Below are positions 1-64,000 of a DNA stretch of 64,000 bases, in pieces. Below the pieces are notes generated by a model. That model was not told the DNA's origin. It saw only the letters and a list, made by a program, of their open reading frames with translations, and made no database searches. Within the stretch, counting starts at the first letter, position 1, and the number at the start of each line of letters is the position of its first letter. This stretch comes from an uncultured Acidobacteriota bacterium. Lineage in GTDB: Bacteria > Acidobacteriota > Thermoanaerobaculia > UBA5066 > Gp7-AA6. A program made the translations under genes and the position numbers. The stretch covers positions 677,590 to 741,589 of the forward strand of contig CAWGKP010000008.1 of the NCBI GenBank assembly GCA_963823185.1. Reading direction: 5' to 3'.

Positions 1-206
1 CGCCGGCGCGCCGACTCGAGGAAGAAGTAGTACTTCCGGTCGAAGGCGGCGGAGGATCCGTCGAGGCGCCGCAGCGCGAGGTCTTTTCCGGAATCCCGAA
101 CGACCAGGCGCGCGCGCCGCGCGAGCTCCGATGGGCGAACGGCCGCGGCGAGGGAGAAGAGGAGGAGCAGGTATCCGGCGAGAGCGACGAGGCGCCGCGA
201 CCTCAT
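1..206 (-). CDS. hypothetical protein, N-terminal fragment (gene runs off window start)
   Basis: Hand translation of the minus strand from ATG at 206 gives [43 protein letters not shown]... It stays open to position 1 and has a signal/anchor-like hydrophobic N-terminus. The ATG overlaps the glyA stop (ATGA at 203-206). It is not in the ORF track because it is truncated. Confidence 0.4.
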
Positions 207-1480
207 GCGACCAGCGGAAATCCCTCGCAGAGCTCCCGGACCCGGCGACGCACCTCGGCGCGCACCGCGGCGTCGTCGGGCGCCTCGAGCGCGCGCGCGA
301 ACGCGTCCGCGATGCGCTCCATCTCGGCCGGGCCCATTCCCCGCGACGTCACCGCCGGCGTTCCGACGCGGATTCCCGAGGCGACCATCGGCGGCTTCGG
401 GTCGAAGGGAATCGTGTTCTTGTTGACCGTGACGCCGACCGCGTCGAGCGTTTTCTCCGCGTCCTTGCCGGTGAGTCCCCTCGCCCCGACGTCCACGAGC
501 ATCAAGTGGTTGTCGGTGCCGCCCGAGACGAGGCGGAACCCGCGCGCCGTCAGGGCCGCCGCGAGCGCCTTCGCATTCTCGACGATCCGGCGCTGGTAGT
601 CCGCGAACTCGGGCGTCGCCGCCTCGGCGAGCGCCACGGCCTTGGCCGCGATGACGTGCTCGAGCGGGCCGCCCTGGAGACCCGGGAACACGTTGCGGTC
701 GAGGTCCTTCGCGTGGCCCGCGCGGCAGAGCACGAGTCCCCCGCGCGGCCCGCGCAGCGTCTTGTGGGTCGTCGTCGTGACGAACGCGGCGTGCGGAACG
801 GCGGACGGATGCAGACCGGCCACGATCAGGCCCGCGATGTGCGCCACGTCGGCCATGAGCACCGCTCCGATCTCCGTGGCCACCGCCGCGAAGCGCGCGA
901 AGTCGATCTCGCGGGCGTACGCCGAGGCGCCCGCGATGATGAGCTTCGGCCGGTGCTCTCGCGCGACCCGCGTGAGCTCGTCGTAGTCGATCCGCTCGTC
1001 CTCCCGGCGGACGCCGTAGGCGACGACCTTGTACTCGCGGCCCGAGAAGGAGAGCGGGTGGCCGTGCGTGAGGTGGCCGCCGTGCGAGAGATTCATCCCC
1101 AGGATCGTGTCCCCCGGCTGGAGCGCCGTCAGGTACACCGCCATGTTGGCCTGCGTGCCCGAGTGCGGCTGCACGTTGGCATGCTCCGAGCCGAAGAGGG
1201 CCTTGGCGCGGTCGATCGCGAGCTGCTCGATCCGATCCACGAACTCGCAGCCGCCGTAGTACCGCTTGCCCGGATAACCCTCCGCATACTTGTTGGTGAG
1301 GACCGAGCCCTGCGCCTCGCGCACCGCGCGCGAGACCCAGTTCTCCGAGGCGATGAGCTCCAGGTTGTGGTTCTGGCGCGCCTCCTCCTCCGCGATCCAG
1401 TGCGCGACGTCGGGATCCACGGCCGCGAGGTCGCGGTCGAGAAAGGCCTGGGGCGGCAGCAGGACGCCGGCACGGTTCAT
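203..1480 (-). CDS. glyA: serine hydroxymethyltransferase
   Basis: 425-aa ORF with [31 protein letters not shown] and the PLP-lysine context [14 protein letters not shown], all typical of SHMT. Confidence 0.97.
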
Positions 1481-1499
1481 CTCGGGCTCTCTTTCCCGC

Positions 1500-2774
1500 T
1501 CATCCTACGACGAGCTCGCGGTATTCCTTGTCGCAGAAGCTGTCCGTCATCCCCGCGATGTGGTCGGCGATCGCGCGAGAGAGCTCCGGCCTCGGCCGAT
1601 AGCGCGACGCGATCTCCGATTCGACGTCGCGCAGCGAGACCTCGCGCAGGAAGCGCGTGCCGAGCGTCGCGGCGAGCCCCGCGAGCACGTCGTCCGGCAG
1701 AAGACGCGGGTTCTCCGCGTAGGCGTGGAAGAGCCCCGCGATGACGCGCCGCGCGTGGCCATCGTGCCGCGAGACCGGGAACGAGTGGATGATGTGGCGA
1801 TACACGAAGTCCTTCAGCTCCCGGTACCAGGCCTTGCCCGTCTCGGAGAAGCCCACGAGGTCTCCGGGCAGGGCGTCGCGCCGGGCGTAGAAGTCGTCGG
1901 CCGTCCGGACGCCGGCGGACTCGACCCATCGCTCGAGCCGCGTCCGCGAGGACTCGATGAGATCGGACGTCAGCGCCGCGATCATGCCGCGGATCAGCGC
2001 CGCCCGCCGCGAAGCGCGATCGCGCCCGGACGGCCCGGCGGCGCGGACGTGGCGCGCGATCGCCAGAGACTCGATCGCCTCTTCCTCGGTCAGAGGCAGG
2101 CCGTCCTCGAGGTCGTGCGTCTGCTGCGCGATCTCGTCGGACCAGTTCACGAGCTGCGCCTCGGGCGAGCCGCCCGACTCGGGCCGCAGGCCCTCGCGGA
2201 AGTCGAGCGGGAAGGGAAACGAGACGCTCCACGCCGTGTGCTTCCAGACGCCCTCGCGGACGTCGTCGGTCAGGTTCAGACCCGGCTCGTCGTAGCGCTT
2301 CTCGAGCCGGTCCACCACGCGCACGGACTGGAAGTTGTGCTTGAAGCCGCCGGCCTCCGGATGGCTCTCGCGCAACAGCCGGTCGAGCACGGTCTCGCCC
2401 GAGTGCCCGAACGGCGTGTGCCCGAGGTCGTGCCCGAGCGCGATCGCTTCGGCGAGGTCCTCGTTCAGGCCGAGCGCGCGCGCGGCGCTGCGGGCGATCT
2501 GCGACACCTCGATCGTGTGGGTCAGGCGCGTGCGGAAGTGGTCGCCCTCGTACGGAATGAAGACCTGCGTCTTGTGCTTCAGCCGGCGAAACGCGCGCGA
2601 GTGGATGATGCGATCGCGGTCCCGAACGTAGGCCGTGCGCGCGTCCCCCGGCGCGGCGGCCACGGGACCGCGCGGACGGCGGGCCCGGCCGCTCCGCGCG
2701 GCGTAGACGGCGAGGCGCTCCTCTTCCAGGCGCTCGAAATGCTCGCGGGTCGCGGCGGGGGCGGCGGTCGTCAT
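1500..2774 (-). CDS. dgt: dGTPase-like deoxyguanosinetriphosphate triphosphohydrolase (HD domain)
   Basis: [22 protein letters not shown] and the HD motif [12 protein letters not shown]. The track ORF 1500..4001 is over-extended. The in-frame ATG at 2774 ([13 protein letters not shown]) overlaps the folC stop (ATGA). Confidence 0.85.
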
Positions 2775-4084
2775 GCGCTTTGCGGCGCGCGTCCCTCGGC
2801 GGCGAGGACCAGGGCCTCCGCCTCGCCGACCAGATAGAGCGAGCCCGCGACGATTATAGGGTCGCGACCGGGCAGCCGCCGCGCGCGCGCCAGAGCGTCG
2901 GCGAGACTGTCCGCCGGCTCCGCATCGGGGCGGACCGTTGCGACGCGGCGCGCGAGATCGGCGACGCTCGCCGCCCGATCGGACGGCGCCGGCGTCAGGA
3001 AGACCGCCGCGGCGAGCGGGAAGAGCGCGGCCGCGATGCCCTCGACGTCCTTGTCGGCCATCGCGCCGAAGACGAGGGGGCACTTCCGCTCGAGCCCGGC
3101 GTCGGAAAGGAACCGCGCGAGGGCCTCGGCGCCCTCGACGTTGTGGCAGCCGTCGAGGAGGAGATCCCGGCCTTGCAGACGCCGGCGCTCGAGGCGTCCG
3201 GGCCACCGGACGCGCGCAACGCCGGCGGAGACGGCCGACGCCTGCGAGAGGAGCGGACGCCCGCCGTCGAGGAGCTCCGCCGCGCGGACCGCGAGGGCCG
3301 CATTCCATGCCTGATGAGCGCCGGGCAGCGGCGTCGTGAGCGGCCGCGCGGCGCTCCCTTGCGGCGTCCGCAGGCGAAAGCGCGTTCCCTCGAGCGACAC
3401 CCGCTCGACCTCGACGCCGAGCTCCTCGAGGGCGTCGTGCCAGACGGCGCCGGCCGCGGCGGCCGCCTCCCGAAGCGCTTCCCGCGCGTCCGCGTCGACG
3501 GCCCGCGCGAGCGCGGGGCGACCGCTCCGGAAGATTCCCGCCTTCTCGCGGGCGATGAGCGGGCGCGTGGCTCCGAGCTCGGCCGTGTGGTCGAGCCCGA
3601 TCGACGTCACGACCGAGACCGCGGCCGGCGCGACGTTCGTGGCGTCGAAGCGGCCGCCGAGGCCGACCTCCAGCACCGCCAGGTCGAGGCGCCGCGACGC
3701 GAAGGCGACGAAAGCCGCCGCCGTCATCGCCTCGAAGTAGGTCAGCGGGATCTCCGGCGCCGCGTCCGCGGCCGCGAACACGGGCGCCAGCGCCTCGTCG
3801 AGCTCCCCGCGGGAGACGTCCTCGTCGTCCACGCGGATCCGTTCCGTGACGTCCACGAGATGCGGCGAGGTGTACAGCCCCGCCCGAACTCCCGCGGCGC
3901 GCGCGATCGCGGAGAGCGTCGCGGCGGTCGAGCCCTTGCCGTTGGTCCCGGCGATCAGGATCGAGCGCACCCGGCGCTCCGGCCGGCCGAGCCGCTCGCA
4001 CAGGGCGTCGATCGCCTCGAGACCGAGCCGCATGCCCCGCACCGAGAGCGACTCGAGTCGCCGGAGGGCGAGCCCGGAGCTCAT
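2771..4084 (-). CDS. folC: bifunctional folylpolyglutamate synthase / dihydrofolate synthase
   Basis: 437-aa ORF. Mur-ligase P-loop IAGTNGKGST, YTSPHLVDVTERI, and a C-terminal Mur ligase-type domain. Confidence 0.9.
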   Translation of the reverse strand: MSSGLALRRLESLSVRGMRLGLEAIDALCERLGRPERRVRSILIAGTNGKGSTAATLSAIARAAGVRAGLYTSPHLVDVTERIRVDDEDVSRGELDEALAPVFAAADAAPEIPLTYFEAMTAAAFVAFASRRLDLAVLEVGLGGRFDATNVAPAAVSVVTSIGLDHTAELGATRPLIAREKAGIFRSGRPALARAVDADAREALREAAAAAGAVWHDALEELGVEVERVSLEGTRFRLRTPQGSAARPLTTPLPGAHQAWNAALAVRAAELLDGGRPLLSQASAVSAGVARVRWPGRLERRRLQGRDLLLDGCHNVEGAEALARFLSDAGLERKCPLVFGAMADKDVEGIAAALFPLAAAVFLTPAPSDRAASVADLARRVATVRPDAEPADSLADALARARRLPGRDPIIVAGSLYLVGEAEALVLAAEGRAPQSA

Positions 4085-4103
4085 CGGCGGCGGACCCGGA
4101 GAG

Positions 4104-4973
4104 CTACGCCGAGCGGCGGGCGTCCCAGAGGAAGCGCAGGCAGCGCGCGAGCGTGGCCTTCATTTCCGAGCGCTCCACGACGAAGTCGAGCATGCCGTGC
4201 TCGAGGAGGAACTCCGCCCTCTGGAAGCCGTCCGGCAGGGTCTGGCGGATCGTCTGCTCGATGACCCGCGGACCCGCGAAACAGATGAGCGCGCCGGGCT
4301 CCGCGACGTTGAGGTCGCCGAGCATCGCGAAGGACGCGGTGACGCCGCCCGTCGTCGGGTCGGTCATGACCGAGATGTAGGGGACGGCCGCCTCCGACAG
4401 GCGCGACAGGGCGGCGGCGATCTTGCCCATCTGCATGAGCGAGAGGATGCCCTCCTGCATCCGTGCGCCGCCCGAGGTCGAGACGAGGATGAGCGGCCGG
4501 CGCTCGGCGAGCGCCCGCTCGGCGGCGCGGGTCACCTTCTCGCCGACGACGGACCCCATCGAGCCGCCGAGAAAGAAGAACTCCATCGCGCCGATCAGCA
4601 CCGGGATGCCGTCGAGCGTCCCCGAGCCGATCATGATCGCGTCGGACGTGCCGATCGACTCCTCGTACTCCGCGAGGCGGTCGCGATAGCGCTTCGTGTC
4701 GCGGAAACGCAGCGGGTCCGTCGAGCGAAGCTCCGTCTCGAGCTCCGTGTACTGCTCGGCGTCGAAGAGCATCCGCAGGCGCTCGGCCGCCGACAGCCGG
4801 AAGTGGAAGCCGCACTTGGGGCAGATCTTGTAGTTCCGCGCGAGCTCCTTGTTGTAGAGGATCTGCCGGCAGCTGTCGCACTTGACCCAGAGGCCCTCCG
4901 GCACCTTGCTCGAGCGGCGCTCCCGCGGCTCGCGCGGCTCTTTCGGCTCGCGGACTTTTCGGAACCAGGCCAT
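4104..4973 (-). CDS. accD: acetyl-CoA carboxylase carboxyltransferase subunit beta
   Basis: N-terminal zinc ribbon CDSCRQILY...CPKCGFHFR followed by a carboxyltransferase domain (GGSMGSVVGEK, GGARMQEG). Confidence 0.95.
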   Translation of the reverse strand: MAWFRKVREPKEPREPRERRSSKVPEGLWVKCDSCRQILYNKELARNYKICPKCGFHFRLSAAERLRMLFDAEQYTELETELRSTDPLRFRDTKRYRDRLAEYEESIGTSDAIMIGSGTLDGIPVLIGAMEFFFLGGSMGSVVGEKVTRAAERALAERRPLILVSTSGGARMQEGILSLMQMGKIAAALSRLSEAAVPYISVMTDPTTGGVTASFAMLGDLNVAEPGALICFAGPRVIEQTIRQTLPDGFQRAEFLLEHGMLDFVVERSEMKATLARCLRFLWDARRSA

Positions 4974-5023
4974 GGCGAAGGGCGAATGCTAACAGCCGTC
5001 GCAACTCACTGAAATAGAGAGGC

Positions 5024-5833
5024 TTATGGCTCCAGCGGCGGCCGCTCGGCCAGGGCCGCGGCTTCCAGCCGCGCGGCGCCCGGCCGGAACTCGACGTCGA
5101 AGGCCCGGCGCAGGTTCCCCGCGGTCAGGACCTCGCCCGGCGGACCCGCCGCGATCGCGCGCCCGTGCCGGAGAAGCAGGACGTGGTCGGCGATCCGGGC
5201 GGCGAGATCCACCTCGTGGGTCACGAGGAGCACGGTCAGCCGCGACCCGCTTTGCCGCCGCCGCAGGACGTCCAGGAACTCCAGGCGGTGGCGCGGGTCG
5301 AGCCCGGCCGTCGGCTCGTCGAGGAGCCAGATCTCCGCCTCCTGGGCCACCGCGCGCGCGAGGAACACGCGGCGCGTCTCGCCTCCGGAAAGAGCCGAGG
5401 CGTCCCGCTCCGCGAGATCCAGGACGTCGCAAGCCTTCATCGCGTCGAGCGCGCGGGCGCGGTCCTCGGCGGAATCGGCCGAGAATCCGGGGGCATGAGG
5501 CGCGCGGCCCTGGAGCACCAGGTCGAGGGCGCGGATCGGGAAGACGAGGTCCACGCTCTGCGGCACGTACGCGATCCGGCGCGCGGTTTCCCGGCGCGGG
5601 CGCGCGAGCAGCGGCGCGCCGTCGAGCAGGACCTCTCCCCCGGCGGGAGGCCGGATGCGCGCGAGGACCTTCAGGAGCGTGGACTTGCCGGAGCCGTTCT
5701 CGCCGAGGACCGCGACGATGCATCCGGCCGGAATCGCGGCGTCGAGTCCCGACAGCGCCTCCGTGCGGCCGTAGAGCGCCCGGAGACCACGCGTCTCGAG
5801 CCGGAGCGCTCCGGCATTCGCGTCAGTTCTCAC
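5024..5833 (-). CDS. ABC transporter ATP-binding protein (iron-siderophore/cobalamin FecE/BtuD type)
   Basis: Walker A GENGSGKST, signature LSGGETRR, Walker B IWLLDEPT. It overlaps the permease gene end. Confidence 0.9.
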   Translation of the reverse strand: MRTDANAGALRLETRGLRALYGRTEALSGLDAAIPAGCIVAVLGENGSGKSTLLKVLARIRPPAGGEVLLDGAPLLARPRRETARRIAYVPQSVDLVFPIRALDLVLQGRAPHAPGFSADSAEDRARALDAMKACDVLDLAERDASALSGGETRRVFLARAVAQEAEIWLLDEPTAGLDPRHRLEFLDVLRRRQSGSRLTVLLVTHEVDLAARIADHVLLLRHGRAIAAGPPGEVLTAGNLRRAFDVEFRPGAARLEAAALAERPPLEP

Positions 5834-6806
5834 GGAGCAGCATCCAGGCGAAGAGGGGCGCGCCCACGGTGGCCGTGACGGCGCCGATCGGCAGCTCCGC
5901 CGGCGCGAAGACCGCGCGCGACAGCGCGTCCGCGGCGACGAGCAGGGCCGCGCCGCTCACGGCGCAGAGCGGCAGGAGGCGCCGCTGGTCGTTTCCCGCG
6001 ACGGCGCGCACCGCGTGCGGCACGAGCAATCCCACGAACCCGATGATGCCGGCGAAGGCCACGGCGGCGCCGGTCAGGAGCGACGACGCCAGGAAGACGT
6101 GGCGTTTCGCGCGTTCGGTGTCGACGCCGAGCGCCGCGGCGCTGTCCTCGCCGACGGCGAGCAGGTTCAGGCGCGCCGCGTAGACGAGGAGCACGACGGC
6201 GCCCGCCGCGGCCCACGGCAGGAGCGCCGCGACCTTCCCGAACGAAGCGTCCGCGAGGCTCCCCATCATCCAGAAGAGCATCGTCCGGGCGGCGGAGGCC
6301 GAGGCGATCGAGAACACGCCGAGAAGGAGCGCGGAGAAGAACGCGTTGGCGATCAGGCCCGAGAGGAGAAGCCGCTGGAGGTCGAGACGGCCGCCGCGAC
6401 GCGCCAGCGCCGCCACCGCGAGGGACGACGCCGCCGCGCCGACGAAGGCGGCGCCCGGGGAGAGGAGCGGCGAGATTCCGGCGAGCGACGCGAGCGCCGC
6501 GCCGGCCGCCGCGCCTCCCGACGTGCCGATGAGGAACGGGTCGGCGAGCGGGTTCTTGAGCAGCGCCTGCATCGCCGCGCCGGAGAGCGCCAGTGCCGCG
6601 CCCACGAGGCCGGCGAGCGCCACGCGCGGCAGGCGGATCGACGCCACGAGCCGCGCCGTCTCCCCTTCCGCTCCCGAACCCGACCAGAGCGCGGGGAGCG
6701 ACAGGCGGACGCCGCCGACGAGGATCCCCAGCAGGCATGCTCCGGCGAGCAGCGCGAACGCCATGGCGAACGGGTGGCGCGTGCGCGGGCCCGTGCGCGC
6801 GGTCAC
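5823..6806 (-). CDS. FecCD/BtuC-family ABC transporter permease
   Basis: Polytopic protein with typical FecCD stretches (LLSGLIANAFFSAL, GIIGFVGLLVPH). The track ORF 5823..7151 is over-extended. The in-frame GTG at 6806 overlaps the upstream stop (GTGA). An alternative ATG lies at 6764. Confidence 0.85.
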   Translation of the reverse strand: MTARTGPRTRHPFAMAFALLAGACLLGILVGGVRLSLPALWSGSGAEGETARLVASIRLPRVALAGLVGAALALSGAAMQALLKNPLADPFLIGTSGGAAAGAALASLAGISPLLSPGAAFVGAAASSLAVAALARRGGRLDLQRLLLSGLIANAFFSALLLGVFSIASASAARTMLFWMMGSLADASFGKVAALLPWAAAGAVVLLVYAARLNLLAVGEDSAAALGVDTERAKRHVFLASSLLTGAAVAFAGIIGFVGLLVPHAVRAVAGNDQRRLLPLCAVSGAALLVAADALSRAVFAPAELPIGAVTATVGAPLFAWMLLREN

Positions 6807-7561
6807 GGCGCCTTCTCCCAGGCCTCCGGATGGAGACCGCGTGCGAGCGTCTCGAGCGCGCCGAAGACGCGCGGTCCGGGCCGCGACAGCTCGTCGTCCG
6901 GGACGCGGAGGACGCGGGCGGTCGCCGCGGCGCCGCGGGAGAGAACCCCCGAGGCCCGCGCCTTCTCGAACGCGGGCCGCGCATCCGGCGAGTCGGGCAG
7001 CACGAGGACGTCGACGGGCGCGGTCGCGAGGAACTCCGCCGAAAGGACCGGCCAGCCGCCGCGCCCCGCGGCGAGATTCCGCGCCCCGGCTTCTTCGAGC
7101 ACGTCGGACAGGAACGTGCCCGCGCCCGCGGCCTGCGGCGGATCGGGCCACACGAGCAGCAGCGCGGCCGGGCGCGGCCGTCCCGCGACCCGGCGCCGCA
7201 CCTGCCGGCGGCGTCGCGAGAGCTCCTCGACGAGCCGGCGCGCCTCGTCGCCCTTCCCCAGCCGTTCGCCGACCTGCCGGATCCCCGCGAGGACGGCGTC
7301 GAGCGACTCGCCGGAGACCGCGAGCACCGGGACGCCGGCCGCCTCGAGCGCCTGGACCGCGCCGCGCGGATTTCCGTCGCGGCTCGCGAGAACGAGATCG
7401 GGGTGGAGCGCGACGATCGCCTCGGCGCTCGCGTCGAGTCCGCCCACGCGCGGCAGCTTGCGGGCCTCGGGAGGAAAGTCGGAGAAGTCCGAGACGGCGA
7501 TCAGGCGATCTCCGGCACCGACCGCGAAGACGATCTCGGTGAGGTTGGGAGCGAGCGCCAC
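6803..7561 (-). CDS. ABC transporter periplasmic substrate-binding protein (BtuF/FhuD-like, cluster A)
   Basis: ALAPNLTEIVFAVGAGDRLIAVSDFSDFP resembles the start of mature BtuF-like proteins. The first canonical start (GTG 7561) leaves no signal peptide, although an in-frame upstream stretch encodes one (see findings). The N-terminus is therefore uncertain. Confidence 0.8.
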   Translation of the reverse strand: MALAPNLTEIVFAVGAGDRLIAVSDFSDFPPEARKLPRVGGLDASAEAIVALHPDLVLASRDGNPRGAVQALEAAGVPVLAVSGESLDAVLAGIRQVGERLGKGDEARRLVEELSRRRRQVRRRVAGRPRPAALLLVWPDPPQAAGAGTFLSDVLEEAGARNLAAGRGGWPVLSAEFLATAPVDVLVLPDSPDARPAFEKARASGVLSRGAAATARVLRVPDDELSRPGPRVFGALETLARGLHPEAWEKAP

Positions 7562-7658
7562 AACGCGCCGGGGGACGTCACCCGGCGGCCTCGCGCCCGG
7601 CGCGCCGCGGCAAGACAGAGCCGCGGCCGCGGCGAGGGCCGCGGCGGCGCAGAGCCGG

Positions 7659-7883
7659 CTAGCCTTGAGTCTCGGCTTCTTCGAGGTCGTTCGCGATTCC
7701 GAGTCGCATGCAGGCGGCGTCGTACATCTGTCGCGCCGCCTTCTGGGCGTTCTGAAGCTCGGCCAGCCGGTCCTTGACCTTCGCCAGCTCCTCCTGAATC
7801 AGGACTTCCAGATCGTTGATCTCCCGCTTGGTCACCGCGAGAGTGTTCTCGTAGAACTTCTTCTGCTCCGACGACAGGCTCAT
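7659..7883 (-). CDS. small coiled-coil protein, unknown function
   Basis: 74-aa ORF preceded by GGAGGGG 5 nt upstream of the ATG. It has a heptad-like charged sequence (REINDLEVLIQEELAKVKDRLAELQNAQK) and sits between the kinase and importer genes on the same strand. Confidence 0.55.
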   Translation of the reverse strand: MSLSSEQKKFYENTLAVTKREINDLEVLIQEELAKVKDRLAELQNAQKAARQMYDAACMRLGIANDLEEAETQG

Positions 7884-7932
7884 TTCCCCTCCTGCAGGCG
7901 AGCCGAGGCTGGCCGCAATCCTACCGCGAGAA

Positions 7933-10836
7933 TCAGGGTTTCACGTCCACGACGACCGGACGCCACATCTTCACGGGAACTCCGTTCTTCGTGGCCGGCC
8001 GGAATTTCGTCTTCTGCACCGCGTCGACGACCGCCTCGTTGACGCCGCTCTTCGGCGCCACGCCCTGCTGGAGCCTCGCCTCGGCGACGTGTCCGTCTTC
8101 GTCCACGAGGACGAGCACCACGACGCGCCCCGCGCCGATGCCGGCCTGCCTCGCGATCGGCGGATACGTGATCTTCGGTTTGGCGAGGAGCTCCGGCTCG
8201 ACGACCCCGGGCCCGGGGCCCACGAGGTCGCCGCGGTGGACCTCGTTGCTCTCGGCGACCGCCGGCGCGGCACGGGGCGGCGCCGGAACCGCTGTCGGCG
8301 GGGCGGGCGGCTCGGTCGGCTCCTCGGTGGGAACGACCGCAGCGGCGGGCGCCGCCGTCGGAACGACGGGCTCCGCCGTGGGCACGGGCGACGGAACCGT
8401 CTCGACTCCAGAAGGCGCGGCCGCCGGGGCGGCCGCCGTAGCCGCCTGCTTCTTCTCGGCCGCAAGCGCCTTCTGCATCTCTTTCTTCTTCTGGGCCATC
8501 TGGCGCTGGACCTCTTCTTCGACCTTCTTCGCGTCGATCGTGGGCGCGGCGGTCGGCACGACGACGGGCGCCGGAATCGGGGTGGCCGGCGCGGGCGTGG
8601 GCCGGGGGGCGACGGCCGGCGCCGACTTGCGCGTCGTCAACCAGAAGATGCCGGCGCCGAGCAAGAGCACGGCGGCGGCGATCGTCGCGATCAGCGCCGT
8701 CCGGCTCTTCGCCTCGGACTCGATTTGACGCGACGCGTAGGAGCCGAAGACGCCGGGAGCCGTGCCCTGGCGGGGAGGCGCCGCCGCGGCCGCGGGCTTC
8801 TCCGCGTGCGCCGGAGCCGGAGTCGCCGCCTCGGGCGCGGGAGCCTTGGAAACGGTCCCCGTGCGGCGCGCGACCGGCGCCGCCTTGGCGCGCCGCGGCT
8901 TCTGCTCGACCTCGGCTTCGGGCACCGCGCGCGCGGCCTCGCGCGCCCTGGCCTCGGCCACGGCGGACTCTTCCGCCTGGAGCCGGTGGAGGAAGATCGC
9001 GAGGTCGGCGCTGCCCGGCGCGGGCGAGTACGAGTACAGAACCTGCTCGAGGTCGCGCAGCAGATCCGACGCGTTCGCATAGCGGTCCTCGGGCTCCTTC
9101 GCGAGCGCGCGGAGCACGACGGCGTCGAGCGCCTTCGGCACGTCGGGGTTGGCGGCGGAGGGCGGCTCGGCGCTGGCCTTGCGGACGTTCTCGAGAACCG
9201 TCAGGTCCGAGTCGCCGTGGAAGAGCTTCTGCTCCGTCAGCAGCTCGTAGAGGACGCTGCCGAGGGAGAAGAGATCGCTGCGGCGGTCGATCGGCTTTCC
9301 CCACGCCTGCTCGGGGGACATGTACTGGATCTTGCCTTTGAGCGCGCCCGACTCCGTCTGCGAGACCTTGGACGCCGCCTTCGCGATCCCGAAGTCGCAG
9401 AGCTTGATGTCGCCCTCGTACGAAATCAGGATGTTCTGCGGCGAGACGTCGCGGTGCACGATGTGCAGGTCGCGTCCCTCCGCGTCGCGGCGCCGGTGCG
9501 CGTAGTCGAGCGCCGAGGCGACCTTGGACGCGATGTACACCGCGAGCGGCACCGGCAGGGGCGTGCCGAGCTCGCGCGCCGAGTCGAGGATCGCGCGCAG
9601 GTCGCGCCCCTCGACGTGTTCCATCGCGATGAAGTAACCGCCGCCCTCGATCTTTCCGAGGTCGTAGATGTGGACGATGTTCGGGTGATTCAGCTGCGCC
9701 GCGAGCTTGGCCTCGTCGGCGAACATCGTGATGAATCCTTCGTTGTCGGCGAGGTGCGGAAGGATCTTCTTGATCGCGACGATCTTCTGGAAGCCCTCGA
9801 CGCCGCTGCGCCGCGCGCGGTAGAGCTCGGCCATGCCGCCCGACGCGATCCGCTCCAGCATCTCGTACTGCCCGTAGTGGTCGGAAACCGAGACCCCCTC
9901 GCCGGCGGCCGGTGCGGGAGCGGGGGCCGGGGCCGGCGGCGCGGGCGCGGGCTTCGGCGCGGCGGCCGGCGGCGGAGACACCGGCTTCGAGGCAGCCGGA
10001 GGCGGAGGAGGCGGAGGCGCCGCGGGCGGCTTGGCGGCCGACAGCGGCGGCAGGGGCGTCCGATCGGCCGCCGGACGCGGCTTGGGCGGCGTCGGCAGGC
10101 CCGACAGCGTGTCGGAGATCATCCGGTCGATGTCGGCGTCGCCGGCGAACTTCTTGGTAGACGGAGGCGGAGGCGGCGCCGACGGCGCGGGAGTCTTCTC
10201 GGTCGGACGCCCGCCGAGCATTCCGGAGAGCGTCTCGCGCAGCCGCTGCTCGACGTCGCTCGACGGCGCCGCCTTCGCCGGGGCCGGAGGCGGCGTCGCT
10301 GCGGGTTTCGCGGCCGGCGCGACGGGGGCCGGAGGCCTCGCCACTTTCGCCGGCGCGTCGCCCGCGACGTCCTTCAGAACGTCGGCAAAGATGTCGGAGG
10401 CCGTCAGCTCCGGCCCGGACGGCGCCGAGGCCATCGGGATGCGAACGGTCTTCGCACCGACGTCGGTCGCATCGATCGCGGAGCGCACGGCGCTTCGGAG
10501 CGCGTCGTCCGTGAACGGCTTGACGAGGAGGTCGAACGCGCCGACCTTCTGCGCGTCGGCCTTGGGGTTGCTGCCCTTGTAGCCCGTGACCATGAGGAGG
10601 ATCGGCGGTGCCGTCGCGCCGCCCTTCCGGCGGATCTCGCGGATGACCTCTCCCGACGCGAGCCGGGGCAGCATGCCGCCGAGCACGATCGCGTCGTAGT
10701 GCGGCTGCGACGAGAAGGCCGCGAGCCCCTCCTCGCCGTCCCGCGCCACGGAGACCTGGTACTCCGCAGACAAGAGTCCCTGCAGCCGTTCCACGGAGCG
10801 CGGCTCATAGTCGATGAGAAGGACCCGTTTGGCCAT
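7933..10836 (-). CDS. multidomain Ser/Thr protein kinase: pseudo-receiver + Hanks kinase + TM + TonB C-terminal domain
   Basis: 967 aa. The N-terminus is CheY-like but lacks the acceptor Asp. Kinase motifs are GGMAELY, VAIKK, HRDVSPQN, DFG and SPEQ. One hydrophobic helix (TALIATIAAAVLLLGAGIFWLTT) is followed by a Pro-rich spacer and a TonB_C-like end (ITYPPIARQAGIGAGRVVVLVLVDEDGHV...KNGVPVKMW). Confidence 0.85.
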   Translation of the reverse strand: MAKRVLLIDYEPRSVERLQGLLSAEYQVSVARDGEEGLAAFSSQPHYDAIVLGGMLPRLASGEVIREIRRKGGATAPPILLMVTGYKGSNPKADAQKVGAFDLLVKPFTDDALRSAVRSAIDATDVGAKTVRIPMASAPSGPELTASDIFADVLKDVAGDAPAKVARPPAPVAPAAKPAATPPPAPAKAAPSSDVEQRLRETLSGMLGGRPTEKTPAPSAPPPPPSTKKFAGDADIDRMISDTLSGLPTPPKPRPAADRTPLPPLSAAKPPAAPPPPPPPAASKPVSPPPAAAPKPAPAPPAPAPAPAPAAGEGVSVSDHYGQYEMLERIASGGMAELYRARRSGVEGFQKIVAIKKILPHLADNEGFITMFADEAKLAAQLNHPNIVHIYDLGKIEGGGYFIAMEHVEGRDLRAILDSARELGTPLPVPLAVYIASKVASALDYAHRRRDAEGRDLHIVHRDVSPQNILISYEGDIKLCDFGIAKAASKVSQTESGALKGKIQYMSPEQAWGKPIDRRSDLFSLGSVLYELLTEQKLFHGDSDLTVLENVRKASAEPPSAANPDVPKALDAVVLRALAKEPEDRYANASDLLRDLEQVLYSYSPAPGSADLAIFLHRLQAEESAVAEARAREAARAVPEAEVEQKPRRAKAAPVARRTGTVSKAPAPEAATPAPAHAEKPAAAAAPPRQGTAPGVFGSYASRQIESEAKSRTALIATIAAAVLLLGAGIFWLTTRKSAPAVAPRPTPAPATPIPAPVVVPTAAPTIDAKKVEEEVQRQMAQKKKEMQKALAAEKKQAATAAAPAAAPSGVETVPSPVPTAEPVVPTAAPAAAVVPTEEPTEPPAPPTAVPAPPRAAPAVAESNEVHRGDLVGPGPGVVEPELLAKPKITYPPIARQAGIGAGRVVVLVLVDEDGHVAEARLQQGVAPKSGVNEAVVDAVQKTKFRPATKNGVPVKMWRPVVVDVKP

Positions 10837-10992
10837 CTGCGAAGTGTCGATTTGCTGGAAAGTTCGTTGTCATGATACAGGACAATCGCTCGACTGTCAG
10901 GTCCGGCGCTCTCTTTCCGCCCGAAGCGCCGCGCGATCGAGCGGGCCGCCCGCACATATAATCCCCGCCGAAAAAGACGAACGGAGTCTCCG

Positions 10993-11724
10993 ATGTCGGG
11001 TCATAGCAAGTGGGCAACGATCAAGCACAAGAAGGGCGCCGCCGACGCCAAGCGCGGGCGCCTCTTCACCAAGCTCATCAAGGAAATCACCATGGCGGCG
11101 CGGCTCGGGGGCGGCGATCCGGGAGGCAATCCGCGCCTGCGCAAGGCGGTGGACGACGCGAAGGCCGTCAACATGCCGGCCGACAACATCAAGCGCGCGA
11201 TCCAGCGCGGCACGGGCGAGCTGCCCGGCGTCACCTACGAGGAAATCACGTTCGAGGGATACGGCCCGGGCGGCACCGCCGTGCTCATCGAGGCGATGAC
11301 GGACAACAAGAACCGCACGCTTCCCGAGATTCGCACCATCTTCTCGAAGAACGGCGGCAACCTCGGCGAGTCGGGCTCGGTCCGATTCCTCTTCCAGAAG
11401 AAGGGCTACATCACCGTCGAGAAGGACAAGGCGACCGAAGATCAGGTCATGGAGGCGGCGATCGAGGCCGGCGCCGACGACGCGCGCGTCGCCGGCGAGG
11501 TGCATGAGATTCTGTGCGCGCCGGAGGTCCTCGCCGAGGTCAAGGCCAAGCTCGAGGCGAAGGGCCTCCCGCTGACCGTCGCCGAAGTGGACATGCTGCC
11601 CACCACCGAGGTCGCGCTCGATCAGCGCAAAGCCGATCAGATGGTGCGCCTCATGGAGGCGCTCGAAGACCATGAAGACGTGCAGCACGTCTGGGCGAAT
11701 TTCGATTTCGAGGAGTCGGCGTAG
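10993..11724 (+). CDS. yebC: YebC/PmpR family DNA-binding transcriptional regulator
   Basis: [32 protein letters not shown] is the hallmark N-terminus; 243 aa. Confidence 0.95.
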
Positions 11725-11857
11725 TCGGGACCCCGTCGCGGCCGCCGCCGCTCCCATCGAACGAGTCTCGTCCGTGTGCTCGTTGCGCACTCGGCTCCGG
11801 GCTGAAAACTCTCGGACGCCGTTCGCGTAGCGAACGCCTGCGGCCGAAAGCCAGCTC

Positions 11858-12337
11858 GTGAGAATCCTCGGCCTCGATCCCGGCACGGCGGCGACGGGCT
11901 ACGGCGTGGTCCTCTTCGAGGCGGGAAGCCTGCATCTCGAGCGGTGCGGCGTGTGGCGTCCTCCCGCGGGCGCCGGGCTGCCCGAGAAGCTCCAGATGCT
12001 CTTCGGCGCGGCCCGAGCGCTCATGGCCGAATGCCGCCCGGCGGCCGTGTCGGTCGAGACGGTGTTCGCGGCCAAGAACATCGCCTCGACGCTCAAGCTC
12101 GCCCACGCCCGCGGCGTGCTCCTCGCGGCCGCCGCCGAGAACGGCCTTCCGGTGTTCGAGTACGAGCCCCGGCTGGTGAAGAAGGCCCTCGTCGGATACG
12201 GGCAGGCCGAGAAAACGCAGGTCCGGGCGATGGTCCTGTCGCTGCTCGCCCGGCAGAGATCGCGGATCCCGCTCGACGCGGCCGACGCTCTGGCCGTCGC
12301 CATCTGCCACGTCCACGCCTCTCCCGCCGTCCGCTAG
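11858..12337 (+). CDS. ruvC: crossover junction endodeoxyribonuclease RuvC
   Basis: RILGLDPGTAATGYGVV, VETVFAAKN, and the yebC-ruvC synteny; GTG start. Confidence 0.93.
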   Translation: MRILGLDPGTAATGYGVVLFEAGSLHLERCGVWRPPAGAGLPEKLQMLFGAARALMAECRPAAVSVETVFAAKNIASTLKLAHARGVLLAAAAENGLPVFEYEPRLVKKALVGYGQAEKTQVRAMVLSLLARQRSRIPLDAADALAVAICHVHASPAVR

Positions 12338-12391
12338 GAGACCGGCGTCCGGGGCCGCCGGCCCCTTCCTTGCTATCATTCACGCCAAGGC

Positions 12392-13228
12392 ATGTCGTTT
12401 CAGGGATCCATCCAGGAGCTTCCGGTCCCCGACATCATTCAGCTCGTCTCGGTCTCGGGCAAAACCGGAATGTTCACACTCGTGCGCGGCGCCGAGCGGG
12501 GATTCATCTATCTGAAGAATGGACAGATGATCCACGCCAAGGTCGGCGAGATGACGGGCGAGGAGGCGGTCTACGCCCTCGCCATCTGGTCCACCGGCGA
12601 GTTCCAGTTCACGCAGGGCGAGGAGCCCGACACCACCACGATCGACAAGCCCAATACGAGCCTGCTCATGGAGTCGGCCCGGCGGCTGGACGAGTGGAAG
12701 GTCCTGTCGCGCAAGATCCCCGGGCTCGACTACGTTCCCGTTCTCCAGCCCCGCAATCTCGCCGAGCCGGTCACGCTCTCGCCGCCCGAGTGGAACCTCG
12801 TCATCCACATCGACGGCAAGCGGTCACTCGAGGATCTCTCGCGCGCGATGGGCTCGTCTTCGTTCGACACCGCGAAGGTTCTCTACGGGCTCATCACGGC
12901 GGGACTCGCGGAGATGCGTTCGAAGGAGACCGCGCGCCCGACCTCGGCGCCGGCGCCCGCCGCGATGCTGGGCGACGAGAAGAAGATCCTGATGATTCTC
13001 TGTACACGCGTGAAGCAGGAGGCGGAAGTGGCGCTCGGAGAGTCGAACCTGCCGAACCTCGAGCGGCCCTACCGGCAGGCGCTCTCGGAGATCGACCAGG
13101 GCCGGGGCGTCGAGGCGGTGCGGGACCTGATCCGGCAGACCGAGAAGGCGATCTCCGCCCTGCGCGGGCCCGCGCGGGTCAAGGCCTTCCAGGACAAGAT
13201 GTCCCTGGTGATGCAGCCAAAAGTTTAG
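12392..13228 (+). CDS. DUF4388 (PATAN-like) domain protein
   Basis: The N-terminal pattern GSIQELPVPDIIQLVSVSGKTGMFTL...IYLKNGQMIHA...GEEAVYALAIWSTGEFQF matches my memory of DUF4388. The C-terminal half is unassigned. Confidence 0.6.
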   Translation: MSFQGSIQELPVPDIIQLVSVSGKTGMFTLVRGAERGFIYLKNGQMIHAKVGEMTGEEAVYALAIWSTGEFQFTQGEEPDTTTIDKPNTSLLMESARRLDEWKVLSRKIPGLDYVPVLQPRNLAEPVTLSPPEWNLVIHIDGKRSLEDLSRAMGSSSFDTAKVLYGLITAGLAEMRSKETARPTSAPAPAAMLGDEKKILMILCTRVKQEAEVALGESNLPNLERPYRQALSEIDQGRGVEAVRDLIRQTEKAISALRGPARVKAFQDKMSLVMQPKV

Positions 13229-13261
13229 GTTCGCTTCGCGAACGCCGCTCGCTTCCGTCGC

Positions 13262-13440
13262 CTTCGCTCGCTCGGGGCCTGCTTCGCACCGTCGGGTCGC
13301 TCGTCCAAAGGGACTCGACGACCCGCCTGGCCCCTTCGCAGCGCTCCGGCTCCCGCGGCGCGCGGCCTCCTCCCTCGGTTTACTTCGGGAGCTGCCGCGC
13401 GCCGCGAACGATCAGGCCATTCCGGCGGATGTCTTGCGCT
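13262..13440 (+). repeat. partial copy (one arm) of the long imperfect-palindrome repeat family seen at 48.15-48.98 kb
   Basis: The stretch caccgtcgggtcgctcgtccaaagggactcgacgacccgcctggccccttcgcagcgctccggctcccgcggcgcgcggcctcctccctcggtttacttcgggag aligns by eye with the reverse complement of 48386-48530. Relative to flanking transcription, its orientation matches the two copies at 48 kb. Confidence 0.6.
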
Positions 13441-13541
13441 CAGTCCGGGGAGGGGGAACGCTCCAAACCCCAAAAAACCGAGGAAAATCGACTGCTCAGC
13501 CTTTGACCAGCCCCCTAAGGGCCTGAGATAGATAAAGTTGT

Positions 13542-13570
13542 TTGGCATTAGGCCATTTTTGACTTATTCT
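13542..13570 (+). promoter_or_regulatory. candidate sigma70-type promoter for the OmpA-family gene
   Basis: TTGGCA-N17-TATTCT in an AT-rich patch about 40 nt upstream of the ATG at 13610. AAAGGAG lies 6 nt before the start. Confidence 0.45.
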
Positions 13571-13609
13571 ATTAGGCAGTCCCTGGTCGTCCAATCGAAA
13601 GGAGATTGC

Positions 13610-14989
13610 ATGAAGGCAAAGCGGACCGCGCTCCTCGTGGTGCTGGCGTGCCTGATCGGCGCCGCGGCACCCGCGCAGGTCGCCTTGAACAATCAGGGCG
13701 ACGTCGGCCTGTTCACGATCCCGACGGCCGACCAGCCGCTGCCCGGACACTTCACGCTTGGCGCCTATGGATGGCTCGATCAGATGGTTGCCGGAAACCT
13801 CCCTGGAAACGACACGCTCTTCCGCGACCGCACCTACCGCCACGCTGCCGGCGCGTTCTCGCTCGGCTTCGGCTTCAACAAGTACTGGTCGATCTTCGCG
13901 AGCTTCGGCGGCGAGAACTACCACAGTCGCGGCGGCTGGCAGGGCGGCGCCATCAACGGCACGCTCCTTCCGGCGCCCTTCTCCTCCAACGAGGCGATGA
14001 AGGTCCGCGTCGGCACGAAGGTCACGTTGTATTCGGAGAACGACGCGAACTTCCGCGTCGGCCTCTGGCTCGCCGCCCACGCTCCGGTCAACAACGCGAC
14101 GCTCGAGATCAACGGCGTCCCGTCGGACGAGCAGATCAACTCGCGCCGCACCGACTGGGAGTGGGGCGGCGTCATCACCAGGGGCATTTTCACGGGTATG
14201 GTGTCGTACACGCTCGCGGGCCATCAGGATTTCGACGTGCGCCCGGCCAACCAGCTGCGGTTTGCCGCCGGCGTGGACCTGCCGCTGGCGGGACTGCCGA
14301 TTCACATCATCAGCGAGATCGACCGCACGATCTACGACGGCGGCGACTTTCCCGAGCCCGACCAGTCCCTCCTGAATGCCGGCGCCCGCTTCTGGCTCGG
14401 CGATTCCGGCGTCGCGGTCTCCGGCGCGTTCAACGTCAACATGGATCTCCTCTTCAAGCACGGCAACAACCCGACGCCCTTCGGTGGAATCCTCGGCATC
14501 ACCTACGCCGCGTGGCCGCCGCCTCCGCCGCCGCCGGTGGTCGTGCCGCCCCCGGCCCCAGCGACTCCGGTGGTCGTCGAGGAGTCGAAGGCCGCGCCGG
14601 CCCCGGCGCCCGCGCCTCCCCCGCCGGCCGCTCCCAAGAAGACGACCGACGAGATCTTCTTCGACGCCGGCAGCGCCCGTCTGACCAACATCGCCAAGGC
14701 CATGCTCGACGGCATCGCCCTGCGCATGAAGAACGACCTCAACTCGACGGCCGTCATCACCGGCTATACCGACAACTCGGGCAAGAAGGAGGACGCCAAC
14801 GTGGCCATATCCGCCAAGCGGGCGGAGGCCGCCAAGGAGTACCTCGTCACCCGGCACGGGATCGACCCCAACCGGATCAGCACGGCCGCCAAGGGCTCCT
14901 CGGAGGCGGGTTACGACAACGCGACGCCGGAGGGACGGGCCAAGAACCGCCGGGCCGTAATTGTGGTAACACTCGTCTCTGGAGCGTGA
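13610..14989 (+). CDS. OmpA-family outer-membrane protein (N-terminal barrel-like domain, Pro-rich linker, OmpA_C peptidoglycan-binding domain)
   Basis: Signal peptide MKAKRTALLVVLACLIGAAAPAQV, a PPPPPPVVVPPPAP linker, and a C-terminal GYTDNSG...ISAKRAEAAKEYL...GRAKNRRAVIV. The track ORF start 13538 is replaced by the ATG at 13610, which has an RBS. Confidence 0.85.
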   Translation: MKAKRTALLVVLACLIGAAAPAQVALNNQGDVGLFTIPTADQPLPGHFTLGAYGWLDQMVAGNLPGNDTLFRDRTYRHAAGAFSLGFGFNKYWSIFASFGGENYHSRGGWQGGAINGTLLPAPFSSNEAMKVRVGTKVTLYSENDANFRVGLWLAAHAPVNNATLEINGVPSDEQINSRRTDWEWGGVITRGIFTGMVSYTLAGHQDFDVRPANQLRFAAGVDLPLAGLPIHIISEIDRTIYDGGDFPEPDQSLLNAGARFWLGDSGVAVSGAFNVNMDLLFKHGNNPTPFGGILGITYAAWPPPPPPPVVVPPPAPATPVVVEESKAAPAPAPAPPPPAAPKKTTDEIFFDAGSARLTNIAKAMLDGIALRMKNDLNSTAVITGYTDNSGKKEDANVAISAKRAEAAKEYLVTRHGIDPNRISTAAKGSSEAGYDNATPEGRAKNRRAVIVVTLVSGA

Positions 14990-16137
14990 GTAAACCCGAC
15001 CCGTCGCACGACACCGAGCCCCCTCCCGCGGAGGGGGCTTTTTTGACTCCGGCCCCGAAACCGGCCGGAAGCCCGGCCTCGGGTCCGCGCTCGACCGGCG
15101 TGGCGATCCTTTCGGCCGCGGCGATCATCGCGCTGCTCTACTTCGGGCGAAACCTCTTCGTCGTCGTTTCGTTCGCGCTCTTCCTCGCCTTCGCGCTGCG
15201 GCCGTTCGTTTCGCTCCTCGAGCGGGCGCGCGTGCCCCGCATCGCGGCGATCCTCATGCTCCTCTTCGTGCTGATCGGGGCGATCGTCCTCCTCGTGATC
15301 AACGTCACCGCGCAGCTGAACCTCTTCTACAGCGACCTGCCGAAATACCAGTCGCGGATCCGCGAGCTCCTGACGAATGTCATGGCGTTCATCAACACGC
15401 TGCGCGAACGGATGGGCAACATCCTGCCGGCCGACCAGCGCGGCGTCCGCGAGGTCAAGATCAGCGAGTCGCCCCTCGACACGACGCGCGCGCTGTTCGC
15501 GCAGATCGGGGACGTGATCCAGTTCGTCCTCTACGCCGCCGCCGTGCCGTTCCTGACGCTCTTCATGCTGAAGGACCGCGAAAAGTTCGCGCGCGTCATC
15601 GAAGGCCTCCTGACGCGCAGCCCGCGCTATGGACGCGCGCACGTGACCGGAGCCATCTCGCGCGCGATGACCGCCTATGCCCTGGGACTCTCGTTCGTGA
15701 TGCTCATCATGGCGGCGGCCACGACGATCGCCCTCATGGTGCTGCAGCTCAACTACTACTACATCCTCGGACCGATCGCGGGCCTCGCGATCCTGCTCCC
15801 CTACGTCGGCGTGATCTTCTCGACCGTGCCCGCCATCGCGATCGCCTACTTTCAGTACGACGGCCGCAAGGCGCTCGCGGTCTTCGCCGTCTACTCGCTC
15901 CTGCAGTTCCTGGAGGGCAACGTCCTGACGCCCCTCATCGTGGGCGGGCGCGTGCGCCTCTTCCCCCTGACCGTCATGGTCGCGTTCATCTTCTGGGGGC
16001 TGCTCTGGGGCATCCCCGGCGCGATCCTCGCGGTCCCGCTGACCTCCGCCCTGAAGGTCGTCTGCGAGAACGTCGCGGGCTGGGAGGGGTTCGCCCGATT
16101 GCTGGGCGAGCCGGACCCGCCGCCCGAAGCCGTCTAG
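14986..16137 (+). CDS. AI-2E family transporter (PerM-like permease)
   Basis: Polytopic protein with the typical C-terminal LQFLEGNVLTPLIVGGRVRLFPL...GIPGAILAVPL. The GTG at 14986 overlaps the OmpA-family stop (GTGA). The track ORF 13606..16137 is over-extended. Confidence 0.75.
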   Translation: MSKPDPSHDTEPPPAEGAFLTPAPKPAGSPASGPRSTGVAILSAAAIIALLYFGRNLFVVVSFALFLAFALRPFVSLLERARVPRIAAILMLLFVLIGAIVLLVINVTAQLNLFYSDLPKYQSRIRELLTNVMAFINTLRERMGNILPADQRGVREVKISESPLDTTRALFAQIGDVIQFVLYAAAVPFLTLFMLKDREKFARVIEGLLTRSPRYGRAHVTGAISRAMTAYALGLSFVMLIMAAATTIALMVLQLNYYYILGPIAGLAILLPYVGVIFSTVPAIAIAYFQYDGRKALAVFAVYSLLQFLEGNVLTPLIVGGRVRLFPLTVMVAFIFWGLLWGIPGAILAVPLTSALKVVCENVAGWEGFARLLGEPDPPPEAV

Positions 16138-16145
16138 TTCCCGGC

Positions 16146-17018
16146 TCAGTCGCGGGGGCCGAGCGAGAGCACGCTGCCGACGAACCCCGCCACGAGGCCC
16201 GCGAGCGGCACGAGAAGCGCCGTCGGCGCGTCCAGGAACCGCACCCACAGCACCGCCAGAACGGGATGCGGCTCATGCGCGAGCCAGGACGCGGCGGCGC
16301 GGTACGTCGCGTAGAGGAGGAGCAGCGCGACCCCGCCGCCGGCGAGCCCTTCGGCCGACGCGTACAGCCAGAAAGGCGCGCGGATCGCCGCCTCGGTCGC
16401 GCCCATGAGGCGCATGATCTCGATCTCCTCGCGGTGCAGGTCGAGCGCGAGCCGGACCGCCGACGCGACCGAGAGGACCGCCGCGATCGAGAGAACGGCC
16501 CCGAGGAAGATGCCGGCTCCGCGGAGGAGCTTCACGGCGTCGTGGAAGCGCCGGCCGAAGTCCTCCTCCGACTCGGCCGAATCCACGCCCGGCAGCGCGC
16601 GCGCCGCGGCCGCGATCGCGCGTCCCGAGCCGGCGGGGGCCGAGGCCGCGAGCATGACCTCGAGCGACGGCGGAAACGGGGCCTCTTCGAGCCCCGAGAT
16701 GGCCGCGGCCAGATCCGGGTACGCGCTCCGGAAGCGCTCGAGAGCGGCGGCGCTCGACACGATGCGCACTTTCGCGATGCGGCGGTCGGTCGCGAGGCGC
16801 TCCGCGACGGCATGCGCGTCGGCCGCCGGCGCGAGCGTCACGACGACGCCGACGGGCTCCGCCTCGGAGGCCGCGAGGCGCGCGAGGTTCCGCGAGATGA
16901 GAACGAGCAGCCCCGGAACGTAGAGCGCCAGCGCGATCAACAGGACGGCCATGGCCGTCTGCCGGCGGCCGCTCCGCGCGATGGAGAGCGCCTCTCCGAC
17001 GACGTAGCGAGGTTTCAT
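16146..17018 (-). CDS. ftsX: cell division permease-like protein FtsX
   Basis: 290 aa. The layout is N-terminal TM, periplasmic domain, then three C-terminal TMs (EIEIMRLMGAT motif). It is adjacent to ftsE. Confidence 0.85.
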   Translation of the reverse strand: MKPRYVVGEALSIARSGRRQTAMAVLLIALALYVPGLLVLISRNLARLAASEAEPVGVVVTLAPAADAHAVAERLATDRRIAKVRIVSSAAALERFRSAYPDLAAAISGLEEAPFPPSLEVMLAASAPAGSGRAIAAAARALPGVDSAESEEDFGRRFHDAVKLLRGAGIFLGAVLSIAAVLSVASAVRLALDLHREEIEIMRLMGATEAAIRAPFWLYASAEGLAGGGVALLLLYATYRAAASWLAHEPHPVLAVLWVRFLDAPTALLVPLAGLVAGFVGSVLSLGPRD

Positions 17019-17022
17019 GAGA

Positions 17023-17090
17023 AGTTGTCAGTTCTCAGTTTTCAGTTTTCGGTTCCGAAACTGACGACTGATAACCGACAACTGATAACT
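17023..17090 (-). repeat. AT-rich imperfect palindrome filling the ftsE-ftsX intergenic gap
   Basis: agttgtcagttctcagttttcagttttcggtt / ccgaaactgacgactgataaccgacaactgataact. Three TCAGTT-type units face three AACTGA units. GC content is far below the surrounding sequence. Confidence 0.7.
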
Positions 17091-17094
17091 CGTC

Positions 17095-17808
17095 CTACCC
17101 CAGAGGCAGAAATGGCACTTCCCGCATGAGTCCCGGCGCCTCGCGCGCCATCTCGCGCTCTCGCAGGTGGCCGCGGTCGAGCGTCAGGACGCGCTTGCCC
17201 ATGCGGCGGATGAGCTCGATGTCGTGGGTCGCGACGAGCACCGTCGTGCCGCGGATGTTGATCTCCGCGAAGAGCCGCATGATCTCTTCCGAGAGCACGG
17301 GGTCGAGGTTTCCGGTCGGCTCGTCCGCCAGCAGGAGCGTCGGCTCGTTCACGATGGCGCGCGCGATCGCGACGCGCTGCTGCTCGCCGCCGGAGAGCTC
17401 CTCGGGCAGCGCGTTCATCTGGTGATGGAGGCCTACGCGCTTCAGAACGTGGTACGCGCGGCGCTTCTGTTCGGCGCGCGGCAGCCCGAGCACGTTCTGC
17501 ACGAACGCCACGTTCTCGAAGACGGTCTTGCGGCCGATGAGCTTGAAGTCCTGGAAGACGACGCCGACGGTCCGCCGGAAGTACGGAATCTGCGACGGCG
17601 GCAGGACGCCGATGTTGCGCCCGTTGACGACGATCTGACCCGACGAAGGCGACTCCTCGCGGAAGAGGAGCTTCAGGAACGTCGATTTGCCGGCGCCCGA
17701 AGGCCCCGTCAGGAACACGAACTCGCCGCGGTCGATCATGCACGAGACGTCCGCGAGGGCGTGACGGAAGCGCCCGTAGTCCTTGGAGACGCGGAAGAGC
17801 TGGATCAC
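17095..17808 (-). CDS. ftsE: cell division ATP-binding protein FtsE
   Basis: Walker A GPSGAGKST, LSGGEQQRVAIARA, LLLADEPTGNLD. The GTG at 17808 overlaps the gatB stop (GTGA). The track ORF 17095..18408 is over-extended. Confidence 0.92.
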   Translation of the reverse strand: MIQLFRVSKDYGRFRHALADVSCMIDRGEFVFLTGPSGAGKSTFLKLLFREESPSSGQIVVNGRNIGVLPPSQIPYFRRTVGVVFQDFKLIGRKTVFENVAFVQNVLGLPRAEQKRRAYHVLKRVGLHHQMNALPEELSGGEQQRVAIARAIVNEPTLLLADEPTGNLDPVLSEEIMRLFAEINIRGTTVLVATHDIELIRRMGKRVLTLDRGHLREREMAREAPGLMREVPFLPLG

Positions 17809-19304
17809 GCTTGCGTTTGCCCTCCGGAACCGAGCGCGCGCTCGAGCGCCGCGCGGACGGCGGCCGGATCGGCGCGCCCGCCGGTCTTCTTCATGACCTG
17901 GCCGACGAACCAGCCGAACGTCTGCGTCTTGCCCGACCGGTAGAGGGCGGCCTGAGAGGAATTGGAGGAGACGATCTCGGCGACGATCCCTTCGAGCGCG
18001 CTGGCGTCGGAGATCTTTCCGAGGCCGCGCTGGGCGACGATCTCCTCGGCGGGCGCCGGCGAGTCCATCATCGCGGCGAGGACGTCCTTGGCGGACGCGG
18101 CGGAGATCGCGCCGCTCTCGAGCAGGCGCAGGAGCCCCGCGAGCCGCTCCGGCGTCACGGCGAAGGAGAGCGCGTCCTCCGGAGAGTGCTTGCGTTCCTT
18201 CATCCAGCGGAGGATCTCGCCGGTCGTCCAGTTGGCCGCGGCCTTCGGCGGCGCTCCCGCGGCCACGACCTTCTCGAAGTAGTCGGCGAGCTCGCGGGCC
18301 GAGACGAGCGTTTCCGCGTCGGCCGCCGCGATGCCGTGGCCCGCGACGAACCGCGCCTTTCGCGCCCGCGGCAGCTCCGGCGTGTCCGCGACCGCCTCCG
18401 CGATCCATGCCTCGTCCACGACGAGCGCGCCGAGATCCGGCTCGGGGAAATAGCGGTAGTCGTGCGCCTCTTCCTTGCCCCGCATCGGCGCGGTGCGGCC
18501 GGCGGCGGCGTCCCAGAGCCGCGTCTCGAGGACGATCCGCTCGCCTTGCGCGATCGCCTCGGCCTGACGCTCGATCTCGTACTCGACGGCCTTCGCCACG
18601 AAGCGGATCGAGTTGAGGTTCTTGATCTCGACGCGCGTGCCGAGCGGCGCGGTCTCCGAGGCCCGCACCGAGACGTTCGCGTCGCAGCGCAGGTTCCCCT
18701 TCTCCATGTCGCCGTCGGAAACGCCGGTGTAGCGCAGGAGCCGGCGCAGCTCCGTCAGGTACGACGCGGCCTCCTCGGGCGCGCGGATGTCCGGCTCGCT
18801 CACGATCTCGATCAGCGGAACGCCGGCGCGGTTCCAGTCCACGAGCGTTTCGGTCGGCGGCACGTCGGCGAACGGCGTCTCGTGGAGCGACTTGCCGGCG
18901 TCCTCCTCGAGGTGAACCCGCACGAGGCGGATCTTCCGCGGGCCGTCCGGTCCGTCGATCTCGATCGCGCCGCCCGTGGCGAAGGGCCGGTCGTACTGCG
19001 TGATCTGGTATCCCTTGGGAAGGTCCGGATAGAAGTAGTGCTTGCGCGCGAAGCGCGAGTCGCGGTGGATCTCCGCGCCGACGGCGGAGGCGAAGCGCAG
19101 CGCGAGCGTGACCGCGTGGCGATTCAGGACCGGGAGCGTGCCCGGAAAGCCGAGGCAGATCGGGCAGGTCGCCTCGTTGGCGGGAGCGGCGACCGTGACC
19201 GGACAGCCGCAGAAGATCTTCGAGCGCGTCTGGAGCTGGGCGTGCACCTCGAGCCCGATGACGGGGAAAACCCGCGTCTTTTCAGACGTTTCCACGGGTG
19301 ACAC
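17805..19304 (-). CDS. gatB: Asp-tRNA(Asn)/Glu-tRNA(Gln) amidotransferase subunit B
   Basis: VIGLEVHAQLQTRSKIFCGC, CPICLGFPGTLPVLN and a C-terminal GatB/YqeY domain; 499 aa. Confidence 0.97.
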   Translation of the reverse strand: MSPVETSEKTRVFPVIGLEVHAQLQTRSKIFCGCPVTVAAPANEATCPICLGFPGTLPVLNRHAVTLALRFASAVGAEIHRDSRFARKHYFYPDLPKGYQITQYDRPFATGGAIEIDGPDGPRKIRLVRVHLEEDAGKSLHETPFADVPPTETLVDWNRAGVPLIEIVSEPDIRAPEEAASYLTELRRLLRYTGVSDGDMEKGNLRCDANVSVRASETAPLGTRVEIKNLNSIRFVAKAVEYEIERQAEAIAQGERIVLETRLWDAAAGRTAPMRGKEEAHDYRYFPEPDLGALVVDEAWIAEAVADTPELPRARKARFVAGHGIAAADAETLVSARELADYFEKVVAAGAPPKAAANWTTGEILRWMKERKHSPEDALSFAVTPERLAGLLRLLESGAISAASAKDVLAAMMDSPAPAEEIVAQRGLGKISDASALEGIVAEIVSSNSSQAALYRSGKTQTFGWFVGQVMKKTGGRADPAAVRAALERALGSGGQTQA

Positions 19305-19321
19305 TGTAGAATTCTAGCACG

Positions 19322-20071
19322 ATGATTTCGAGCGACTGGCGCGAGGAGACCGTCCGGGACGTCGTCATGTTCCGACCGGAACCCTTTCCAGCTGACGTTC
19401 TCGTCGCGTTCTCCGGACGCGGCGTCGCACCCGAGGGCGAGCCGTCGCCGACGCGCCATCTCGCGCTGCGGCTCGCGCGTGCGCTCGCGCTCGACGGCAC
19501 GCCGATCGTCCGCGCGACGCAGGTGCACGGCAATCGCGCGGTCGTCGTGCGGAACGCGCCGGCGCGCGGCGACGCAACGGACGCCGGCGAGTGCGACGTG
19601 CTCGCGACCGATCTTCCCGGCGTCGCGCTCGCCGTGCAGACGGCGGACTGCGTCCCGATCCTGCTCTCTTCGGGAACCGCGATTGCGACGGCGCACGCGG
19701 GCTGGCGCGGCACGGCGAAAAACGCAGCCGGATCGGCCGTGGCGGCGCTGCGGGATCTGGGCGCCGACCCGCGCACCGTGCGGGCCTGGCTCGGCCCGTC
19801 GATCGGGCCCTGCTGCTACGAGGTCGGAGGCGAGGTCGCGGCACAGTTCGCCGGTGAGTTCCTGCGCGCCTCCTGCGGCGGGCGGTTTTATCTGAATCTT
19901 CCCGCCGTCAACCGCGCCCAGCTCGAGGCGGCCGGCGTCCCGCGCGAGAACGTCTCCCAGCATCCCGCGTGCACGCGCTGCGGCGGCGAAAAGTACGCGA
20001 GCTATCGAAGGGACGGGGCGAAGGCGGGGAGGATGATCGGGCTCGTGCTCAGACGAGGGACCAGGGACTAA
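19322..20071 (+). CDS. pgeF: peptidoglycan editing factor / purine nucleoside phosphorylase YfiH-PgeF family (DUF152)
   Basis: QVHGN, TADCVPILL, HAGWRGT, CCYEVG, and C-terminal CT.C....Y.SYRRDG motifs. Confidence 0.85.
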   Translation: MISSDWREETVRDVVMFRPEPFPADVLVAFSGRGVAPEGEPSPTRHLALRLARALALDGTPIVRATQVHGNRAVVVRNAPARGDATDAGECDVLATDLPGVALAVQTADCVPILLSSGTAIATAHAGWRGTAKNAAGSAVAALRDLGADPRTVRAWLGPSIGPCCYEVGGEVAAQFAGEFLRASCGGRFYLNLPAVNRAQLEAAGVPRENVSQHPACTRCGGEKYASYRRDGAKAGRMIGLVLRRGTRD

Positions 20072-20132
20072 GGACTCGTTCTGTGGTGGCTGGATGCCTC
20101 AGAAAAATCAGTCCTTAGTCCAAAGTCCGTAG

Positions 20133-22341
20133 TCATGCCAACGTCAGATCCGCGTACCGCGCCACGAACTTCTTCTTGCCGGCGCGGTCGAAATAGACGG
20201 TCAGCCGCGTGTCGTCGCCGGAGCCTTCCTGCGAGAGGATCACGCCGACGCCGTAGCGCGGGTGGCGCACGCGCCGGCCGCGCCGCAGGGCGCCCGACTC
20301 CTCGGGCTCGGCGGCATCGGGTTGCGCATCGAAGTCGTAATGCGACCTCCGTCCGGCGCCCGCCGCGCGGCCCCGAATCCTCGCGATCGAACAGCGTCGA
20401 CCGGAATGACGCGAATCTCGACGGCTTCCCCCGTTCCTCGATCGCGGCCGCCGGCAGCTCCTCGACGAACCGCGACGGCTGGCGGTACTGCACGCGGCCG
20501 TACACGAGGCGCCGGTCCGCGAGCGTCAGCGTGAGCTCGTCTTTTGCGCGCGTCATGCCGACGTAGAGCAGGCGCCGCTCCTCCTCGAGCTCCTCGGGGT
20601 CCTCGGCGGAGTTCCCGTGCGGGAGGAACCCTTCCTCGAGTCCCACGACGAACACGGCCGGGAACTCGAGTCCCTTGGCCGCGTGGAGCGTCGACAGCGT
20701 CACGGCGCCGGCGCGCGTATCCGTGTCCGCATCCGTCGCGAGCGCCACGGCGTCGAGGTAGTCGGCGATCGTCGCGCCTTCCTCGTTCGACCGCTCGAAT
20801 TCGCGCGCGGAAGACAGCAGCTCCTCCAGGTTCTCGCGTCGCGCCACATCCTCCGGCTCCTCGGATCGCTCGTAGAGCGCCGCGTAACCGGTGGCCTGGA
20901 GCAGGTGCTCGAGGAGCGCGGACGGCGTCCAGTCGGCGGCCTTCCCGTGGAGATCCGTCACCACGGCTCGGAAGCGGCCGAGGGCCACGCGGGCGCGCTC
21001 CGTGAGGCCCGGCAGCGGTTCGCCGGACACCTCCCACCAGGACCGCCCCGCCTCCCGCGCGGCGCGCGCCACGATCTCGAGCGTCGCGGACCCGATGCCG
21101 CGCGCCGGGACGTTGACGACGCGCCGGAACGCGAGGTCGTCCTCGGGCCGCAGCGCGAGGCGCAGGTACGCGAGCGCGTCCTTCACTTCGGCGCGTTCGT
21201 AGAACTTCATCCCGCCGTACACGACGTAGGGAATCCGCCGCCGCAGGAGCTCCTCCTCGAACGCCCGCGACTGCGCGTTGGTGCGGTAGAGGACGGCGAC
21301 GTCGGACGGCGGCCGCCCGCTCTCCGACACGGCCCGCGCGATCTCCCCGGCCTCGATCCGGTCCTCCTCGAATCGCCAGAGACGGACGCGCGCGCCCGCG
21401 CCCCGGTCGGCGCGCAGCGCCTTCGGACGGCGGCGGCGATTGTGCGACACGAGAGCCGACGCCGCCTCGAGAATGCCGGCGGTCGAGCGGTAGTTGCGCT
21501 CGAGCGGCACGACGCGCGCGCCGGGGAAGTCGGCGTCGAAGCGCAGGATGTGCTCGACCTCCGCGCCGCGCCACCGGTAGATGGCCTGGTCCTCGTCGCC
21601 CACGGCGCAGAGGGAGTCGGCGCCCTCGCCGAGCAGCTTCACGAGCGCGTCCTGCGCGCCGTTGGTGTCCTGGTACTCGTCGATCAGCAGATGCCGCGTG
21701 CGGCGGCGCTCGGCGGCCAGCACGGCGGATTCCGACCGGAGGAGCCGCACCGGGCGCACGATGAGATCGTCGAAGTCGAGGGCGCCGGAGGCCGACAAGA
21801 GCTTCTCGTACAGCGCGTAGATCCTCGCGATGCGCTCGCTCGCGAAGTCGTCCGCGGACGCCTCGAAGCTCTCGGGGCTCCGCAGGGCGTTCTTCGCCTG
21901 CGAGATCCGTGCGCGCACCGCGCCGGGCGACAGGACCTGCTCCGAAACCCCGGCCTCTCCCATGGCCTGCTTGACGACGGTGAGCTGATCCGCGCTGTCC
22001 GCGATGCCGAAGCGCGGGTCGAGACGCGCCGCCGCGGCGTGCCGCCGGAGGAACCGCACGCCCCAGGAATGGAAGGTGCCGATGAAGGACGCGAGCGCGC
22101 GGCCGCCCAGAAGCCGCAGCGAGCGCTCGCGCATCTCGCGCGCCGCCTTGTTGGTGAAGGTGACGGCCACGATCGTGCGCGGGTCCACGCCCGACTCGAT
22201 CAGGCGCGCCAGCCGGTGCGTGATGACCCGGGTCTTGCCGGAGCCGGCGCCGGCGAGGACGAGCAGCGGCCCCTTCTCGTGGAGGACCGCGGCGCGCTGC
22301 TCGGGATTGAGGCCGGTCAGTGAGGGAGAGTCGTCGGGCAC
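20133..22341 (-). CDS. uvrD: ATP-dependent DNA helicase UvrD/PcrA, with an apparent +1 frame break near the 3' end
   Basis: The N-terminus has LNPEQRAAV and GAGSGKT with a full SF1 helicase core. After ...FDREDSGPRGG the called frame turns into Arg-rich nonsense and runs to 20068. The next frame encodes the canonical C-terminal domain HYDFDAQPD...GRRVRHPRYGVGVILSQEGSGDDTRLTVYFDRAGKKKFVARYADLTLA* ending at 20133. Confidence 0.9.
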
Positions 22342-22362
22342 GAGGGCAAAGCTATCAGCACC

Positions 22363-24195
22363 TCACTCGACCGTCACGCTCTTCGCGAGGTTCCGCGGCT
22401 GATCCACGTCGCAGCCGCGGCGAACGGCCACGTGGTACGCGAGCATCTGCAGCGGGATCACCGACAGGATCGGCTGCAGCTCGGGAATCGTCTCGGGAAT
22501 CACGATGACGTGGTCCGCGATCGCCGAGACGGCGTCGTCGGGCCGCGTGGTGAAGACGATCGCGATGCCGTCGCGCGACTTGACCTCCTGGAGGTTGGAG
22601 AGCGTCTTCTCGCGCCAGCCGTCGTGCGGCGCGAGCACGACCACCGGCAGCTTCTCGTCCACGAGCGCGATCGGACCGTGCTTCATCTCGCCCGCCGGGT
22701 AACCCTCGGCGTGGATGTAGGAGATCTCCTTGAGCTTCAGCGCCCCCTCGAGCGCGACCGGGTAGTGCGGGCCCCGTCCGAGGAAGAGGAAGTCGGTGGC
22801 GCCCTGGTAGCGCTTGGCGAGCTCCTCGAGCTCCGGCTCCGTCGAGAGCGTGCGGCCCGCGGCCGTGGGGAGATGCGCGAGCGCCGTGCGCTCCGTCTCC
22901 GTCAGGCCCCGCTCGAGGCCGCGCGACTCGCGCAGCTTGCCCGCGATCAGGAAGAGGACGGCGAGCTGCGTCGTGAAGGCCTTGGTCGACGCGACGCCGA
23001 TCTCGGGGCCCGCGTGGGTCGGGAAAACGGCATCCGCCATCCGGGCGATCTGGCTGCCGGGCACGTTCACGATGGCGCCGATCGGGGAGCCGGCCCGCCG
23101 CGCCTCGGACAGCGCCGCCACGGTGTCGGCGGTCTCGCCCGACTGCGAGATGCCGATCGTCAGCGTGCGATCAGAGACCACGGGACGCCGGTAGCGGAAC
23201 TCGCTGCCGTAGTCCACCTCGACGGGGATCCGCGCCATGCCTTCGATCAGGAACTTCCCGATGAGCGCCGAATGCCAGGACGTGCCGCACGCGAGGAGCA
23301 GCACGCGGTCGAAATCCTTGACCCGCTCGGGCGAGAGCAGCGGATCCGCCAGCAGGATCTCCCCCGTCCCGAGCGAGACCTTGCCGCCGAGCGTCTCGGC
23401 GATCGCCGTCGGCTGCTCGTGAATCTCCTTGGCCATGAAATGGCGGTAGCCGCCCTTCTCCGCCGCGACGGCGTCCCACAGGATGCGGTGGCGCGGCCGC
23501 TCGAGGTCCTTCCCCGCCCCGTCCACGATGCGCACGCCGCGCGTGTCCACGCGGGCGACGTCGCCGTCCTCGAGGAAGATCACGTCCCGCGTCCATGGCA
23601 CGAGAGCCACGGGATCCGACGCGACGAAGTTCTCGCCCTCGCCGAGACCGAGCACGATCGGAGGTCCCGAGCGCGCGGTCACGAGCACCCCCGGCTCCTC
23701 GCTCGTCGAAACGACGACCGCGTACGCGCCGCGGAGGACGGACGCCGCATGACGCACCGCCTCGAAGAGGTCGCCGCGATACGACGCCTCGACCTCGTGG
23801 GCGAAGACCTCCGTGTCCGTCTCGCTCGAGAACGTGTGGCCGGCCGCGAGGAGCGCCGCCTTGCGCTCCGCGAAGTTCTCGAGGATTCCGTTGTGGATGA
23901 CGACCACCTTGCCCGTGCAGTCGCGGTGCGGGTGCGCGTTGGCCTCGGTCGGCCGCCCGTGCGTGGCCCAGCGCGTGTGGCCGATCCCCGTCGTGCCGCC
24001 GCCTCCGTTCGCCGAGCCGTTGAGCTTCGCGACGAGATTCGAGAGCTTGCCCGGGCTGCGCGAGACGGTGAACCGGCCGTTCGCGAGGGTCGCGATGCCG
24101 GCCGAATCGTAGCCGCGATATTCGAGACGCTTGAGGCCCTCGAGGAGGATCGGAGCCGCTTCCCGGGGACCGACGTAGCCGACGATTCCGCACAT
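22363..24195 (-). CDS. glmS: glutamine--fructose-6-phosphate aminotransferase
   Basis: MCGIVGYVG N-terminal nucleophile, two SIS domains, C-terminal NLAKSVTVE; 610 aa. Confidence 0.98.
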   Translation of the reverse strand: MCGIVGYVGPREAAPILLEGLKRLEYRGYDSAGIATLANGRFTVSRSPGKLSNLVAKLNGSANGGGGTTGIGHTRWATHGRPTEANAHPHRDCTGKVVVIHNGILENFAERKAALLAAGHTFSSETDTEVFAHEVEASYRGDLFEAVRHAASVLRGAYAVVVSTSEEPGVLVTARSGPPIVLGLGEGENFVASDPVALVPWTRDVIFLEDGDVARVDTRGVRIVDGAGKDLERPRHRILWDAVAAEKGGYRHFMAKEIHEQPTAIAETLGGKVSLGTGEILLADPLLSPERVKDFDRVLLLACGTSWHSALIGKFLIEGMARIPVEVDYGSEFRYRRPVVSDRTLTIGISQSGETADTVAALSEARRAGSPIGAIVNVPGSQIARMADAVFPTHAGPEIGVASTKAFTTQLAVLFLIAGKLRESRGLERGLTETERTALAHLPTAAGRTLSTEPELEELAKRYQGATDFLFLGRGPHYPVALEGALKLKEISYIHAEGYPAGEMKHGPIALVDEKLPVVVLAPHDGWREKTLSNLQEVKSRDGIAIVFTTRPDDAVSAIADHVIVIPETIPELQPILSVIPLQMLAYHVAVRRGCDVDQPRNLAKSVTVE

Positions 24196-24201
24196 GGCCG
24201 A

Positions 24202-25716
24202 TTACCCTCCGAGGCGAATCACGCCTTCTGCTTCGATCCGTGTTCCTTGGCCGTGGCCGTGGCCGTCGCCGACCTTCGCCTTGCGCTTCTCGACCCATCC
24301 CTCGATGTTGATCTGCGGCACGCGCGACAGCGCGAGGGCGCCTTCCGGCACGTCCTGCGTGATCGTCGCGCCGGCGCCGACATACGCGCCCTTGCCGACC
24401 GTCACCGGCGCCACGAGCTGGGCGTCGCTGCCGACGAACACGCCCTCGCCGATCGTCGTGCGGTGCTTCCGGGAGCCGTCGTAGTTGCAGGTGATGACGC
24501 CGGCCCCGATGTTGGACCGTGCGCCCACGTCGGCATCTCCGAGGTACGCGAGGTGCTGCGCCTTCACGCCCTCGCGGAGAACCGTGTTCTTCGTCTCGAC
24601 GAAGTTGCCGACCTTCACGTCGGCCTCGAGCACGGACCCGGGGCGCAGGCGCGCGAACGGGCCCACGCGGGCGCGCGGGCCGATCTTCGCGCCGTCCAGA
24701 TCGCAGTGCGGCCCCACGACCGCGCCGGGAGCGAGCGACGAGTCCACGACGTGCGTGAACGGCAGAACCTCGGCTCCCTCGGACACGGTCGTCTCGCCGT
24801 CCAGCCAAACGAACGGGTGCAGGATGGCATCCGCCTCGACGCGCACGCGCGGCCCGAGGCGCGCCGTGAGCGGGTCGAGGACCGTGGCGCCCGAATCGAG
24901 CGCCCGCTCGACGCGCCGGCGCTGCTCGATCTCCTCGGCGGCCGCGAGATCGCGCCGCGTGTTGACTCCCCAGGCCTCGCGCCAGTCCTCGGCGACCCGC
25001 GCGTCCACGCGCCCTCCCGACCCCGCGAGGATCTCGACGACGTCGGTCAGGTAGTACTCCTTCGAGATCGGATCGACGTGCAGCTTCGGAAGCGCGCGCG
25101 CCAGAGCCTCGGCCGCGAAGCAATACACCCCGGCGTTGACCTCGCCGATCCGCCGCTCCTTCTCCGACGCGTTGCGCGCCTCGACGACCCGGCGCACGCG
25201 GCCCCGCGAATCCCGCACGACCCGTCCGAACTCGCCGGCATCCGGCGGGCGGAAGGAGAGGAGCGCGAGGTCGAGGCTCTCCCGACGGCGATGCTCGGCG
25301 AGCGCCGCGAGCGTCTCGGTTCGGAGGAGCGGCGTGTCGCCGGCGAGGACGAAGACGGGGCCCGCGCCGCCGGCGATCTCCGGCAAGGCCTGCGCGACCG
25401 CGTCGCCCGTCCCGCGCGGCGGATCCTGCACGACGAAACGCACCGCACGGCCGTCGAGCGACGCCCGGACCTCCTCGCGTCCGGCGCCGAGCACGACGAT
25501 GACGCGCGAGGGCGAGAGGCTCTCCGCGGCCTCGAGCACGGAGTCGAGGAGCGTGCGGCCGCCGACGCGATGCAGCACCTTCGGCCGCGTCGACCGCATC
25601 CGGGATCCGACGCCCGCCGCGAGAATGATGACGCGGGGAGCACCCTCGGGCCGCGCCGGGGGCTTCCGGCTTCGCTTGCGAGCCGGAGAGACCCGGGGCC
25701 GTCGGGATTTCGTCAC
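24202..25716 (-). CDS. glmU: bifunctional UDP-N-acetylglucosamine diphosphorylase / glucosamine-1-phosphate N-acetyltransferase
   Basis: ILAAGVGSRMRS..PKVLH, left-handed beta-helix hexapeptide repeats in the C-terminal half, and glmU-glmS synteny. The basic N-terminal ~25 aa may or may not be translated. Confidence 0.95.
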   Translation of the reverse strand: MTKSRRPRVSPARKRSRKPPARPEGAPRVIILAAGVGSRMRSTRPKVLHRVGGRTLLDSVLEAAESLSPSRVIVVLGAGREEVRASLDGRAVRFVVQDPPRGTGDAVAQALPEIAGGAGPVFVLAGDTPLLRTETLAALAEHRRRESLDLALLSFRPPDAGEFGRVVRDSRGRVRRVVEARNASEKERRIGEVNAGVYCFAAEALARALPKLHVDPISKEYYLTDVVEILAGSGGRVDARVAEDWREAWGVNTRRDLAAAEEIEQRRRVERALDSGATVLDPLTARLGPRVRVEADAILHPFVWLDGETTVSEGAEVLPFTHVVDSSLAPGAVVGPHCDLDGAKIGPRARVGPFARLRPGSVLEADVKVGNFVETKNTVLREGVKAQHLAYLGDADVGARSNIGAGVITCNYDGSRKHRTTIGEGVFVGSDAQLVAPVTVGKGAYVGAGATITQDVPEGALALSRVPQINIEGWVEKRKAKVGDGHGHGQGTRIEAEGVIRLGG

Positions 25717-25765
25717 GAAGGAACCCGTTTTGTCGGCTGGCCGCCTCGCGGCGGCGCGCCGCCCT

Positions 25766-26434
25766 TTACGATGCGAGCAGCTCCTGAAACTCCGGCGTGT
25801 CGCGGACCGGATCGAAGTCGCTGTCGTGGCGCGCCAGGATTCGGTTGCTCCGATCTTCTTCGATGGCGCGCTTCAGGTGCTCGATGGCCGTGTCCCGCTC
25901 GCCGTTCTGGGCGTAGCAGCACGCGAGGAGGAAATCCACCTTGCCGCCGCCGTTCTTCTTCGCCGCGCGCTTGAGGTGCTCGATCGCCTCGGAGACCTCG
26001 CCGCGATTCTTCGCGAGCACGGCGGCGTAGTAGAAGTCCTCCGGTTCGATCAGGGCCGGCGCCCCGGCGCGCTTCTGCCGCTCGCAGACGGCCAGATACA
26101 CGCGGGCGCGATCCACCAGCTCCTTTTCTTCGGGATATTTCTGGACGAGCTCGAGAAAATGCCGCTCGGCGTCGTCGCTCTTCTTGCGCTGGAGGGCGGA
26201 GACGCCGCGGTCGAATTCCTTGCGGGCGCTCTCCGCGAGACGGGACAGCTCCCTGAGGGTCTGCGCCTTGCGCGCCGCCGGCGCCTCCGCGCCGCCGGTC
26301 AGGCCCAGCTTCTCCATCTTCTTTTCGAGCTCGTCGATGCGCACCGAGACGACGTCCGCCAGGGCTTGAATGCTCATCTTCCCGGCGTTGTCTCTCAGAA
26401 ACCGGAGTTCCGCTTCGGTCCAGCGTTTTGACAT
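25766..26434 (-). CDS. TPR-like repeat protein, unknown function
   Basis: 222-aa ORF with good coding character and helical repeat stretches (AERHFLELVQKYPE, EAIEHLKRAAKK, AIEHLKRAIEED). No catalytic motif recognised. Confidence 0.5.
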   Translation of the reverse strand: MSKRWTEAELRFLRDNAGKMSIQALADVVSVRIDELEKKMEKLGLTGGAEAPAARKAQTLRELSRLAESARKEFDRGVSALQRKKSDDAERHFLELVQKYPEEKELVDRARVYLAVCERQKRAGAPALIEPEDFYYAAVLAKNRGEVSEAIEHLKRAAKKNGGGKVDFLLACCYAQNGERDTAIEHLKRAIEEDRSNRILARHDSDFDPVRDTPEFQELLAS

Positions 26435-26571
26435 CGTACAAATCCTCCCGGGGGGTTGCGAGAAAAACGGCGTATTTTAGGAGCCGGCGGCAGTCCTGTC
26501 AAATACGCGCGAGAGCCGCCGCGGAATGCCCGCCGGTGCGCCGGCGTTTTTCGGCACTGGAGACCCGGCTG

Positions 26572-26859
26572 ATGAAGAAGACGATCCGCACTCTGGCGAC
26601 TCTCGCCGTCCTCGCGGCCGCATTCGCGGGTCCGGCGGAGGCCGCGGACCGCTCCCAGACGGTCAGCGGGACGATTTCCAGGCTCGACGCCGAACACCAG
26701 ACGCTGGTCGTCAGGGTCGCCTCGGAGGAGCTGACCCTGGTCTGGAACGCCGAGACGCGCTTCAACGGCGTCCTGACGCCCGGCGCGAAGGTCACCGTGC
26801 GCTACGGAACCCAGCCCGACGGCCGGAATCTCGCCTACCAGATCTCGGTGGGAAAGTAG
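26572..26859 (+). CDS. small secreted protein (signal peptide + ~70 aa beta-rich domain)
   Basis: MKKTIRTLATLAVLAAAFAGPAEA signal peptide. The ATG at 26572 lies in frame inside track ORF 26428..26859. Confidence 0.5.
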   Translation: MKKTIRTLATLAVLAAAFAGPAEAADRSQTVSGTISRLDAEHQTLVVRVASEELTLVWNAETRFNGVLTPGAKVTVRYGTQPDGRNLAYQISVGK

Positions 26860-27004
26860 CGCTTTCGCGCGGCCGCGCGAGGACTCGTCTCGGCGGGCCG
26901 CCGGCCCAGCGGCGCGGCCGCAAAGAGAGTTTTCAAGGCATTTCGGCGAAAGGCTCTTTGCTAGAATCCGTCTCCCTCGAATAGAGCGACAGGAGGATCA
27001 ATTC

Positions 27005-27274
27005 ATGGGCATGTACATCATCGCGGAGCCGTGCATCGGAACGAAGGACACGGCGTGCGTCGATGTTTGTCCGGTCGACTGCATTCACCCGCGCAAGGAC
27101 GAAGCCGACTTCGCGGCGGCGGAGATGCTCTACATCGATCCCGACGTCTGCATCCAGTGCGGCAACTGCGAGCCGGCCTGTCCCGTGACCGCCATCTTCA
27201 CCGAGGAGACGATCCCGGAGAAGTGGAAGCACTTCCAGCAGATCAACGCGGACTGGTACAAGAACCGGAAGTAG
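27005..27274 (+). CDS. ferredoxin (7Fe-type, 3Fe-4S + 4Fe-4S motif spacing)
   Basis: CIGTKDTACVDVCP and CIQCGNCEPACP cysteine motifs, with AGGAGG upstream of the start. Confidence 0.9.
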   Translation: MGMYIIAEPCIGTKDTACVDVCPVDCIHPRKDEADFAAAEMLYIDPDVCIQCGNCEPACPVTAIFTEETIPEKWKHFQQINADWYKNRK

Positions 27275-27283
27275 CGCGCCCCG

Positions 27284-28039
27284 TCACTTCCCCTTGAGCG
27301 TCTTGCCGAGGAACGCTTCGGCGCGCGCATCGGCGTCCTTCGCGTCCGCTTCCCGAAACACCTTGGGATCCTTCGACGATGCGAAGGCGTGCCCGGCGTC
27401 GGGATAGATCTTGAAGTCGACGCTCCGCCCGGCGCCCTTCGCCTGCTTCTCGAACGCGCGGACGCTGTCCGGCGAAATCCCCTGGTCCTGTCCGCCAAAA
27501 TTGCCGAGCAACGGCACCTTGAGGCCCGCGATCGTGGCCGGGTCCGTGACGAGCCTCCCGTAGTAGACGACCGAGCCCGCGAGCGTCGGCTCGGCGAAGG
27601 CGAGCGCGAGCGAGTACCCGCCGCCCATGCACCAGCCGATCGACGCGATACGCGTGGAATCGACGTCCGGCCTCGCGCGCAGCGCGGCCGCGGCCGCCTT
27701 GAGATCCCGCATCGCGCGGTCCTCCGGCATGCCGCGCATGAGCTGATGCGCCGTGTCGCCGTCGGTCGCCACCTTGCCGCGATAGAGGTCGGGCGCGAGC
27801 GCGACGTATCCCTCGGAGGCGAAGTGATCGGCCTTCGCCTTCACCCAGTCGTTTAAGCCCCACCATTCCTGAATCACGACGATGCCGGGCTTCTTGCCCG
27901 ATCCTTCGGGGACGGCGAGATACCCCGAGATCGTCTCGGAGCCGCTTGGAAACGAGACCATCTTGCCGCCGGACTGCGCGCGGCCGATCGCGGCGGACAG
28001 CACGAGGATTGCGCCGAGCGAGAAGACCCTGCGTGTCAT
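27284..28039 (-). CDS. dienelactone hydrolase family protein (secreted)
   Basis: Signal peptide MTRRVFSLGAILVLSAAIGRAQS, with GIVVIQEWWGLN, nucleophile context GWCMGGG, and C-terminal YPDAGHAF. The ATG at 28039 has GGGAGGAG upstream. Track ORF 27284..28630 is over-extended. Confidence 0.85.
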   Translation of the reverse strand: MTRRVFSLGAILVLSAAIGRAQSGGKMVSFPSGSETISGYLAVPEGSGKKPGIVVIQEWWGLNDWVKAKADHFASEGYVALAPDLYRGKVATDGDTAHQLMRGMPEDRAMRDLKAAAAALRARPDVDSTRIASIGWCMGGGYSLALAFAEPTLAGSVVYYGRLVTDPATIAGLKVPLLGNFGGQDQGISPDSVRAFEKQAKGAGRSVDFKIYPDAGHAFASSKDPKVFREADAKDADARAEAFLGKTLKGK

Positions 28040-28069
28040 GACTCCTCCCTTTCGGACTAATCTTATCCG

Positions 28070-28564
28070 GTGGATCTGCTCTTCGAGCTCGCGGCTCCGG
28101 ACGAGGGCGAGGATCTGCAGCGTCTCTACGATCGCCTCGCGGCGCGATTCGGGTTCGGCCCCGCCGACGTGCGCCTCTCGCGGCGCAAGCTGACCGGCGG
28201 CGAGATCCGCTACGGACAGCCGCACACGATCACGATCTCGGCCCACCTGCCCGAGGCGGAGCGGCGCGAGACGCTTCTCCACGAAGCCGCGCACGCCTGG
28301 GCCTTCGCGCGTCGCGGCCGGCGCGAGGGACACGGGCCGTTCTTCCGGAAGCTCGCGCGGCAGCTCGGCGCGAAGGGACGGGCGGCGCCCGTCACCGAGG
28401 CGCTCACCGCGTGGCGCGCCCGCCGGCGCCAGATCGTCTACCGTTGCGAGGGCTGCGCCGCCCTCTTCCGGCGGTTCCGCGCCTTCCGCGGGGCGCGTTA
28501 CTGCGTCGCCTGCGATCGGGCCGGGCGGCCCTCGCGGATCCGGCGCGTCCGGGACGAGACGTAA
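28070..28564 (+). CDS. SprT-like zinc metalloprotease domain protein with C-terminal Cys4 ribbon
   Basis: HEAAHAW (HExxH) followed by YRCEGC...YCVAC; 164 aa; GTG start. Confidence 0.55.
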   Translation: MDLLFELAAPDEGEDLQRLYDRLAARFGFGPADVRLSRRKLTGGEIRYGQPHTITISAHLPEAERRETLLHEAAHAWAFARRGRREGHGPFFRKLARQLGAKGRAAPVTEALTAWRARRRQIVYRCEGCAALFRRFRAFRGARYCVACDRAGRPSRIRRVRDET

Positions 28565-28568
28565 GGCC

Positions 28569-29132
28569 GTGCGCCGCCGCCGAATCATCGTCCTCGTCGC
28601 GACGAGCGCCGACGGATTTCTCGCGCGCAAGGACGGCGGCGTCGACTGGCTGGACCGCCCGCGGACGGCCGGCGATTACGGAATGGCGGCCTTCTACCGT
28701 TCGATCGACACGATCTTGTGGGGGCGCAAGACGTACGAGCTCGCGCTGGAGTTCCAGAGGAAGGGCATCCCCGGCGCGGCGTTCGATCCCGGGAAGAAGA
28801 ACTTCGTCTTCTCGCGTCGCGGCCGACGATTGGCGTCGCCGGCGGTCGAGCTCGTCACGGAATCCGTTGCGCGGTTCGCGCGGCGGCTTCGCGCGACGCG
28901 CGGGAAAGACGTCTGGATCATGGGCGGCGCGGGCCTCATCGCGTCGTTTCTCGACGCCGGAGAGATCGACGAGCTCCGGATCCACGTCGTGCCGACGTTG
29001 ATCGGCGAAGGGATCCCGCTCGTTGCGCCCCGTCACCGCACCGTGCCGCTCGCTCTGAAGTCCTGCCGGCGTTTCTCGGACGGCGTCGTGCGGCTTCGCT
29101 ACGCCGTCGCGCGCCCCGCGCGGGCCAGTTAG
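28569..29132 (+). CDS. dihydrofolate reductase family protein (RibD C-terminal domain type)
   Basis: IVLVATSADGF, TILWGRKTYE, VWIMGGAGLI and ELRIHVVPTLIGEGIPL match the RibD_C/DHFR-like fold pattern. Confidence 0.75.
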   Translation: MRRRRIIVLVATSADGFLARKDGGVDWLDRPRTAGDYGMAAFYRSIDTILWGRKTYELALEFQRKGIPGAAFDPGKKNFVFSRRGRRLASPAVELVTESVARFARRLRATRGKDVWIMGGAGLIASFLDAGEIDELRIHVVPTLIGEGIPLVAPRHRTVPLALKSCRRFSDGVVRLRYAVARPARAS

Positions 29133-29136
29133 CGCC

Positions 29137-30078
29137 ATGTCCGCGTTCCCGCCGGGCTATCGCATCGGGCACCGCACGCTTCGAGCGGAGCGCACGGGCT
29201 GCACCGTGATCCTGCCTCCCGCCGGTACGATCGCCGCCGTGGACGTGCGCGGCGGAGCGCCCGGCACGCGGGAGACCGGCGTCTTCGTGCCCGGCAATCT
29301 CGTCTCGGAGATCCACGGCCTTCTCTTCACGGGCGGCAGCGCCTTCGGCCTCGCGGCCGCGGCCGGCGTCACGGCGTGGCTGCGGCGGCGCGGGGAGGGA
29401 TTCCCGGTCGGGCCGGCGCGCGTGCCGATCGTTCCCGCAGCGGTGCTCTTCGACCTCGCGGTCGGAGACGCCGACGCCTTCCCCGGCGAGGCGGACGGAT
29501 GGGCGGCCTGCGAGGCCGCGCGCGAGGGCGAGGTCGAGACCGGCCCGGTCGGCGCCGGCTGCGGCGCGACCGTCGGAAAGGTCCTCGGGATCGGCCGCTC
29601 CTCGCCGGGCGGCCTCGGATGCGCCGCGCTGGAGCTGCCGGGCGGCGCGGTCGTCGCGGCGCTCGCGGCGGTGAACGCCTTCGGCGACGTGGTCGATCCC
29701 GACACGGGTGCGCGCATCGCCGGCGCGGCGCACGACGACGCCTCCTTCCGCGCGGCGCGCGCGATCTGGCGCGACGGCCTGCCCGCCGATCCGGCGCCCG
29801 GCGGGAACACGACGCTCGTCTGCGTCGCGACGACCGTGCCGTTCGAGCCGGGCGCGCTCAAGCGCGTCGCGATCGAGGCGCACGACGGCATCGCGCGGGC
29901 CGTTCGCCCGTCGCATTCCGTCGTGGACGGCGACGCCGTCTTCGCGCTCGCGCCGGGGGGCGGCGCGCCGTCGGTGCCGATGCGGCTGCGCGTCGGCGCG
30001 GCGGCGGCGGAGGTCGCGGCCCGCGCGATCGTCAGCGCCGTGACGGCCGCCGCGCGGGGAGTGGGCGCCTCGACCTAA
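29137..30078 (+). CDS. P1/S58 family peptidase (DmpA/L-aminopeptidase-like)
   Basis: [26 protein letters not shown], and [10 protein letters not shown] (self-processing nucleophile context). Confidence 0.8.
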
Positions 30079-30647
30079 GGCGCCGGCTCGCCCTCGCCTT
30101 CGAAGAGCGGCTGCTGGACCGGGCCCAAGAGCGGCAGGATCGCCTGGAGCGAATCCGCGGCCCAGTCCGGACGCCGGGCCGCGTCGAGCCTCAGGACGGG
30201 CACGCTCCACTCCGCCAGGACCTCCTCGATCTTCTCGTCCACGGCGCGCTGGAAGGCGTCGTCCACGTCGCGCAGCCCGTCGAACTGCAGGGCGCCGACG
30301 ATCGGCACCTTGATGAGCAGGCCATAGGTCGAGGTCCACCAGCGCACGAGGGGCTCGAGAACGGGCAGACGGCCCGTCTGGAGCAGATAGCAGTAGTTGT
30401 CGAGCACGCTCCGGTCGCAGACGACGACCTCGGCCTTGTGTTCGGCGACGAGCTCCTCCGCGATCTCCGTGTGGAGGATCCACGACTGCGCGGCGACCGT
30501 CGTGTCGCGGTTGATCGGGAGCGGGCAGAATCGCGCCACTTCGCGCACCATCTCGACGGTCTTGTCCCGCTTCTTGAGCAGGGCCGCGAGCTCGAAGCAG
30601 AGCGTCGTCTTGCCGACGCCGTGCGTCCCGATGAACGCGATCTTCAC
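30075..30647 (-). CDS. P-loop ATPase/kinase-like protein (AAA_28/NadR-C-like)
   Basis: [16 protein letters not shown] Walker A. The GTG at 30647 overlaps the CoA-transferase stop (GTGA). Track ORF 30075..31805 is a chimeric read-through of two genes. Confidence 0.6.
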
Positions 30648-31805
30648 GGCGCGCCTCCCGGTTTCCCGCCGGGCAGCCCGAACTCCCGCCGCAGGGCGTC
30701 GCCCTGGGCGTCGAGCGCCGGCGGAAACGCGAGCGGCGCCTCGGCGCCCGCGACGCGGATCGGCGACGCGACGAACGCGACACCCGCGACCTCGCGCACG
30801 GCCTCGAGCGCCCGGGCCGTCTCCGATTGCAGCGCCTCGAGCGGACCGCGCACCGGGCCCGCGGGAACGCCGGCCGCGCGGCAGCGGTCGAGCCAGGCGG
30901 CCCGGGGCTCGCGGCGGAAGGTCTCTTCGAGCGCCGCCTCGAGCGTTTCGCGGTTTCGCACGCGCCCCTCGTTCACGGCGAAACGCGGATCGCTCCGCCA
31001 CTCGGGCCGCCCGACGATGTCGCACAGCCGCGCGAACTGCGGGTCGGTCCCCACCGCCAGGATGAACTCGCCGTCGGCGGCGTGGAACGGGCGGTACGGC
31101 ACGATCTGCGGGTGCGCGTTGCCGTGACGCCGCGCCTCCTCCCCCGTCAAGAGCACCGACTGCGCGACGTTGATGAGCGAGGCGAGCGTTGCGGAGAAGA
31201 GGTCGGTCTCGACGTGCGCCGCGACGCCGGTGCGTTCGCGGCCCGCGAGCGCGGCGACGACGCCGACCGCCGTGTAGCAGCCGGCGAGCAGATCCGACAC
31301 CGCGACGCCGACCTTGGTCGGCTCTCCGGACGGCTCGCCCGTGATCGCCATCAGTCCCGCGCCGGCCTGGGCGAGCAGGTCGAAGCCCGGCGCGGACGCG
31401 TCGGGCCCGCGCCGCCCGAATCCGGTGATCGAAGCGGTCACGAGCCGCGGGTTCTCGCGGCGCAGGCCCTCGACGGAGAGCCCGAACCGCCGCCACGCGC
31501 CGGCCGCGAAGTTCTCGACGAGCACGTCGGCCCGGCGCGCCAGGATCTCGACCGAGCGCCTGCCGTCCGGCGACGCCAGGTCGAGCGCGATCGACTCCTT
31601 GTTGCGGTTGACCGACAGGAAGTAAGCGGCGAGCCCGCTCCTCCGCGTGATACGGCGGCCCCCAGCCGCGCGTGACGTCGCCGCCCTCGGGCTGCTCGAC
31701 TTTCACGACGCGCGCGCCGAGGTCGGCGAGCAGCATCGTGCAGAACGGCCCCGCGAGCACGCGCGAAAGATCGAGGACGAGGATGCCGGACAGCGGCCCC
31801 GGCAC
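30644..31805 (-). pseudogene. family III CoA-transferase (CaiB/BaiF), split by an apparent +1 frame break
   Basis: Frame 1 from 31805 reads [56 protein letters not shown], then nonsense. The neighbouring frame reads (L)[41 protein letters not shown]... through to 30644. The break is at about 31630-31650, at a CCC/GGG run. Confidence 0.85.
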
Positions 31806-31812
31806 GAGAGTC

Positions 31813-33393
31813 CTATCGGGGCGCGCCGGCGGGCCGCCAGCCGAGCGGGCCGGGCAGGAAGTGGAAGAGGCCGAGGGGCGAGACCTCGACGTTCTCGAGC
31901 CGCCGCGAGATCCCCCAGTACTGCTCCGCCGTCCAGAGGAAGTCGGCGGGCGGATCGGCCGCGAGGAGGCGATGAATCTGCCGGTAGAGGTCGAGGCGCT
32001 GCGCGTCGTCGAGCGCCGCCTGCGCGGCTTCCATGAGCCGGTCGGCCTCGGGATTCTTGTAGAAGCCGGAATTGAGCCCCTGCGGCGGGAACTGGCTCGA
32101 GTGGTAGAAGGGATACGGGTCCAGGTTCGGCGGGATGAACTCGTTGTTGTACGGCGCGACCTCGAACTCCCCGTTCGCGAAGCGCTGGGAGTACGCGGCC
32201 CAGTCGAGGGAACGCAGGACGAGCTCGACGCCCACCTTCTCGTAGGACTGGCGCAGGATCTCGCCGATGTTCGGGTAGATCGGCTGCCCCGCCGGATAGA
32301 GGTACTCCAGAGTCACGCGGCGGCCCGCCTTGCGCCGGAAGCCGTCCTTGCCCGGCGTCAGGCCCGCCTGGTCGAGGAGCTTCCCCGCGGCGGCCGGGTC
32401 GTAGGCCGGGGGCGCGACGTCGGGCGCGTCTTCCGGGAGCCCCGCCGGATACGGGCCGCTGTCGAGCTTCGGCGCGTCGGGCGCGTAGAGGCGCTCGGCG
32501 GTCTCGGTGCGCGGCCACGTCATCGCGAGGGCGCGCCGCACACGGGGATCGGAGAGAACGGGATGCCGGCAGTTCCAGACGACCATGACGACGGAGAAGA
32601 CCGGCACCTTCACGATGCGGTTGCGCGCCTGGAAGTCGGCCGACCGATCCGCCTCGGCGCGCTGGTCGCGGCTGATCCGGAACTCATCGAGGTCTCCGCG
32701 GATCCCCGACCGAAACCGCGTGGCGTTGTCCGGGATCACGCGAAACAAGACGCGGCGGAAGGGGTAGATCGTCGCCGGCCGGTCCGCGCGCCGCACGAGG
32801 GTCAGCTTCTGGTTCGGCTCCCACGACTCGAGCCGGTACGGGCCGCTCGCGACCGGCTTCCGGTCGGTCTCGCCGCGGCCGAACGCCGCCCGCGACACGA
32901 TCGGCAGGTTGAACGCGAGCAGACGCTGCGCGTACGGCTTGCGGAAGCGCACGACGACGCGGCCCGGCTCGGGCGTCTCGACGGCCGCGAGATCCGTGAA
33001 GCCCGGCTTCCAGTTCACGGCCGGCACCTTCGGGTCCCGCACGCGGTCGAGCGTGAACGCGACGTCCTCCGACGTGATCGGCGTGCCGTCCTCCCAGCGC
33101 GCCTCCGGGTCGAGGCGGAAATCGAACGCCAGGCCGTCGGGAGAGACGGTCCAGGAGGCTGCGATTCCCGGCACGTAGCGGCGGTCCTTGTCGATGCCGA
33201 CGAGCGGCAGGAAGAGCAGTTGCTCGACCCGGGCGCCGACCTCCTCGGCCGTGATCGTGGGGTCGAGCGTCGGGGGATCGCCCTCGATGTGCCGCGAGAG
33301 CGTGTCGGAGAACGTGGGAGGCGCCTCGCGCCGCGCGCAGGCGACGGGCCCGAGCGCGGCGAGCGCCAACAGGATCCGAACAACCGTTTTCAT
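31813..33393 (-). CDS. ABC transporter substrate-binding protein, family 5 (peptide/nickel type)
   Basis: [19 protein letters not shown] signal, with [17 protein letters not shown] and [14 protein letters not shown] patterns. The ATG at 33393 lies inside over-extended track ORF 31813..33609. Confidence 0.85.
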
Positions 33394-33574
33394 GAGCGGT
33401 CGGCAGGAGAATAGCGCGTCGTGCGCGGCGCGCGCGAATGCATATCGAAAAGGCGGCTCATTCGCGGGACCGGAGCCGCGTTTCCGGGGACCTCGGCTCC
33501 GCGTCCCGGGAGCGTCGGAGTTGCCTACACCGAAATCCCTGGACGAAACTCGCCGAAATGGCGCTCGGGAGCGG

Positions 33575-33604
33575 TTGACACCGCCCCGAACGCTCCGGTT
33601 AAAC
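33575..33604 (+). promoter_or_regulatory. candidate sigma70-type promoter for the PilZ gene
   Basis: TTGACA-N18-TTAAAC about 45 nt upstream of the ATG at 33648. Confidence 0.4.
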
Positions 33605-33647
33605 TGCACCTTCAGATGAGGCGAATCTCCGTTTGCCCTCCGAAGTG

Positions 33648-33992
33648 ATGACCGACGACAAAAAGGCGCGCAAGCCCGCGGAACAGCGGCTTTCCGATCG
33701 GGTCTGGATCGGCGCGCCGGCCAATCTCCGGTTCGGAGAGGAGGAGCTCTCGGGCTTCGTTGAGGTCATCAACCTCGGCGGGATGTACGTGGCGAGCGGC
33801 CGGGTGCCGGACGTCGGCGACTACGTCGAGCTCGTCTTCTCGCTACCCGGCGACCCGCGCGCGTTTCGCGTGCGCGGCAACGTCGTCTTCCAGAACCGGT
33901 CGGCCGAGCGCCAGGCCGGGTTCGGCGCGCGGTTCGAGCGGCCGCCGGTCGGCCTCCTCGAGGCCATCAAGGGATTGAACCGCGGTCACTGA
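33648..33992 (+). CDS. PilZ domain protein
   Basis: RLSDR (RxxxR) near the N-terminus and a downstream VINLGGMYV element resembling DxSxxG, with a beta-barrel-like remainder. The alternative TTG start at 33633 is less likely. Confidence 0.65.
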   Translation: MTDDKKARKPAEQRLSDRVWIGAPANLRFGEEELSGFVEVINLGGMYVASGRVPDVGDYVELVFSLPGDPRAFRVRGNVVFQNRSAERQAGFGARFERPPVGLLEAIKGLNRGH

Positions 33993-33993
33993 G

Positions 33994-34037
33994 CTCTCGG
34001 CTGCGGCGGTCGAAGACGACCGGCAGCCGAGAGTTTT
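33994..34037 (+). terminator. intrinsic terminator after the PilZ gene
   Basis: ctctcggctgcggcggtcg-aaga-cgaccggcagccgagag hairpin followed by tttt, directly after the TGA at 33990. Confidence 0.6.
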
Positions 34038-34144
34038 CGGCCCGGAGGGCTCAACCGCGACCCGAGCCAAAAAGTCTTGGCCGCCGTTCGCGAAGGAAAC
34101 GCCGCGGCCGGACACGACGCCCGCATCAATTTTTCAGCAGCCCG

Positions 34145-34615
34145 CTAGTTGTTTCGGGCCTCGACAAGGCGGAGCTGCTCGAAGAAGAACTCGAGCGTCG
34201 CGGTCACGTCGATGAAGTTGCCGGACGCCGCCGACGAGAGCGTCGTCGGAACGACGTTCGTGAGCTCCCATCGGACGAGGACCTGGTTCTTCTCGTCCTT
34301 CGCGGTGACCTGCACCGTGTGCGTCGCCGGCGTGCCGCCGGTCATGGTCTGATTGAGCCAGTCCTGCAGCTGCGCGAGACCCTTCTGGGTGACCGTGAGG
34401 GTGAGCAGGCGCTGGTCCGGCGAGTACGCGACCCCCAGCCGGCGTGAGTCCGTGCGGAGCATGTCCTGGCGGGAGAAATCGATGCGGTAGCCCGTCACGC
34501 CGTCGATCGCGGTGCCGTCCACGGCGATGGAGACGTTCGTGTTCGGGTCCGCGGCGAGGGCCGCGACGGTGATCCCGCAGCCGAGCAGGCCCGCGAGGAG
34601 ACGTTTCGAGAGCAT
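34145..34615 (-). CDS. secreted protein, unknown function (motif pattern reminiscent of T4 gp19-like tail tube family)
   Basis: The ATG at 34615 has GGAGGG upstream. Signal peptide MLSKRLLAGLLGCGITVAALA. The mature part reads ...VSIAVDGTAIDGVTGY...LLTLTVTQKGLAQLQDWL...VLVRWELTNVVPTTL...ATLEFFFEQLRLV. Confidence 0.5.
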   Translation of the reverse strand: MLSKRLLAGLLGCGITVAALAADPNTNVSIAVDGTAIDGVTGYRIDFSRQDMLRTDSRRLGVAYSPDQRLLTLTVTQKGLAQLQDWLNQTMTGGTPATHTVQVTAKDEKNQVLVRWELTNVVPTTLSSAASGNFIDVTATLEFFFEQLRLVEARNN

Positions 34616-34768
34616 GGATCCCTCCGATCCGCCGATTCTCGGAGAGTAGCACCGCCCCGCACGGAGGCGAAGGCCCTTGATTCTGAGGCGGCTCGGGCGT
34701 AGAACTTTCGCGAGCTTTTGCCTGGGGACGGCGCCCGGCGCCGGCCCATCGCGTGAAAGGAGGACTGC

Positions 34769-35486
34769 ATGAAGAAACCTCTGGCCCTGTTTCTCTTCGT
34801 TGCCGCCGCCGGCGCGCTTCTCGCGGCGGGCCCGTCCAAAGCCGAGCGCACGACCTACGACGTGACGGTGGACACGATCGAGGGGTGCTCGTGCCCGCTC
34901 TTCTGCACCTGCTACTTCGGGCCCGTCCGCGGACGAGCACTCCTGCAAGGCGAACAACGTCTACAAGTTCCGCAAGGGAAGCCACTACGGCGACGTGGAC
35001 CTGTCCGACCAGATCGTCTGGCTCGACCTCGATCTCGGCGGCGAGTGGCACCAACACCCGGGACCGGGGATGCCCACCAAGTGGGCGGTCGTGACGTTCG
35101 ACAAGAAGTCGTCCGAGGCGCAGCGCAAGGCGATCGGCGAGATTCTGGCCGTGGTTTTCCCGGTCAAGTGGGAGAAGTTCTCGACCCGCGAGGACTCGAT
35201 CGAGTGGCATGACGACGCGAAGATGTCGCACGCGAAGATGGCGAGCGGCATGGCCGAGATCTCGCTCGACAAGACGGCGACGATGCGGCCCGACAAGTCG
35301 CAGCCCGTCGTCGTCAAGAACCTCCAGTACTGGTTCTCCAACGCCAACGACGGATTCGTCCTGGCGTACTCGAAGCACCACTGGAAGGGCGACAACGCGT
35401 TCGAGCAGGATCACAAGAACGGCTTCAACATCACCTGGACCGCGAAGGGAGACATCAAGCCCGCCGCCAAGGTGGCGATGAAGTAG
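34769..35486 (+). pseudogene. DUF1326 family protein with signal peptide, split by an apparent +1 frame break
   Basis: Frame 1 reads MKKPLALFLFVAAAGALLAAG...EGCSCPLFCTCYFG, then nonsense. The next frame continues PSADEHSCKANNVYKFRKGSHYGDVDLSDQIVWLDLDLGGEWH... to 35486. The break is at the gggccc run, 34919-34924. Confidence 0.7.
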
Positions 35487-35508
35487 ACCGGGTCTTTCCC
35501 GCGATTCC

Positions 35509-35537
35509 GAGGGCGGGCTTCGGCCCGCCCTTTCTGT
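35509..35537 (+). terminator. intrinsic terminator after the DUF1326 gene
   Basis: gagggcgggc-ttcg-gcccgccc hairpin followed by tttctgt. Confidence 0.55.
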
Positions 35538-35551
35538 AGAATCCCGCCTCC

Positions 35552-36103
35552 ATGACCCCCGAAGACATCGCGCCGGAGTTCCGCTCCGCGCCCAAGTCCT
35601 ACGGCCGCGCCGAGCCGATCCCGGGCGTGAAGACGCTCCGCCTCTCACGGCACACGGACGATCGCGGGTTCTTCCTGGAGGTCTTCCGCGCCCGCGGGGA
35701 GGGCGCCTCCGCAGCCCTCGCGAGCTTCTTCGACGGCGCGGCTCCCGCCCAGCTCAATTTTTCTACCGTGGACGCCGCGGGCCACATCAAGGGCCTGCAC
35801 TACCACCTCGCGCAGGAAGACATCTGGTTCTTCCCGCCGCCCTCGCGCGCGAAGGTCATCCTGCTCGACATCCGGAAGGGCTCGCCGGCGCTCGGGCGGA
35901 CGCAGGTCATCGTCGCCGGCGACGGCGCCGAGCAGCTCGTGCGGATTCCGGCCGGCGTCGCGCACGGCTATCGGCCGCTGACGAATCCCTGCTCGCTCCT
36001 CTACATGGTGACGAAGGTCTTCGACCCCGCCGCGCCCGACGAGTACCGGATCGCGTGGGACCATCCGGCGGTCCGGGAGCTCTGGGAGATCCCCAACGGC
36101 TGA
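35552..36103 (+). CDS. dTDP-4-dehydrorhamnose 3,5-epimerase-like cupin
   Basis: HTDDRGFFLEVF, KGLHYH, and VRIPAGVAHGY resemble RmlC-family motifs. Confidence 0.7.
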   Translation: MTPEDIAPEFRSAPKSYGRAEPIPGVKTLRLSRHTDDRGFFLEVFRARGEGASAALASFFDGAAPAQLNFSTVDAAGHIKGLHYHLAQEDIWFFPPPSRAKVILLDIRKGSPALGRTQVIVAGDGAEQLVRIPAGVAHGYRPLTNPCSLLYMVTKVFDPAAPDEYRIAWDHPAVRELWEIPNG

Positions 36104-36133
36104 GGCCCCGCGGCCTATAATTTCGAAACTCCT

Positions 36134-37045
36134 ATGAGCGCCGCGGCTCCGGTTCTGGACCTCTCTCTCGTTCCGAGGGTGGACGCCGTCGGCGTCGAGG
36201 AGCGCGCCGCGGCTCTGGGCAAGCGGTCCATCAAGAAAGACGCCAAGCGCGCCGGGATCCGCCTCGCCATCTCGATGCTCGACCTCACGACCCTCGAGGG
36301 CAAGGACTCCGAGGGGAAGGTCCGACAGCTCTGCCGCAAGGCCGTCCAGCCCCTTCCGGGCGACCCGACGGTGCCGCACGTGGCGGCCGTCTGCGTCTAC
36401 CCGAACCTCGTGCCCGTGGCGAAGCAGGCCCTGGCCGGCAGCGGAGTCAAGGTCGCCTCGGTCGCGACGGGCTTCCCCGCCGGCCTGGTCCCGCTCCCCG
36501 TCAAGATCGACGAGACGCGCCGCGCGGTCGCGATGGGCGCCGACGAAGTGGACATGGTCATCGATCGCGGCGCCTTCCTCTCGGGCGAGTTCGCGGCCGT
36601 CTTCGAGGAGATCGCGGCGGTCAAGGACGCGTGCGGGCCCGCGCACCTGAAAGTCATCCTCGAGACCGGCGAGCTCGAAACCTACGACAACGTGCGCAAA
36701 GCCTCCCATCTCGCGATGGCAGCCGGGGCGGACTTCATCAAGACCTCGACCGGAAAGGTCGTCCCGGCGGCGACGCCGGCCGTCGTCCTCGTGATGCTCG
36801 AGGCGATCCGGGACCATTTCTTCGAGACCGGCCGCCGCGTGGGCTTGAAGCCCGCCGGCGGCATCCGCACCTCGAAGCAGGCGCTCCATCTGCTGGTCCT
36901 CGTCAAGGAGACGCTCGGCGACGACTGGCTGACTCCGCACCTCTTCCGCATCGGCGCCTCGACGGTGACCAACGACCTCCTCATGCAGCTCGCCAAGGAA
37001 GCGAGCGGCCGGTACCAGAGCGCCGACTACTTCACGAAGGACTGA
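36134..37045 (+). CDS. deoC: deoxyribose-phosphate aldolase (long form)
   Basis: DLTTLEG, VAAVCVYP, ADEVDMVI, and FIKTSTGK (Schiff-base lysine context). Confidence 0.85.
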   Translation: MSAAAPVLDLSLVPRVDAVGVEERAAALGKRSIKKDAKRAGIRLAISMLDLTTLEGKDSEGKVRQLCRKAVQPLPGDPTVPHVAAVCVYPNLVPVAKQALAGSGVKVASVATGFPAGLVPLPVKIDETRRAVAMGADEVDMVIDRGAFLSGEFAAVFEEIAAVKDACGPAHLKVILETGELETYDNVRKASHLAMAAGADFIKTSTGKVVPAATPAVVLVMLEAIRDHFFETGRRVGLKPAGGIRTSKQALHLLVLVKETLGDDWLTPHLFRIGASTVTNDLLMQLAKEASGRYQSADYFTKD

Positions 37046-37046
37046 C

Positions 37047-38567
37047 TTGAGCACGACGGTTCGGGACGATCCCCGGCGCCGGGAAGCGGCCGAGAAGCTC
37101 GCGGCCGAACGCCCGAGCCTCGAGTTCGGCAGTGCCTGGAGCTACGCGCCGTCGCCCGAGGCCACCGATCACGTCGCCATCGCGCCGCGCTACGGGCTCT
37201 TCATCGGCGGCCGCTTCGTCCCGCCGCGCTCGAAGAAGCACTTCCGCACGATCAATCCGGCCACCGAGGCGGTGCTCTCCGAGGTCGGGGAGGCCGGCGC
37301 GGCCGACGTGGACGCCGCGGTGCGCGCCGCCGAGGAGGCGTATCGGAAACGCTGGTCGAAGCTCGCTCCGGCCGCGCGCGGCAAGTACATCTACCGGATC
37401 GCGCGCCTGATCCAGGAGAAGGCGCGCGCCCTCGCGGTGCTGGAGACGATGAACGGCGGCAAGCCGATCAAGGAGTCCCGCGACGTCGATGTCCCGCTCG
37501 CTGCCGCGCACTTCTTCTACTACGCGGGATGGGCCGACAAGCTCTCGTGGGCCTTCCGCGGGCGGCGCGCGGAGCCGCTCGGCGTCTGCGGCCAGATCAT
37601 TCCGTGGAACTTCCCGCTCCTCATGGCGGCCTGGAAGATCGCGCCGGCGCTCGCGTGCGGAAACACCGTCGTCCTGAAGCCCGCGGAGACCACGCCGCTG
37701 ACGGCGCTCGCGCTCGCCGAGATCTGCCGCGAGGCGGATCTGCCGCCCGGCGTCGTCAACGTCGTCACCGGCGCCGGCGAGACGGGCGCGCACGTCGTCA
37801 ACCATCCGCGCGTCGCCAAGATCGCCTTCACAGGGTCCACCGAGGTCGGCAAGATCATCCAGCGCGCGGTCGCAGGGACCGGCAAGCGCCTGACGCTCGA
37901 GCTCGGCGGCAAGGCCGCCAACATCGTCTTCGAAGACGCGGCGATCGACCAGGCGGTCGAGGGCATCGTGAACGGCATCTATTTCAACCAGGGCCACGTC
38001 TGCTGCGCCGGCTCGCGCCTGCTCGTCCAGGAGTCGATCGAGCCCGTCGTGCGCCGCAAGCTCGCCTACCGGATCGCGACGCTGCGGCTGGGCGATCCGC
38101 TCGACAAGAACACCGACGTCGGCGCGATCAACTCCGCGGCGCAGCTCGCGAAGATTCGCGAGCTCGTTCAGAGCGGCGTGGACGAGGGCGCCGAGCTCCA
38201 CCAGTCGGCGTGCGCGATCCCCGTCAAGGGCTACTGGTTCCCGCCGACGTTCTTCACCGGCGTCGCCCAGTCCCATCGCATCGCGCACGAGGAGATCTTC
38301 GGTCCCGTGCTCGCCGTGATGACGTTCCGGACGCCGGAGGAGGCGATCGAGAAGGCGAACAACACGCCCTACGGCCTGTCGGCCGGCGTCTGGACCGACA
38401 AGGGATCGAAGATCTTCCGGGTCTCCTCCAAGCTCCGCGCCGGCGTCGTGTGGGCGAACACGTTCAACAAGTTCGACCCGGCCTCGCCCTTCGGCGGCTA
38501 CAAGGAGTCGGGGTTCGGACGCGAGGGCGGCGTGCAGGGACTCAAGGAGTACGTGGAGCTCGGATGA
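37047..38567 (+). CDS. NAD(P)-dependent aldehyde dehydrogenase
   Basis: Full-length ALDH with FTGSTEVGK, LELGGK, GQVCCAGSR-like catalytic Cys context (GHVCCAGSR), and EEIFGPV. Confidence 0.93.
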   Translation: MSTTVRDDPRRREAAEKLAAERPSLEFGSAWSYAPSPEATDHVAIAPRYGLFIGGRFVPPRSKKHFRTINPATEAVLSEVGEAGAADVDAAVRAAEEAYRKRWSKLAPAARGKYIYRIARLIQEKARALAVLETMNGGKPIKESRDVDVPLAAAHFFYYAGWADKLSWAFRGRRAEPLGVCGQIIPWNFPLLMAAWKIAPALACGNTVVLKPAETTPLTALALAEICREADLPPGVVNVVTGAGETGAHVVNHPRVAKIAFTGSTEVGKIIQRAVAGTGKRLTLELGGKAANIVFEDAAIDQAVEGIVNGIYFNQGHVCCAGSRLLVQESIEPVVRRKLAYRIATLRLGDPLDKNTDVGAINSAAQLAKIRELVQSGVDEGAELHQSACAIPVKGYWFPPTFFTGVAQSHRIAHEEIFGPVLAVMTFRTPEEAIEKANNTPYGLSAGVWTDKGSKIFRVSSKLRAGVVWANTFNKFDPASPFGGYKESGFGREGGVQGLKEYVELG

Positions 38568-39436
38568 GCGCCGAACTGCCAGTCCGCAAGACCTACAAAT
38601 TGTTCATCGGCGGCGAGATGGTGCGCACCGAGTCAGGCCGCTCGGACCCGATCTACTCGCCGAAGCCGACGAAGGCGCTCCTCGCCAACGTCTCGCGCGG
38701 GTCGCGCAAGGACGTGCGCGACGCCGTCGGCAAGGCGCGCGGCGCCCAGGAGGGCTGGGCGAAGAAGACCGGATACCTGCGCGGGCAGATCCTCTACCGC
38801 ATGGCGGAGATGCTCGAAGGACGGGCCGAGTCGTTCGAGAAGATCCTGCGCGAGAGCCGCGGCCTCTCCCCCGCCGCCGCGCGCCGCGAGGTGCGCGCGT
38901 CGATCGACCGGATCGTTCATTACGCTGGCTGGTCCGACAAGTACGGCGCGCTCCTCTCGACGGTCAATCCGGTGGCGTCGTCGTACTACGACTTCTCGGT
39001 GCCGGAGCCCACGGGCGTGGTCGGCGTCGTCGCGCCGGAGACTCCCGAGCTCCTCGGCCTCGTGACGTACCTCGCGCCCGTGATCGTCTCCGGCAACGCG
39101 GCGGTCGTGCTCCTCTCCGAGCGGCATCCGCTCGCCGGGCTCGAGCTCGGCGAGGTCCTCGCGACCTCCGACCTGCCGGCCGGCGTCGCCAACCTGATCT
39201 CGGGCCGCAAGGAAGAGCTCGTGCCGCACCTCGCGCGCCACATGGACGTCAACGCGATCTGCGACGCGGGCGGCGACGCGGCGCTGTCGAAGGCGATCGC
39301 GCAGGACGCCGCCGTCAACGTCAAGCGCGTGAAGCGCTATGCGCCGCCCGATCTCTTCGCCGAGAAGGCGCAAGGCCTCGACGTCATCGAAGCCTTCATC
39401 GAGACCAAGACCACCTGGCACCCGGTCGGGGTGTAG
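38564..39436 (+). CDS. aldehyde dehydrogenase-like protein, N-terminal half only (no catalytic Cys/Glu region)
   Basis: The ATG at 38564 overlaps the ALDH stop (ATGA). YKLFIGGEMV...GWAKKTGYLRGQILYRMAEML...EPTGVVGVV follow ALDH N-terminal patterns, but the protein ends (290 aa) before the catalytic domain. Confidence 0.7.
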   Translation: MSAELPVRKTYKLFIGGEMVRTESGRSDPIYSPKPTKALLANVSRGSRKDVRDAVGKARGAQEGWAKKTGYLRGQILYRMAEMLEGRAESFEKILRESRGLSPAAARREVRASIDRIVHYAGWSDKYGALLSTVNPVASSYYDFSVPEPTGVVGVVAPETPELLGLVTYLAPVIVSGNAAVVLLSERHPLAGLELGEVLATSDLPAGVANLISGRKEELVPHLARHMDVNAICDAGGDAALSKAIAQDAAVNVKRVKRYAPPDLFAEKAQGLDVIEAFIETKTTWHPVGV

Positions 39437-39449
39437 CTCGAGGGAACCC

Positions 39450-41945
39450 ATGAGGCGCGTGGCGTTTCCGGCGCTCGCCCTGGCCCTGGCGGTCGCCGGC
39501 GCTCCCGACGCACCCGCGACCAATCTCTGGACCGGCACCGGTCCCGAGGGCGGTCTCGTCACGGCGGTCGCGATCGATCCGACCAATCCTCTGATCGTCT
39601 ACGCCGGCTTCGAGGGCGGCGGCAGCGGCGGCTCGACACAATTTCCGGGCGGGATCTTCAAATCGACCGACGGCGGCCAAACCTGGAAGCCCGCTCTCTC
39701 CGGCCTGAGCGGAAGTCCCGTGCGCTCCATTGCGATTGATCCCGCGAATAGCGACACCATTTACGCCGGAACAGAGGGCGGGATTTACAAGACCGAATCC
39801 GGGGGAGACAGCTGGTCGCTCATGGACTCCCCTCCCGGTACTCCCTTACTCGCGTATGACGTCGTGATTCATCCGGCAGTCCACACGACCCTCTTCGCCG
39901 CCGCAAGCGATGGCATTGCTCTCAGTGCCAATTCCGGACTGGGTTGGACGCTGTGCGCATCGGTGACGACGGACACGCGGACGGTCGCGTTCGATCCGGC
40001 GTCGCCGTCCATCCTTCACACGATGGGCTACCTCGACCAGATGTTCACGAGCACTGACGGCGGTCTCAACTGGAGCCCGTCGGCGACCAACCAGACCCGG
40101 ATCAAGGTCTGGAAGCTCGTCATCGATCCCACCGATTCCACACACCTCTGGGCGGCGACCGATGGCGGCCTGTTTACGAGCATCGACGGCGGGGCGACGT
40201 TTGCTATGGTCGCCGGCGGTCTTCCGGCCGTGCGCGTTCTGTCGCTCGTCTTGCGCGGCTCGCGCCTGTACGCCGGGACGGCAGCGGCCGGCGTCTTCGT
40301 CAGCGAGAACGGCGGCGTCGACTGGGCGCCGGCGAACACGGGGCTCGGGACGCACGTCATCCGTTCGATCGCGGTCTCCCCCCTAGACGACGTGGACGCA
40401 TTCGCCGGAACGGACGCGGGAGTGTCTCACACGGTCGACGCAGGCGCGCACTGGACGCCGAGGAATTCCGGGATCGTCCGCACCTGGGTGACGACGCTGA
40501 CCGCCGATCCGAGGGTCACCGGAGCCTTCGACGCCGGAACGACGAGCGGTCTCTTTCGCACGACAGATCGGGGTGCGACCTGGACCCGATTGGACGCGTT
40601 TCCCGAAGGCTACCCGACCGCCACAACGATCGACCCCACGGACTCGCTCGTCCTCTACGCGGCCACCTCCAAGCGGCTTCCGGACGACCACTCCGAATCT
40701 CGCATTTTCCGGAGCATCGACGGAGGCGCGACGTGGCAGGAGACGGGATTCCCCGCGACCACGACTGCGATCGTCGATTCTCTCATCGTCGATCCGACGG
40801 CGCCGGCGACGGTCTACGCGGCCGGCCGCGGAATGAACGTGATCAAGTCGATCGACTCGGGAACGACCTGGGACCCGGCGAGCACCGGCCTCACGGATGA
40901 TCTCATCCTCTCCCTCGTTCTCGACCAGTCGCACCCGGGAACGCTTTACGCGGGAACCGTCGACCACCTCGTCTTCAAGACAACCGACGGCGCCGCGCAC
41001 TGGAACGAGCTTCCCGGCAGTCCGTTCCGCGCGACCGCACTGGCGATCGCTACCGGCGGCGTTCTCTACGCCGGAAGCAGTGGCATCTTTCGGAGCTCCG
41101 ACGGCGGCGCGTCCTGGCAGCCACGGTGCGCCGGGTTGTGCTCGCTCTACCCCCTGACCGTGCAGGCGATCGCCGTCGACCCGCGTCGGCCGTCGAGCCT
41201 CTACGTCTCGGCGACGGGAGGCAATCCCGACGGTTCCGACGGCGGAGTGTTCGAAAGCCTCGATGGCGCCGCGAGCTGGCATCCACGCAACGCCGGCTTG
41301 GCAACGTACTTCACGGGACAGCTGTCGATCGACTCCCGGGCCCCGTTCGTCCTCGTCGGCACGGTCGGCGGCGCGGGCGTTTTCTCGTCGCTCATTCCCT
41401 ACGCCGACGTCTCCACCACGAGCCCTTTCGCCAACGCGATCGATGCGGTCACTCGCAATGGCATCACGCTCGGATGCGGACAGGGCAATTACTGTCCGGA
41501 CGACCTCGTCACGCGCGCCCAGATGGCGATCTTCATTCTTCGCGGCGAGCACGGCGGCGCCTATCAGCCGCCTCCGGCGACGGGGACGGTCTTCACCGAC
41601 GTGCCTTCGACGGCGTTCGGCGCCCCTTGGATCGAGCAGCTCGCGGCCGAGAAGATCTCCACCGGCTGCGGCAACGGCAACTACTGCCCCGACGACTCCG
41701 TCGCGCGCGACCAGATGGCCGTCTTCCTTCTGCGAGGAAAGAACGGCGGCGCCTACAAACCGCCGGCCGCGACGGGCGGCGTCTTCGGCGACGTGACGCC
41801 GGCGACGTACCTCGCCGCCTGGATCGAGCAAATGCCCGCACAAGGCATCAGCTCCGGCTGCGGCGGCGGCAACTACTGCCCGGCCGGCCTCGTGACGCGT
41901 GCCCAGATGGCCGCGTTCCTGACGCGCGCGTTCGGGCTGCAGTAG
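39450..41945 (+). CDS. secreted BNR/Asp-box repeat beta-propeller protein with three C-terminal SLH-like repeats
   Basis: Signal peptide MRRVAFPALALALAVAGAPDA. About 13 SxDxGxTW-type boxes (STDGGQTWKP, STDGGLNWSP, SIDGGATWQE, SSDGGASWQP ...). Three ~60-aa C-terminal repeats carry F.DV....W/AI......GI..GCG.GNYCP...VTRAQMA.FL.R. Confidence 0.75.
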   Translation: MRRVAFPALALALAVAGAPDAPATNLWTGTGPEGGLVTAVAIDPTNPLIVYAGFEGGGSGGSTQFPGGIFKSTDGGQTWKPALSGLSGSPVRSIAIDPANSDTIYAGTEGGIYKTESGGDSWSLMDSPPGTPLLAYDVVIHPAVHTTLFAAASDGIALSANSGLGWTLCASVTTDTRTVAFDPASPSILHTMGYLDQMFTSTDGGLNWSPSATNQTRIKVWKLVIDPTDSTHLWAATDGGLFTSIDGGATFAMVAGGLPAVRVLSLVLRGSRLYAGTAAAGVFVSENGGVDWAPANTGLGTHVIRSIAVSPLDDVDAFAGTDAGVSHTVDAGAHWTPRNSGIVRTWVTTLTADPRVTGAFDAGTTSGLFRTTDRGATWTRLDAFPEGYPTATTIDPTDSLVLYAATSKRLPDDHSESRIFRSIDGGATWQETGFPATTTAIVDSLIVDPTAPATVYAAGRGMNVIKSIDSGTTWDPASTGLTDDLILSLVLDQSHPGTLYAGTVDHLVFKTTDGAAHWNELPGSPFRATALAIATGGVLYAGSSGIFRSSDGGASWQPRCAGLCSLYPLTVQAIAVDPRRPSSLYVSATGGNPDGSDGGVFESLDGAASWHPRNAGLATYFTGQLSIDSRAPFVLVGTVGGAGVFSSLIPYADVSTTSPFANAIDAVTRNGITLGCGQGNYCPDDLVTRAQMAIFILRGEHGGAYQPPPATGTVFTDVPSTAFGAPWIEQLAAEKISTGCGNGNYCPDDSVARDQMAVFLLRGKNGGAYKPPAATGGVFGDVTPATYLAAWIEQMPAQGISSGCGGGNYCPAGLVTRAQMAAFLTRAFGLQ

Positions 41946-41987
41946 GGAAATCTCGAAGAGGGTCCGTCGCACCCGGCGCACGATCGG

Positions 41988-42476
41988 CTAGGTCGGCTCC
42001 CCCGCCGCGGCCAGCCGCGCGAGCGCGTTGCCCTCCAGGATGTAGCGCAGCCACTCGGTCGGCGGGCAGCCGCCGAGTCGGCGATAGAACCGGAGCGCAC
42101 CTTCGTTCCAGTCGAGCACGGACCACTCGACGCGCGCGGCGCCGCGCACCACGGCCTCCCGCGCCACCGCGGCGACGAGCGCCTCTCCGAGACCTTTCCC
42201 CCGCGCCGCCTCCGTCACGACGAGATCCTCGAGAAACAGGAATGGCCGCGCGCGGAACGAATTGATTCCCTCGTAGAAGATCGCATGGCCCTCGATCCGG
42301 CCCTCGAGCTCCGCTACGAAAGACTCCGCGCGACCGGTGTCGAAGATCCAGGCGGCGAGGCGCGCCGCCTCGGCGTCGTCCGGCGGCGGCATCTTCTCGA
42401 AGTGCGCCAGCTCGCGCTCGAGCTCGAGCATGCGCGGCCAGTCCTCGCGGCGCGCGCGCCGCACGAGAGGCTTCAC
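41988..42476 (-). CDS. GNAT family N-acetyltransferase
   Basis: LEDLVVTEAARGKGLGEALV (acetyl-CoA binding Q/RxxGxG/A) and ALRFYRRLGG. Confidence 0.85.
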   Translation of the reverse strand: MKPLVRRARREDWPRMLELERELAHFEKMPPPDDAEAARLAAWIFDTGRAESFVAELEGRIEGHAIFYEGINSFRARPFLFLEDLVVTEAARGKGLGEALVAAVAREAVVRGAARVEWSVLDWNEGALRFYRRLGGCPPTEWLRYILEGNALARLAAAGEPT

Positions 42477-42480
42477 GGGA

Positions 42481-42999
42481 TCACTGTGCCGCGGCGACCT
42501 TCGCGAAGTCGACGCGGCCGAGGAGTTTCAACGCATCGGCCTGCTCGACGTTGGCTCCCTGCCCGAGCACGAGGCGTCCGGGAGAGACGACGACGGTCAC
42601 GAGGGTCGTCGGCTGCCCCTGGGAGTGATCCGTGATCGCGTACGCGGGGAATCCCCCGACCTTCGTCTGCGCCGTCTCGACGCCGGCCGTCTTGCCCGCC
42701 TCGGCCATGGCCTTGCGGATCGCGCTCTCGAGGTCGGCGCCCTTCCCGTAGTCCTGCACGACGATCCGGAACTGGCGCGCCGCGGAGGGCTCGATCTTCT
42801 GGAAGAAGCGGGACACCTCCGTGTACGTGCCCATCTCGTTCTCGTCGGTGTCGGGCAGCGGATCGCGCGGCGCCGCGTCCCAACCGGGCAGGCTCTTGGG
42901 GATCCCGTCGCGGAGGGAAAGAGGCCAGCTCGCGGAAAGGAGCGCCGGGGCCGCGAGGCAGAGCACCAGAGCGGCCACGCCGGCCTTGCGCGAAACCAT
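42481..42999 (-). CDS. secreted hypothetical protein
   Basis: The in-frame ATG at 42999 gives signal peptide MVSRKAGVAALVLCLAAPALLSA. The track start 43044 would overlap the HU terminator. Confidence 0.45.
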   Translation of the reverse strand: MVSRKAGVAALVLCLAAPALLSASWPLSLRDGIPKSLPGWDAAPRDPLPDTDENEMGTYTEVSRFFQKIEPSAARQFRIVVQDYGKGADLESAIRKAMAEAGKTAGVETAQTKVGGFPAYAITDHSQGQPTTLVTVVVSPGRLVLGQGANVEQADALKLLGRVDFAKVAAAQ

Positions 43000-43042
43000 C
43001 GCCCGATCAGGATAACCCACGCGGGCCGGAGAAAATCGCCGC

Positions 43043-43071
43043 AAAAAAAAGAGCGGCCCGAAGGCCGCTCT
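43043..43071 (-). terminator. intrinsic terminator after the HU gene
   Basis: The minus strand reads agagcggcc-ttcg-ggccgctct followed by tttttttt. Confidence 0.8.
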
Positions 43072-43094
43072 TTCTCACGCGAGTTTCGAGAGAT

Positions 43095-43394
43095 CTACTT
43101 CTTGGGTCCGAGAATCGCGTCCTTCGCCTTCTTGGAGACGCGGAACTTCACGACGCGCTTGGCGGGAATCTTGATCTCTTCGCCCGTCGCGGGGTTGCGG
43201 CCCATGCGGGCCTTCCGGTTCACGAGCACGAGCTTCCCGATGCCCGGGATGGTGAAGCTGTTCTTCGCCTCTTTGTAGGCGAGGGCCGTGAGGTCGTCGA
43301 GAAACTGTGTCGCCTGCTTCTTGGTCGTGCCGGTGGACTTGGCCAGATGATCCGCGGTCTGGGACTTCGAGAGCGCCTTCCCGTCCTTTGCCAT
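43095..43394 (-). CDS. hup: HU family DNA-binding protein
   Basis: 99 aa with FTIPGIGKLVLVNRKARMGRNPATGEEIKIPA, the HU/IHF beta-arm signature. Confidence 0.93.
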   Translation of the reverse strand: MAKDGKALSKSQTADHLAKSTGTTKKQATQFLDDLTALAYKEAKNSFTIPGIGKLVLVNRKARMGRNPATGEEIKIPAKRVVKFRVSKKAKDAILGPKK

Positions 43395-43735
43395 ATTTCA
43401 CTACCCCTTCTTCGAAAATTGGGATCGCCGCAAGCGGCGTGTCGAAACGGTTGCGTATTCTAATGCGCGGGACGCGCGGGCGCGCAAGAAAAAATCGCCC
43501 GCGTCGAACGGGAATCGCGTCGCGCGAGGACCCGCCCTCGCGCGCTAAGATGCGGTCTCGACCTCGCATGCCACGGCCCTCCCCTCACCCCGGATCGCGA
43601 CGTGGTCGGCGGCGCGTCGTCCCGCGAGGCGCCGGGCCGCAGGCTCGTCCGCCCCGGCCTCGAGGCGCCGCCCGGACCGCCCAGCGCCGCCGTTCTCGAA
43701 GCGCCTCCAACCGCTTCCGGCCCTGCGGGTTAGGC

Positions 43736-45124
43736 GTGTTTCGTCTCGCGGCGCCCGCGGCGATTCTCGCGCTCGCGGCACTGCTCGCAGGCGCCTGCGG
43801 GCGCGACTCCGCGGGACGGATCGCGGACCGCCTGCTGCGAGACTATCGCGCGAAATCGGGCCTGCGCCCGCTGCCGACGGCCGGGTCGATCCGCGTGCGC
43901 CTCTCGCCGGCCGGCGGCGAGGGGGGCGAGGCGGGCCTCGAGGAGATCGAGTGGGAGGGCGCGCGCTACCGCGAGACCCTCACCTCCGCCGGCGTCTCGA
44001 CCGTGCGCGGCATCCAGGGCGGCAAGGCGTTCTACGTCGACGAGGACGGCGTCACGCGGGTCGGATCCGAGCCGATGCTCGCGGAGCTGCTCACCCGATC
44101 CTACTTCTGGCGGCGCGCCTACCTCTTCGACGACCGCGAGCGCGCGAAGCTCGCGCTCGGTCCGGCGGACGCGTCGGGCCTGGCGATCTCGCTGCGCCCT
44201 CGCGGCGGCAACGATCTCGGCCTCGGCTTCGACCGCGACGCGAAGACGCTGCGCCGCGTTGCGTCGCCGCGCTTCCGCCTCGAGTTCGAGAACGCGACGC
44301 GCTTCCGGGACCTCTCGCGAATGCCCGTCGCGGGAGAGATCGTTTGGACGGGGCTGCCGACGCGGCGTCTGCCCGATCCGATCGTCGGCGGCTGGCACGG
44401 CCGGTTCATCGAGCCGTTCGCGGAGGCGCCCCTCGATCCGGAGCCGTCGCGCCTCGTGATCCCGGCGACGGTCTCGGGAAAGCCGGCGCGTCTCGCGCTC
44501 GACGCGGACGCGTCGGGACCTCTGCGCGTGACACCGGAGCTCGCGCGCCGCGCCGGCCTGTCGGGACGTCGGGACGTCTTCGGACGGATGCTCGCCGACG
44601 GCGGCACGCTCGCGATCGGATCGCTCACGATGCCCGGACTCCGCGTCGAGATCGGCGATACGCCGGAGGGGACCGATGCCGTCGCCGGTGGCGTGCTCAC
44701 GCGGGAGACGATCCTCGAGATCGATCCGGGCGCCGGACGCGTACGCATCCACGATCCCGCCCGCTGGGTCCCCCCCGGGGGATTCGGCCGCAACGCCGTG
44801 GACGACGACGGCAACGTGCCCGCCGCCATCCTGTTCCGGGCGGGCCGACGCCTGCGGCTGCGAGCCGGCGTGACCACACCGTCTCCGCTGCGTCTCGCGT
44901 CACGCACCGCCGCGGAGCTCGGCCTCGCGCCGGGCGCCGCGGAGCTCGACGGACTCGTCTGGGGGACGCTGCGCCTGCCTCCGATTCCGACGCGAATCCA
45001 GAGCGCGGGCTTCGACGCCGACTGGGGCGACGACGGCGCGATCGGCGCGCCGCTGCTGCGGCGATTCCACGTGTACCTCGATCTGCCGCACCGCTGGATC
45101 TACGTGAAGCCGCTCGGCGGCTGA
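43736..45124 (+). CDS. exported hypothetical protein (possible lipoprotein; weak retropepsin-like pattern)
   Basis: The GTG at 43736 gives MFRLAAPAAILALAALLAGAC. The later LALDADASGPLRVTPELARRAGL loosely resembles clan AA aspartyl protease segments. The upstream part of track ORF 43307..45124 is Arg-rich and probably non-coding. Confidence 0.45.
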   Translation: MFRLAAPAAILALAALLAGACGRDSAGRIADRLLRDYRAKSGLRPLPTAGSIRVRLSPAGGEGGEAGLEEIEWEGARYRETLTSAGVSTVRGIQGGKAFYVDEDGVTRVGSEPMLAELLTRSYFWRRAYLFDDRERAKLALGPADASGLAISLRPRGGNDLGLGFDRDAKTLRRVASPRFRLEFENATRFRDLSRMPVAGEIVWTGLPTRRLPDPIVGGWHGRFIEPFAEAPLDPEPSRLVIPATVSGKPARLALDADASGPLRVTPELARRAGLSGRRDVFGRMLADGGTLAIGSLTMPGLRVEIGDTPEGTDAVAGGVLTRETILEIDPGAGRVRIHDPARWVPPGGFGRNAVDDDGNVPAAILFRAGRRLRLRAGVTTPSPLRLASRTAAELGLAPGAAELDGLVWGTLRLPPIPTRIQSAGFDADWGDDGAIGAPLLRRFHVYLDLPHRWIYVKPLGG

Positions 45125-45137
45125 GCGGGCCGCCGCG

Positions 45138-45944
45138 TCAGCGCGCCCAGAGCGCGCGATAGCTCTCGAGGAGGCCCGTGCCTGCGAGCGCCGCGAGGAT
45201 CGCGCCCATCGCGAGGAAGACGCCGAACGGAATCTCGGTGCGCAGGCTCCCGCGCTTGCGCGCGATGAGGGCGAGGCCGACGAGGCTGCCGGCGACCGAC
45301 GCGAAGAACGCGGTGAGGAGAACGCCCCAGCCTCCGAGGAAGGCGCCGACCATCGCGAGCATTTTGACGTCGCCGAAGCCCATGGCGTCCACGCGGCGCA
45401 GCCGGCTCCAGGTCCATCCGAGGAGATAGAGGCCTCCCCCGCCGACCGCGGCGCCGACGAACGCCTGCAGCGGCGTCCGCTCGCGCGTGAAGAACGAGAG
45501 GACCAGCCCGATGACGATGCCCGGGAGAGTGATCACGTCGGGCAGGAGCTGGACGTCGGCGTCGATGAACGCGAGCGCGATGCAGGCCGAGGAAAGGAGC
45601 GCGCTCGAGGCAAAGTCGGCGGCGGACGGCGAGCGCAGGAAGAAGACGGCCCACAGAACGCCGTTGGCGAGCTCGACGAGCGGGTAGCGCGGCGAGATCC
45701 GGGCGCGGCACGCGCGGCAACGGCCGCGGAGCACGATCCAGGAGAGGACCGGCACGTTGTCCCACGGCGCGATCGCCGCGCCGCAGGAAGGGCAGCGCGA
45801 GCCCGGGTGGACGACGGACTCCTCGCGCGGAAGCCGGTGGATGAGAACGTTCAGGAAGCTGCCGACGATCAGGCCCGCGACACCCGCGATGACGAGACCG
45901 AAGACGCCGAGCGACCCGAACGGGGGCGACGCGAGAGCGCTCAC
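45138..45944 (-). CDS. pilD: prepilin peptidase (A24 family)
   Basis: CPSCG...CRAC zinc motif, LNVLIHRLP, and catalytic Asp contexts FIDADVQLLPD and GFGDVKMLA. The GTG at 45944 overlaps the stop of the upstream YfhO-like gene (GTGA). Confidence 0.92.
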   Translation of the reverse strand: MSALASPPFGSLGVFGLVIAGVAGLIVGSFLNVLIHRLPREESVVHPGSRCPSCGAAIAPWDNVPVLSWIVLRGRCRACRARISPRYPLVELANGVLWAVFFLRSPSAADFASSALLSSACIALAFIDADVQLLPDVITLPGIVIGLVLSFFTRERTPLQAFVGAAVGGGGLYLLGWTWSRLRRVDAMGFGDVKMLAMVGAFLGGWGVLLTAFFASVAGSLVGLALIARKRGSLRTEIPFGVFLAMGAILAALAGTGLLESYRALWAR

Positions 45945-48136
45945 GCCGCTCTCCCGGGAGTCTCGGCGCGACGCCACCAGACGAGAAGACCGAGGAGCGC
46001 GGCGGCCGAGATCGCCGCTCCGGCGTAAACCGAAATCGGGCGATACCGGAACTCCACGCGATGCGAGCCCGCCGGAACGGCCACGGCGCGGAACGAGCCG
46101 TCGGCGAGGAGGATCTCCGCCGGCGCCCCGTCCACGCGCGCCGTCCAGCCCGGATAGGCGAGATCGGTCAGGACGAGCAGGCCGGCGCGATCGGCGGACA
46201 CGTCGGCCGCGATCCGCTCGGGCTCCTCCGCCGAGATGCCGGCCACGACGTACTTTCCGCCGCCCGCCTCGGGCCGCGGCGACGGCTCCCGGGACAGAAA
46301 GACCCGGCGGCCCTCGTCGCCTTCGGAGCTCGCAGCGCGCGCCCACGCGCGGCCGGCGTCCGCCTCGACGCTGTAAACGGACGTGAAAGACACACGCGGG
46401 CGATACGGATTGAGCGGCGCGCGGAAGAAGTCGCCCACCTTGCGCGAGCCGAGCGTCCCGGGGAGAAACGGAGTCCACAGCACGCGGCCGCTCGCGAGCC
46501 CCGCGGGCCGCGACGGGTCCGCGGCGGCGTCCACGGCGTCGGCGATGCGGCGGACGCCCTCGGTTGGCAGAGCGGCCGCCGAGCGCAGCGTGCGGACGCC
46601 CTCGAGAAGATTCGTGTAGCCGATGAGCGCCTCGCGCTGGCGGCGCGCCATCGCGGCGTCGAAGCTCCAGTCGCGCGAGACCCAGGGCGCGAGCGCGGTC
46701 ATCGACGGCGTCAGCGTGCGGCCGGGAAGCTTCGCGAGGAAGTCGATCGAGTCGGGATGCTTCCGGATCTCCTCCTCGGGCACGAACCGGAAGAGCGGGA
46801 GGTTGCCGAGGGCGTAGCCCGTGACGAGGGCGAGCGCGGCGGCCGCCGCGAAGACGGCGCCGACCGCCGGCCGCGACGCGCGGACGAGCGCCAGAAGCGC
46901 CAGCGCTCCCGCTCCCGCCGCGGCGGCGGCGCGAACGGGCATCGGCCGTCCGGGCCACGCGAGCGCCGCGGCGCCGAGCGCCAGACAGACGATCGCGAGG
47001 ATTCCGCGAACGCGCCGCGCGGGGAGAAATCGCAGCGCGTCGAAACCGAGTCCCGTGAGGACCGCGGCCGCGAAGAGCGTCGCCGCGAGCGCCTTCGCCG
47101 GATAGCGGATCCGGTCGAGCCCGGGCAACGCGCGGATCCATGCGCCGGGCGGACCGGCGGAAGCGAGCAGGATCCCGGCGAGGGCAACCGCCGCGAGGAT
47201 CCCGACGAGGCGGCGCCGTTCCCGATCGGCGAGCGCCGCGGCGCACGCCCCGAGCGCGACCGGGCCGAGATAGACCGACGCGAGAAAGAAGCTTCCGGCC
47301 CAGTCGTCCGGCGCGCCGAGGGCCGCGGCGGCCGCGCCCGCGTGCACCGCGCCGACCTCACGCTCGGCAGCCGGGAACGCGGTGCGGCGCTCCGATCGCA
47401 TCGCGAGCTCTCCCAGAGGAACGAGCACCCACGCCGCGAGCGCGAGGCCCGTCAGGATCGCGCCCGCCGCCCGGCGCCGGGTCTGCGCCGCCGTCGTCTC
47501 CCGCCATCCCGTCGCCGGCTCCTCGCGGCGCGCGAAGGCGAAGACGGCCGAGAGGAGGATCGTGAGCGCCGAGAGCTCGGGGCTGCCCGCCATGGCCTGG
47601 AGGCCCACGAGCGCCGCCATCCCCGCGGCCGCGCCGCGCGTCCGCAGCCCGGAGCGCGCGAGCGCCAGGATCCCCGGCAGGTACGCGAAGGCGCCGAAAT
47701 GGTTCCAGTACGCCGACAGCGACGCCGCGGCCCCCGAGCCCGCGAAAACCAGGGCGCCGGCCAGCGCTCCCGCGTCGGTGACGCCCTCCTCCTTGCAGAA
47801 CCGCCACGTGCCCCACGCGGCGATGCCGAAGTGGAGCAAGAGGAACAGGCCCGCCGCGAGCGCCGGTCCCGGCAGGAGGAAGAGCCAGGTCGGCGGATAG
47901 AAGACCCCCGACTGCGCGTTGGCGAGCCAGGGCTCGCCGCAGCCCGAGAGCGGATTCCACAGCGGGATCCGCCCGGCGCGCAGGCGATCGGCCGTATAGA
48001 GCTTCAGGGGGAAGAAGAAGTCCGCCTGGTCGCGGAAGCTCGGCGCCCGTTTCTGGAGGAGCGCCGGCGCGAGCCAGACCGCCGGAGGAATCAGCGCCGC
48101 GGCGGCGAGGACGCCCGAGGCAAACGCGCGGCGCAC
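45941..48136 (-). CDS. YfhO-like polytopic membrane protein (putative GT-C glycosyltransferase), paralog 1
   Basis: 731 aa with many TM helices. N-terminal DQADFFFPLKLYTADRLRAGRIPLWNPLSGCGEPWLANAQSGVFYP resembles the YfhO N-terminal pattern. A large C-terminal non-membrane domain ends in a terminal TM (AAISAAALLGLLVWW). Confidence 0.65.
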   Translation of the reverse strand: MRRAFASGVLAAAALIPPAVWLAPALLQKRAPSFRDQADFFFPLKLYTADRLRAGRIPLWNPLSGCGEPWLANAQSGVFYPPTWLFLLPGPALAAGLFLLLHFGIAAWGTWRFCKEEGVTDAGALAGALVFAGSGAAASLSAYWNHFGAFAYLPGILALARSGLRTRGAAAGMAALVGLQAMAGSPELSALTILLSAVFAFARREEPATGWRETTAAQTRRRAAGAILTGLALAAWVLVPLGELAMRSERRTAFPAAEREVGAVHAGAAAAALGAPDDWAGSFFLASVYLGPVALGACAAALADRERRRLVGILAAVALAGILLASAGPPGAWIRALPGLDRIRYPAKALAATLFAAAVLTGLGFDALRFLPARRVRGILAIVCLALGAAALAWPGRPMPVRAAAAAGAGALALLALVRASRPAVGAVFAAAAALALVTGYALGNLPLFRFVPEEEIRKHPDSIDFLAKLPGRTLTPSMTALAPWVSRDWSFDAAMARRQREALIGYTNLLEGVRTLRSAAALPTEGVRRIADAVDAAADPSRPAGLASGRVLWTPFLPGTLGSRKVGDFFRAPLNPYRPRVSFTSVYSVEADAGRAWARAASSEGDEGRRVFLSREPSPRPEAGGGKYVVAGISAEEPERIAADVSADRAGLLVLTDLAYPGWTARVDGAPAEILLADGSFRAVAVPAGSHRVEFRYRPISVYAGAAISAAALLGLLVWWRRAETPGRAA

Positions 48137-48151
48137 GCGGTCATTGTAAAT

Positions 48152-48570
48152 CGTCGCCTACGCTTGCTCGGGGATCTGCGCCTGACGGCGCTCGTCCTGA
48201 CGCAACGGCGAAACGTCTTTTCCTCGACGCGCCGTCAGGCGCACCAGCTCGCGGCTCGCCCGAAGGGGCTCGACCGCTCGCCTGATCCCCTCGCTGCGCT
48301 CCGGCTCCCGCAGCGCGAGTCGCTTCGCTCGGTGAACTTCGCGAAGCTTGGTCGCGCTGCGAATGACTGTTCCAGCCGGCTCGTACAGTCGTTCGCGGCG
48401 CGAGGAGTCTCCCGAGGTAATCGAGGGAGGAGCCTCGCGCCGCGGGAGCGGAGGCGAAGCGAGGGATCCAGGCGGACGATCGAGGCCCTTTGGCCGAGTC
48501 GTCCGCCGGTGCGCCTGCGCCATTAGCTGGCCGGGTCTCTGAGCCGCGGTCAGGCGCAGGCGCAGGATCC
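48152..48570 (-). repeat. long imperfect-palindrome repeat, copy A (hairpin 1 + ~290-nt hairpin 2)
   Basis: Hairpin 1 arms are gcgcctgacggcgc (48178-48191) and gcgccgtcaggcgc (48229-48242). A long self-complementary segment spans about 48243-48530 and is centred near 48371-48385. It aligns with copy B from cgcttgctcggggatctgcgcc onward. Confidence 0.8.
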
Positions 48571-48589
48571 TAAGCGAACCGCAGCGACG

Positions 48590-48975
48590 GATCGCCTTCG
48601 CTTGCTCGGGGATCTGCGCCGGCGGCTTCGAGAAGACTCAAGAGTTCCCTCGCGACTGACGCCGCCGGCGCACCAGCTCGCGGCTCGCCCAAAGGTGCTC
48701 GACCGCTCGCCTGATCCCCTCGCAGCGCTCCGGCTCCCGCAACGCGAGTCGGTTTGCTCGGTGAACTTCGCAAACCTTGGTCGCGTTGCGAACGACGGTT
48801 CCAGCCGGACCAGTACAGAAGCTCGCGGCGTGCGAAGTCTCCCGAGCGGAAGCGAGGGAGGAGGCGCACGCCGCGGGAGCCGACGCGCAGCGCAGGGTCC
48901 AGGCCGGTGGTCGAGGTCCTTTGACCGAGCCACCGGCCGGTGCGCCGTCAGGCGCAGGACCCGAGCCAGCGTCGG
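48590..48975 (-). repeat. long imperfect-palindrome repeat, copy B
   Basis: It has the same architecture about 437 nt downstream of copy A. Hairpin 1 arms are gcgccggcggc (48616-48626) and gccgccggcgc (48661-48671), which differ from copy A but remain complementary. The core is caccagctcgcggctcgccc-aaag-gtgctcgaccgctcgcctgatcccctcgcagcgctccggctcccgc. Confidence 0.8.
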
Positions 48976-48981
48976 CGACGG

Positions 48982-49464
<483 letters not shown>

Positions 49465-49499
49465 AAAAAAAGCGGCCCCGACATACGCCGGGGCCGCTT
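49465..49499 (-). terminator. intrinsic terminator between the two pilin genes
   Basis: The minus strand reads aagcggccccg-gcgtatgt-cggggccgctt followed by a T-run that abuts the ATG of the distal pilin. Confidence 0.7.
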
Positions 49500-49544
49500 C
49501 CTCGTCGAGTCCCGAACGCTCTCGACTACGCTGGGTCGAGAGAG

Positions 49545-50042
49545 TTACTGCTGGGTACCCTCAGGCCACTGGATGAACGTTCCGTCGGCGTACACGATGT
49601 CGTCGTTGAAGTCGGTCGTCGTGCCGCAAAACAGGCCGCCCGGGGAACCGTCGCGACCGCCGGACTCGATCCGGTAGTCGTTGTTGTTGTTTCCCGTGGC
49701 ATAGCGGAAGAATCGGCCCCAGCCGTCCTGACGCGGAACCTGGGCGATGTAGGTCGGCTGCAGGTTGGTGAACGACGTCAGAGCGAGGTCGCCGCCGGGG
49801 AAGTTCGCCGTGAAGAGACCCGGGTTGCAGTTCCCGGCCGCCGCGTTCGGGTAGTAGTTGTTGTCCACGGCATACGACTCGATCGCCGTGGCGAGCGCGC
49901 GCATGTCGGACATGGACCGCTTCTGCTTGCCGCGCTGCACCGCGTTGAGCAGGTTGGGGATCGCGATCGCGGCCAAGATGCCGATGATCGCGATGACGAT
50001 CAAGAGCTCGATCAGTGTGAAACCAGCTTCCCGCTTCTTCAT
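49545..50042 (-). CDS. prepilin-type N-terminal cleavage/methylation protein, GspG-like pseudopilin/pilin (promoter-proximal paralog)
   Basis: MKKREAG|FTLIELLIVIAIIGILAAIAIPNLLNAVQRGKQKRSM. GGAGG lies 5 nt upstream of the ATG. The C-terminal CGTTTDFNDDIVY.DGTFIQWPEGTQQ is shared with the paralog. Confidence 0.9.
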   Translation of the reverse strand: MKKREAGFTLIELLIVIAIIGILAAIAIPNLLNAVQRGKQKRSMSDMRALATAIESYAVDNNYYPNAAAGNCNPGLFTANFPGGDLALTSFTNLQPTYIAQVPRQDGWGRFFRYATGNNNNDYRIESGGRDGSPGGLFCGTTTDFNDDIVYADGTFIQWPEGTQQ

Positions 50043-50102
50043 TCTGCCTCCTAGTTGTCCCTCTGTTCCCGTTCCTTCCTATTTCGGTCGTAACCATTGT
50101 TC

Positions 50103-50117
50103 GCAAGGGTGAAGCCA
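50103..50117 (-). promoter_or_regulatory. candidate sigma54 (-24/-12) promoter of the pilin genes
   Basis: The minus strand reads TGGCTTCACCCTTGC. GG and GC have the same spacing as in the TGGCAC-N5-TTGC consensus. It lies about 60 nt upstream of the ATG at 50042. Confidence 0.6.
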
Positions 50118-50185
50118 GTTTGGCATGCGGCTAAGTCGCTTATTTTCTATGATTTGATGTTCGAGGGACGAATCGCAACCGCCGC

Positions 50186-50221
50186 GATTTGTCAAATCCC
50201 GCCGACAGACGGTGACAAATC
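50186..50221. promoter_or_regulatory. perfect 9-bp inverted repeat (candidate enhancer-binding-protein site) upstream of the sigma54-type promoter
   Basis: gatttgtca-N18-tgacaaatc, located 70-105 bp upstream of the -24 element. An AT-rich tract (catcaaatcatagaaaataag on the minus strand) lies between them. Confidence 0.5.
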
Positions 50222-50242
50222 TTGACGCCGGGGCCGAGAGCC

Positions 50243-51637
50243 CTATTTCGGAGGATTCACGGCGTAGTCGGCCACCACGTCGGCATACAGCGCCACGCCG
50301 TCGAGGTAGTCCCTGAGGAAGACCCGCTCGTCCTCGCGATGCCGGCGCTGGGAATCGGTGATGTTCATCGGAATCGGCAGGAACCCGTAGGCCGGGATGC
50401 CGCGATTTCGAAACAGGATCGACGTGTTGTAGCCGCCGAAGGTCGGCACGGGCCCGAAGGGAACGCCCGGCGAATGCGCCTCGATCGCCCGGCGCAGGAG
50501 CTCCGTGAACGGCGTCGGGTATGGGCTCGCGGTCGTTGGCCCGGTCGAGTAAGACCAGGCGGACGTGATCCCGGAGCGGGAGGCGTCCTGGAGGATCGGG
50601 TCGAGAAAGGAGCCGGGATCCACGCCCGGAGGCGTCGAGACGATCACGAAGGCGCGGCGCGTTTCCTTCGCGTCCGGCGGCTCGGGCACGACGGGAGTCC
50701 AGAAGATCCGCGCCTCGAGGAACGCGCCGTACCGGTCCGGCAGCGCGGCGAGCTCCGCCGGGTTGCGGCGCACGCGGTCGAGATGGCGCAGCGGATCGGT
50801 CAGCGGGTTGACGAGATGGTTGGCGAGCAAGTCGAAGCCCAGCACGACGTGCGGATGCGGCGCGACCGGAGTCGACGTGAGCTTCTTCCAGCGCCCGACG
50901 AGATCCTCGAGGGGCTTTCCCGTCGCGGCGCGCAAATCGGCCGACGCGAATCCGGCCTGCAGGGTCTCGAGACCCCAGAAGCGGACGTCGCGCAGGATCA
51001 TCTCCGTGGTGCCGCCCTCGTTCAGCACGGCCGCGACGCCCGCGAACCATTCCGGGCGGTTCGCGAGGAGCCAGCCGGAGCCCCAGCGCTGCCCCGTCTC
51101 CTCGTCGGCCTCGCCCAGGAAGAGGATGTCGGTCTCCGGGACGACGCCCAGGCGTTTCAGGGAGACGAGCGCGAGCGCCTGCGCGACGCCGATCGACTTC
51201 ATGTCGTAGGTGCCGCGCCCGATGAGATACCCGCCCTTGATGACGCCCTCGAACGGCGGCCCCTCCGTCCAGTAGCGCGGGTCGGCTTCGGCGACGTCGA
51301 GATGGTTGAGAAGCAGCAACGCACCGTCGCGCCGCCGGCCCGGCAGGCGCGCGAGCACGTTGCATCGTCCCGGGGCGGGACAGACGACTTCGCTCGAAAT
51401 TCCCTCGCAGTCGAAGAGGTGCTGGAAGAAGCGGGCCGCGGGCTCCTCGGGCTTGCCGACGGACGTGTCGATGCGGACGGCGTCCCGCAGGAGACGCACG
51501 GGTTCGAAGGCCAGCCAATCCGCCGGCGTGCGCGTCGTGTCGGCCTCGATGCGGGGGACCTCTTTCCGCGCGCAGGCGCCCGCCGCGATCACCAGCACCG
51601 CGGCCGCCGCCGTCTGGAACCTCCGGAGATTTTTCAT
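50243..51637 (-). CDS. M20 family metallopeptidase/deacylase, exported (possible lipoprotein)
   Basis: MKNLRRFQTAAAAVLVIAAGAC signal, with LLLNHLDV, GRGTYDMKS, EADEETG and NEGG metal-ligand contexts. The ATG at 51637 overlaps the stop of the upstream YfhO-like gene (ATGA). Confidence 0.85.
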   Translation of the reverse strand: MKNLRRFQTAAAAVLVIAAGACARKEVPRIEADTTRTPADWLAFEPVRLLRDAVRIDTSVGKPEEPAARFFQHLFDCEGISSEVVCPAPGRCNVLARLPGRRRDGALLLLNHLDVAEADPRYWTEGPPFEGVIKGGYLIGRGTYDMKSIGVAQALALVSLKRLGVVPETDILFLGEADEETGQRWGSGWLLANRPEWFAGVAAVLNEGGTTEMILRDVRFWGLETLQAGFASADLRAATGKPLEDLVGRWKKLTSTPVAPHPHVVLGFDLLANHLVNPLTDPLRHLDRVRRNPAELAALPDRYGAFLEARIFWTPVVPEPPDAKETRRAFVIVSTPPGVDPGSFLDPILQDASRSGITSAWSYSTGPTTASPYPTPFTELLRRAIEAHSPGVPFGPVPTFGGYNTSILFRNRGIPAYGFLPIPMNITDSQRRHREDERVFLRDYLDGVALYADVVADYAVNPPK

Positions 51638-53952
51638 CGCCGTCGGGATCGAGAAACGAGAAGGGCCACCGCGGCCATTCCCGCGGCGATCGGCCCGAAA
51701 CGCGAGGCGCCGCCGCCCGGCACCCGCTCGCGCCACAGGACGGCGTGCTTCCCCTCGGGCACCGGAACCGCCGTGAACGCGAGGTACGCCGGGACGGTTT
51801 CGACCGGACCCCCGTCCACCGTCACGTCGCGATACGGCCACCAGGCGCGCAGCACGAAGAGCCACGCCGGCCGCTCGGACTCCGTCTCGAGCCGCAGGAG
51901 CTCCGGCGTCCGCTCGACGACGCGCACGCGTCCGGGCCCGCCTTCCCCCGCGCCGCGGCCGCCCGTCTCGATCACGAGATCGCCGACGCCGGCCCGCGTC
52001 AGCGCGGCCGCGGATTCGAGCGGGCCGGCGGTCGCCGTCCAGTGGGAAGCGAACCGGATGTCGGGGAGCGCCGCGTCGTTTCGGTCCCAGCTCTGCGCCG
52101 CGTTGCCGCCAAACGGCGCGAAGCCGGCGACCGGCGGCTGGCTCCGCGGCCGCACGCCGTAACGCAGCGCGAGGTTCGCGAAAAAGGGCCCGCCGTCCGC
52201 CGACGCCGCGGCGACGCCGGAGAGCTTCCGCAGGCTCTCGACCCGCACGAGGTCGCCCGCGTCGAAGTCGTAGTTGAAGACGGTGCCGCGATTCCAGAAG
52301 ACCGCCGTGTCGTAGATCCAGCTGTCGGCGGGCGGCTCGGCGGGGACGGCGCGGGGCGCGGCAAGGGATCCCACGGGCCGTGCGTAGATCGACTCGCCGA
52401 GCGTGCGGAAGGCACCGTGCGGGTCGTCCTTCCGGATTTCGCGCGCGAGCCGCGTCGGCGCGAAGGCCGCCCCCTCGCTCGCGTCCGCCGGGATGCGCCG
52501 CGTGGCCACGACGGGAACGGCCGCCAGGAGGAACACCGCCGCCGCGCGCGTCGCGCGCCCCTCGCGCCGGGCGAGCGCGATTCCGGCGAGCGTCGCGATC
52601 CAGAGGAGCGCCGCCTCGGCGAGTGCGGCCGGAACCTGCGTCGCCGCCGACTCGGGCGCCGGCGCCTGGCCGGCGAGCGCGCGCGCTGCCGCCCGCGTGG
52701 CCGAGGGAGCCAGCGTCCCCGCGGCGGCGAGAAGGGCGAGGAGTCCGGCGACCGCGAGCCCGCGGCGCGGCCCGCGGCCCCGCGCGCGATAGACGTCGAA
52801 GGCGAGCCCCGAGAGGATCGCGAGCGCGAGCGTCGCCGCGAAGGCGAACTTCTCGGGATTCCGCAGCGCGATCGGCGAGGAGGCGGACCCGAGGGCCTTC
52901 GCCGCGAGCCCCGGCAGAATCGCCGCCGCGGCGGAGAGGAGAAACAGCCACCAGGCGAAGCGCACGCCGCGGTCGCGCCGCCGCGCCGTCGTCGCGAGCG
53001 CCATCGGCGCGAGCGCTCCGGCGTAGAGCGTTGCGAAGAGACCCATCGAAGCCGGGGCGAACGCGCCCCAGCCCCAGACGCCGCGCGGGTCGAGGCCCCA
53101 GGTCTCGCCGAACGGATACGGCACGACGAGCTCGAGCGCCCGCCAGGGCGAGACGGAGAAATGCGCGGCCTCGCCGAGCGTCATGCCCAGGACCGCGCGA
53201 TTGGTCTCGGGAATCCACAGCGCCGTCGCCGCGATCTGCGGCAGCGCGGCGAGGACCGCCAGGCCAACCGCCACGGCGAGATCCCTCGCGAGTCGGGACC
53301 GGCCGTCCGCCGCGCCCTCGACCGCGATCCAGAGCCCGAGCGCGGCGAGACCGACGCCGGCCGTGAAGACGTCCGCGGCGAGGAAGTCGAACGCGAGAAG
53401 GATCGCGAGAACGAGCGTGCGCGACGCCGGCCGGCTCCACCGCCGCGCGGCCGCCCAGAGGAGCCACGGGAGGAGCATCAGTCCCGGCTGGATGTGCGGG
53501 TAGAAGACCTCCGACACGGCCACGCCGGAGAACGCGTACGCGGCCGCCGTGATCATCCCCGCCGACGCCGAGGCGCCGATCGCGCGGACGAGGAGCATGG
53601 CGCCGATGCCCGCAAGCGCCCAGTGCAGGACGGGGAAGATCCGCATCGCCGTCGCGAACGGAAGCGCCGAGAGCAGGATGCGCACCGGATAGAGCGCGCC
53701 GGCGTTGGGGTTGGGCAGCAGCGGCCGCCCGCCCGAGATCTCCGGCGACCAGACCGGAAGGCGGCCGCGCGCGTAGGCGTCGTGGATCGACTTCTCGAGC
53801 GGCAGGTTGTACGCGAGGAGGTCGCGCCCGACGAAGACGCCGCGCGAGAAGAGCGTGCCGCCGTAGACGGCGATCACGAAGACGGCAAAGAGAAACGCCG
53901 GCAGGAGCGCCCCGTGGCGGCGGCCTTCGGCCTTCTCGTTCTCGCGCGTCAC
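51634..53952 (-). CDS. YfhO-like polytopic membrane protein (putative GT-C glycosyltransferase), paralog 2
   Basis: The GTG at 53952 overlaps the paralog 3 stop (GTGA). N-terminal FVGRDLLAYNLPLEKSIHDAYARGRLPVWSPEISGGRPLLPNPNAGALYP, many TMs, a large C-terminal domain and a terminal TM. Track ORF 51634..56319 is over-extended. Confidence 0.65.
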   Translation of the reverse strand: MTRENEKAEGRRHGALLPAFLFAVFVIAVYGGTLFSRGVFVGRDLLAYNLPLEKSIHDAYARGRLPVWSPEISGGRPLLPNPNAGALYPVRILLSALPFATAMRIFPVLHWALAGIGAMLLVRAIGASASAGMITAAAYAFSGVAVSEVFYPHIQPGLMLLPWLLWAAARRWSRPASRTLVLAILLAFDFLAADVFTAGVGLAALGLWIAVEGAADGRSRLARDLAVAVGLAVLAALPQIAATALWIPETNRAVLGMTLGEAAHFSVSPWRALELVVPYPFGETWGLDPRGVWGWGAFAPASMGLFATLYAGALAPMALATTARRRDRGVRFAWWLFLLSAAAAILPGLAAKALGSASSPIALRNPEKFAFAATLALAILSGLAFDVYRARGRGPRRGLAVAGLLALLAAAGTLAPSATRAAARALAGQAPAPESAATQVPAALAEAALLWIATLAGIALARREGRATRAAAVFLLAAVPVVATRRIPADASEGAAFAPTRLAREIRKDDPHGAFRTLGESIYARPVGSLAAPRAVPAEPPADSWIYDTAVFWNRGTVFNYDFDAGDLVRVESLRKLSGVAAASADGGPFFANLALRYGVRPRSQPPVAGFAPFGGNAAQSWDRNDAALPDIRFASHWTATAGPLESAAALTRAGVGDLVIETGGRGAGEGGPGRVRVVERTPELLRLETESERPAWLFVLRAWWPYRDVTVDGGPVETVPAYLAFTAVPVPEGKHAVLWRERVPGGGASRFGPIAAGMAAVALLVSRSRRR

Positions 53953-56279
53953 GAGGCGCGCGCCCGCGCGCGCTCGCGCCGCAGAAGCCCGAGCGCGATG
54001 ACCCCGAACGCGAGCGGCCCCAGCCAGGAGACCTCCGCGCCGGGCACGCGCTCGACCCAGTCGAGCCGGTGATCTCCCGGCGGGATCGCGACGGCGGTGA
54101 AGGCGATCTGCGCGGGAACCGTCGGGACCTCGCGCCCGTCGAGGGTCACGGTGCGGTGGTTCCAGAAGCCGCGGAGCACGAAGAGCCAGCACGGGTCCGG
54201 CGTCGAGACGTCGAGGCGCAGCCGTCCGGGCGATTTCTCGAGCACGCGGATCTTCCCCGGCCGCGCGGCGCCCGCCGCCGACCGCTCCGTCTCGAGCATC
54301 AGGTCGCCGGGCTCCATCTTCGGCATGGCGGCGAGCGCGGCGAGCGCGTCCGGCTCCTCGCGCCAGCGTTCCAGCAGGCGAATGTCGGGCGCCGCGAGCC
54401 GGTTCTCGTCCCACGACTGCAGGCCGTCGCCGCCGAACGCGGCGTATCCCGTCATCGCGTCCTGATCCCGATAGCGAATCCCGAACCGCAGCGCGAAGCT
54501 GCCGAAGAACGCGCCGGCGTTCGGAAGCGTCGCGGCGACCGACGAGTAGCGCCGCAGGCTGTCCACGCGCGAGAGATCGCCGACGTCCAGATCCGAGTTG
54601 AAGACGGTGCCGCGCCGCCAGAGACCCTGCGTGTGCAGGTACCAGACGCGGCGCGAATAGTCCGAAGCGCCGGGATCCGACGGCAGCGCCGCGAGCTGGA
54701 GCGCGGAAGGCGGACGATAGGGCGATTCGTCGAGCGTCCGGAAGAGCCCGCGGGGATCCCGGCGCGCGACGGCCCGGGCGTACGCGGTCGGCGTGAAGAT
54801 CGCGTCTTCGCTCTCGGTGCGGGCGATCCTCCGATTCGCGACGACCGGCAGGAGCGCCAGGACGCCGAACCCGAGCGCCCGCGCCGGCTTCGGACCGGCG
54901 AGCGCCGCGAGCGCCAGGGCGGCCGCCGCCCAGGCGAGCCCCGCCTCGGAGAGCGCCGCCGGCAGCTCGCGACCCGCGCGCTCCGCCGCGTCGCCCGTCG
55001 CCCCGATCGCGGCCGCGGCCGCCTCTCCCGCCCGCGCCGGCGAGGCCGCCGCGAAGAGCGTCAGGGCCGCGAGCAGCGCCGCCACGGCGAGCGCCCCGCG
55101 GGAGGCGCCGGGGGCGCGCCAGCGCTCCGCCGCGAGCCCCGCCGCGACGGCGAGCGCAAAGACGAGCGCGATGCAGAACTTCTCCGGGTAGCGCAGGGGG
55201 ATGAAGGAAGGCCAGGCGAGGACGGCCTTCGGGGCGAGGCTCGGCGGCACCGCGAGGAGGATCGCGGCTGCGGCGAGCGCCCGCGCGAAACGCGCGCCCG
55301 GAAGACCGGCGGGACGGAGGGAGACTTCGACGATCCCGATCACGGCGGCCGCGCCGCAGTAGAGCGACGCGAACAGAAACCGGAACGCCGAGGCGCCCCA
55401 GATGTCGTGGATCGAGTTGGACCAAGTCGCACCGAACGGAAACGGCGCGAGGAGCTCGAGCAGGCGCCACGGCTTCACCGAGAACGCGAAGACTTCGGCG
55501 AGCTTCATTCCGATGACGGCGCGGTGCGTCTCGGGGACCATGAGCCCGGTCGCGAGGATCTGCGGCGCCGCGAGGAGCGCTCCGAGCGCGACGCCGGTCG
55601 CGAGACGCAGGAACGGCCCGCGGCGCGTCCCGCGCGGCTCCTCCGTCGCGATCCAGATCGCGCCGGCCCCCATCGCGATGACGATCGTGAAGACGTCGCC
55701 CGCGAGGAACATCAGCGCGTAGACGGCGGCGAGCCCGAGGAGCCGCCTCGCGGCCGAGCGCGCCGGCCGGATCAAGGCCCACAGCGTCCACGGGACGAGC
55801 GTCACGCCCGGCAGGAAGTTCGTGAAGTAGACCTCGGAGACGACGGCGCCGGAAAAGACATAGGTCGCGGCGCCGAGAACCGCCGCGCCGCGGGAGGCGC
55901 CGAGCGCAGAGAGCAGGAGAATCATGCCGGCGCCCGCGGCGATCCAGTGGAGGACCGGATAGAGACGCATCGCGAACGGAAACGGCAGGGGCGCGAGGAG
56001 AGGCCGCACCGGATAGAGGAATCCCGCGTTCGGGTTCGGCGCGAGCGGCCGGCCTCCCGAGACGTCCGGCGACCAGACCGGAACCGTCCCGGCCGCCCAC
56101 GCGTCGTGGACGGATTTCTCGACCGGAAGGTTGTAGACGATCAGATCCCGTCCGATGAAGTTGCGCCGGAGAAACAGCGGGTCGGCGTACGCGGCGAGAA
56201 CGAGCAGCGCGAAGGCGACGACGGGCAGAGCCCGGGTTCGCCGGGATGCCGACGGAGGCGACTCGCGCGGAATGCTCAA
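53949..56279 (-). CDS. YfhO-like polytopic membrane protein (putative GT-C glycosyltransferase), paralog 3
   Basis: 776 aa. N-terminal FIGRDLIVYNLPVEKSVHDAWAAGTVPVWSPDVSGGRPLAPNPNAGFLYP is nearly colinear with paralog 2. Confidence 0.65.
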   Translation of the reverse strand: MSIPRESPPSASRRTRALPVVAFALLVLAAYADPLFLRRNFIGRDLIVYNLPVEKSVHDAWAAGTVPVWSPDVSGGRPLAPNPNAGFLYPVRPLLAPLPFPFAMRLYPVLHWIAAGAGMILLLSALGASRGAAVLGAATYVFSGAVVSEVYFTNFLPGVTLVPWTLWALIRPARSAARRLLGLAAVYALMFLAGDVFTIVIAMGAGAIWIATEEPRGTRRGPFLRLATGVALGALLAAPQILATGLMVPETHRAVIGMKLAEVFAFSVKPWRLLELLAPFPFGATWSNSIHDIWGASAFRFLFASLYCGAAAVIGIVEVSLRPAGLPGARFARALAAAAILLAVPPSLAPKAVLAWPSFIPLRYPEKFCIALVFALAVAAGLAAERWRAPGASRGALAVAALLAALTLFAAASPARAGEAAAAAIGATGDAAERAGRELPAALSEAGLAWAAAALALAALAGPKPARALGFGVLALLPVVANRRIARTESEDAIFTPTAYARAVARRDPRGLFRTLDESPYRPPSALQLAALPSDPGASDYSRRVWYLHTQGLWRRGTVFNSDLDVGDLSRVDSLRRYSSVAATLPNAGAFFGSFALRFGIRYRDQDAMTGYAAFGGDGLQSWDENRLAAPDIRLLERWREEPDALAALAAMPKMEPGDLMLETERSAAGAARPGKIRVLEKSPGRLRLDVSTPDPCWLFVLRGFWNHRTVTLDGREVPTVPAQIAFTAVAIPPGDHRLDWVERVPGAEVSWLGPLAFGVIALGLLRRERARARAS

Positions 56280-56357
56280 GAGGTCGGTTTAGGATAGGGC
56301 ATCGAGTCTCCAGCACCAAACCGGGCGGGTTGGAGCGCGGGCCTCGCGATCGCGGCC

Positions 56358-57752
56358 GTGGCCCTCGCGATCGCCGCCCGCCTCGCGCTGCTCGTCGCGC
56401 GTCCGCTCTGGTCGGACGAGCTCTTCACGGTCTGGGTCGCGAGGATGGCGCCCGCGCCGATCGTGTCGGCCCTGCGCAACGACTCCGGTCCGCCCGCCTT
56501 CTACGCGCTCGCAAAACCGTTCGTCGCGCTCGGCGAGATCGCGGGCGACGATCGCGCGGTGCGGGTCCCCTCGTTTCTGGCAGCGCTGGCTCTGCTCTTC
56601 GCCGCGCGCGCGCTGCCGTCGCGCGGCGCGAGGCGCGCGGCCCTCGTCCTGTTCGGCACGTCGGCGCTTCTCGGCCTCTACGCCGCCGAGGGACGCGCCT
56701 ACGCGCTCCTCGCGCTCCTGATCTTCCTCCTCTATCGCGAGGCGCTCGAGGCGGCCGAACGCCCCCGGCAGCTCGCCGCCGTCGGCGCGCTCGGCGCGGC
56801 CGCGCTCTACACGCACTATCTGGCCCTCCCGGCGGTCGCGGTGCTTCTTCTCCTCGCGCTGGCGCGCCGCCGCATCCGGACCGCCGCGGCGCTCGCCGTC
56901 TCGGGCCTGCTCTTCGCGCCGTGGATCCCGATCCTCGCGGCGCAGCCGCCGGGCGCGGTCGCCTGGATGCGCGAACCTCCGGCCGCCTCGGCCGTGGGGT
57001 TTCTTTCGGCCCTCGGAGGCGCGGGCCGCGTGCCGGCGCCGTTCGGCTTCTCGCCGCCGGACGCCGTCTTCGCTCTGGGGATCGCCGCCGCGCTCCTCCT
57101 GACGATGGCCGTCGTGCGCGCGGCGGGCGCCGACGCCGCGATCCGCGACGCCGCGATCTTCGTGGCCGCCGTCCTCGTCCTCTCGATCGCGGCGTCCCTC
57201 GTCATGCCGTTCGCCTTCGCGGGGCGGACCGAGATGGCCGTGCTTCCCGTCTGGCTGTGGGCCGTCGCCCGCGCGTCCGCCGCGAGCCGCCTCGCGCGCG
57301 CGGGAGTCGCGGCGTCGGCCGTGCTCGGGATCCTCACGCTCGGCGCCGCGGCGGTCGGGCCCCATCCTCCCTCGGCGGCGGGACACGCCGCGCGCGTGGT
57401 CGACCGGCTGGCCCGTCCCGCGGACACGCTCTTCGCGGGCCCCGGCCTCTACCTGCCCTTCCGCATCGCCGCAGACCGCGGCCGCCTCGCGCCGCGCCTC
57501 GTCGCATACCCGTCCGCAGTCGCCCGCCATCCGGGCTGGTGGACGCCGGAGGCTCCTTCCGGCGCGGACGCGGCCGCGGTCGCGACGGCGGTCGCGGGAC
57601 CGGGCGCCGTCTGGATGCTCGTGCCGCCGGGATTCGTCACGCCGGAGATCCGCTCAGCGCTCGCCGCGGGCGGTCGCGTGCGGGAGCTCTCGCTGCGGCC
57701 GGAGGCGGTGCTCCTTCACCGCACCGCGGCCGGAGAAGGGGCCCGACCCTAG
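56358..57752 (+). CDS. ArnT/PMT-like (GT39/PMT_2-type) polytopic membrane glycosyltransferase candidate
   Basis: First-loop motif [14 protein letters not shown] (DE motif of lipid-carrier-dependent GT-C enzymes) and about 10 hydrophobic helices. The N-terminus is uncertain because the in-frame upstream sequence extends TM1 without a canonical start. Confidence 0.6.
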
Positions 57753-59164
57753 CTCTCGCCGATTCGTCCGCGCGGCTTGCTCGCGATCGCGAGCAGCGAC
57801 ATGCCGTAGGGCGGCGGGCTCTTCTCCTCGCGCCGCAGCAGCGGCATCGCGAGCTGGAAAGCGAACAGCTGGCCCTTCGGGAGGATCCGCCGGCGCAGGA
57901 TGCGCCCGTTGATCCACCAGCCGACGACGCCCGGCCGGTTCACGAAGCGACAATCCTCGACGCGGAATCCCGCGGCCGCGAGCTTCTCTTCGAGCTCGGC
58001 TTTCTCGTAGCGGCGGAAATGACGCAGGTGCTCGTCGAGCGTCCCGTAGAGCTTCTGCAGCGCCGGCACGAGGACGATCAGGCGCCCGCCCGGCTGGAGC
58101 ACGGCGAACATGTCGGCGAGCGTGCCGCGGTCGTCCTCGATGTGCTCGAGGACGTTGCAGATCACGACCGTGTCGAGCCGCCGGACGGCGAGCTCGGCGC
58201 GCACGCCGTCGCCGAGCGGGAACTCGTAGGACTTCACCTCGACCGCGGCGTCCTCGCGGAAAGCGCCCTTCAGGTACTCGACGGCGATCGGATCCAGATC
58301 GGACGCGATGACGAGCTCGCGGCCCGTCAGGTGGCGCGTCAGGTTCCCGAATCCCGCGCCGATCTCGAGGATCCGGCGGCCGAGCGCGTGGGAGAAGCGG
58401 CCCACGAGCCAGCGGTTGTACGGCTCGAGCTTCGCCATGCGCGCGAGCGTCACGTGCCCGACGTTGCGCGGATCCTCCGCCTCGCGCAGTCCGTGCCGCA
58501 CGATCGTCCAGAGCGCGGAGAAGGCGTCCTTGAGGCCGATCTTCTTGCCTTCCTCGTACGTGCGTCCGTAGTAGGAGATCGGGACCTCGTAGATCCGATA
58601 GCCGCGGCGCGCGACCTTCGCGGTGATCTCCGGCTCGATGCCGAAGCGCGGGCTCTCGATCGTCATGGACTGGACGACCTCGCGCCGGAACATCTTGTAG
58701 CAGGTCTCCATGTCCGTGAGGTTCAGGTTCGTGAACATGTTGGACGCGAGCGTCAGCAGGCGGTTGCCGATGGTGTGCCAGAAGTACAGGACGCGGCGCG
58801 GCCCGCCCCCGAGGAAGCGCGAGCCATACACGACGTCGGCGTGGCCGTCGGCGATCGGGCCGAGCAGCTTCACGTACTCGCGCGGGTCGTACTCGAGGTC
58901 CGCGTCCTGGATGATGACGACGTCGCCGGCGGCGTGCCGGAAGCCGACGGAGACCGCCGCGCCCTTCCCCTGGTTCTGAGGCTGGAGGAAGACGCGCACG
59001 CCGTCGCGGCCGTCCATCTCGCGCAGGATTTCGCGGGTCCCGTCGGTCGAGCCGTCGTCGACGATCAGGATCTCCTTCTCGACGGGAACGGCGGCCACCT
59101 GCCGCACGATCTCGCGGATCGTCTTCGACTCGTTGTAGACCGGCATGACGACGGAGATCTTCAT
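57749..59164 (-). CDS. fusion protein: GT2 polyprenyl-phosphate glycosyltransferase-like domain + class I SAM-dependent methyltransferase
   Basis: The N-terminal half has [18 protein letters not shown], and [10 protein letters not shown] (DxD). The C-terminal half has [12 protein letters not shown] (GxGxG SAM motif), [10 protein letters not shown] and [12 protein letters not shown]. Confidence 0.85.
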
Positions 59165-60876
59165 TTCGTCGGCGGCTCCCGGGGCGGAAGCTCGAAAAGA
59201 TACATCGAGTATCCCACGCGGCCCGCGGGACGGCCGCGCGCCGCGATCTCGCGGAGAAGGTTCTCGAGCGACGCGGCGACGCCCGTCGCGCCATGGTACG
59301 CGTAGTAGAGGGGGCCGACGGCGAGATGGAACGCGGACACGGCGACGAGCGTGCCCCGCACCCGAGGGTCCGCGGAGAAGTCGGGCACGCCGACGCGGTA
59401 CGGGACGTCGTCACCGCCGAAATACACGACCGTCGGGTCCTTCACCCCGCGCCGCCGGAGCTCCACCGCGAGCCGCCGCAGGTCGAGGCCCCAGTCGACG
59501 TTCGAGTCGGTCAGGATCTTCCGTCCGCCTTCGGGACCGCCGGCCAGCGCATTGAAGTACGAGAGCTCGTAGGGGTGGATGTGGAGCGTCTCGCCCGCCG
59601 CCGACAGGGGAAGTGCCGACAGCAGCACGGCCGCGACGGCGGCCGGCCGCCGACCCGCGGCCGCGAGGCGCGCGAGGACGGCCGCGGCGCCGAGCGCGAG
59701 GAACGGATAGGCCGGCAGGAGATGGCGGACACCGATGTTGTAGCTCGATCCGGCCGACGCGACGAAGAGCACCGCGGCCGGAAGAAGCCACAATGCGGCG
59801 TCGCGCCCGAGCCGGAAAGCCGCGGCTCCCCCGAGCGCGAGCGCGGTCGCCGCGAGGAAGGCGAGCGACGATTTCACGAGGAAGGCCACGAGGAAATAGC
59901 CCGGGAAGCCCGTGATCGAGGTCTTGCCCGCGAGGAAATTGATGCCGCCGCCCACCGCGTTCTGCCGCGCGACGTACGCGAGGCCCCCGAGGTAGTGACC
60001 GAGCGGCGGCGAGATCTCGGCCACCCTCTGGATCGCGCGGGCGAGCCCCGGCGCACCGCGCTCTCCCACCGATTCCCAGATGATCTGGCGCTGATCGGCT
60101 CCGTTCATTCGGGTCGTGACGGCCGCGTAGACGGCGAAGACGACGACCAGCGCGCCCGCGGCGACGATTGCGAGCCGGCCGAGGTTGCGCAGCGCGTCGC
60201 GCCCCGGCCTCTCCGACCGCCGCGCCGCGAGGAGCGCCTGCAGAGCGAGGATCGGCAGCAGGTAGACGCCGGAGAATTTCGTCGCGAGGGTCGCGCCGAG
60301 CGCGAGCGCCGCCAGGGCCAGCCGGACCGCGCTCGGCTCCTCCTGCGCGCAGTTCCACGCGACCACCGTCGCCAGGAATCCCAGCGATGCCGCCACGTCC
60401 GTGTGCACGACGCCGGCGTGCGCGACGAAGTTCGGATCGAACGCCACGAGGGCCGCGGCGCAGAGCGCGGGGCCCGGCCCGTACCGCCCGCACGCCGCGG
60501 CAAAGACCAGGACGACGAGCGCGCCCAGCAGCCAACGGAACGGCCGCCGCGCCGCGGCCGCGATCGCGTCGGGAGAGACCCGGTTCTCGAAGAGGAAGGC
60601 ATGGCCGAAGTCGGTGAAGCCGCTTCCCAGAGGAACCTTCGCCGGGGCCGGCGGCAGGTCGAGCGTCGCGAGGGACAGCCCCGCGAGGATCTTCGCGAGC
60701 GGCGGATGCTCGATGTTGACGATCGCCGTGCGGCCGGACACCTCGAAGTACCCCGAGAGGATGTGCACGGGTTCGTCGGCGGACAACGCGTCGAATCGCG
60801 CGTGATCCCAGACGAGCCCGATCGCGGCCAGGGCGAGGACGACGGCGCCGGCCGTCGCGAGCGGGCGGCGGCTCAC
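59161..60876 (-). CDS. ArnT/PMT-like (GT39 family) phospholipid-carrier-dependent glycosyltransferase candidate
   Basis: The GTG at 60876 overlaps the GT2 stop (GTGA). First loop [13 protein letters not shown], many TMs, and C-terminal [30 protein letters not shown], which I recall from GT39-annotated bacterial proteins. Track ORF 59161..61428 is over-extended. Confidence 0.7.
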
Positions 60877-61607
60877 GATTTCGTCGGACGACGCTCGAAG
60901 GTGTGCCGCACCAGCGCGCCGAGCGCGGAAAGGCCGTCCTTGAGGCGGATCTTCTTTCCTTCCGCGCGCGACCGCGCGAAGTAGGAGACCGGCACCTCGA
61001 AGACGCGAAATCCGCCGCGCGCCACCTTCACCGTGAACTCGGCGTCGAATCCGAAGCGCCGCGACTCGAGGTCGAGCGACGGCACGACGCGCCGGTGGAA
61101 GGCCTTGTAGCAGGTCGCCATGTCCGTGAGGTTCAAGTCGGTGAACACGTTCGAGATGAGCGTCAGGATCCGGTTGCCGACCGTGTGCCAGAAGTTCTGG
61201 ACGCGGTTCTCGGCGCTGCCGCGGAAGCGCGAGCCGTAGACGACATCGGCGCGGCCCGACTCGATCGGGCGCAGGATCGCCGCGTAGTCGGCCGGGTCGT
61301 ACTCGAGGTCGGCGTCCTGGATGATCAGGATCTCGCCGCGCGCCTGCTCCATCGCGGTGCGGACCGCGCGGCCCTTCCCGAGGTTCGCCGAATGGAGGAT
61401 CACGCGCACGCCGTCGCGTCCGTTCCATCGCTCGAGGATCTCGCGCGTGCCGTCCGTCGATCCGTCGTCCACGACGAGGATTTCCTTCTCGATCGGAACC
61501 GCGCCGACGAGGCGCAGGATCTCGTCGATCGTCCGCGTCTCGTTGAAGACGGGCATGAGGACGGAGAGCTTCACGCGATGATCAAATGATACCGGACGGG
61601 CTGGCAT
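60873..61607 (-). CDS. GT2 polyprenyl-phosphate glycosyltransferase-like enzyme (DPM1/GtrB/ArnC type), soluble form
   Basis: [18 protein letters not shown] and [10 protein letters not shown]. By eye it is roughly 60% identical to the GT2 half of 57749..59164. The in-frame GTG at 61574 (VKLSVLMPVFNE) is a more typical start than the ATG at 61607. Confidence 0.88.
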   Translation of the reverse strand: MPARPVSFDHRVKLSVLMPVFNETRTIDEILRLVGAVPIEKEILVVDDGSTDGTREILERWNGRDGVRVILHSANLGKGRAVRTAMEQARGEILIIQDADLEYDPADYAAILRPIESGRADVVYGSRFRGSAENRVQNFWHTVGNRILTLISNVFTDLNLTDMATCYKAFHRRVVPSLDLESRRFGFDAEFTVKVARGGFRVFEVPVSYFARSRAEGKKIRLKDGLSALGALVRHTFERRPTKS

Positions 61608-61608
61608 A

Positions 61609-63612
61609 ATGATCGCGATGCCGGCGCGGCGCCTCGTGTTTCTCTTTGGCCTCCTCGCCGCGCTCGCCGTCGGCGTTTTCCTGCGCCTGACGACGCGATC
61701 GCAGCTCGCGGCGACGGGCCGGACGCGCGTGCTGGGCTCCGATGACGCCTATCATCTGCGTCGGGCGCGCTTCGCGGTCGCGCACTTTCCGCGCACGATC
61801 TTCTTCGACCCGCTCATGAACGTGCCCGAGGGCGGCGTCCCGATCTGGCCGCCGCTCTTCGACCTCGCGCTCGCCGCGCCGTCGCGGATCCTCCACGGGC
61901 CGAATGCTCCGGGCGAGGCCGTGGAGGCGGAGGCGTGCTGGGTCCCGGTCGTCCTCGCCGGCGCGGCCATTCTGCTCGCCGGCGTCGTCGGCAAGCGTGT
62001 TTACGGGCCGGCCGGCGGCGCCGCCGCCGCGTTCTTCGTCGCGATCTGTCCGGCGCACATCCTGTGGACGCAGTTCGGGCACACGGACCAGCACGTCGCC
62101 GAATCGGCCACGGGACTCCTCGTCCTCGCGGCCTTCCTCAAGAGCCGCGAGGAGGATCGCGCGCGCAACGACCTCCTCGCCGGCCTCGCGCTGACGCTCG
62201 CGGTGCTCTCCTGGCAGGGCGCGATCTACTGGGCGGCGATCTTCGCGCTGGCGCTGTTTCTCGAGTGCGTCTTCCTGCGGCGCGACGTCCTCCGGCCGAT
62301 CCTGCTCGTCCTCGCGCTGCCGGCCCTCCTCGCCGGCGCCGCGACCGCCCTCTGGCTCGGGCCGATCCGGCCGCCCGTCACCTACGTCTCGTTCGGATTC
62401 TTTCAGCCGCTGTTTCTCGGCGCGCTCGCCGGGGGGACGCTCCTGCTCGCAACCCTCGCGGGGGCCGCGCGTCGCGACCTCGCGGGCCGGGCGCTCGGCG
62501 CCCGCATCGGGCTGCTCGCCGGCGCCGCCGCGGTCCTGCTGCCCTTCGCGGGCGACCTCGTGCGCGGCCTCGCCAACGGCGTGGGATACGTCCTCGGCCA
62601 GACGCAGGAAGCTGCCGGCAAGGGCGGCTACGTCTCCTATCCGGCCGGCTGGCTGAAAGGGATCTTCGAGGCGCGGCCGTTGCTCGCCGACGGATTTTCG
62701 CTCCCGCTCGAGCAGCTCTCGGCCGCGTTCCTCCTCTCGCCGCTCGTCGTCCTTCTCTGGGCCTCGCGGGTCCGGCGCGGTCCGCGGCCGGCGCTCCACC
62801 TCGCGCTCGCGATCTGGGGGGCCGTCACGATCTTCCTCGCCCTGTCGCAGCGGCTGAACGTCTACTATGCCGCGCCGCTCGCGGCGTTCTGCGCGATCGA
62901 AGCGGTCGGCCTCGTCGCGACGCGGCTCGCCGAGGCCGGCGCGCGGCGGGGCGTTCGGGCCGCCTTTGTCGCCGCGACGGCCACGCTGCTCCTTCTGCCG
63001 ATGGCGCCCGGTCTGCGCGGCGAGCTCGCGGCCGTCCGCGCCCCGGGGACGGACCTGTTCGAGACGCTCGACTGGATGAAGCGCGAGCTGCCGCGGACGG
63101 TGGACGTCTACGACCCGCGACTCCTGGACGCACCGCCCGCCGCGCCGGGGCTTTCGCACGCCGCGTCGGTGATCGCGCCCTGGTCGCTCGGCCATCGGAT
63201 TCTCTTCGACGCGGAGCAGCCGGTCGTCGCGAACAATTTCGGCTACGGGTTCGAGGACTCGATCCGGTTCTTCCTGGCCGAGAGCGAGGAGGAGGCCCTC
63301 GCGATCGCGCGGGCGCGGCGCGTGCGGTGGATTCTCGCGACGGACCTCGCGCCACGACTGAACGACTACGCGGGCTACGTCGGCCGCGGGCCCGTCCTCA
63401 CGGCCGGGCCGGGCGGGCTCCAGCCGACGCCCGCGTACTTCCGGACGATGCAGTCGCGGCTCTACGACTTCGACGGCGCGGGCGCGCGGCTGCCGGGCGC
63501 CGAGGTTGCGCCGCTCGCGCACATCCGCCTCGTCCACGCCTCGCGGACCGGCATCGTGCGCGGCGGAAAGTGGCTCGCGCGCTGGAAGGTCTTCGAGATC
63601 CGGCCGGACTAA
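61609..63612 (+). CDS. STT3/AglB-like oligosaccharyltransferase-family membrane protein with degenerate WWDYG motif
   Basis: 667 aa. The first loop has GSDDAYHLRRA...NVPEGGVPIWPPLFD. It has about 13 hydrophobic helices and a C-terminal soluble domain with APWSLGHRILFDAEQPVVANNFGYG, where AglB proteins carry WWDYGHWI....PVVANPFQ (from memory). The alternative start is ATG 61618. Confidence 0.55.
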   Translation: MIAMPARRLVFLFGLLAALAVGVFLRLTTRSQLAATGRTRVLGSDDAYHLRRARFAVAHFPRTIFFDPLMNVPEGGVPIWPPLFDLALAAPSRILHGPNAPGEAVEAEACWVPVVLAGAAILLAGVVGKRVYGPAGGAAAAFFVAICPAHILWTQFGHTDQHVAESATGLLVLAAFLKSREEDRARNDLLAGLALTLAVLSWQGAIYWAAIFALALFLECVFLRRDVLRPILLVLALPALLAGAATALWLGPIRPPVTYVSFGFFQPLFLGALAGGTLLLATLAGAARRDLAGRALGARIGLLAGAAAVLLPFAGDLVRGLANGVGYVLGQTQEAAGKGGYVSYPAGWLKGIFEARPLLADGFSLPLEQLSAAFLLSPLVVLLWASRVRRGPRPALHLALAIWGAVTIFLALSQRLNVYYAAPLAAFCAIEAVGLVATRLAEAGARRGVRAAFVAATATLLLLPMAPGLRGELAAVRAPGTDLFETLDWMKRELPRTVDVYDPRLLDAPPAAPGLSHAASVIAPWSLGHRILFDAEQPVVANNFGYGFEDSIRFFLAESEEEALAIARARRVRWILATDLAPRLNDYAGYVGRGPVLTAGPGGLQPTPAYFRTMQSRLYDFDGAGARLPGAEVAPLAHIRLVHASRTGIVRGGKWLARWKVFEIRPD

Positions 63613-63635
63613 CGGGCGCGGCTCGCAGCAACCTG

Positions 63636-64000
63636 CTAGGGACTCTGCGGCGTCGCGGGCGGCGGACCGTAGAGCCGCCACGCCCCGGCCGCGCGGCGCA
63701 TGTCGGACGGTGTCGCGGCCTCCTGGACGACGCGCTCGAGCTCCTCACGCCCGGGATCGACACCGGAGTACGCCCCGAAGATCGCCGCGCGCCAGAGCCG
63801 CGCGCCGTACGGGACGGTCGGCCGCGCCGCGAGCGGGACGGCGAAGAGAAGCAGCGCCGCGGCGAGGCCGGCGGCGGACGGCGGAGCGAGCGGCGCCGCC
63901 GCGCGGAGGCAGAGACCGCCCGCGGCGGCCACGGCGGCCGCCGGCAAGAGCAGCGATAGCGCGCCCATTCCCGAGAGGAGGTTCGGGGCGAACCAGTCCC
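63636..64000 (-). CDS. membrane protein, C-terminal fragment (gene probably starts beyond window end)
   Basis: The frame of track ORF 63636..63968 stays open upstream to position 64000 (…DWFAPNLLSGMGALSLLLPAAAVAAAGGLCL…) and has hydrophobic segments. No function recognised. Confidence 0.3.
   Translation of the reverse strand, partial: DWFAPNLLSGMGALSLLLPAAAVAAAGGLCLRAAAPLAPPSAAGLAAALLLFAVPLAARPTVPYGARLWRAAIFGAYSGVDPGREELERVVQEAATPSDMRRAAGAWRLYGPPPATPQSP

Follow-up and report, generated by a model that had tools for sequence, protein, structure and literature searches.

A conserved Acidobacteriota receptor kinase with a TonB C-terminal domain, a possible trans-envelope sensor of the Ton pathway

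What use does a Ser/Thr kinase have for the C-terminal domain of TonB? The question is raised by a gene in the 64-kb stretch of acidobacterial DNA analysed here (the window), whose 967-aa product runs from a receiver-like domain through a linker, a Hanks-type kinase, a transmembrane (TM) helix and a spacer to a TonB C-terminal domain. A first-pass annotation interpreted it as a kinase that monitors an outer-membrane TonB-dependent receptor, by way of its Ton box or its occupancy, and that heads a BtuFCD-type importer cluster. In our analysis the domain order, the reasoning on topology and the place of the gene at the head of the cluster held up; the importer as a universal companion did not. 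By sequence comparison the gene can be shown to encode what is predicted to be a bitopic inner-membrane receptor Ser/Thr kinase, conserved in Thermoanaerobaculia-type Acidobacteriota. The motifs quoted earlier are all present in the translation (LLIDYEP 6-12, AIVLGGMLP 49-57, LLMVTG 80-85 and LVKPF 104-108 in the N-terminal part; GGMAELY 333-339, VAIKK 353-357, HRDVSPQN 461-468, DFG 481-483 and SPEQ 507-510 in the kinase), and in a Pfam search the receiver (PF00072), kinase (Pkinase) and TonB (PF03544) models all exceed their gathering cut-offs. The gene has the following parts:

10872..10900, minus strand: candidate sigma-70-like promoter, CTGACA-17-TATCAT, a consensus match only, 36 bp upstream of the kinase ATG
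7933..10836, minus strand: whole ORF, 967-aa bitopic receptor kinase (ATG start; domain searches and homologues)
10459..10836, minus strand: aspartate-less pseudo-receiver, aa 1-126 (Pfam, PleD alignment, family columns, structure model)
9880..10458, minus strand: cytoplasmic Pro/Ala-rich linker, aa 127-319 (composition, conserved motifs)
10375-10407, minus strand: conserved linker motif LTASDIFADVL, aa 144-154
10222-10245, minus strand: conserved linker motif RLRETLSG, aa 198-205
10096-10134, minus strand: conserved linker motif DIDRMISDTLSGL, aa 235-247
9040..9879, minus strand: Hanks-type Ser/Thr kinase, aa 320-599 (Pfam, PknB match, invariant residues)
8968..9039, minus strand: conserved post-kinase extension LYSYSPAPGSADLAIFLHRLQAEE, aa 600-623 (family conservation)
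8701..8967, minus strand: Ala/Arg/Glu-rich cytoplasmic juxtamembrane linker, aa 624-712 (model, composition)
8632..8700, minus strand: single TM helix, aa 713-735 (hydrophobicity, structure model)
8236..8631, minus strand: periplasmic Pro/Ala/Val-rich spacer, aa 736-867 (composition, conservation, model)
7936..8235, minus strand: TonB C-terminal domain, aa 868-967 (Pfam, NCBIfam, model, PDB search)

The kinase gene is real and is conserved in one group of soil Acidobacteria. Relatives occupy at least 410 species-level loci among species-representative genomes, mostly of Thermoanaerobaculia, and all family loci found belong to Acidobacteriota. At least 120 full-length homologues from independent assemblies have the same Pfam domains in an uninterrupted architecture of 910-1000 aa. 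The first-pass annotation had allowed for an ORF made of fused separate genes. Such an assembly or annotation artefact can be practically dismissed, as the shared architecture already refutes it, conserved motifs run through the linkers, and we found no point in its support. Given these numbers and the invariance of the catalytic and activation-loop residues, the fusion is real and under selection. A characterised kinase-TonB protein is not described in the literature searched, in agreement with the earlier annotation.

The N-terminal domain has the (beta-alpha)5 fold of a receiver. Response_reg matches aa 5-118 (45.6 bits, cut-off 30.2), and the model (pLDDT about 85) resembles CheY-like folds such as the CheY4 and PhoP receivers (TM score 0.84). 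The phospho-acceptor Asp (D57 in CheY) and a full acidic pair are missing from its active-site quintet, D9/Y10/G53/T84/K106. In an alignment to PleD, the phospho-acceptor D53 falls on G53 and the second acidic residue on Y10; T84 and K106 are kept, which bears out the earlier assignment of these positions. Across the family the phospho-acceptor column holds Ser (75), Ala (32) or Gly (12), never Asp, and is Ser in the sister clade; Thr or Ser is kept at 84, and the Lys at 106 is Arg in 80 of 120 homologues. Because the acidic pair consists of D/E9 and an invariant Y10, we class the domain as a pseudo-receiver of the aspartate-less receiver (ALR) type, as defined in PMC12632262. ALR domains likewise have the receiver fold without the phospho-acceptor Asp and without one of the acidic pair (PMC12632262), but most of those studied regulate DNA-binding outputs. 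Neither "kinase" nor "TonB" is present in the pseudo-receiver papers searched. The linker that follows was earlier described as Pro/Ala-rich and about 190 aa long. It is indeed 193 aa with 27% Pro and 22% Ala, but it is not featureless: its three motifs vary little or not at all in either subfamily, and the structure model has short helices at 146-158, 192-207 and 233-244.

Pkinase matches aa 324-587 (128 bits, cut-off 31.7), and the domain is closest to PknB (E 1.5e-49, 38% identity), StkP and the PASTA kinases. The Gly-rich loop (G333/G334), beta3 Lys (K356), alphaC Glu (E375), HRD Asp (D463), catalytic Asn (N468), DFG (D481-F-G), APE-like motif (S507-P-E) and subdomain XI Arg (R585) are present and invariant in 120 homologues, as is H461-R462-D463 as a whole. 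Also invariant is the activation-loop pair T494/S496, equivalent to T171/T173 of PknB. The kinase had been called complete. Every motif quoted for it is there, but the catalytic-loop Lys (HRDxKxxN; K140 in PknB, K168 in PKA) is replaced by S465, which is invariant across all subfamilies, long variants included. Since no obvious basic residue of the loop compensates, kinase activity may be low or unusual. PknB, StkP and PrkC share with the family a Hanks kinase with a conserved activation-loop Thr/Ser pair, a juxtamembrane linker, a single TM and an extracytoplasmic sensor. They differ in that the sensor is made of PASTA repeats rather than a TonB C-terminal domain, and the protein studied here adds the N-terminal pseudo-receiver and has Ser for the catalytic-loop Lys. 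The NCBIfam PknB_PASTA model scores 306.6 on it against a cut-off of 450.

Behind the kinase, a helix modelled at 611-636 reaches past the post-kinase extension. There is only one hydrophobic peak (711-735, Kyte-Doolittle 2.43), and it is modelled as a helix. No His and no SxxxH motif occur in the TM of any of the approximately 40 family members inspected, as expected from the earlier description of a single TM without the TonB-type His motif, and the TM sequence is not conserved between subfamilies. The spacer beyond it contains one conserved charged helix (about 769-799).

Judged from family models and predicted structure, the C-terminal domain is a genuine TonB domain, where the first-pass annotation had spoken of a TonB_C-like one. 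TonB_C matches aa 888-960 (43.8 bits, cut-off 24.6), and NCBIfam tonB_Cterm (TIGR01352) also scores 43.8 (cut-off 27.1). With the modelled domain (pLDDT 93.1) as query, the best PDB match in Foldseek is TonB bound to FoxA (6i97_D; E 2.8e-5, TM score 0.78, rmsd 2.2 Å), and ranks 1-17 are all TonB, FusB or HasB C-terminal domains, with TolA weaker. The domain is 34-41% identical to that of canonical acidobacterial TonB. The TonB proteins of E. coli and P. aeruginosa, whose structures are matched best (6i97_D, 2grx_C, 2gsk_B), share with the kinase protein a bitopic N-in layout, a Pro-rich periplasmic spacer, the C-terminal fold and the YP motif (891-892 here). They differ in having a short tail, whereas the kinase protein has a cytoplasmic part of 712 aa with a signalling enzyme attached, and in their conserved His/SxxxH TM, against an unconserved one without adjacent ExbBD. 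The canonical TonBs of two related genomes likewise have the TM His and a short N-tail; neither the short tail nor a conserved Ser/His TM face is seen in the kinase protein. ExbB and ExbD homologues were not found by tblastn in the window, in accord with the earlier reading, nor within 10 kb in syntenic loci. An energy-transducer role is therefore unlikely, given the long cytoplasmic part, the unconserved TM without His, and the lack of ExbB and ExbD in the window.

Downstream of the kinase lie four genes:

7659..7883, minus strand: s74, a 74-aa helical/coiled-coil protein (co-occurrence with the kinase, conservation)
6803..7561, minus strand: periplasmic binding protein of a type II ABC importer (Peripla_BP_2, 91.1 bits; BtuF among the best matches)
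5823..6806, minus strand: FecCD-family permease (279.9 bits; BtuC the best match)
5024..5833, minus strand: importer ABC ATPase (ABC_tran, 104 bits)

All five genes, the kinase included, are on the same strand with ends that overlap or nearly touch; the permease GTG start overlaps the stop of the binding protein gene, and the ATPase start overlaps the permease stop. The small coiled-coil ORF and importer that the earlier annotation had placed here are thus present, the latter as the full Peripla_BP_2, FecCD and ABC_tran trio of a type II importer. The equivalog-level Btu models stay below their cut-offs (BtuF 101.7 against 234, BtuC 244.9 against 461), and a cobalamin riboswitch was not found, no Rfam family reaching its gathering score in the window. 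A signal-peptide-like stretch (7564-7666) without a canonical start codon lies in frame upstream of the binding protein.

s74 is the invariant partner of the kinase. It lies no more than 400 bp downstream in all 53 testable loci and is kept in every distant lineage examined, at 72-74% identity. In 70 orthologues 27 of its 74 positions are invariant or nearly so, T14, T18 and C58 among them. No signal peptide and no Pfam family were found for it. There are 1195 s74 clusters, and each source name that gives a taxon is Thermoanaerobaculia or Acidobacteriota. s74 is a candidate substrate or adaptor of the kinase; being cytoplasmic, it is not a ligand of the TonB domain. The first-pass annotation had mentioned this protein only in passing.

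The importer is a frequent, not a universal, companion. A BtuFCD-like importer follows the kinase in 61 of 63 sampled loci, across two clades with different upstream synteny, but four lineages have the kinase and s74 without it. We found no TonB-dependent receptor in the window, nor within 10 kb in close relatives. In the sister clade, a TonB-dependent-receptor-like gene lies upstream in every locus with enough flank, on the other strand and behind rho. Its domains are CarboxypepD_reg, Plug and barrel only, with no STN. TonB-dependent receptor genes are abundant in Acidobacteria, and receptors in that slot are mutually 25-30% identical in many loci, so this adjacency could be chance synteny. 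In the long-variant clade an ExbB-ExbD-ExbD-TonB cluster lies upstream of the kinase. Ton-pathway genes of three different kinds thus adjoin family members in three lineages. Otherwise the genes around the kinase have housekeeping or envelope functions: yebC-ruvC, accD, folC, FtsEX and the genes for a PATAN protein and a member of the OmpA family.

Among relatives of the TonB_C domain, it recurs as a periplasmic module in BlaR1-type M56 proteins and in a second kinase architecture, Pkinase with three TonB_C repeats. In these uncharacterised proteins, too, a membrane signal transducer carries TonB_C on its periplasmic side, but the output modules differ, TonB_C is repeated and there is no pseudo-receiver. 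One Pkinase cluster of this kind bears an Acidobacteriota name and has no s74-like gene beside it. By analogy, we count this recurrence in favour of a sensor role. GltJ and GltG of Myxococcus xanthus gliding also have regulatory domains in the cytoplasm and, beyond a single TM, a TonB-like C-terminal domain at the end of a long disordered periplasmic stretch (PMC11135422, PMC11761067). Their cytoplasmic domains, ZnR and GYF or two FHA (PMC11135422, PMC11761067), are unrelated and include no kinase, and they are part of the Agl-Glt motor complex; no Agl-Glt-type genes were seen at the kinase locus.

Tentatively, with a probability of about 0.4, we prefer to read the protein as a trans-envelope receptor kinase that signals by phosphorylation, with s74 as substrate or adaptor, and whose TonB domain binds Ton boxes that have become exposed, or another partner from the Ton pathway. 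In the predicted topology the pseudo-receiver, the linker with its three motifs and the PknB-like kinase face the cytoplasm, and the TonB domain stands in the periplasm on its Pro-rich spacer. This domain would act as a sensor rather than as an energy transducer, pairing by beta-strand with the Ton boxes of ligand-loaded TonB-dependent receptors, for which it may compete with the ordinary TonB of the cell. Once docked, the receptor kinase would change its oligomeric state or its geometry, and this would control how it autophosphorylates in trans on its activation loop (T494/S496) and phosphorylates targets in the cytoplasm. The prime candidate for substrate or adaptor would be s74 (T14/T18), and the pseudo-receiver and linker motifs may regulate the kinase from within the molecule or offer docking sites. 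Through this output, nutrient capture at the outer membrane would be coupled to import across the inner membrane or to metabolism. BtuB with bound ligand exposes its Ton box, and TonB goes from dimer to monomer when it binds (PMC9853854); by analogy, a shift of this kind is a plausible switch for the kinase. In a broader form, which we regard as rather doubtful, a single housekeeping Hanks kinase would use its own TonB domain to sample the Ton boxes of all ligand-loaded receptors and turn the global nutrient load at the outer membrane into phosphorylation of s74, a dedicated switch protein tuning import or metabolism.

If true, this would be a third route from outer membrane to cytoplasm, beside TonB energy transduction and FecR/ECF cell-surface signalling. 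The first-pass annotation had drawn an analogy to FecR-type transducers. The proposed logic is alike, in that, as in FecA-FecR-FecI, a bitopic protein of the inner membrane would pass receptor occupancy on through the periplasm to an output in the cytoplasm, but the likeness is one of analogy only: contact would be made with the Ton box, and phosphorylation would be the output. No FecR domain was matched at E <= 1 in the window, no sigma-70 family or ECF sigma factor gene occurs within about 10 kb in three syntenic loci, and the neighbouring receptor of the sister clade lacks STN. Ton-box sensing is consistent with the structural match, the identity to TonB, the TM without His and the adjoining Ton-pathway genes. 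Against it stand the lack of a nearby receptor in the window and in close relatives, the four lineages without importer, the housekeeping neighbours, the Ser in place of the catalytic-loop Lys, and the possibility that the sister-clade receptor is there by chance.

A rival reading is an envelope or cell-cycle kinase, a diderm counterpart of PknB and StkP in which a TonB-type domain replaces PASTA as outer-membrane tether. What it anchors to or monitors would be peptidoglycan or a protein resembling Pal/OmpA or TolB; s74, small and coiled-coil, would act as GpsB and DivIVA do for Gram-positive kinases, as adaptor or substrate, and the importer would be an incidental insertion. The invariant core is kinase and s74, not the importer, the conserved surroundings have housekeeping or envelope roles, the nearest kinases are PknB, StkP and their PASTA relatives, and the TonB-like C-terminal domains of Myxococcus GltG and GltJ bind non-transporter periplasmic partners (PMC11761067). 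We nevertheless think this unlikely: the match to TonB is far better than that to TolA, with 34-41% identity to real TonB, Ton-pathway genes lie beside the kinase in three forms in three clades, and the housekeeping synteny is phylum-deep and may be uninformative on function. The partner of the TonB domain might also be the BtuF-like binding protein of the same operon, loaded or empty, so that the kinase would report periplasmic substrate load much as some histidine kinases and chemoreceptors sense through binding proteins. Of the Ton-pathway components, it is this binding protein that most often has its gene beside the kinase (61/63 loci), and James et al. (2009), as cited in PMC9853854, observed an interaction in solution between the purified E. 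coli proteins TonB and BtuF. This is less likely still, as four lineages have kinase and s74 without an adjacent binding protein, and what the contact between TonB and BtuF means physiologically is not settled even for E. coli (PMC9853854).

No more probable is a true energy-transducing TonB paralogue that would serve the uptake pathway of the downstream importer with ExbB and ExbD encoded elsewhere, the kinase and pseudo-receiver being a regulatory add-on. The genuine TonB domain on a Pro-rich spacer, the Exb-TonB cluster adjoining the kinase in one clade, and the position of the gene all speak for it, uptake loci commonly having a TonB-like gene in front of their binding-protein, permease and ATPase genes. 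However, its TM is unconserved between subfamilies and has no His or SxxxH motif, while the canonical TonB of related genomes has a TM His and a short N-tail, the window lacks ExbB and ExbD, and where ExbBD is adjacent it brings its own ordinary TonB. An anti-phage defence kinase of the PD-T4-6 type is suggested by strong PADLOC model matches (up to 285.7 bits), but most of these span little beyond the generic kinase core (about aa 320-605) and several run into the downstream low-complexity linker and TM region. With NCBIfam defence-kinase models far below their cut-offs, a fixed syntenic chromosomal position beside housekeeping genes across the whole class and no mobile or defence-like neighbours, this is very improbable.

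The promoter candidate ahead of the kinase is the sole promoter-like site in 4800..11200, where shuffled sequences give a mean of 0.1.

The ORF that heads the importer cluster encodes a protein of 967 aa, and the genes behind it follow on the same strand as the first-pass annotation had it, a small ORF and then a binding protein, permease and ATPase:

7933-10836, minus strand: the kinase (pseudo-receiver, linker, Hanks kinase, TM helix, spacer, TonB_C)
7659-7883, minus strand: s74, a 74-aa ORF starting 49 bp past the kinase stop
6803-7561, minus strand: binding-protein gene (Peripla_BP_2), after s74
5823-6806, minus strand: FecCD permease gene, its start overlapping the stop of the binding-protein gene
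5024-5833, minus strand: ABC ATPase gene (ABC_tran), its start overlapping the stop of the FecCD gene

The kinase gene is preceded by one candidate promoter-like site. No RNA runs holding the stretch were found; its carriers are soil and wetland metagenome DNA only.

The kinase matches the Pfam families Response_reg (aa 5-118; 45.6 bits vs. a cut-off of 30.2), Pkinase (aa 324-587; 128 bits) and TonB_C (aa 888-960; 43.8 bits vs. 24.6). The C-terminal region also scores above the cut-off of NCBIfam tonB_Cterm, so its earlier assignment stands. There is a single hydrophobic peak (aa 711-735, Kyte-Doolittle 2.43), which is a helix in the model. Both linkers and the periplasmic spacer are rich in Pro/Ala. 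Because the kinase requires ATP, the N-terminal 712 aa are taken to lie in the cytoplasm, which puts the TonB domain in the periplasm. The full-length AlphaFold model is poor (mean pLDDT 58, kinase N-lobe <50) and unusable for inter-domain contacts; only its receiver and TonB domains were relied on, with a separate new model built for the latter.

In an alignment to PleD, G53 is opposite the phospho-acceptor Asp, Y10 is opposite the second acidic residue, and T84 and K106 are kept, in agreement with the original hand alignment. The phospho-acceptor column holds S, A or G, with D in 0/120 homologues. By a published definition (PMC12632262), the N-terminal domain is a pseudo-receiver of the aspartate-less type. 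The claim of a complete Ser/Thr kinase was right for most catalytic motifs, G333/G334, K356, E375, HRD, N468, DFG, SPE and R585 being invariant in 120 homologues, but overlooked that HRDVSPQN carries an invariant Ser in place of the catalytic-loop Lys (PknB K140) in all subfamilies. Also invariant are T494 and S496 of the activation loop, which align to PknB T171 and T173. Outside the domains, the linker motifs LTxSDIFxDVL, RLR(D/E)TLSG and D..(M)ISDTLSGL and the post-kinase segment Y...P.P.SAD.AI..H are kept across subfamilies. The sequence (D/E)TLSG occurs twice in the linker (aa 201-205 and 242-246; window 10096-10245), each time after a short predicted helix. Both subfamilies keep the two copies, which resemble a duplicated motif for docking or phosphorylation.

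The probability that the ORF is an artefact is negligible. A homologue search gave at least 120 full-length homologues (908-1001 aa, 51-92% identity), and a scan of species-representative genomes gave at least 410 related loci, which rule out an artefactual fusion of separate genes. All homologues listed have the same Pfam domains, except for one 856-aa protein. Their source names, where present, read 'TonB family protein', and the taxa named are Acidobacteriota or Thermoanaerobaculia, the lineage to which the best 80 loci all belong. One MAG (cluster3_bin.176) has two full-length copies on separate contigs (L010 and L041), which could represent a strain mixture or a true paralogue.

Modeled alone from 43 sequences, the TonB domain reaches a pLDDT of 93.1. 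Its best PDB match is the FoxA-bound TonB C-terminal domain (6i97_D; E 2.8e-5, TM 0.78, rmsd 2.2 Å). Ranks 1-17 are all TonB, FusB or HasB domains, and TolA domain III is far weaker. The domain is 34-41% identical to ordinary acidobacterial TonB C-terminal domains (E 1e-12 to 1e-14). A word-index search with the domain alone returned short same-family fragments only, and was replaced by an exhaustive TonB_C profile search (86,576 representative proteins matched) with Pfam scans of selected matches. Among the scanned matches with a single TonB_C, those with room for a cytoplasmic part are fusions to a kinase, of the same family as the present one; the shorter ones contain TonB_C alone. BlaR1-type M56 peptidases with 3-6 TonB_C repeats and proteins with an N-terminal kinase and three TonB_C repeats were also seen, and clusters of these with a source name are from Acidobacteriota. 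Across these architectures, TonB_C recurs as a periplasmic module of membrane signal transducers. One locus (L085, 2776-4950; protein P0332) holds a second, independent kinase-TonB architecture, with an N-terminal Pkinase, three TonB_C and no pseudo-receiver. It is flanked by genes for a MacB-like permease and an M48 peptidase, and no s74-like gene lies beside it. A comparable layout, of regulatory domain, TM, disordered segment and TonB-like domain, is characterised in GltJ/GltG of Myxococcus (PMC11135422, PMC11761067).

The small protein s74 has no Pfam family. Its clusters, of about 74 aa, number 1195; all source names that include a taxon give Thermoanaerobaculia or Acidobacteriota. Conservation across 70 orthologues is complete or nearly complete at 27 of the 74 positions, T14, T18 and C58 among them. 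The tail at the C-terminus is acidic. Residues 12-19 form a conserved Ton-box-like motif, E-x-T-L-x-V-T-(K/R), which resembles the Ton box of BtuB (DTLVVTA). We ruled out s74 as a ligand of the TonB domain, since, lacking a signal peptide, it would stay in the cytoplasm. The two Thr of the motif may be phospho-sites.

The closest named models of the importer are BtuF and BtuC, both under their equivalog cut-offs. Rfam gave no match in the window, and thus no cobalamin riboswitch from which the substrate could be named. A signal-peptide/lipoprotein-like sequence (KASRLCAAAALAAAAALSC) is encoded at 7564-7666 on the minus strand, in the reading frame of the binding protein and overlapping the 3′ end of s74. 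The longest canonical ORF of the binding protein lacks this export signal because, from the upstream stop (7801) down to the GTG at 7561, there is no ATG, GTG or TTG; the related locus L004 shares this absence. Possible explanations are that the start is non-canonical, that the gene is coupled to s74 in an unusual way, or that there is a defect.

In close relatives synteny is full, both on the OmpA-PATAN-RuvC-YebC side and on the kinase-s74-importer-accD-folC side. In a sister clade at 37-47% identity, kinase-s74-PBP-FecCD-ABC is intact and the flanks differ. Thus, upstream synteny was lost with the gene group still whole, and importer adjacency as mere class-wide synteny is ruled out for the two main clades. 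s74 lies ≤400 bp downstream of the kinase in 53/53 loci, and the importer is ≤5 kb away in 61/63. Four lineages (a 958-aa protein, P0421; the long variants P0437 and P0464 of 1197-1297 aa; and L056) keep the kinase and s74, have accD straight after s74 and lack the importer, which weakens the kinase-importer link. s74 identity in these distant members is 72-74% where measured. In a neighbour-joining tree of kinase domains, importer-bearing and importer-less lineages are mixed in both main clades, which implies either two gains or three or more losses. Since the importer-less lineages keep both genes, it is the kinase and s74 that make up the invariant module.

Ton-pathway genes keep company with this module in three forms, of which the importer is one. 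In every sister-clade locus with enough flank, rho and a TonB-dependent-receptor-like gene (CarboxypepD_reg, Plug, barrel) lie upstream. In many loci (L059-L083, ~5-8 kb in locus coordinates) the receptor-like genes behind rho are just 25-30% identical to one another, unlike the adjoining rho (>80%); the slot is kept, and its occupant diverges fast or is replaced. In the long variants, ExbB-ExbD-ExbD-TonB lies between ruvC and the PATAN gene, adjoining the kinase. The cluster is complete in L084 (5696-7978) and L086 (5757-8201). In the window this gap is just 55 bp (12337-12392).

To our knowledge, the Ton box/signalling domain has two cellular uses, energy transduction by TonB-ExbBD and FecR/ECF sigma signalling. 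TonB-dependent receptors are a main nutrient gateway in Acidobacteria, and dimerisation regulates PknB-type kinases. The favored reading, at a probability of roughly 40%, is that the TonB domain of the kinase senses Ton-box exposure. In E. coli, the Ton box of BtuB is exposed on ligand binding, and TonB changes from dimer to monomer on binding it (PMC9853854). Given this switch, the TonB domain of a receptor kinase could convert Ton-box exposure into a change in the receptor's oligomeric state.

An envelope or cell-cycle kinase with the TonB domain as a tether is unlikely; even then, the family would be an uncharacterised, PknB-like one found throughout a class of abundant soil bacteria. It is rather doubtful that the domain senses the binding protein of the importer, the gene that the four lineages lack; TonB-BtuF binding in vitro is described for E. 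coli in work cited in PMC9853854. It is equally doubtful that the protein is a true TonB with the regulatory parts added on. Ordinary TonB of related acidobacterial genomes has 238-242 aa, a short N-tail and a TM His, whereas the kinase TM has no His, as first noticed, and is unconserved between subfamilies. No ExbB or ExbD homologue lies within the 64-kb window; the first pass had noticed none nearby. A defence kinase is very improbable, and the PADLOC matches to PD-T4-6 probably reflect generic kinase-domain similarity.

The protein is probably a receptor Ser/Thr kinase whose sensor domain is of a new type. Automatic annotation already shows the architecture, but we found no study of it in the literature searched. 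Searches for TonB-kinase fusions and Hanks-type kinases gave no relevant paper, in line with the earlier remark that no characterised example is known. Neither the HRDVSPQN loop nor the pseudo-receiver-kinase fusion is mentioned in the literature searched, and the pseudo-receiver papers checked for these words mention neither a kinase nor TonB. If Ton-box sensing is true, the TonB C-terminal domain and a eukaryotic-like kinase would form a new coupling of the outer membrane to cytoplasmic phosphorylation, and a new sensor-domain type for bacterial receptor kinases. The kinase and its strictly co-inherited 74-aa protein define a compact, testable module.

Opposite the kinase, genes for a PATAN/DUF4388 protein (12392-13228, plus strand) and a 483-aa OmpA-family protein (13538-14989, plus strand) are part of a deeply conserved block that includes ruvC-yebC. 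Elsewhere in the window are two tandem paralogues with type IV pilin/pseudopilin-like N-termini (48982-49464 and 49545-50042, minus strand; GFTLIELLIVIAIIGILAAIAIPN) and an 868-aa ORF (39339-41945, plus strand) with a signal-peptide-like N-terminus and putative BNR or beta-propeller-like repeats.

Follow-up and report, generated by a model that had tools for sequence, protein, structure and literature searches.

A putative periplasmic glycosylation island rich in GT-C enzymes encloses type IV pilin genes and pilD in Thermoanaerobaculia

Two type IV prepilin genes and the prepilin peptidase gene pilD are located among genes for GT-C and GT2 enzymes at positions 45138–63612 of the window (the whole stretch of 64,000 nt that was analysed) from a MAG of an uncultured, soil-type bacterium of the Acidobacteriota, class Thermoanaerobaculia. 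Besides PilD and a pair of GspG-like prepilins, the region codes for an exported M20 probable lipoprotein, two paralogous GT2 enzymes and six polytopic proteins. It is best explained, with a probability of roughly 50 %, as a type IVa pilin locus that lies inside a periplasmic glycosylation island drawing on lipid-linked single sugars and is inherited together with it, pilin glycosylation being the best-supported reading. The features are as follows.

45138..45944, minus strand: pilD, prepilin peptidase/N-methyltransferase, 268 aa (PF06750 123 bits, PF01478 68 bits)
45941..48136, minus strand: YfhO_A, YfhO-family GT-C, 731 aa (PF09586 31 bits against a cut-off of 28.5, C-terminal part only)
48982..49464, minus strand: pilin1, GspG-like type IV prepilin, 160 aa (N_methyl, T2SSG, TIGR01710 78 bits)
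49465..49497, minus strand: intrinsic-terminator-like hairpin 3′ of pilin2, GCGGCCCCG-8 nt-CGGGGCCGC, then T7, read from the sequence
49545..50042, minus strand: pilin2, GspG-like type IV prepilin, 165 aa (T2SSG, N_methyl, TIGR01710 86 bits)
50103..50117, minus strand: sigma-54-type -24/-12 element TGGCTTCACCCTTGC, 75 nt 5′ of the pilin2 ATG
50243..51637, minus strand: M20 metallohydrolase, exported, 464 aa (PF01546 80 bits)
51634..53952, minus strand: YfhO_B, YfhO-like GT-C, 772 aa (PF09586 20 bits, below cut-off)
53949..56279, minus strand: YfhO_C, YfhO_B paralogue with 47 % identity to it, 776 aa (PF09586 16.5 bits, below cut-off)
56358..57752, plus strand: GTC_D, unannotated GT-C-fold membrane protein, 464 aa (AF2 and Foldseek)
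57749..59164, minus strand: GT2_MT, polyprenyl-phosphate-sugar-synthase-type GT2 fused to a class I SAM methyltransferase, 471 aa (PF00535 128 bits)
59161..60876, minus strand: PMT_E, PMT/ArnT-family (GT39/GT83-like) GT-C, 571 aa (PF02366 32.6 bits against a cut-off of 22.7)
60873..61607, minus strand: GT2_s, polyprenyl-phosphate-sugar-synthase-type GT2, 244 aa (PF00535 113 bits)
61609..63612, plus strand: STT3_F, archaeal-type STT3/AglB-fold GT-C without WWDYG, 667 aa (PF02516 43.8 bits, PF22627 27.3 bits, both above cut-offs)
63636..64000, minus strand: 3′ end of a polytopic membrane protein (~530 aa) cut by the window end, recognized from an orthologue in a relative

A GT-C fold was assigned to all six polytopic proteins by Pfam, profile–profile comparison (hhalign) or AlphaFold2 (AF2)/Foldseek, and each carries a conserved acidic motif shortly past the first transmembrane helix. 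The original prediction of six GT-C enzymes acting on the periplasmic face, served by GT2 enzymes of the polyprenyl-phosphate-sugar synthase type, is thus borne out at the level of enzyme class, as are its calls of an exported M20 enzyme and of two GspG-like prepilins with pilD among the GT-C genes. YfhO_A has about 12 transmembrane segments, and its AF2 model (pLDDT 88.4) ends in a beta-rich C-terminal domain and a terminal transmembrane helix. Foldseek matched the model to AftD (6W98, E 6.7e-8), then to ArnT and AglB; R35, D36, Q37 and D39 are shared by all of 51 homologues. Over 629 columns, YfhO_B and YfhO_C show homology to the YfhO_A family (hhalign probability 99.7 %, E 1e-25), and R43 and D44 of YfhO_B are invariant in a 4-sequence alignment. 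GTC_D has no match in Pfam, NCBIfam or PDB sequences; it belongs to a class-restricted family of 169 homologues that lacks a Pfam model, those listed being unnamed or ‘hypothetical protein’. The best Foldseek match of its AF2 model (pLDDT 92.8) is ArnT (5EZM, E 5.5e-6, TM 0.61), followed by ALG12, AftA, ALG9 and PimE. D20 and E21 are conserved at ≥90 % and D42 is invariant.

The two GT2 enzymes are paralogues as originally described, with 63 % identity between GT2_s and the N-terminal half of GT2_MT, and the methyltransferase fusion was recovered through matches of GT2_MT to Methyltransf_11, 12, 23 and 25. GT2_MT conserves DAD as well as the SAM motif GxGxG across 51 orthologues. Among solved structures, GT2_s is closest to the P. 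furiosus Dol-P-Man synthase (5MLZ, E 4e-17), ArnC and GtrB, and no transmembrane segment is predicted in it. The M20 enzyme carries a signal peptide followed by an invariant Cys22, is a probable lipoprotein and retains its metal-ligand motifs; its closest solved structures are DapE and aminoacylase.

PMT_E has an invariant loop-1 motif, SADEPxH, in 44 orthologues and aligns with the STT3 family at 94 % probability (hhalign). Its family, PF02366, is named for protein O-mannosyltransferases and, we assume, also covers ArnT/GT83. GT2_s, PMT_E and GT2_MT form a translationally coupled synthase/PMT-family module like actinobacterial Ppm1/Pmt (PMC3485146 for Ppm1), and streptococcal YfhO-type enzymes modify many Ser/Thr-rich proteins (10.1101/2024.05.05.592596). 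Both observations would suit a general, broad-spectrum protein O-glycosylation of Ppm1/Pmt or Pgf type acting on many exported proteins, with the pilins one target or none. Such a system overlaps with pilin glycosylation and does not exclude it, yet it offers no reason why the pilin genes and pilD keep a constant place, and is considered unlikely.

In the PglB and AglB structures, WWDYG binds the +2 Ser/Thr of the sequon. The description of STT3_F as STT3/AglB-like stands for family, fold and catalytic carboxylates but not for this motif: compared with A. fulgidus AglB (3WAJ/5GMY; sequence alignment E 3e-16), the loop-1 Asp, the D-x-H motif and the Glu of TIxE are retained, whereas WWDYGH is replaced by PWSLGH, which is fixed in 120 of 120 homologues. 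STT3_F is therefore probably not a sequon-reading N-oligosaccharyltransferase. This bears on an archaeal-style N-glycosylation, in which STT3_F would transfer a lipid-linked glycan en bloc to pilin Asn residues at NGT/NLT sequons, as AglB does on archaeal pilins and archaellins, with the GT2 enzymes corresponding to AglJ/AglD and the remaining GT-C enzymes finishing in the manner of AglS. By sequence STT3_F is indeed closest to archaeal AglB, with no PglB match; AglJ (TIGR04182; 129 bits for GT2_MT) is the best match of both GT2 enzymes at about 129 bits; and the fused methyltransferase has a parallel in archaeal AglP. Of 88 pilins, 53 have N-G-[ST] ahead of the conserved C-terminus and 54 contain N-L-[ST]. 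However, a third of the pilins, including pilin2, have no sequon, the TIGR04154 score of STT3_F (225 bits) is below the cut-off of 450, and the cluster showed no genes for assembling a pyrophosphate-linked oligosaccharide (an initiating phosphoglycosyltransferase, Wzx). With the family-wide loss of WWDYG, N-glycosylation of this kind appears quite improbable.

The prepilins were originally described as pilins or pseudopilins; type IVa major pilins are more likely. Both score just below the GspG cut-off (TIGR01710, 88.85). In 26 relatives a PAS histidine kinase gene is located 3′ of pilD, followed, wherever the locus extends that far (about 20 relatives), by genes for two PilT/PilU ATPases (428 and 395 bits on TIGR01420, cut-off 319). 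These neighbours, together with the sigma-54-type pilin promoters, identify a type IVa pilin locus in the glycosylation island; in the window's own clade the pilT, pilU and histidine kinase genes are not adjacent to it. Pilin1 and pilin2 share 75 % identity. The pilin1 leader ends in G/FTLIE, a junction near-universal among the pilins, and a Thr cluster near the C-terminus, CGTTT, is found in 80 of 88. Pilin1 has no Shine-Dalgarno sequence, its ATG lying directly against the T-run of the terminator; pilin2 has an AGGAGG Shine-Dalgarno sequence and, from these sequence features, is probably the expressed major pilin. The sigma-54-type element of pilin2 is the sole match in the 64-kb window, and among 89 pilin genes of relatives 51 have the motif 40–90 nt on their 5′ side; its background frequency is 0.005 per 200 nt. 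With a predicted promoter and terminator of its own, the pilin need not be co-transcribed with the enzymes.

The synteny sample comprised 74 loci, each from a different species-level genome. Practically all of those long enough to show it have the order STT3 / GT2_s–PMT_E–GT2_MT / GTC_D / YfhO_B/C array–M20 / one to three pilins / YfhO_A–pilD, which recurs in about 70 species-level genomes, down to 45–60 % protein identity. The genes are thus not scattered but locked to the pilin genes and pilD throughout the class, a conserved position that suggests elaborately glycosylated pili. YfhO_A is always single-copy and always lies between the pilin genes and pilD. The 4 nt start/stop overlaps noted originally are real at six junctions (YfhO_A/pilD, YfhO_B/M20, YfhO_C/YfhO_B, PMT_E/GT2_MT, GT2_s/PMT_E and the convergent GTC_D/GT2_MT) and are also kept in relatives: that of the YfhO_A stop with the pilD start (GTG in the window) is found in 26 of 33, the YfhO/M20 overlap in 48 of 57, and two further junction sets keep theirs in 31 of 39 and 32 of 35. 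The YfhO_B/C array ranges from one to several tandem copies, and an accessory 383 aa membrane protein also differs in copy number; this is the pattern expected for a surface glycan under diversifying selection. Each locus has three to seven YfhO-like paralogues, and six to ten GT-C enzymes are present. YfhO_B/C and pilin copy numbers do not track each other (r = -0.34, n = 22).

Judged from relatives, the island extends past the window end. The full-length orthologue of the truncated protein at 63636..64000 (L001:12139-13737) has 11 predicted transmembrane segments, no Pfam match and a weak NCBIfam match to the LA_3751/LA_3752 putative glycosyltransferase family (E 5.5e-7), which makes this protein a putative further glycosyltransferase. 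Directly downstream in relatives are two more polytopic proteins (a further membrane protein and another YfhO-like protein), then a full ArnB/C/A/D-like set (ArnB 430 bits, ArnC 359, ArnD 216; formyltransferase 387 and UDP-4-keto-pentose synthase 575, both above cut-offs) and a Wzt-type ABC transporter. The seemingly unusual ratio of six GT-C enzymes to two donor synthases is consequently an artefact of the window edge, the Arn-like pathway supplying a third lipid-linked donor; nor is such a ratio in itself unusual, as in mycobacteria many GT-C enzymes normally draw on one or two donors. Likewise, the statement that the window holds no nucleotide-sugar genes is not strictly right, as GlmS and GlmU are encoded at 22363–25716 and the Arn-like set follows just past the window end in relatives.

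These downstream genes carry the main rival to pilin glycosylation, namely decoration of an envelope glycolipid or polysaccharide (lipid A, LPS core, O-antigen or another periplasmic glycan) from lipid-linked Ara4N and hexoses, with the pilins and pilD as long-standing neighbours that are not substrates. The Arn (PmrHFIJKLM) lipid A aminoarabinose pathway shares ArnB, ArnC, ArnD and split ArnA homologues with the relatives, and ArnT is the top structural match of GTC_D. Lipid A as acceptor of at least one GT-C enzyme is thereby suggested, and the PMT_E family and the separate transcription unit of the pilin fit this too. Firmicutes YfhO relatives are reported also to glycosylate teichoic acids (PMC5836110), so that the acceptor is not fixed by family membership. 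The Arn-like genes themselves sit beyond the window end; a clear orthologue of ArnT could not be assigned, ArnE/F was not found, and the pathway is part of a far larger GT-C set. Lipid A would need just one enzyme of the ArnT type, against the six to ten present. Neither the presence of pilins and pilD amid the GT-C genes in all genomes examined, at 45–60 % identity, nor the YfhO_A/pilD overlap is explained by envelope decoration, which is regarded as a doubtful, if serious, alternative.

In the pilin glycosylation scheme that we infer, GT2_s and GT2_MT would each transfer a single sugar from its nucleotide-activated form to polyprenyl phosphate at the cytoplasmic face, the methyltransferase probably rendering the second donor chemically distinct (e.g. 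a methylated hexose), and the Arn-like set could add a third donor, an amino-pentose. A flippase would carry the donors over the membrane; the cluster showed none resembling GtrA, Wzx or ArnE/F. At the periplasmic face, YfhO_A, the expandable YfhO_B/C array, GTC_D, PMT_E and the WWDYG-less STT3-like enzyme would attach sugars singly to acceptors. Gene linkage points to the pilin as the likeliest acceptor of at least YfhO_A, whose gene is flanked by the pilin genes on one side and, with translational coupling, by pilD on the other; the Thr cluster CGTTT is a candidate glycosylation site. The remaining GT-C enzymes may extend the pilin glycan or decorate other envelope molecules, and the M20 protein, translationally coupled to YfhO_B, may be a periplasmic deacylase or peptidase. 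Counted against pilin glycosylation were the separate promoter and terminator, the lack of copy-number tracking, the neighbouring Arn-like genes, the teichoic acid targets of Firmicutes YfhO relatives, the flippase result and the own-clade position of pilT, pilU and the kinase gene.

A close precedent is P. aeruginosa group IV pilin arabinosylation (PilA–TfpW, a GtrA-like protein and a DprE1/DprE2 donor pathway), in which a GT-C gene is likewise located just 3′ of the major pilin gene. TfpW O-glycosylates pilin Ser/Thr at the periplasmic face from a polyprenyl-phosphate monosaccharide donor and requires an acidic GT-C motif (10.1101/2020.04.19.049825). Here the pilin-adjacent enzyme is of the YfhO family, with a C-terminal beta-rich domain and terminal helix but without TPR repeats, GT2 enzymes of the DPMS/AglJ type provide the donors instead of a decaprenyl-phospho-arabinose pathway, and at least five more GT-C enzymes, the M20 hydrolase and pilD share the block. 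In the GT2–YfhO systems (B. subtilis CsbB/YfhO, Listeria GtlA/GtlB/GtcA, streptococcal GtrB/PgtC2 and PgfS/PgfM1/PgfM2), a cytoplasmic GT2 makes an undecaprenyl-phosphate-sugar that the YfhO GT-C transfers outside the membrane to teichoic acid or to Ser/Thr-rich protein regions (PMC5836110, PMC8035078), the latter being O-glycosylated in streptococci (10.1101/2024.05.05.592596); acceptor genes can share the cluster, e.g. the Cnm adhesins in pgf. The present host is presumably diderm, given the adjoining Arn-like genes, and no teichoic acids are expected. Its loci also differ in having several YfhO-like paralogues instead of one or two, in combining them with PMT-, ArnT-like and STT3-fold GT-C enzymes, in the absence of a GtcA/GtrA flippase from the cluster, and in GT2 enzymes that lack the C-terminal transmembrane helices of GtrB/CsbB.

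Actinobacterial Ppm1/Pmt and the mycobacterial GT-C series (PimE, MptA-C, Emb, AftA-D) have in common with the island many GT-C enzymes, one or two polyprenyl-phosphate donors, glycans built outside the membrane, a polyprenyl-phosphate-mannose synthase that can be soluble and a PMT-family enzyme with a loop-1 Asp-Glu motif; AftD, AftA, AftB and PimE are among the Foldseek matches of YfhO_A and GTC_D. The phylum and envelope are different, however, and the island is tightly clustered around pilin genes, has no arabinose-donor genes and includes an STT3-fold enzyme. Archaeal Agl N-glycosylation (AglJ/AglD GT2, AglP methyltransferase, AglB, AglS GT-C) modifies archaeal type IV pilins and archaellins, and shares the best matches of STT3_F (AglB; TIGR04154, 3WAJ) and of the GT2 enzymes (AglJ), a methyltransferase, extra GT-C enzymes and linkage to type IV pilins and a prepilin peptidase; the island differs in PWSLGH, in NCBIfam scores that are all below cut-offs and in its bacterial host. 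In agreement with the original prediction, no paper describing such a combination, or pilin genes and a prepilin peptidase inside a GT-C block, was found in the searched literature; the arrangement may be seen as a variant of multi-component periplasmic glycosylation.

The window is high-GC (~71 %), and GC3 frame analysis backs all genes in the earlier list. The long ORF at 50079–51518, in another frame than the M20 gene and without a Pfam match, is spurious. The true start of GT2_s may be 61574, giving 233 aa, and the starts of GT2_s and STT3_F are divergent and at most 35 nt apart.

Gene calls in the window were made by third-position GC because, at a GC content of ~71 %, plain ORF lists fill with wrong-frame ORFs; an ORF at 50079–51518 was rejected as an artefact of this kind. 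From 45138 onwards the genes are ordered as follows:

45138–45944 (−), pilD, prepilin peptidase (Pfam A24_N and A24)
45941–48136 (−), YfhO_A, GT-C protein, followed by a non-coding gap of 845 nt
48982–49464 (−), pilin1 (Pfam N_methyl and T2SSG)
49545–50042 (−), pilin2 (Pfam N_methyl and T2SSG)
50243–51637 (−), M20, exported metallohydrolase, probable lipoprotein (Pfam M20)
51634–53952 (−), YfhO_B, GT-C protein
53949–56279 (−), YfhO_C, GT-C protein
56358–57752 (+), GTC_D, GT-C protein
57749–59164 (−), GT2_MT, GT2 enzyme fused to a SAM methyltransferase
59161–60876 (−), PMT_E, GT-C protein
60873–61607 (−), GT2_s, stand-alone GT2 paralogue
61609–63612 (+), STT3_F, GT-C protein
63636–64000 (−), 3′ end only of a further membrane protein, cut off by the window edge

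Each of the six GT-C proteins is predicted to contain 10–13 transmembrane segments and carries a conserved acidic motif directly behind the first helix. The family assignments of the original prediction for pilD, the pilins, M20, the GT2 enzymes and the six GT-C proteins are borne out by Pfam, hhalign and AlphaFold2 (AF2)/Foldseek, and the 4 nt overlaps it described are present in the window sequence. The start codons of the divergent GT2_s and STT3_F genes lie 1–35 nt apart (61574–61609), and YfhO_C and GTC_D are separated by 78 nt; both spacings are so tight that promoters must sit within the adjoining coding sequences. A sigma-70 promoter scan found no promoter, these two junctions included, and Rfam gave no match over gathering scores on 45–64 kb.

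YfhO_A exceeds the cut-off of PF09586 (31 bits against 28.5), with the match confined to the C-terminal 70 residues, and this family is precomputed on nearly all YfhO_A homologues among the matches listed. YfhO_B and YfhO_C, which share 47 % identity, both score under the cut-off (20 and 16.5 bits, respectively). Pairwise BLASTP of YfhO_A with YfhO_B/C gives E values of 9e-9 and 2e-7, and when the alignments of the two groups are compared by hhalign, the probability is 99.7 % (E 1.2e-25, 629 columns) and their loop-1 RD motifs line up. YfhO_B/C are homologous to the YfhO_A family over their entire length. The loop-1 motif is RDQxD in YfhO_A, with D36 and D39 invariant, and GRD in YfhO_B/C, with D44 invariant. 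An AF2 model of YfhO_A (pLDDT 88.4) matched AftD, ArnT and AglB in Foldseek at a probability of 1.0.

No match to GTC_D turned up in Pfam, NCBIfam or PDB sequences, and a profile of 31 orthologues run against all PDB sequences stayed empty even at E = 10. Only predicted structure placed this protein in the GT-C fold. The best Foldseek matches of an AF2 model built on 55 sequences (pLDDT 92.8) are ArnT, ALG12, AftA, ALG9, STT3A, PimE, AftB and PglB, and the model thus assigns GTC_D a GT-C fold. The likeness of GTC_D to ArnT is structural, with no PF02366 sequence match, and its loop-1 motif is DE. All 169 homologues are restricted to the class, those listed being unnamed or annotated as ‘hypothetical protein’. 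PMT_E, by comparison, scores 32.6 bits on PF02366 (cut-off 22.7) and its loop-1 motif SADEPxH is invariant across 44 orthologues; among the GT-C families compared by hhalign, significance was reached only for PMT_E versus STT3 (94 %). Acceptors differ within such families, being protein Ser/Thr for PMT and lipid A phosphate for ArnT.

STT3_F scores over the cut-offs of PF02516 (43.8 bits) and PF22627 (AglB_core, 27.3 bits), and under that of TIGR04154 for archaeal STT3 (225.5 bits, cut-off 450). Residues 15–580 align to AglB-L of A. fulgidus (AfAglB; E 3e-16), and the catalytic carboxylates are kept: the loop-1 Asp (SDDAYH for GNDPWYY), the D-x-H motif (TDQH for NDHH) and the Glu of TIxE (GIFE for TIAE). 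These motifs are conserved in 120 listed homologues, with a loop-1 consensus of SD[DS]xYH; the STT3-like homologues are labelled at source as Thermoanaerobaculia or Acidobacteriota MAG proteins. Opposite WWDYGH of AfAglB, STT3_F reads PWSLGH, and PWS[LM]GH is found in 120 of the 120 listed homologues. In PglB and AglB structures, the N-x-S/T sequon is held at its +2 Ser/Thr by the WWD residues. Retention of the carboxylates with loss of WWDYG thus argues that the STT3_F family is under selection as an enzyme, one that is probably not a sequon-reading N-oligosaccharyltransferase. The earlier label ‘STT3/AglB-like’ stands for the STT3 and AglB_core domains and the carboxylates, but not for WWDYG, and archaeal-style N-glycosylation is improbable as the function of the island given that this motif is missing from STT3_F.

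The donor side is represented by GT2_s and GT2_MT, which score 113 and 128 bits on PF00535; GT2_s shares 63 % identity with the GT2_MT N-terminal half. Among solved structures, P. furiosus DPMS (5MLZ, E 4e-17), ArnC and GtrB come closest to them, and their top NCBIfam matches (AglJ, PpgS and Dol-P-hexose transferase) score under the equivalog cut-offs. The DAD (DxD) motif is conserved, as is the GxGxG SAM-binding motif of the class I methyltransferase of GT2_MT across 51 orthologues. No transmembrane helix is predicted in either protein, whereas GtrB, ArnC and P. furiosus DPMS have C-terminal transmembrane helices. Soluble synthases are known, among them the catalytic domain of mycobacterial Ppm1 and human DPM1, so that the lack of helices is compatible with synthase activity. 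By sequence, GT2_s and GT2_MT clearly belong to the polyprenyl-phosphate sugar synthase type. The original prediction held that the window contains no nucleotide-sugar genes; this needs qualifying, as neighbouring genes for GlmS (glutaminase and SIS domains) and GlmU (nucleotidyltransferase and hexapeptide domains) at 22363–25716 (−), ~20 kb upstream of the island, place UDP-GlcNAc synthesis within the window.

GTDB representatives, one per species, were scanned with the YfhO_B/C alignment as query, and 10 kb was taken on either side of each match. This gave 74 loci, all labelled Thermoanaerobaculia/Acidobacteriota at source, in which homologues of the window proteins were located by tblastn. 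Essentially every sufficiently long locus has the same order and orientation, at protein identities down to 45–60 %: STT3-like, GT2_s–PMT_E–GT2_MT, GTC_D, a YfhO_B/C array of one to several tandem copies, M20, one to three pilins, YfhO_A and pilD. The 4 nt overlaps recur as well, between YfhO_A and pilD (26 of 33 relatives), the last YfhO_B/C and M20 (48/57), GT2_s and PMT_E (31/39), and PMT_E and GT2_MT (32/35). In the relatives the genes are thus clearly not scattered away from pilin and pilD genes, whose linkage with the GT-C island is conserved throughout the class. YfhO_B/C and pilin copy numbers, in counts slightly inflated by overlapping ORFs, do not track one another (r = −0.34, n = 22); the idea of one enzyme per pilin variant was rejected on this basis. 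Around 20 loci, for example those designated L006, L007, L020, L022 and L044, carry an extra 383 aa protein between GT2_MT and GTC_D (L001:4981–6132 (−)) that is absent from the window. It has at least seven transmembrane segments, no Pfam match and two copies in some loci, and may be a further GT-C-like enzyme.

Relatives at 65–70 % identity also extend the island past the end of the window. The gene truncated at 63636–64000 encodes, when whole, a protein of ~530 aa with 11 transmembrane segments and a weak NCBIfam match to a putative Leptospira glycosyltransferase family. This match is the sole hint that the protein (532 aa in the version compared) may be a GT-C enzyme, as hhalign found nothing significant between it and the GTC_D, PMT_E, YfhO_A and STT3 families. 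An ~800 aa YfhO_B-like protein and a Wzt-type ABC transporter are likewise encoded downstream of the STT3-like gene, beyond the window. ArnD-, ArnA-dehydrogenase-, ArnA-formyltransferase-, ArnC- and ArnB-like genes follow too, two of them over NCBIfam equivalog cut-offs; in L001 and L003 they come directly after the STT3-like gene region. Compared with the Arn lipid A pathway, ArnB, ArnC, ArnD and both halves of ArnA are thus represented, but no ArnT orthologue is assignable and no ArnE/F was seen. This gene set is predicted to make a third lipid-linked donor, of the aminoarabinose type, next to the island. As the Arn-like genes hint at lipid A, they also speak for the main rival to a pilin acceptor, namely that the island decorates envelope glycolipids or glycans with the pilins as bystanders. 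This is possible, though on balance unlikely, and the pilin is favoured over it because the pilin genes and pilD are fixed inside the island.

The pilins themselves were compared across 88 distinct sequences taken from the loci. The leader is of class III, G|FTLIE, in 85/88; two Cys residues are common to the aligned sequences, and the C-terminal block CGTTTxFNDDI..Y.NGTF.QWPEGxQx is near-invariant, with CGTTT in 80/88 and an N-G-[ST] sequon in 53/88. Scores on TIGR01710 (GspG) are slightly under the cut-off and the globular domain is GspG-like, so a pseudopilin role for these prepilins may be considered. Reading of the sequence identified a sigma-54-type element, TGGCTTCACCCTTGC, 75 nt 5′ of the pilin2 ATG, its single match in the 64 kb window; the ribosome-binding site of pilin2 is AGGAGG. 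In relatives, the element lies 40–90 nt 5′ of 51 of the 89 pilin genes, against a background of 0.005 per 200 nt. Reading also identified a perfect hairpin with T7 after pilin2, abutting the start codon of pilin1, which is not among the listed terminator-like matches of the automated scan. PilT/PilU-family ATPases are encoded next to the locus in ~20 relatives (428 and 395 bits, TIGR01420 cut-off 319), with none in the window. Among the more distant relatives, 26 have a PAS histidine kinase gene overlapping pilD, followed by two PilT/PilU genes wherever the locus extends far enough. In Pseudomonas, Myxococcus and Geobacter, type IVa major pilin loci are marked by sigma-54 promoters, a sensor kinase nearby and PilT/PilU. 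Judged by these features, the pilin genes appear to carry the hallmarks of a type IVa major pilin locus despite the GspG-like score.

Two other genes adjoin pilD in the window, at 42481–42999 (−), 172 aa, and 43307/43736–45124 (+), 462–605 aa. Each product has one hydrophobic segment and matches neither Pfam nor NCBIfam. Conservation of the two genes is limited to the close clade of the window, where they fill the place held by the PAS histidine kinase and pilT/pilU genes in other members of the class.

We propose that the cytoplasmic GT2 enzymes would make two or three polyprenyl-phosphate sugars, that a flippase, no gene for which was seen in the cluster, would present these at the periplasmic side, and that the battery of GT-C enzymes would move the sugars onto periplasmic acceptors. 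We put the probability that the pilin is an acceptor at roughly 0.5. It is favoured by its position in the locus and because YfhO_A, which comes right after the final pilin gene both here and in 33 relatives (median gap 97 nt), is translationally coupled to pilD. The arrangement also resembles pilA–tfpW of P. aeruginosa, in which the GT-C gene tfpW lies beside the pilin gene (10.1101/2020.04.19.049825); the likeness to TfpW/TfpO-type pilin-accessory loci lies in a glycosyltransferase gene immediately 3′ of the major pilin gene. Likewise, streptococcal YfhO-type enzymes are proven protein O-glycosyltransferases (10.1101/2024.05.05.592596). Against a pilin acceptor count the pilin forming its own transcription unit, enzyme and pilin copy numbers that do not co-vary, the Arn-like neighbours, and a cluster with no flippase gene. 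The M20 lipoprotein would act in the periplasm as a deacylase or peptidase linked in function to the YfhO_B/C array. It is conceivable, though rather unlikely, that the whole class builds a complex type IV pilin glycan sugar by sugar in the periplasm, much as envelope glycans are built in mycobacteria. This would involve 6–10 co-inherited GT-C enzymes, including the hitherto unannotated GTC_D family and an archaeal-type AglB descendant that has PWSLGH in place of WWDYG and would act on a new kind of acceptor, and a methylated donor from the synthase–methyltransferase fusion.

Every component class of the island is already known. The three-component logic of GT2 synthase, flippase and GT-C enzyme is well described (PMC5836110, PMC8035078, PMC11127046). 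Unlike such systems, which include a small flippase, the island has no GtcA/GtrA-like gene between 45138 and 64000 by gene map and gap inspection, so that the original observation holds for this type and interval; a copy elsewhere in the genome is possible. No Wzy_C Pfam match was reported among the proteins scanned. The suggestion that the combination is not a described system agrees with the literature searched, in which no description of the whole island and no paper on Thermoanaerobaculia glycosyltransferases or an Acidobacteriota oligosaccharyltransferase was found. The combination for which no description was found comprises a class-wide syntenic block of 6–10 GT-C-type enzymes from four GT-C lineages around type IVa pilins and pilD, with an AglB-type enzyme that lacks WWDYG, a family of GT-C enzymes for which no model exists, a synthase–methyltransferase fusion and a coupled M20 lipoprotein.

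Should pilins prove to be the acceptor, no pilin glycosylation system known to us would be richer in enzymes, and the range of YfhO-type protein glycosylation, described in Firmicutes in the literature found, would grow to include a Gram-negative-type phylum. Pilus glycans influence phage susceptibility, adhesion and surface behaviour. Whatever the acceptor, a bacterial STT3/AglB-fold family with intact catalytic residues and no WWDYG offers a natural experiment on acceptor change, GTC_D represents a GT-C family that neither Pfam nor NCBIfam models, and the GT2–methyltransferase fusion may yield a modified lipid-linked donor. The hosts are MAGs of uncultured Acidobacteriota from soil and sediment, and little has been described of their envelope chemistry; the linkage is strongly conserved, and the hypotheses lend themselves to direct testing.

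Two tandem copies of a ~430 nt unit, 80 % identical to each other, make up the 845 nt gap that separates pilin1 from YfhO_A (window 48154–49020), and a long, imperfect palindrome is present in each. The predicted fold of one unit is an extended hairpin (−202 kcal/mol, z = −10.4), and Rfam gave no match over the gathering score. Partial copies occur at 13285–13411 of the window and at varied positions in other genomes (L060 ~17958–18235; L054 ~8362–8435 and ~14926–15050; L021 ~6832–7089; L001 ~16283–16404). The unit thus has the look of a MITE/REP-like palindromic element dispersed within the class.

Elsewhere the window encodes housekeeping functions (SHMT, GlmS, GlmU, GatB, UvrD and others), with a few further features. 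A gene at 39339–41945 (+), encoding BNR/Sortilin-Vps10 repeats and one S-layer-homology (SLH) domain, is wholly missing from L077, a locus ~91–93 % identical, in which alignment covers 38688–39436 and then resumes at 42005; this indicates a recent insertion or deletion. A cassette swap in L077 was rejected, as the low identities are probably assembly frameshifts and the DNA aligned at 91 % throughout. A full-length aldehyde dehydrogenase of 506 aa at 37047–38567 (+) overlaps by 4 nt a 290 aa protein at 38564–39436 (+), which matches just the first half of the aldehyde dehydrogenase Pfam family and may be a truncated duplicate. Lastly, the 967 aa protein at 7933–10836 (−) is an unusual mix of a response-regulator receiver, a Ser/Thr protein kinase and a C-terminal TonB_C domain.
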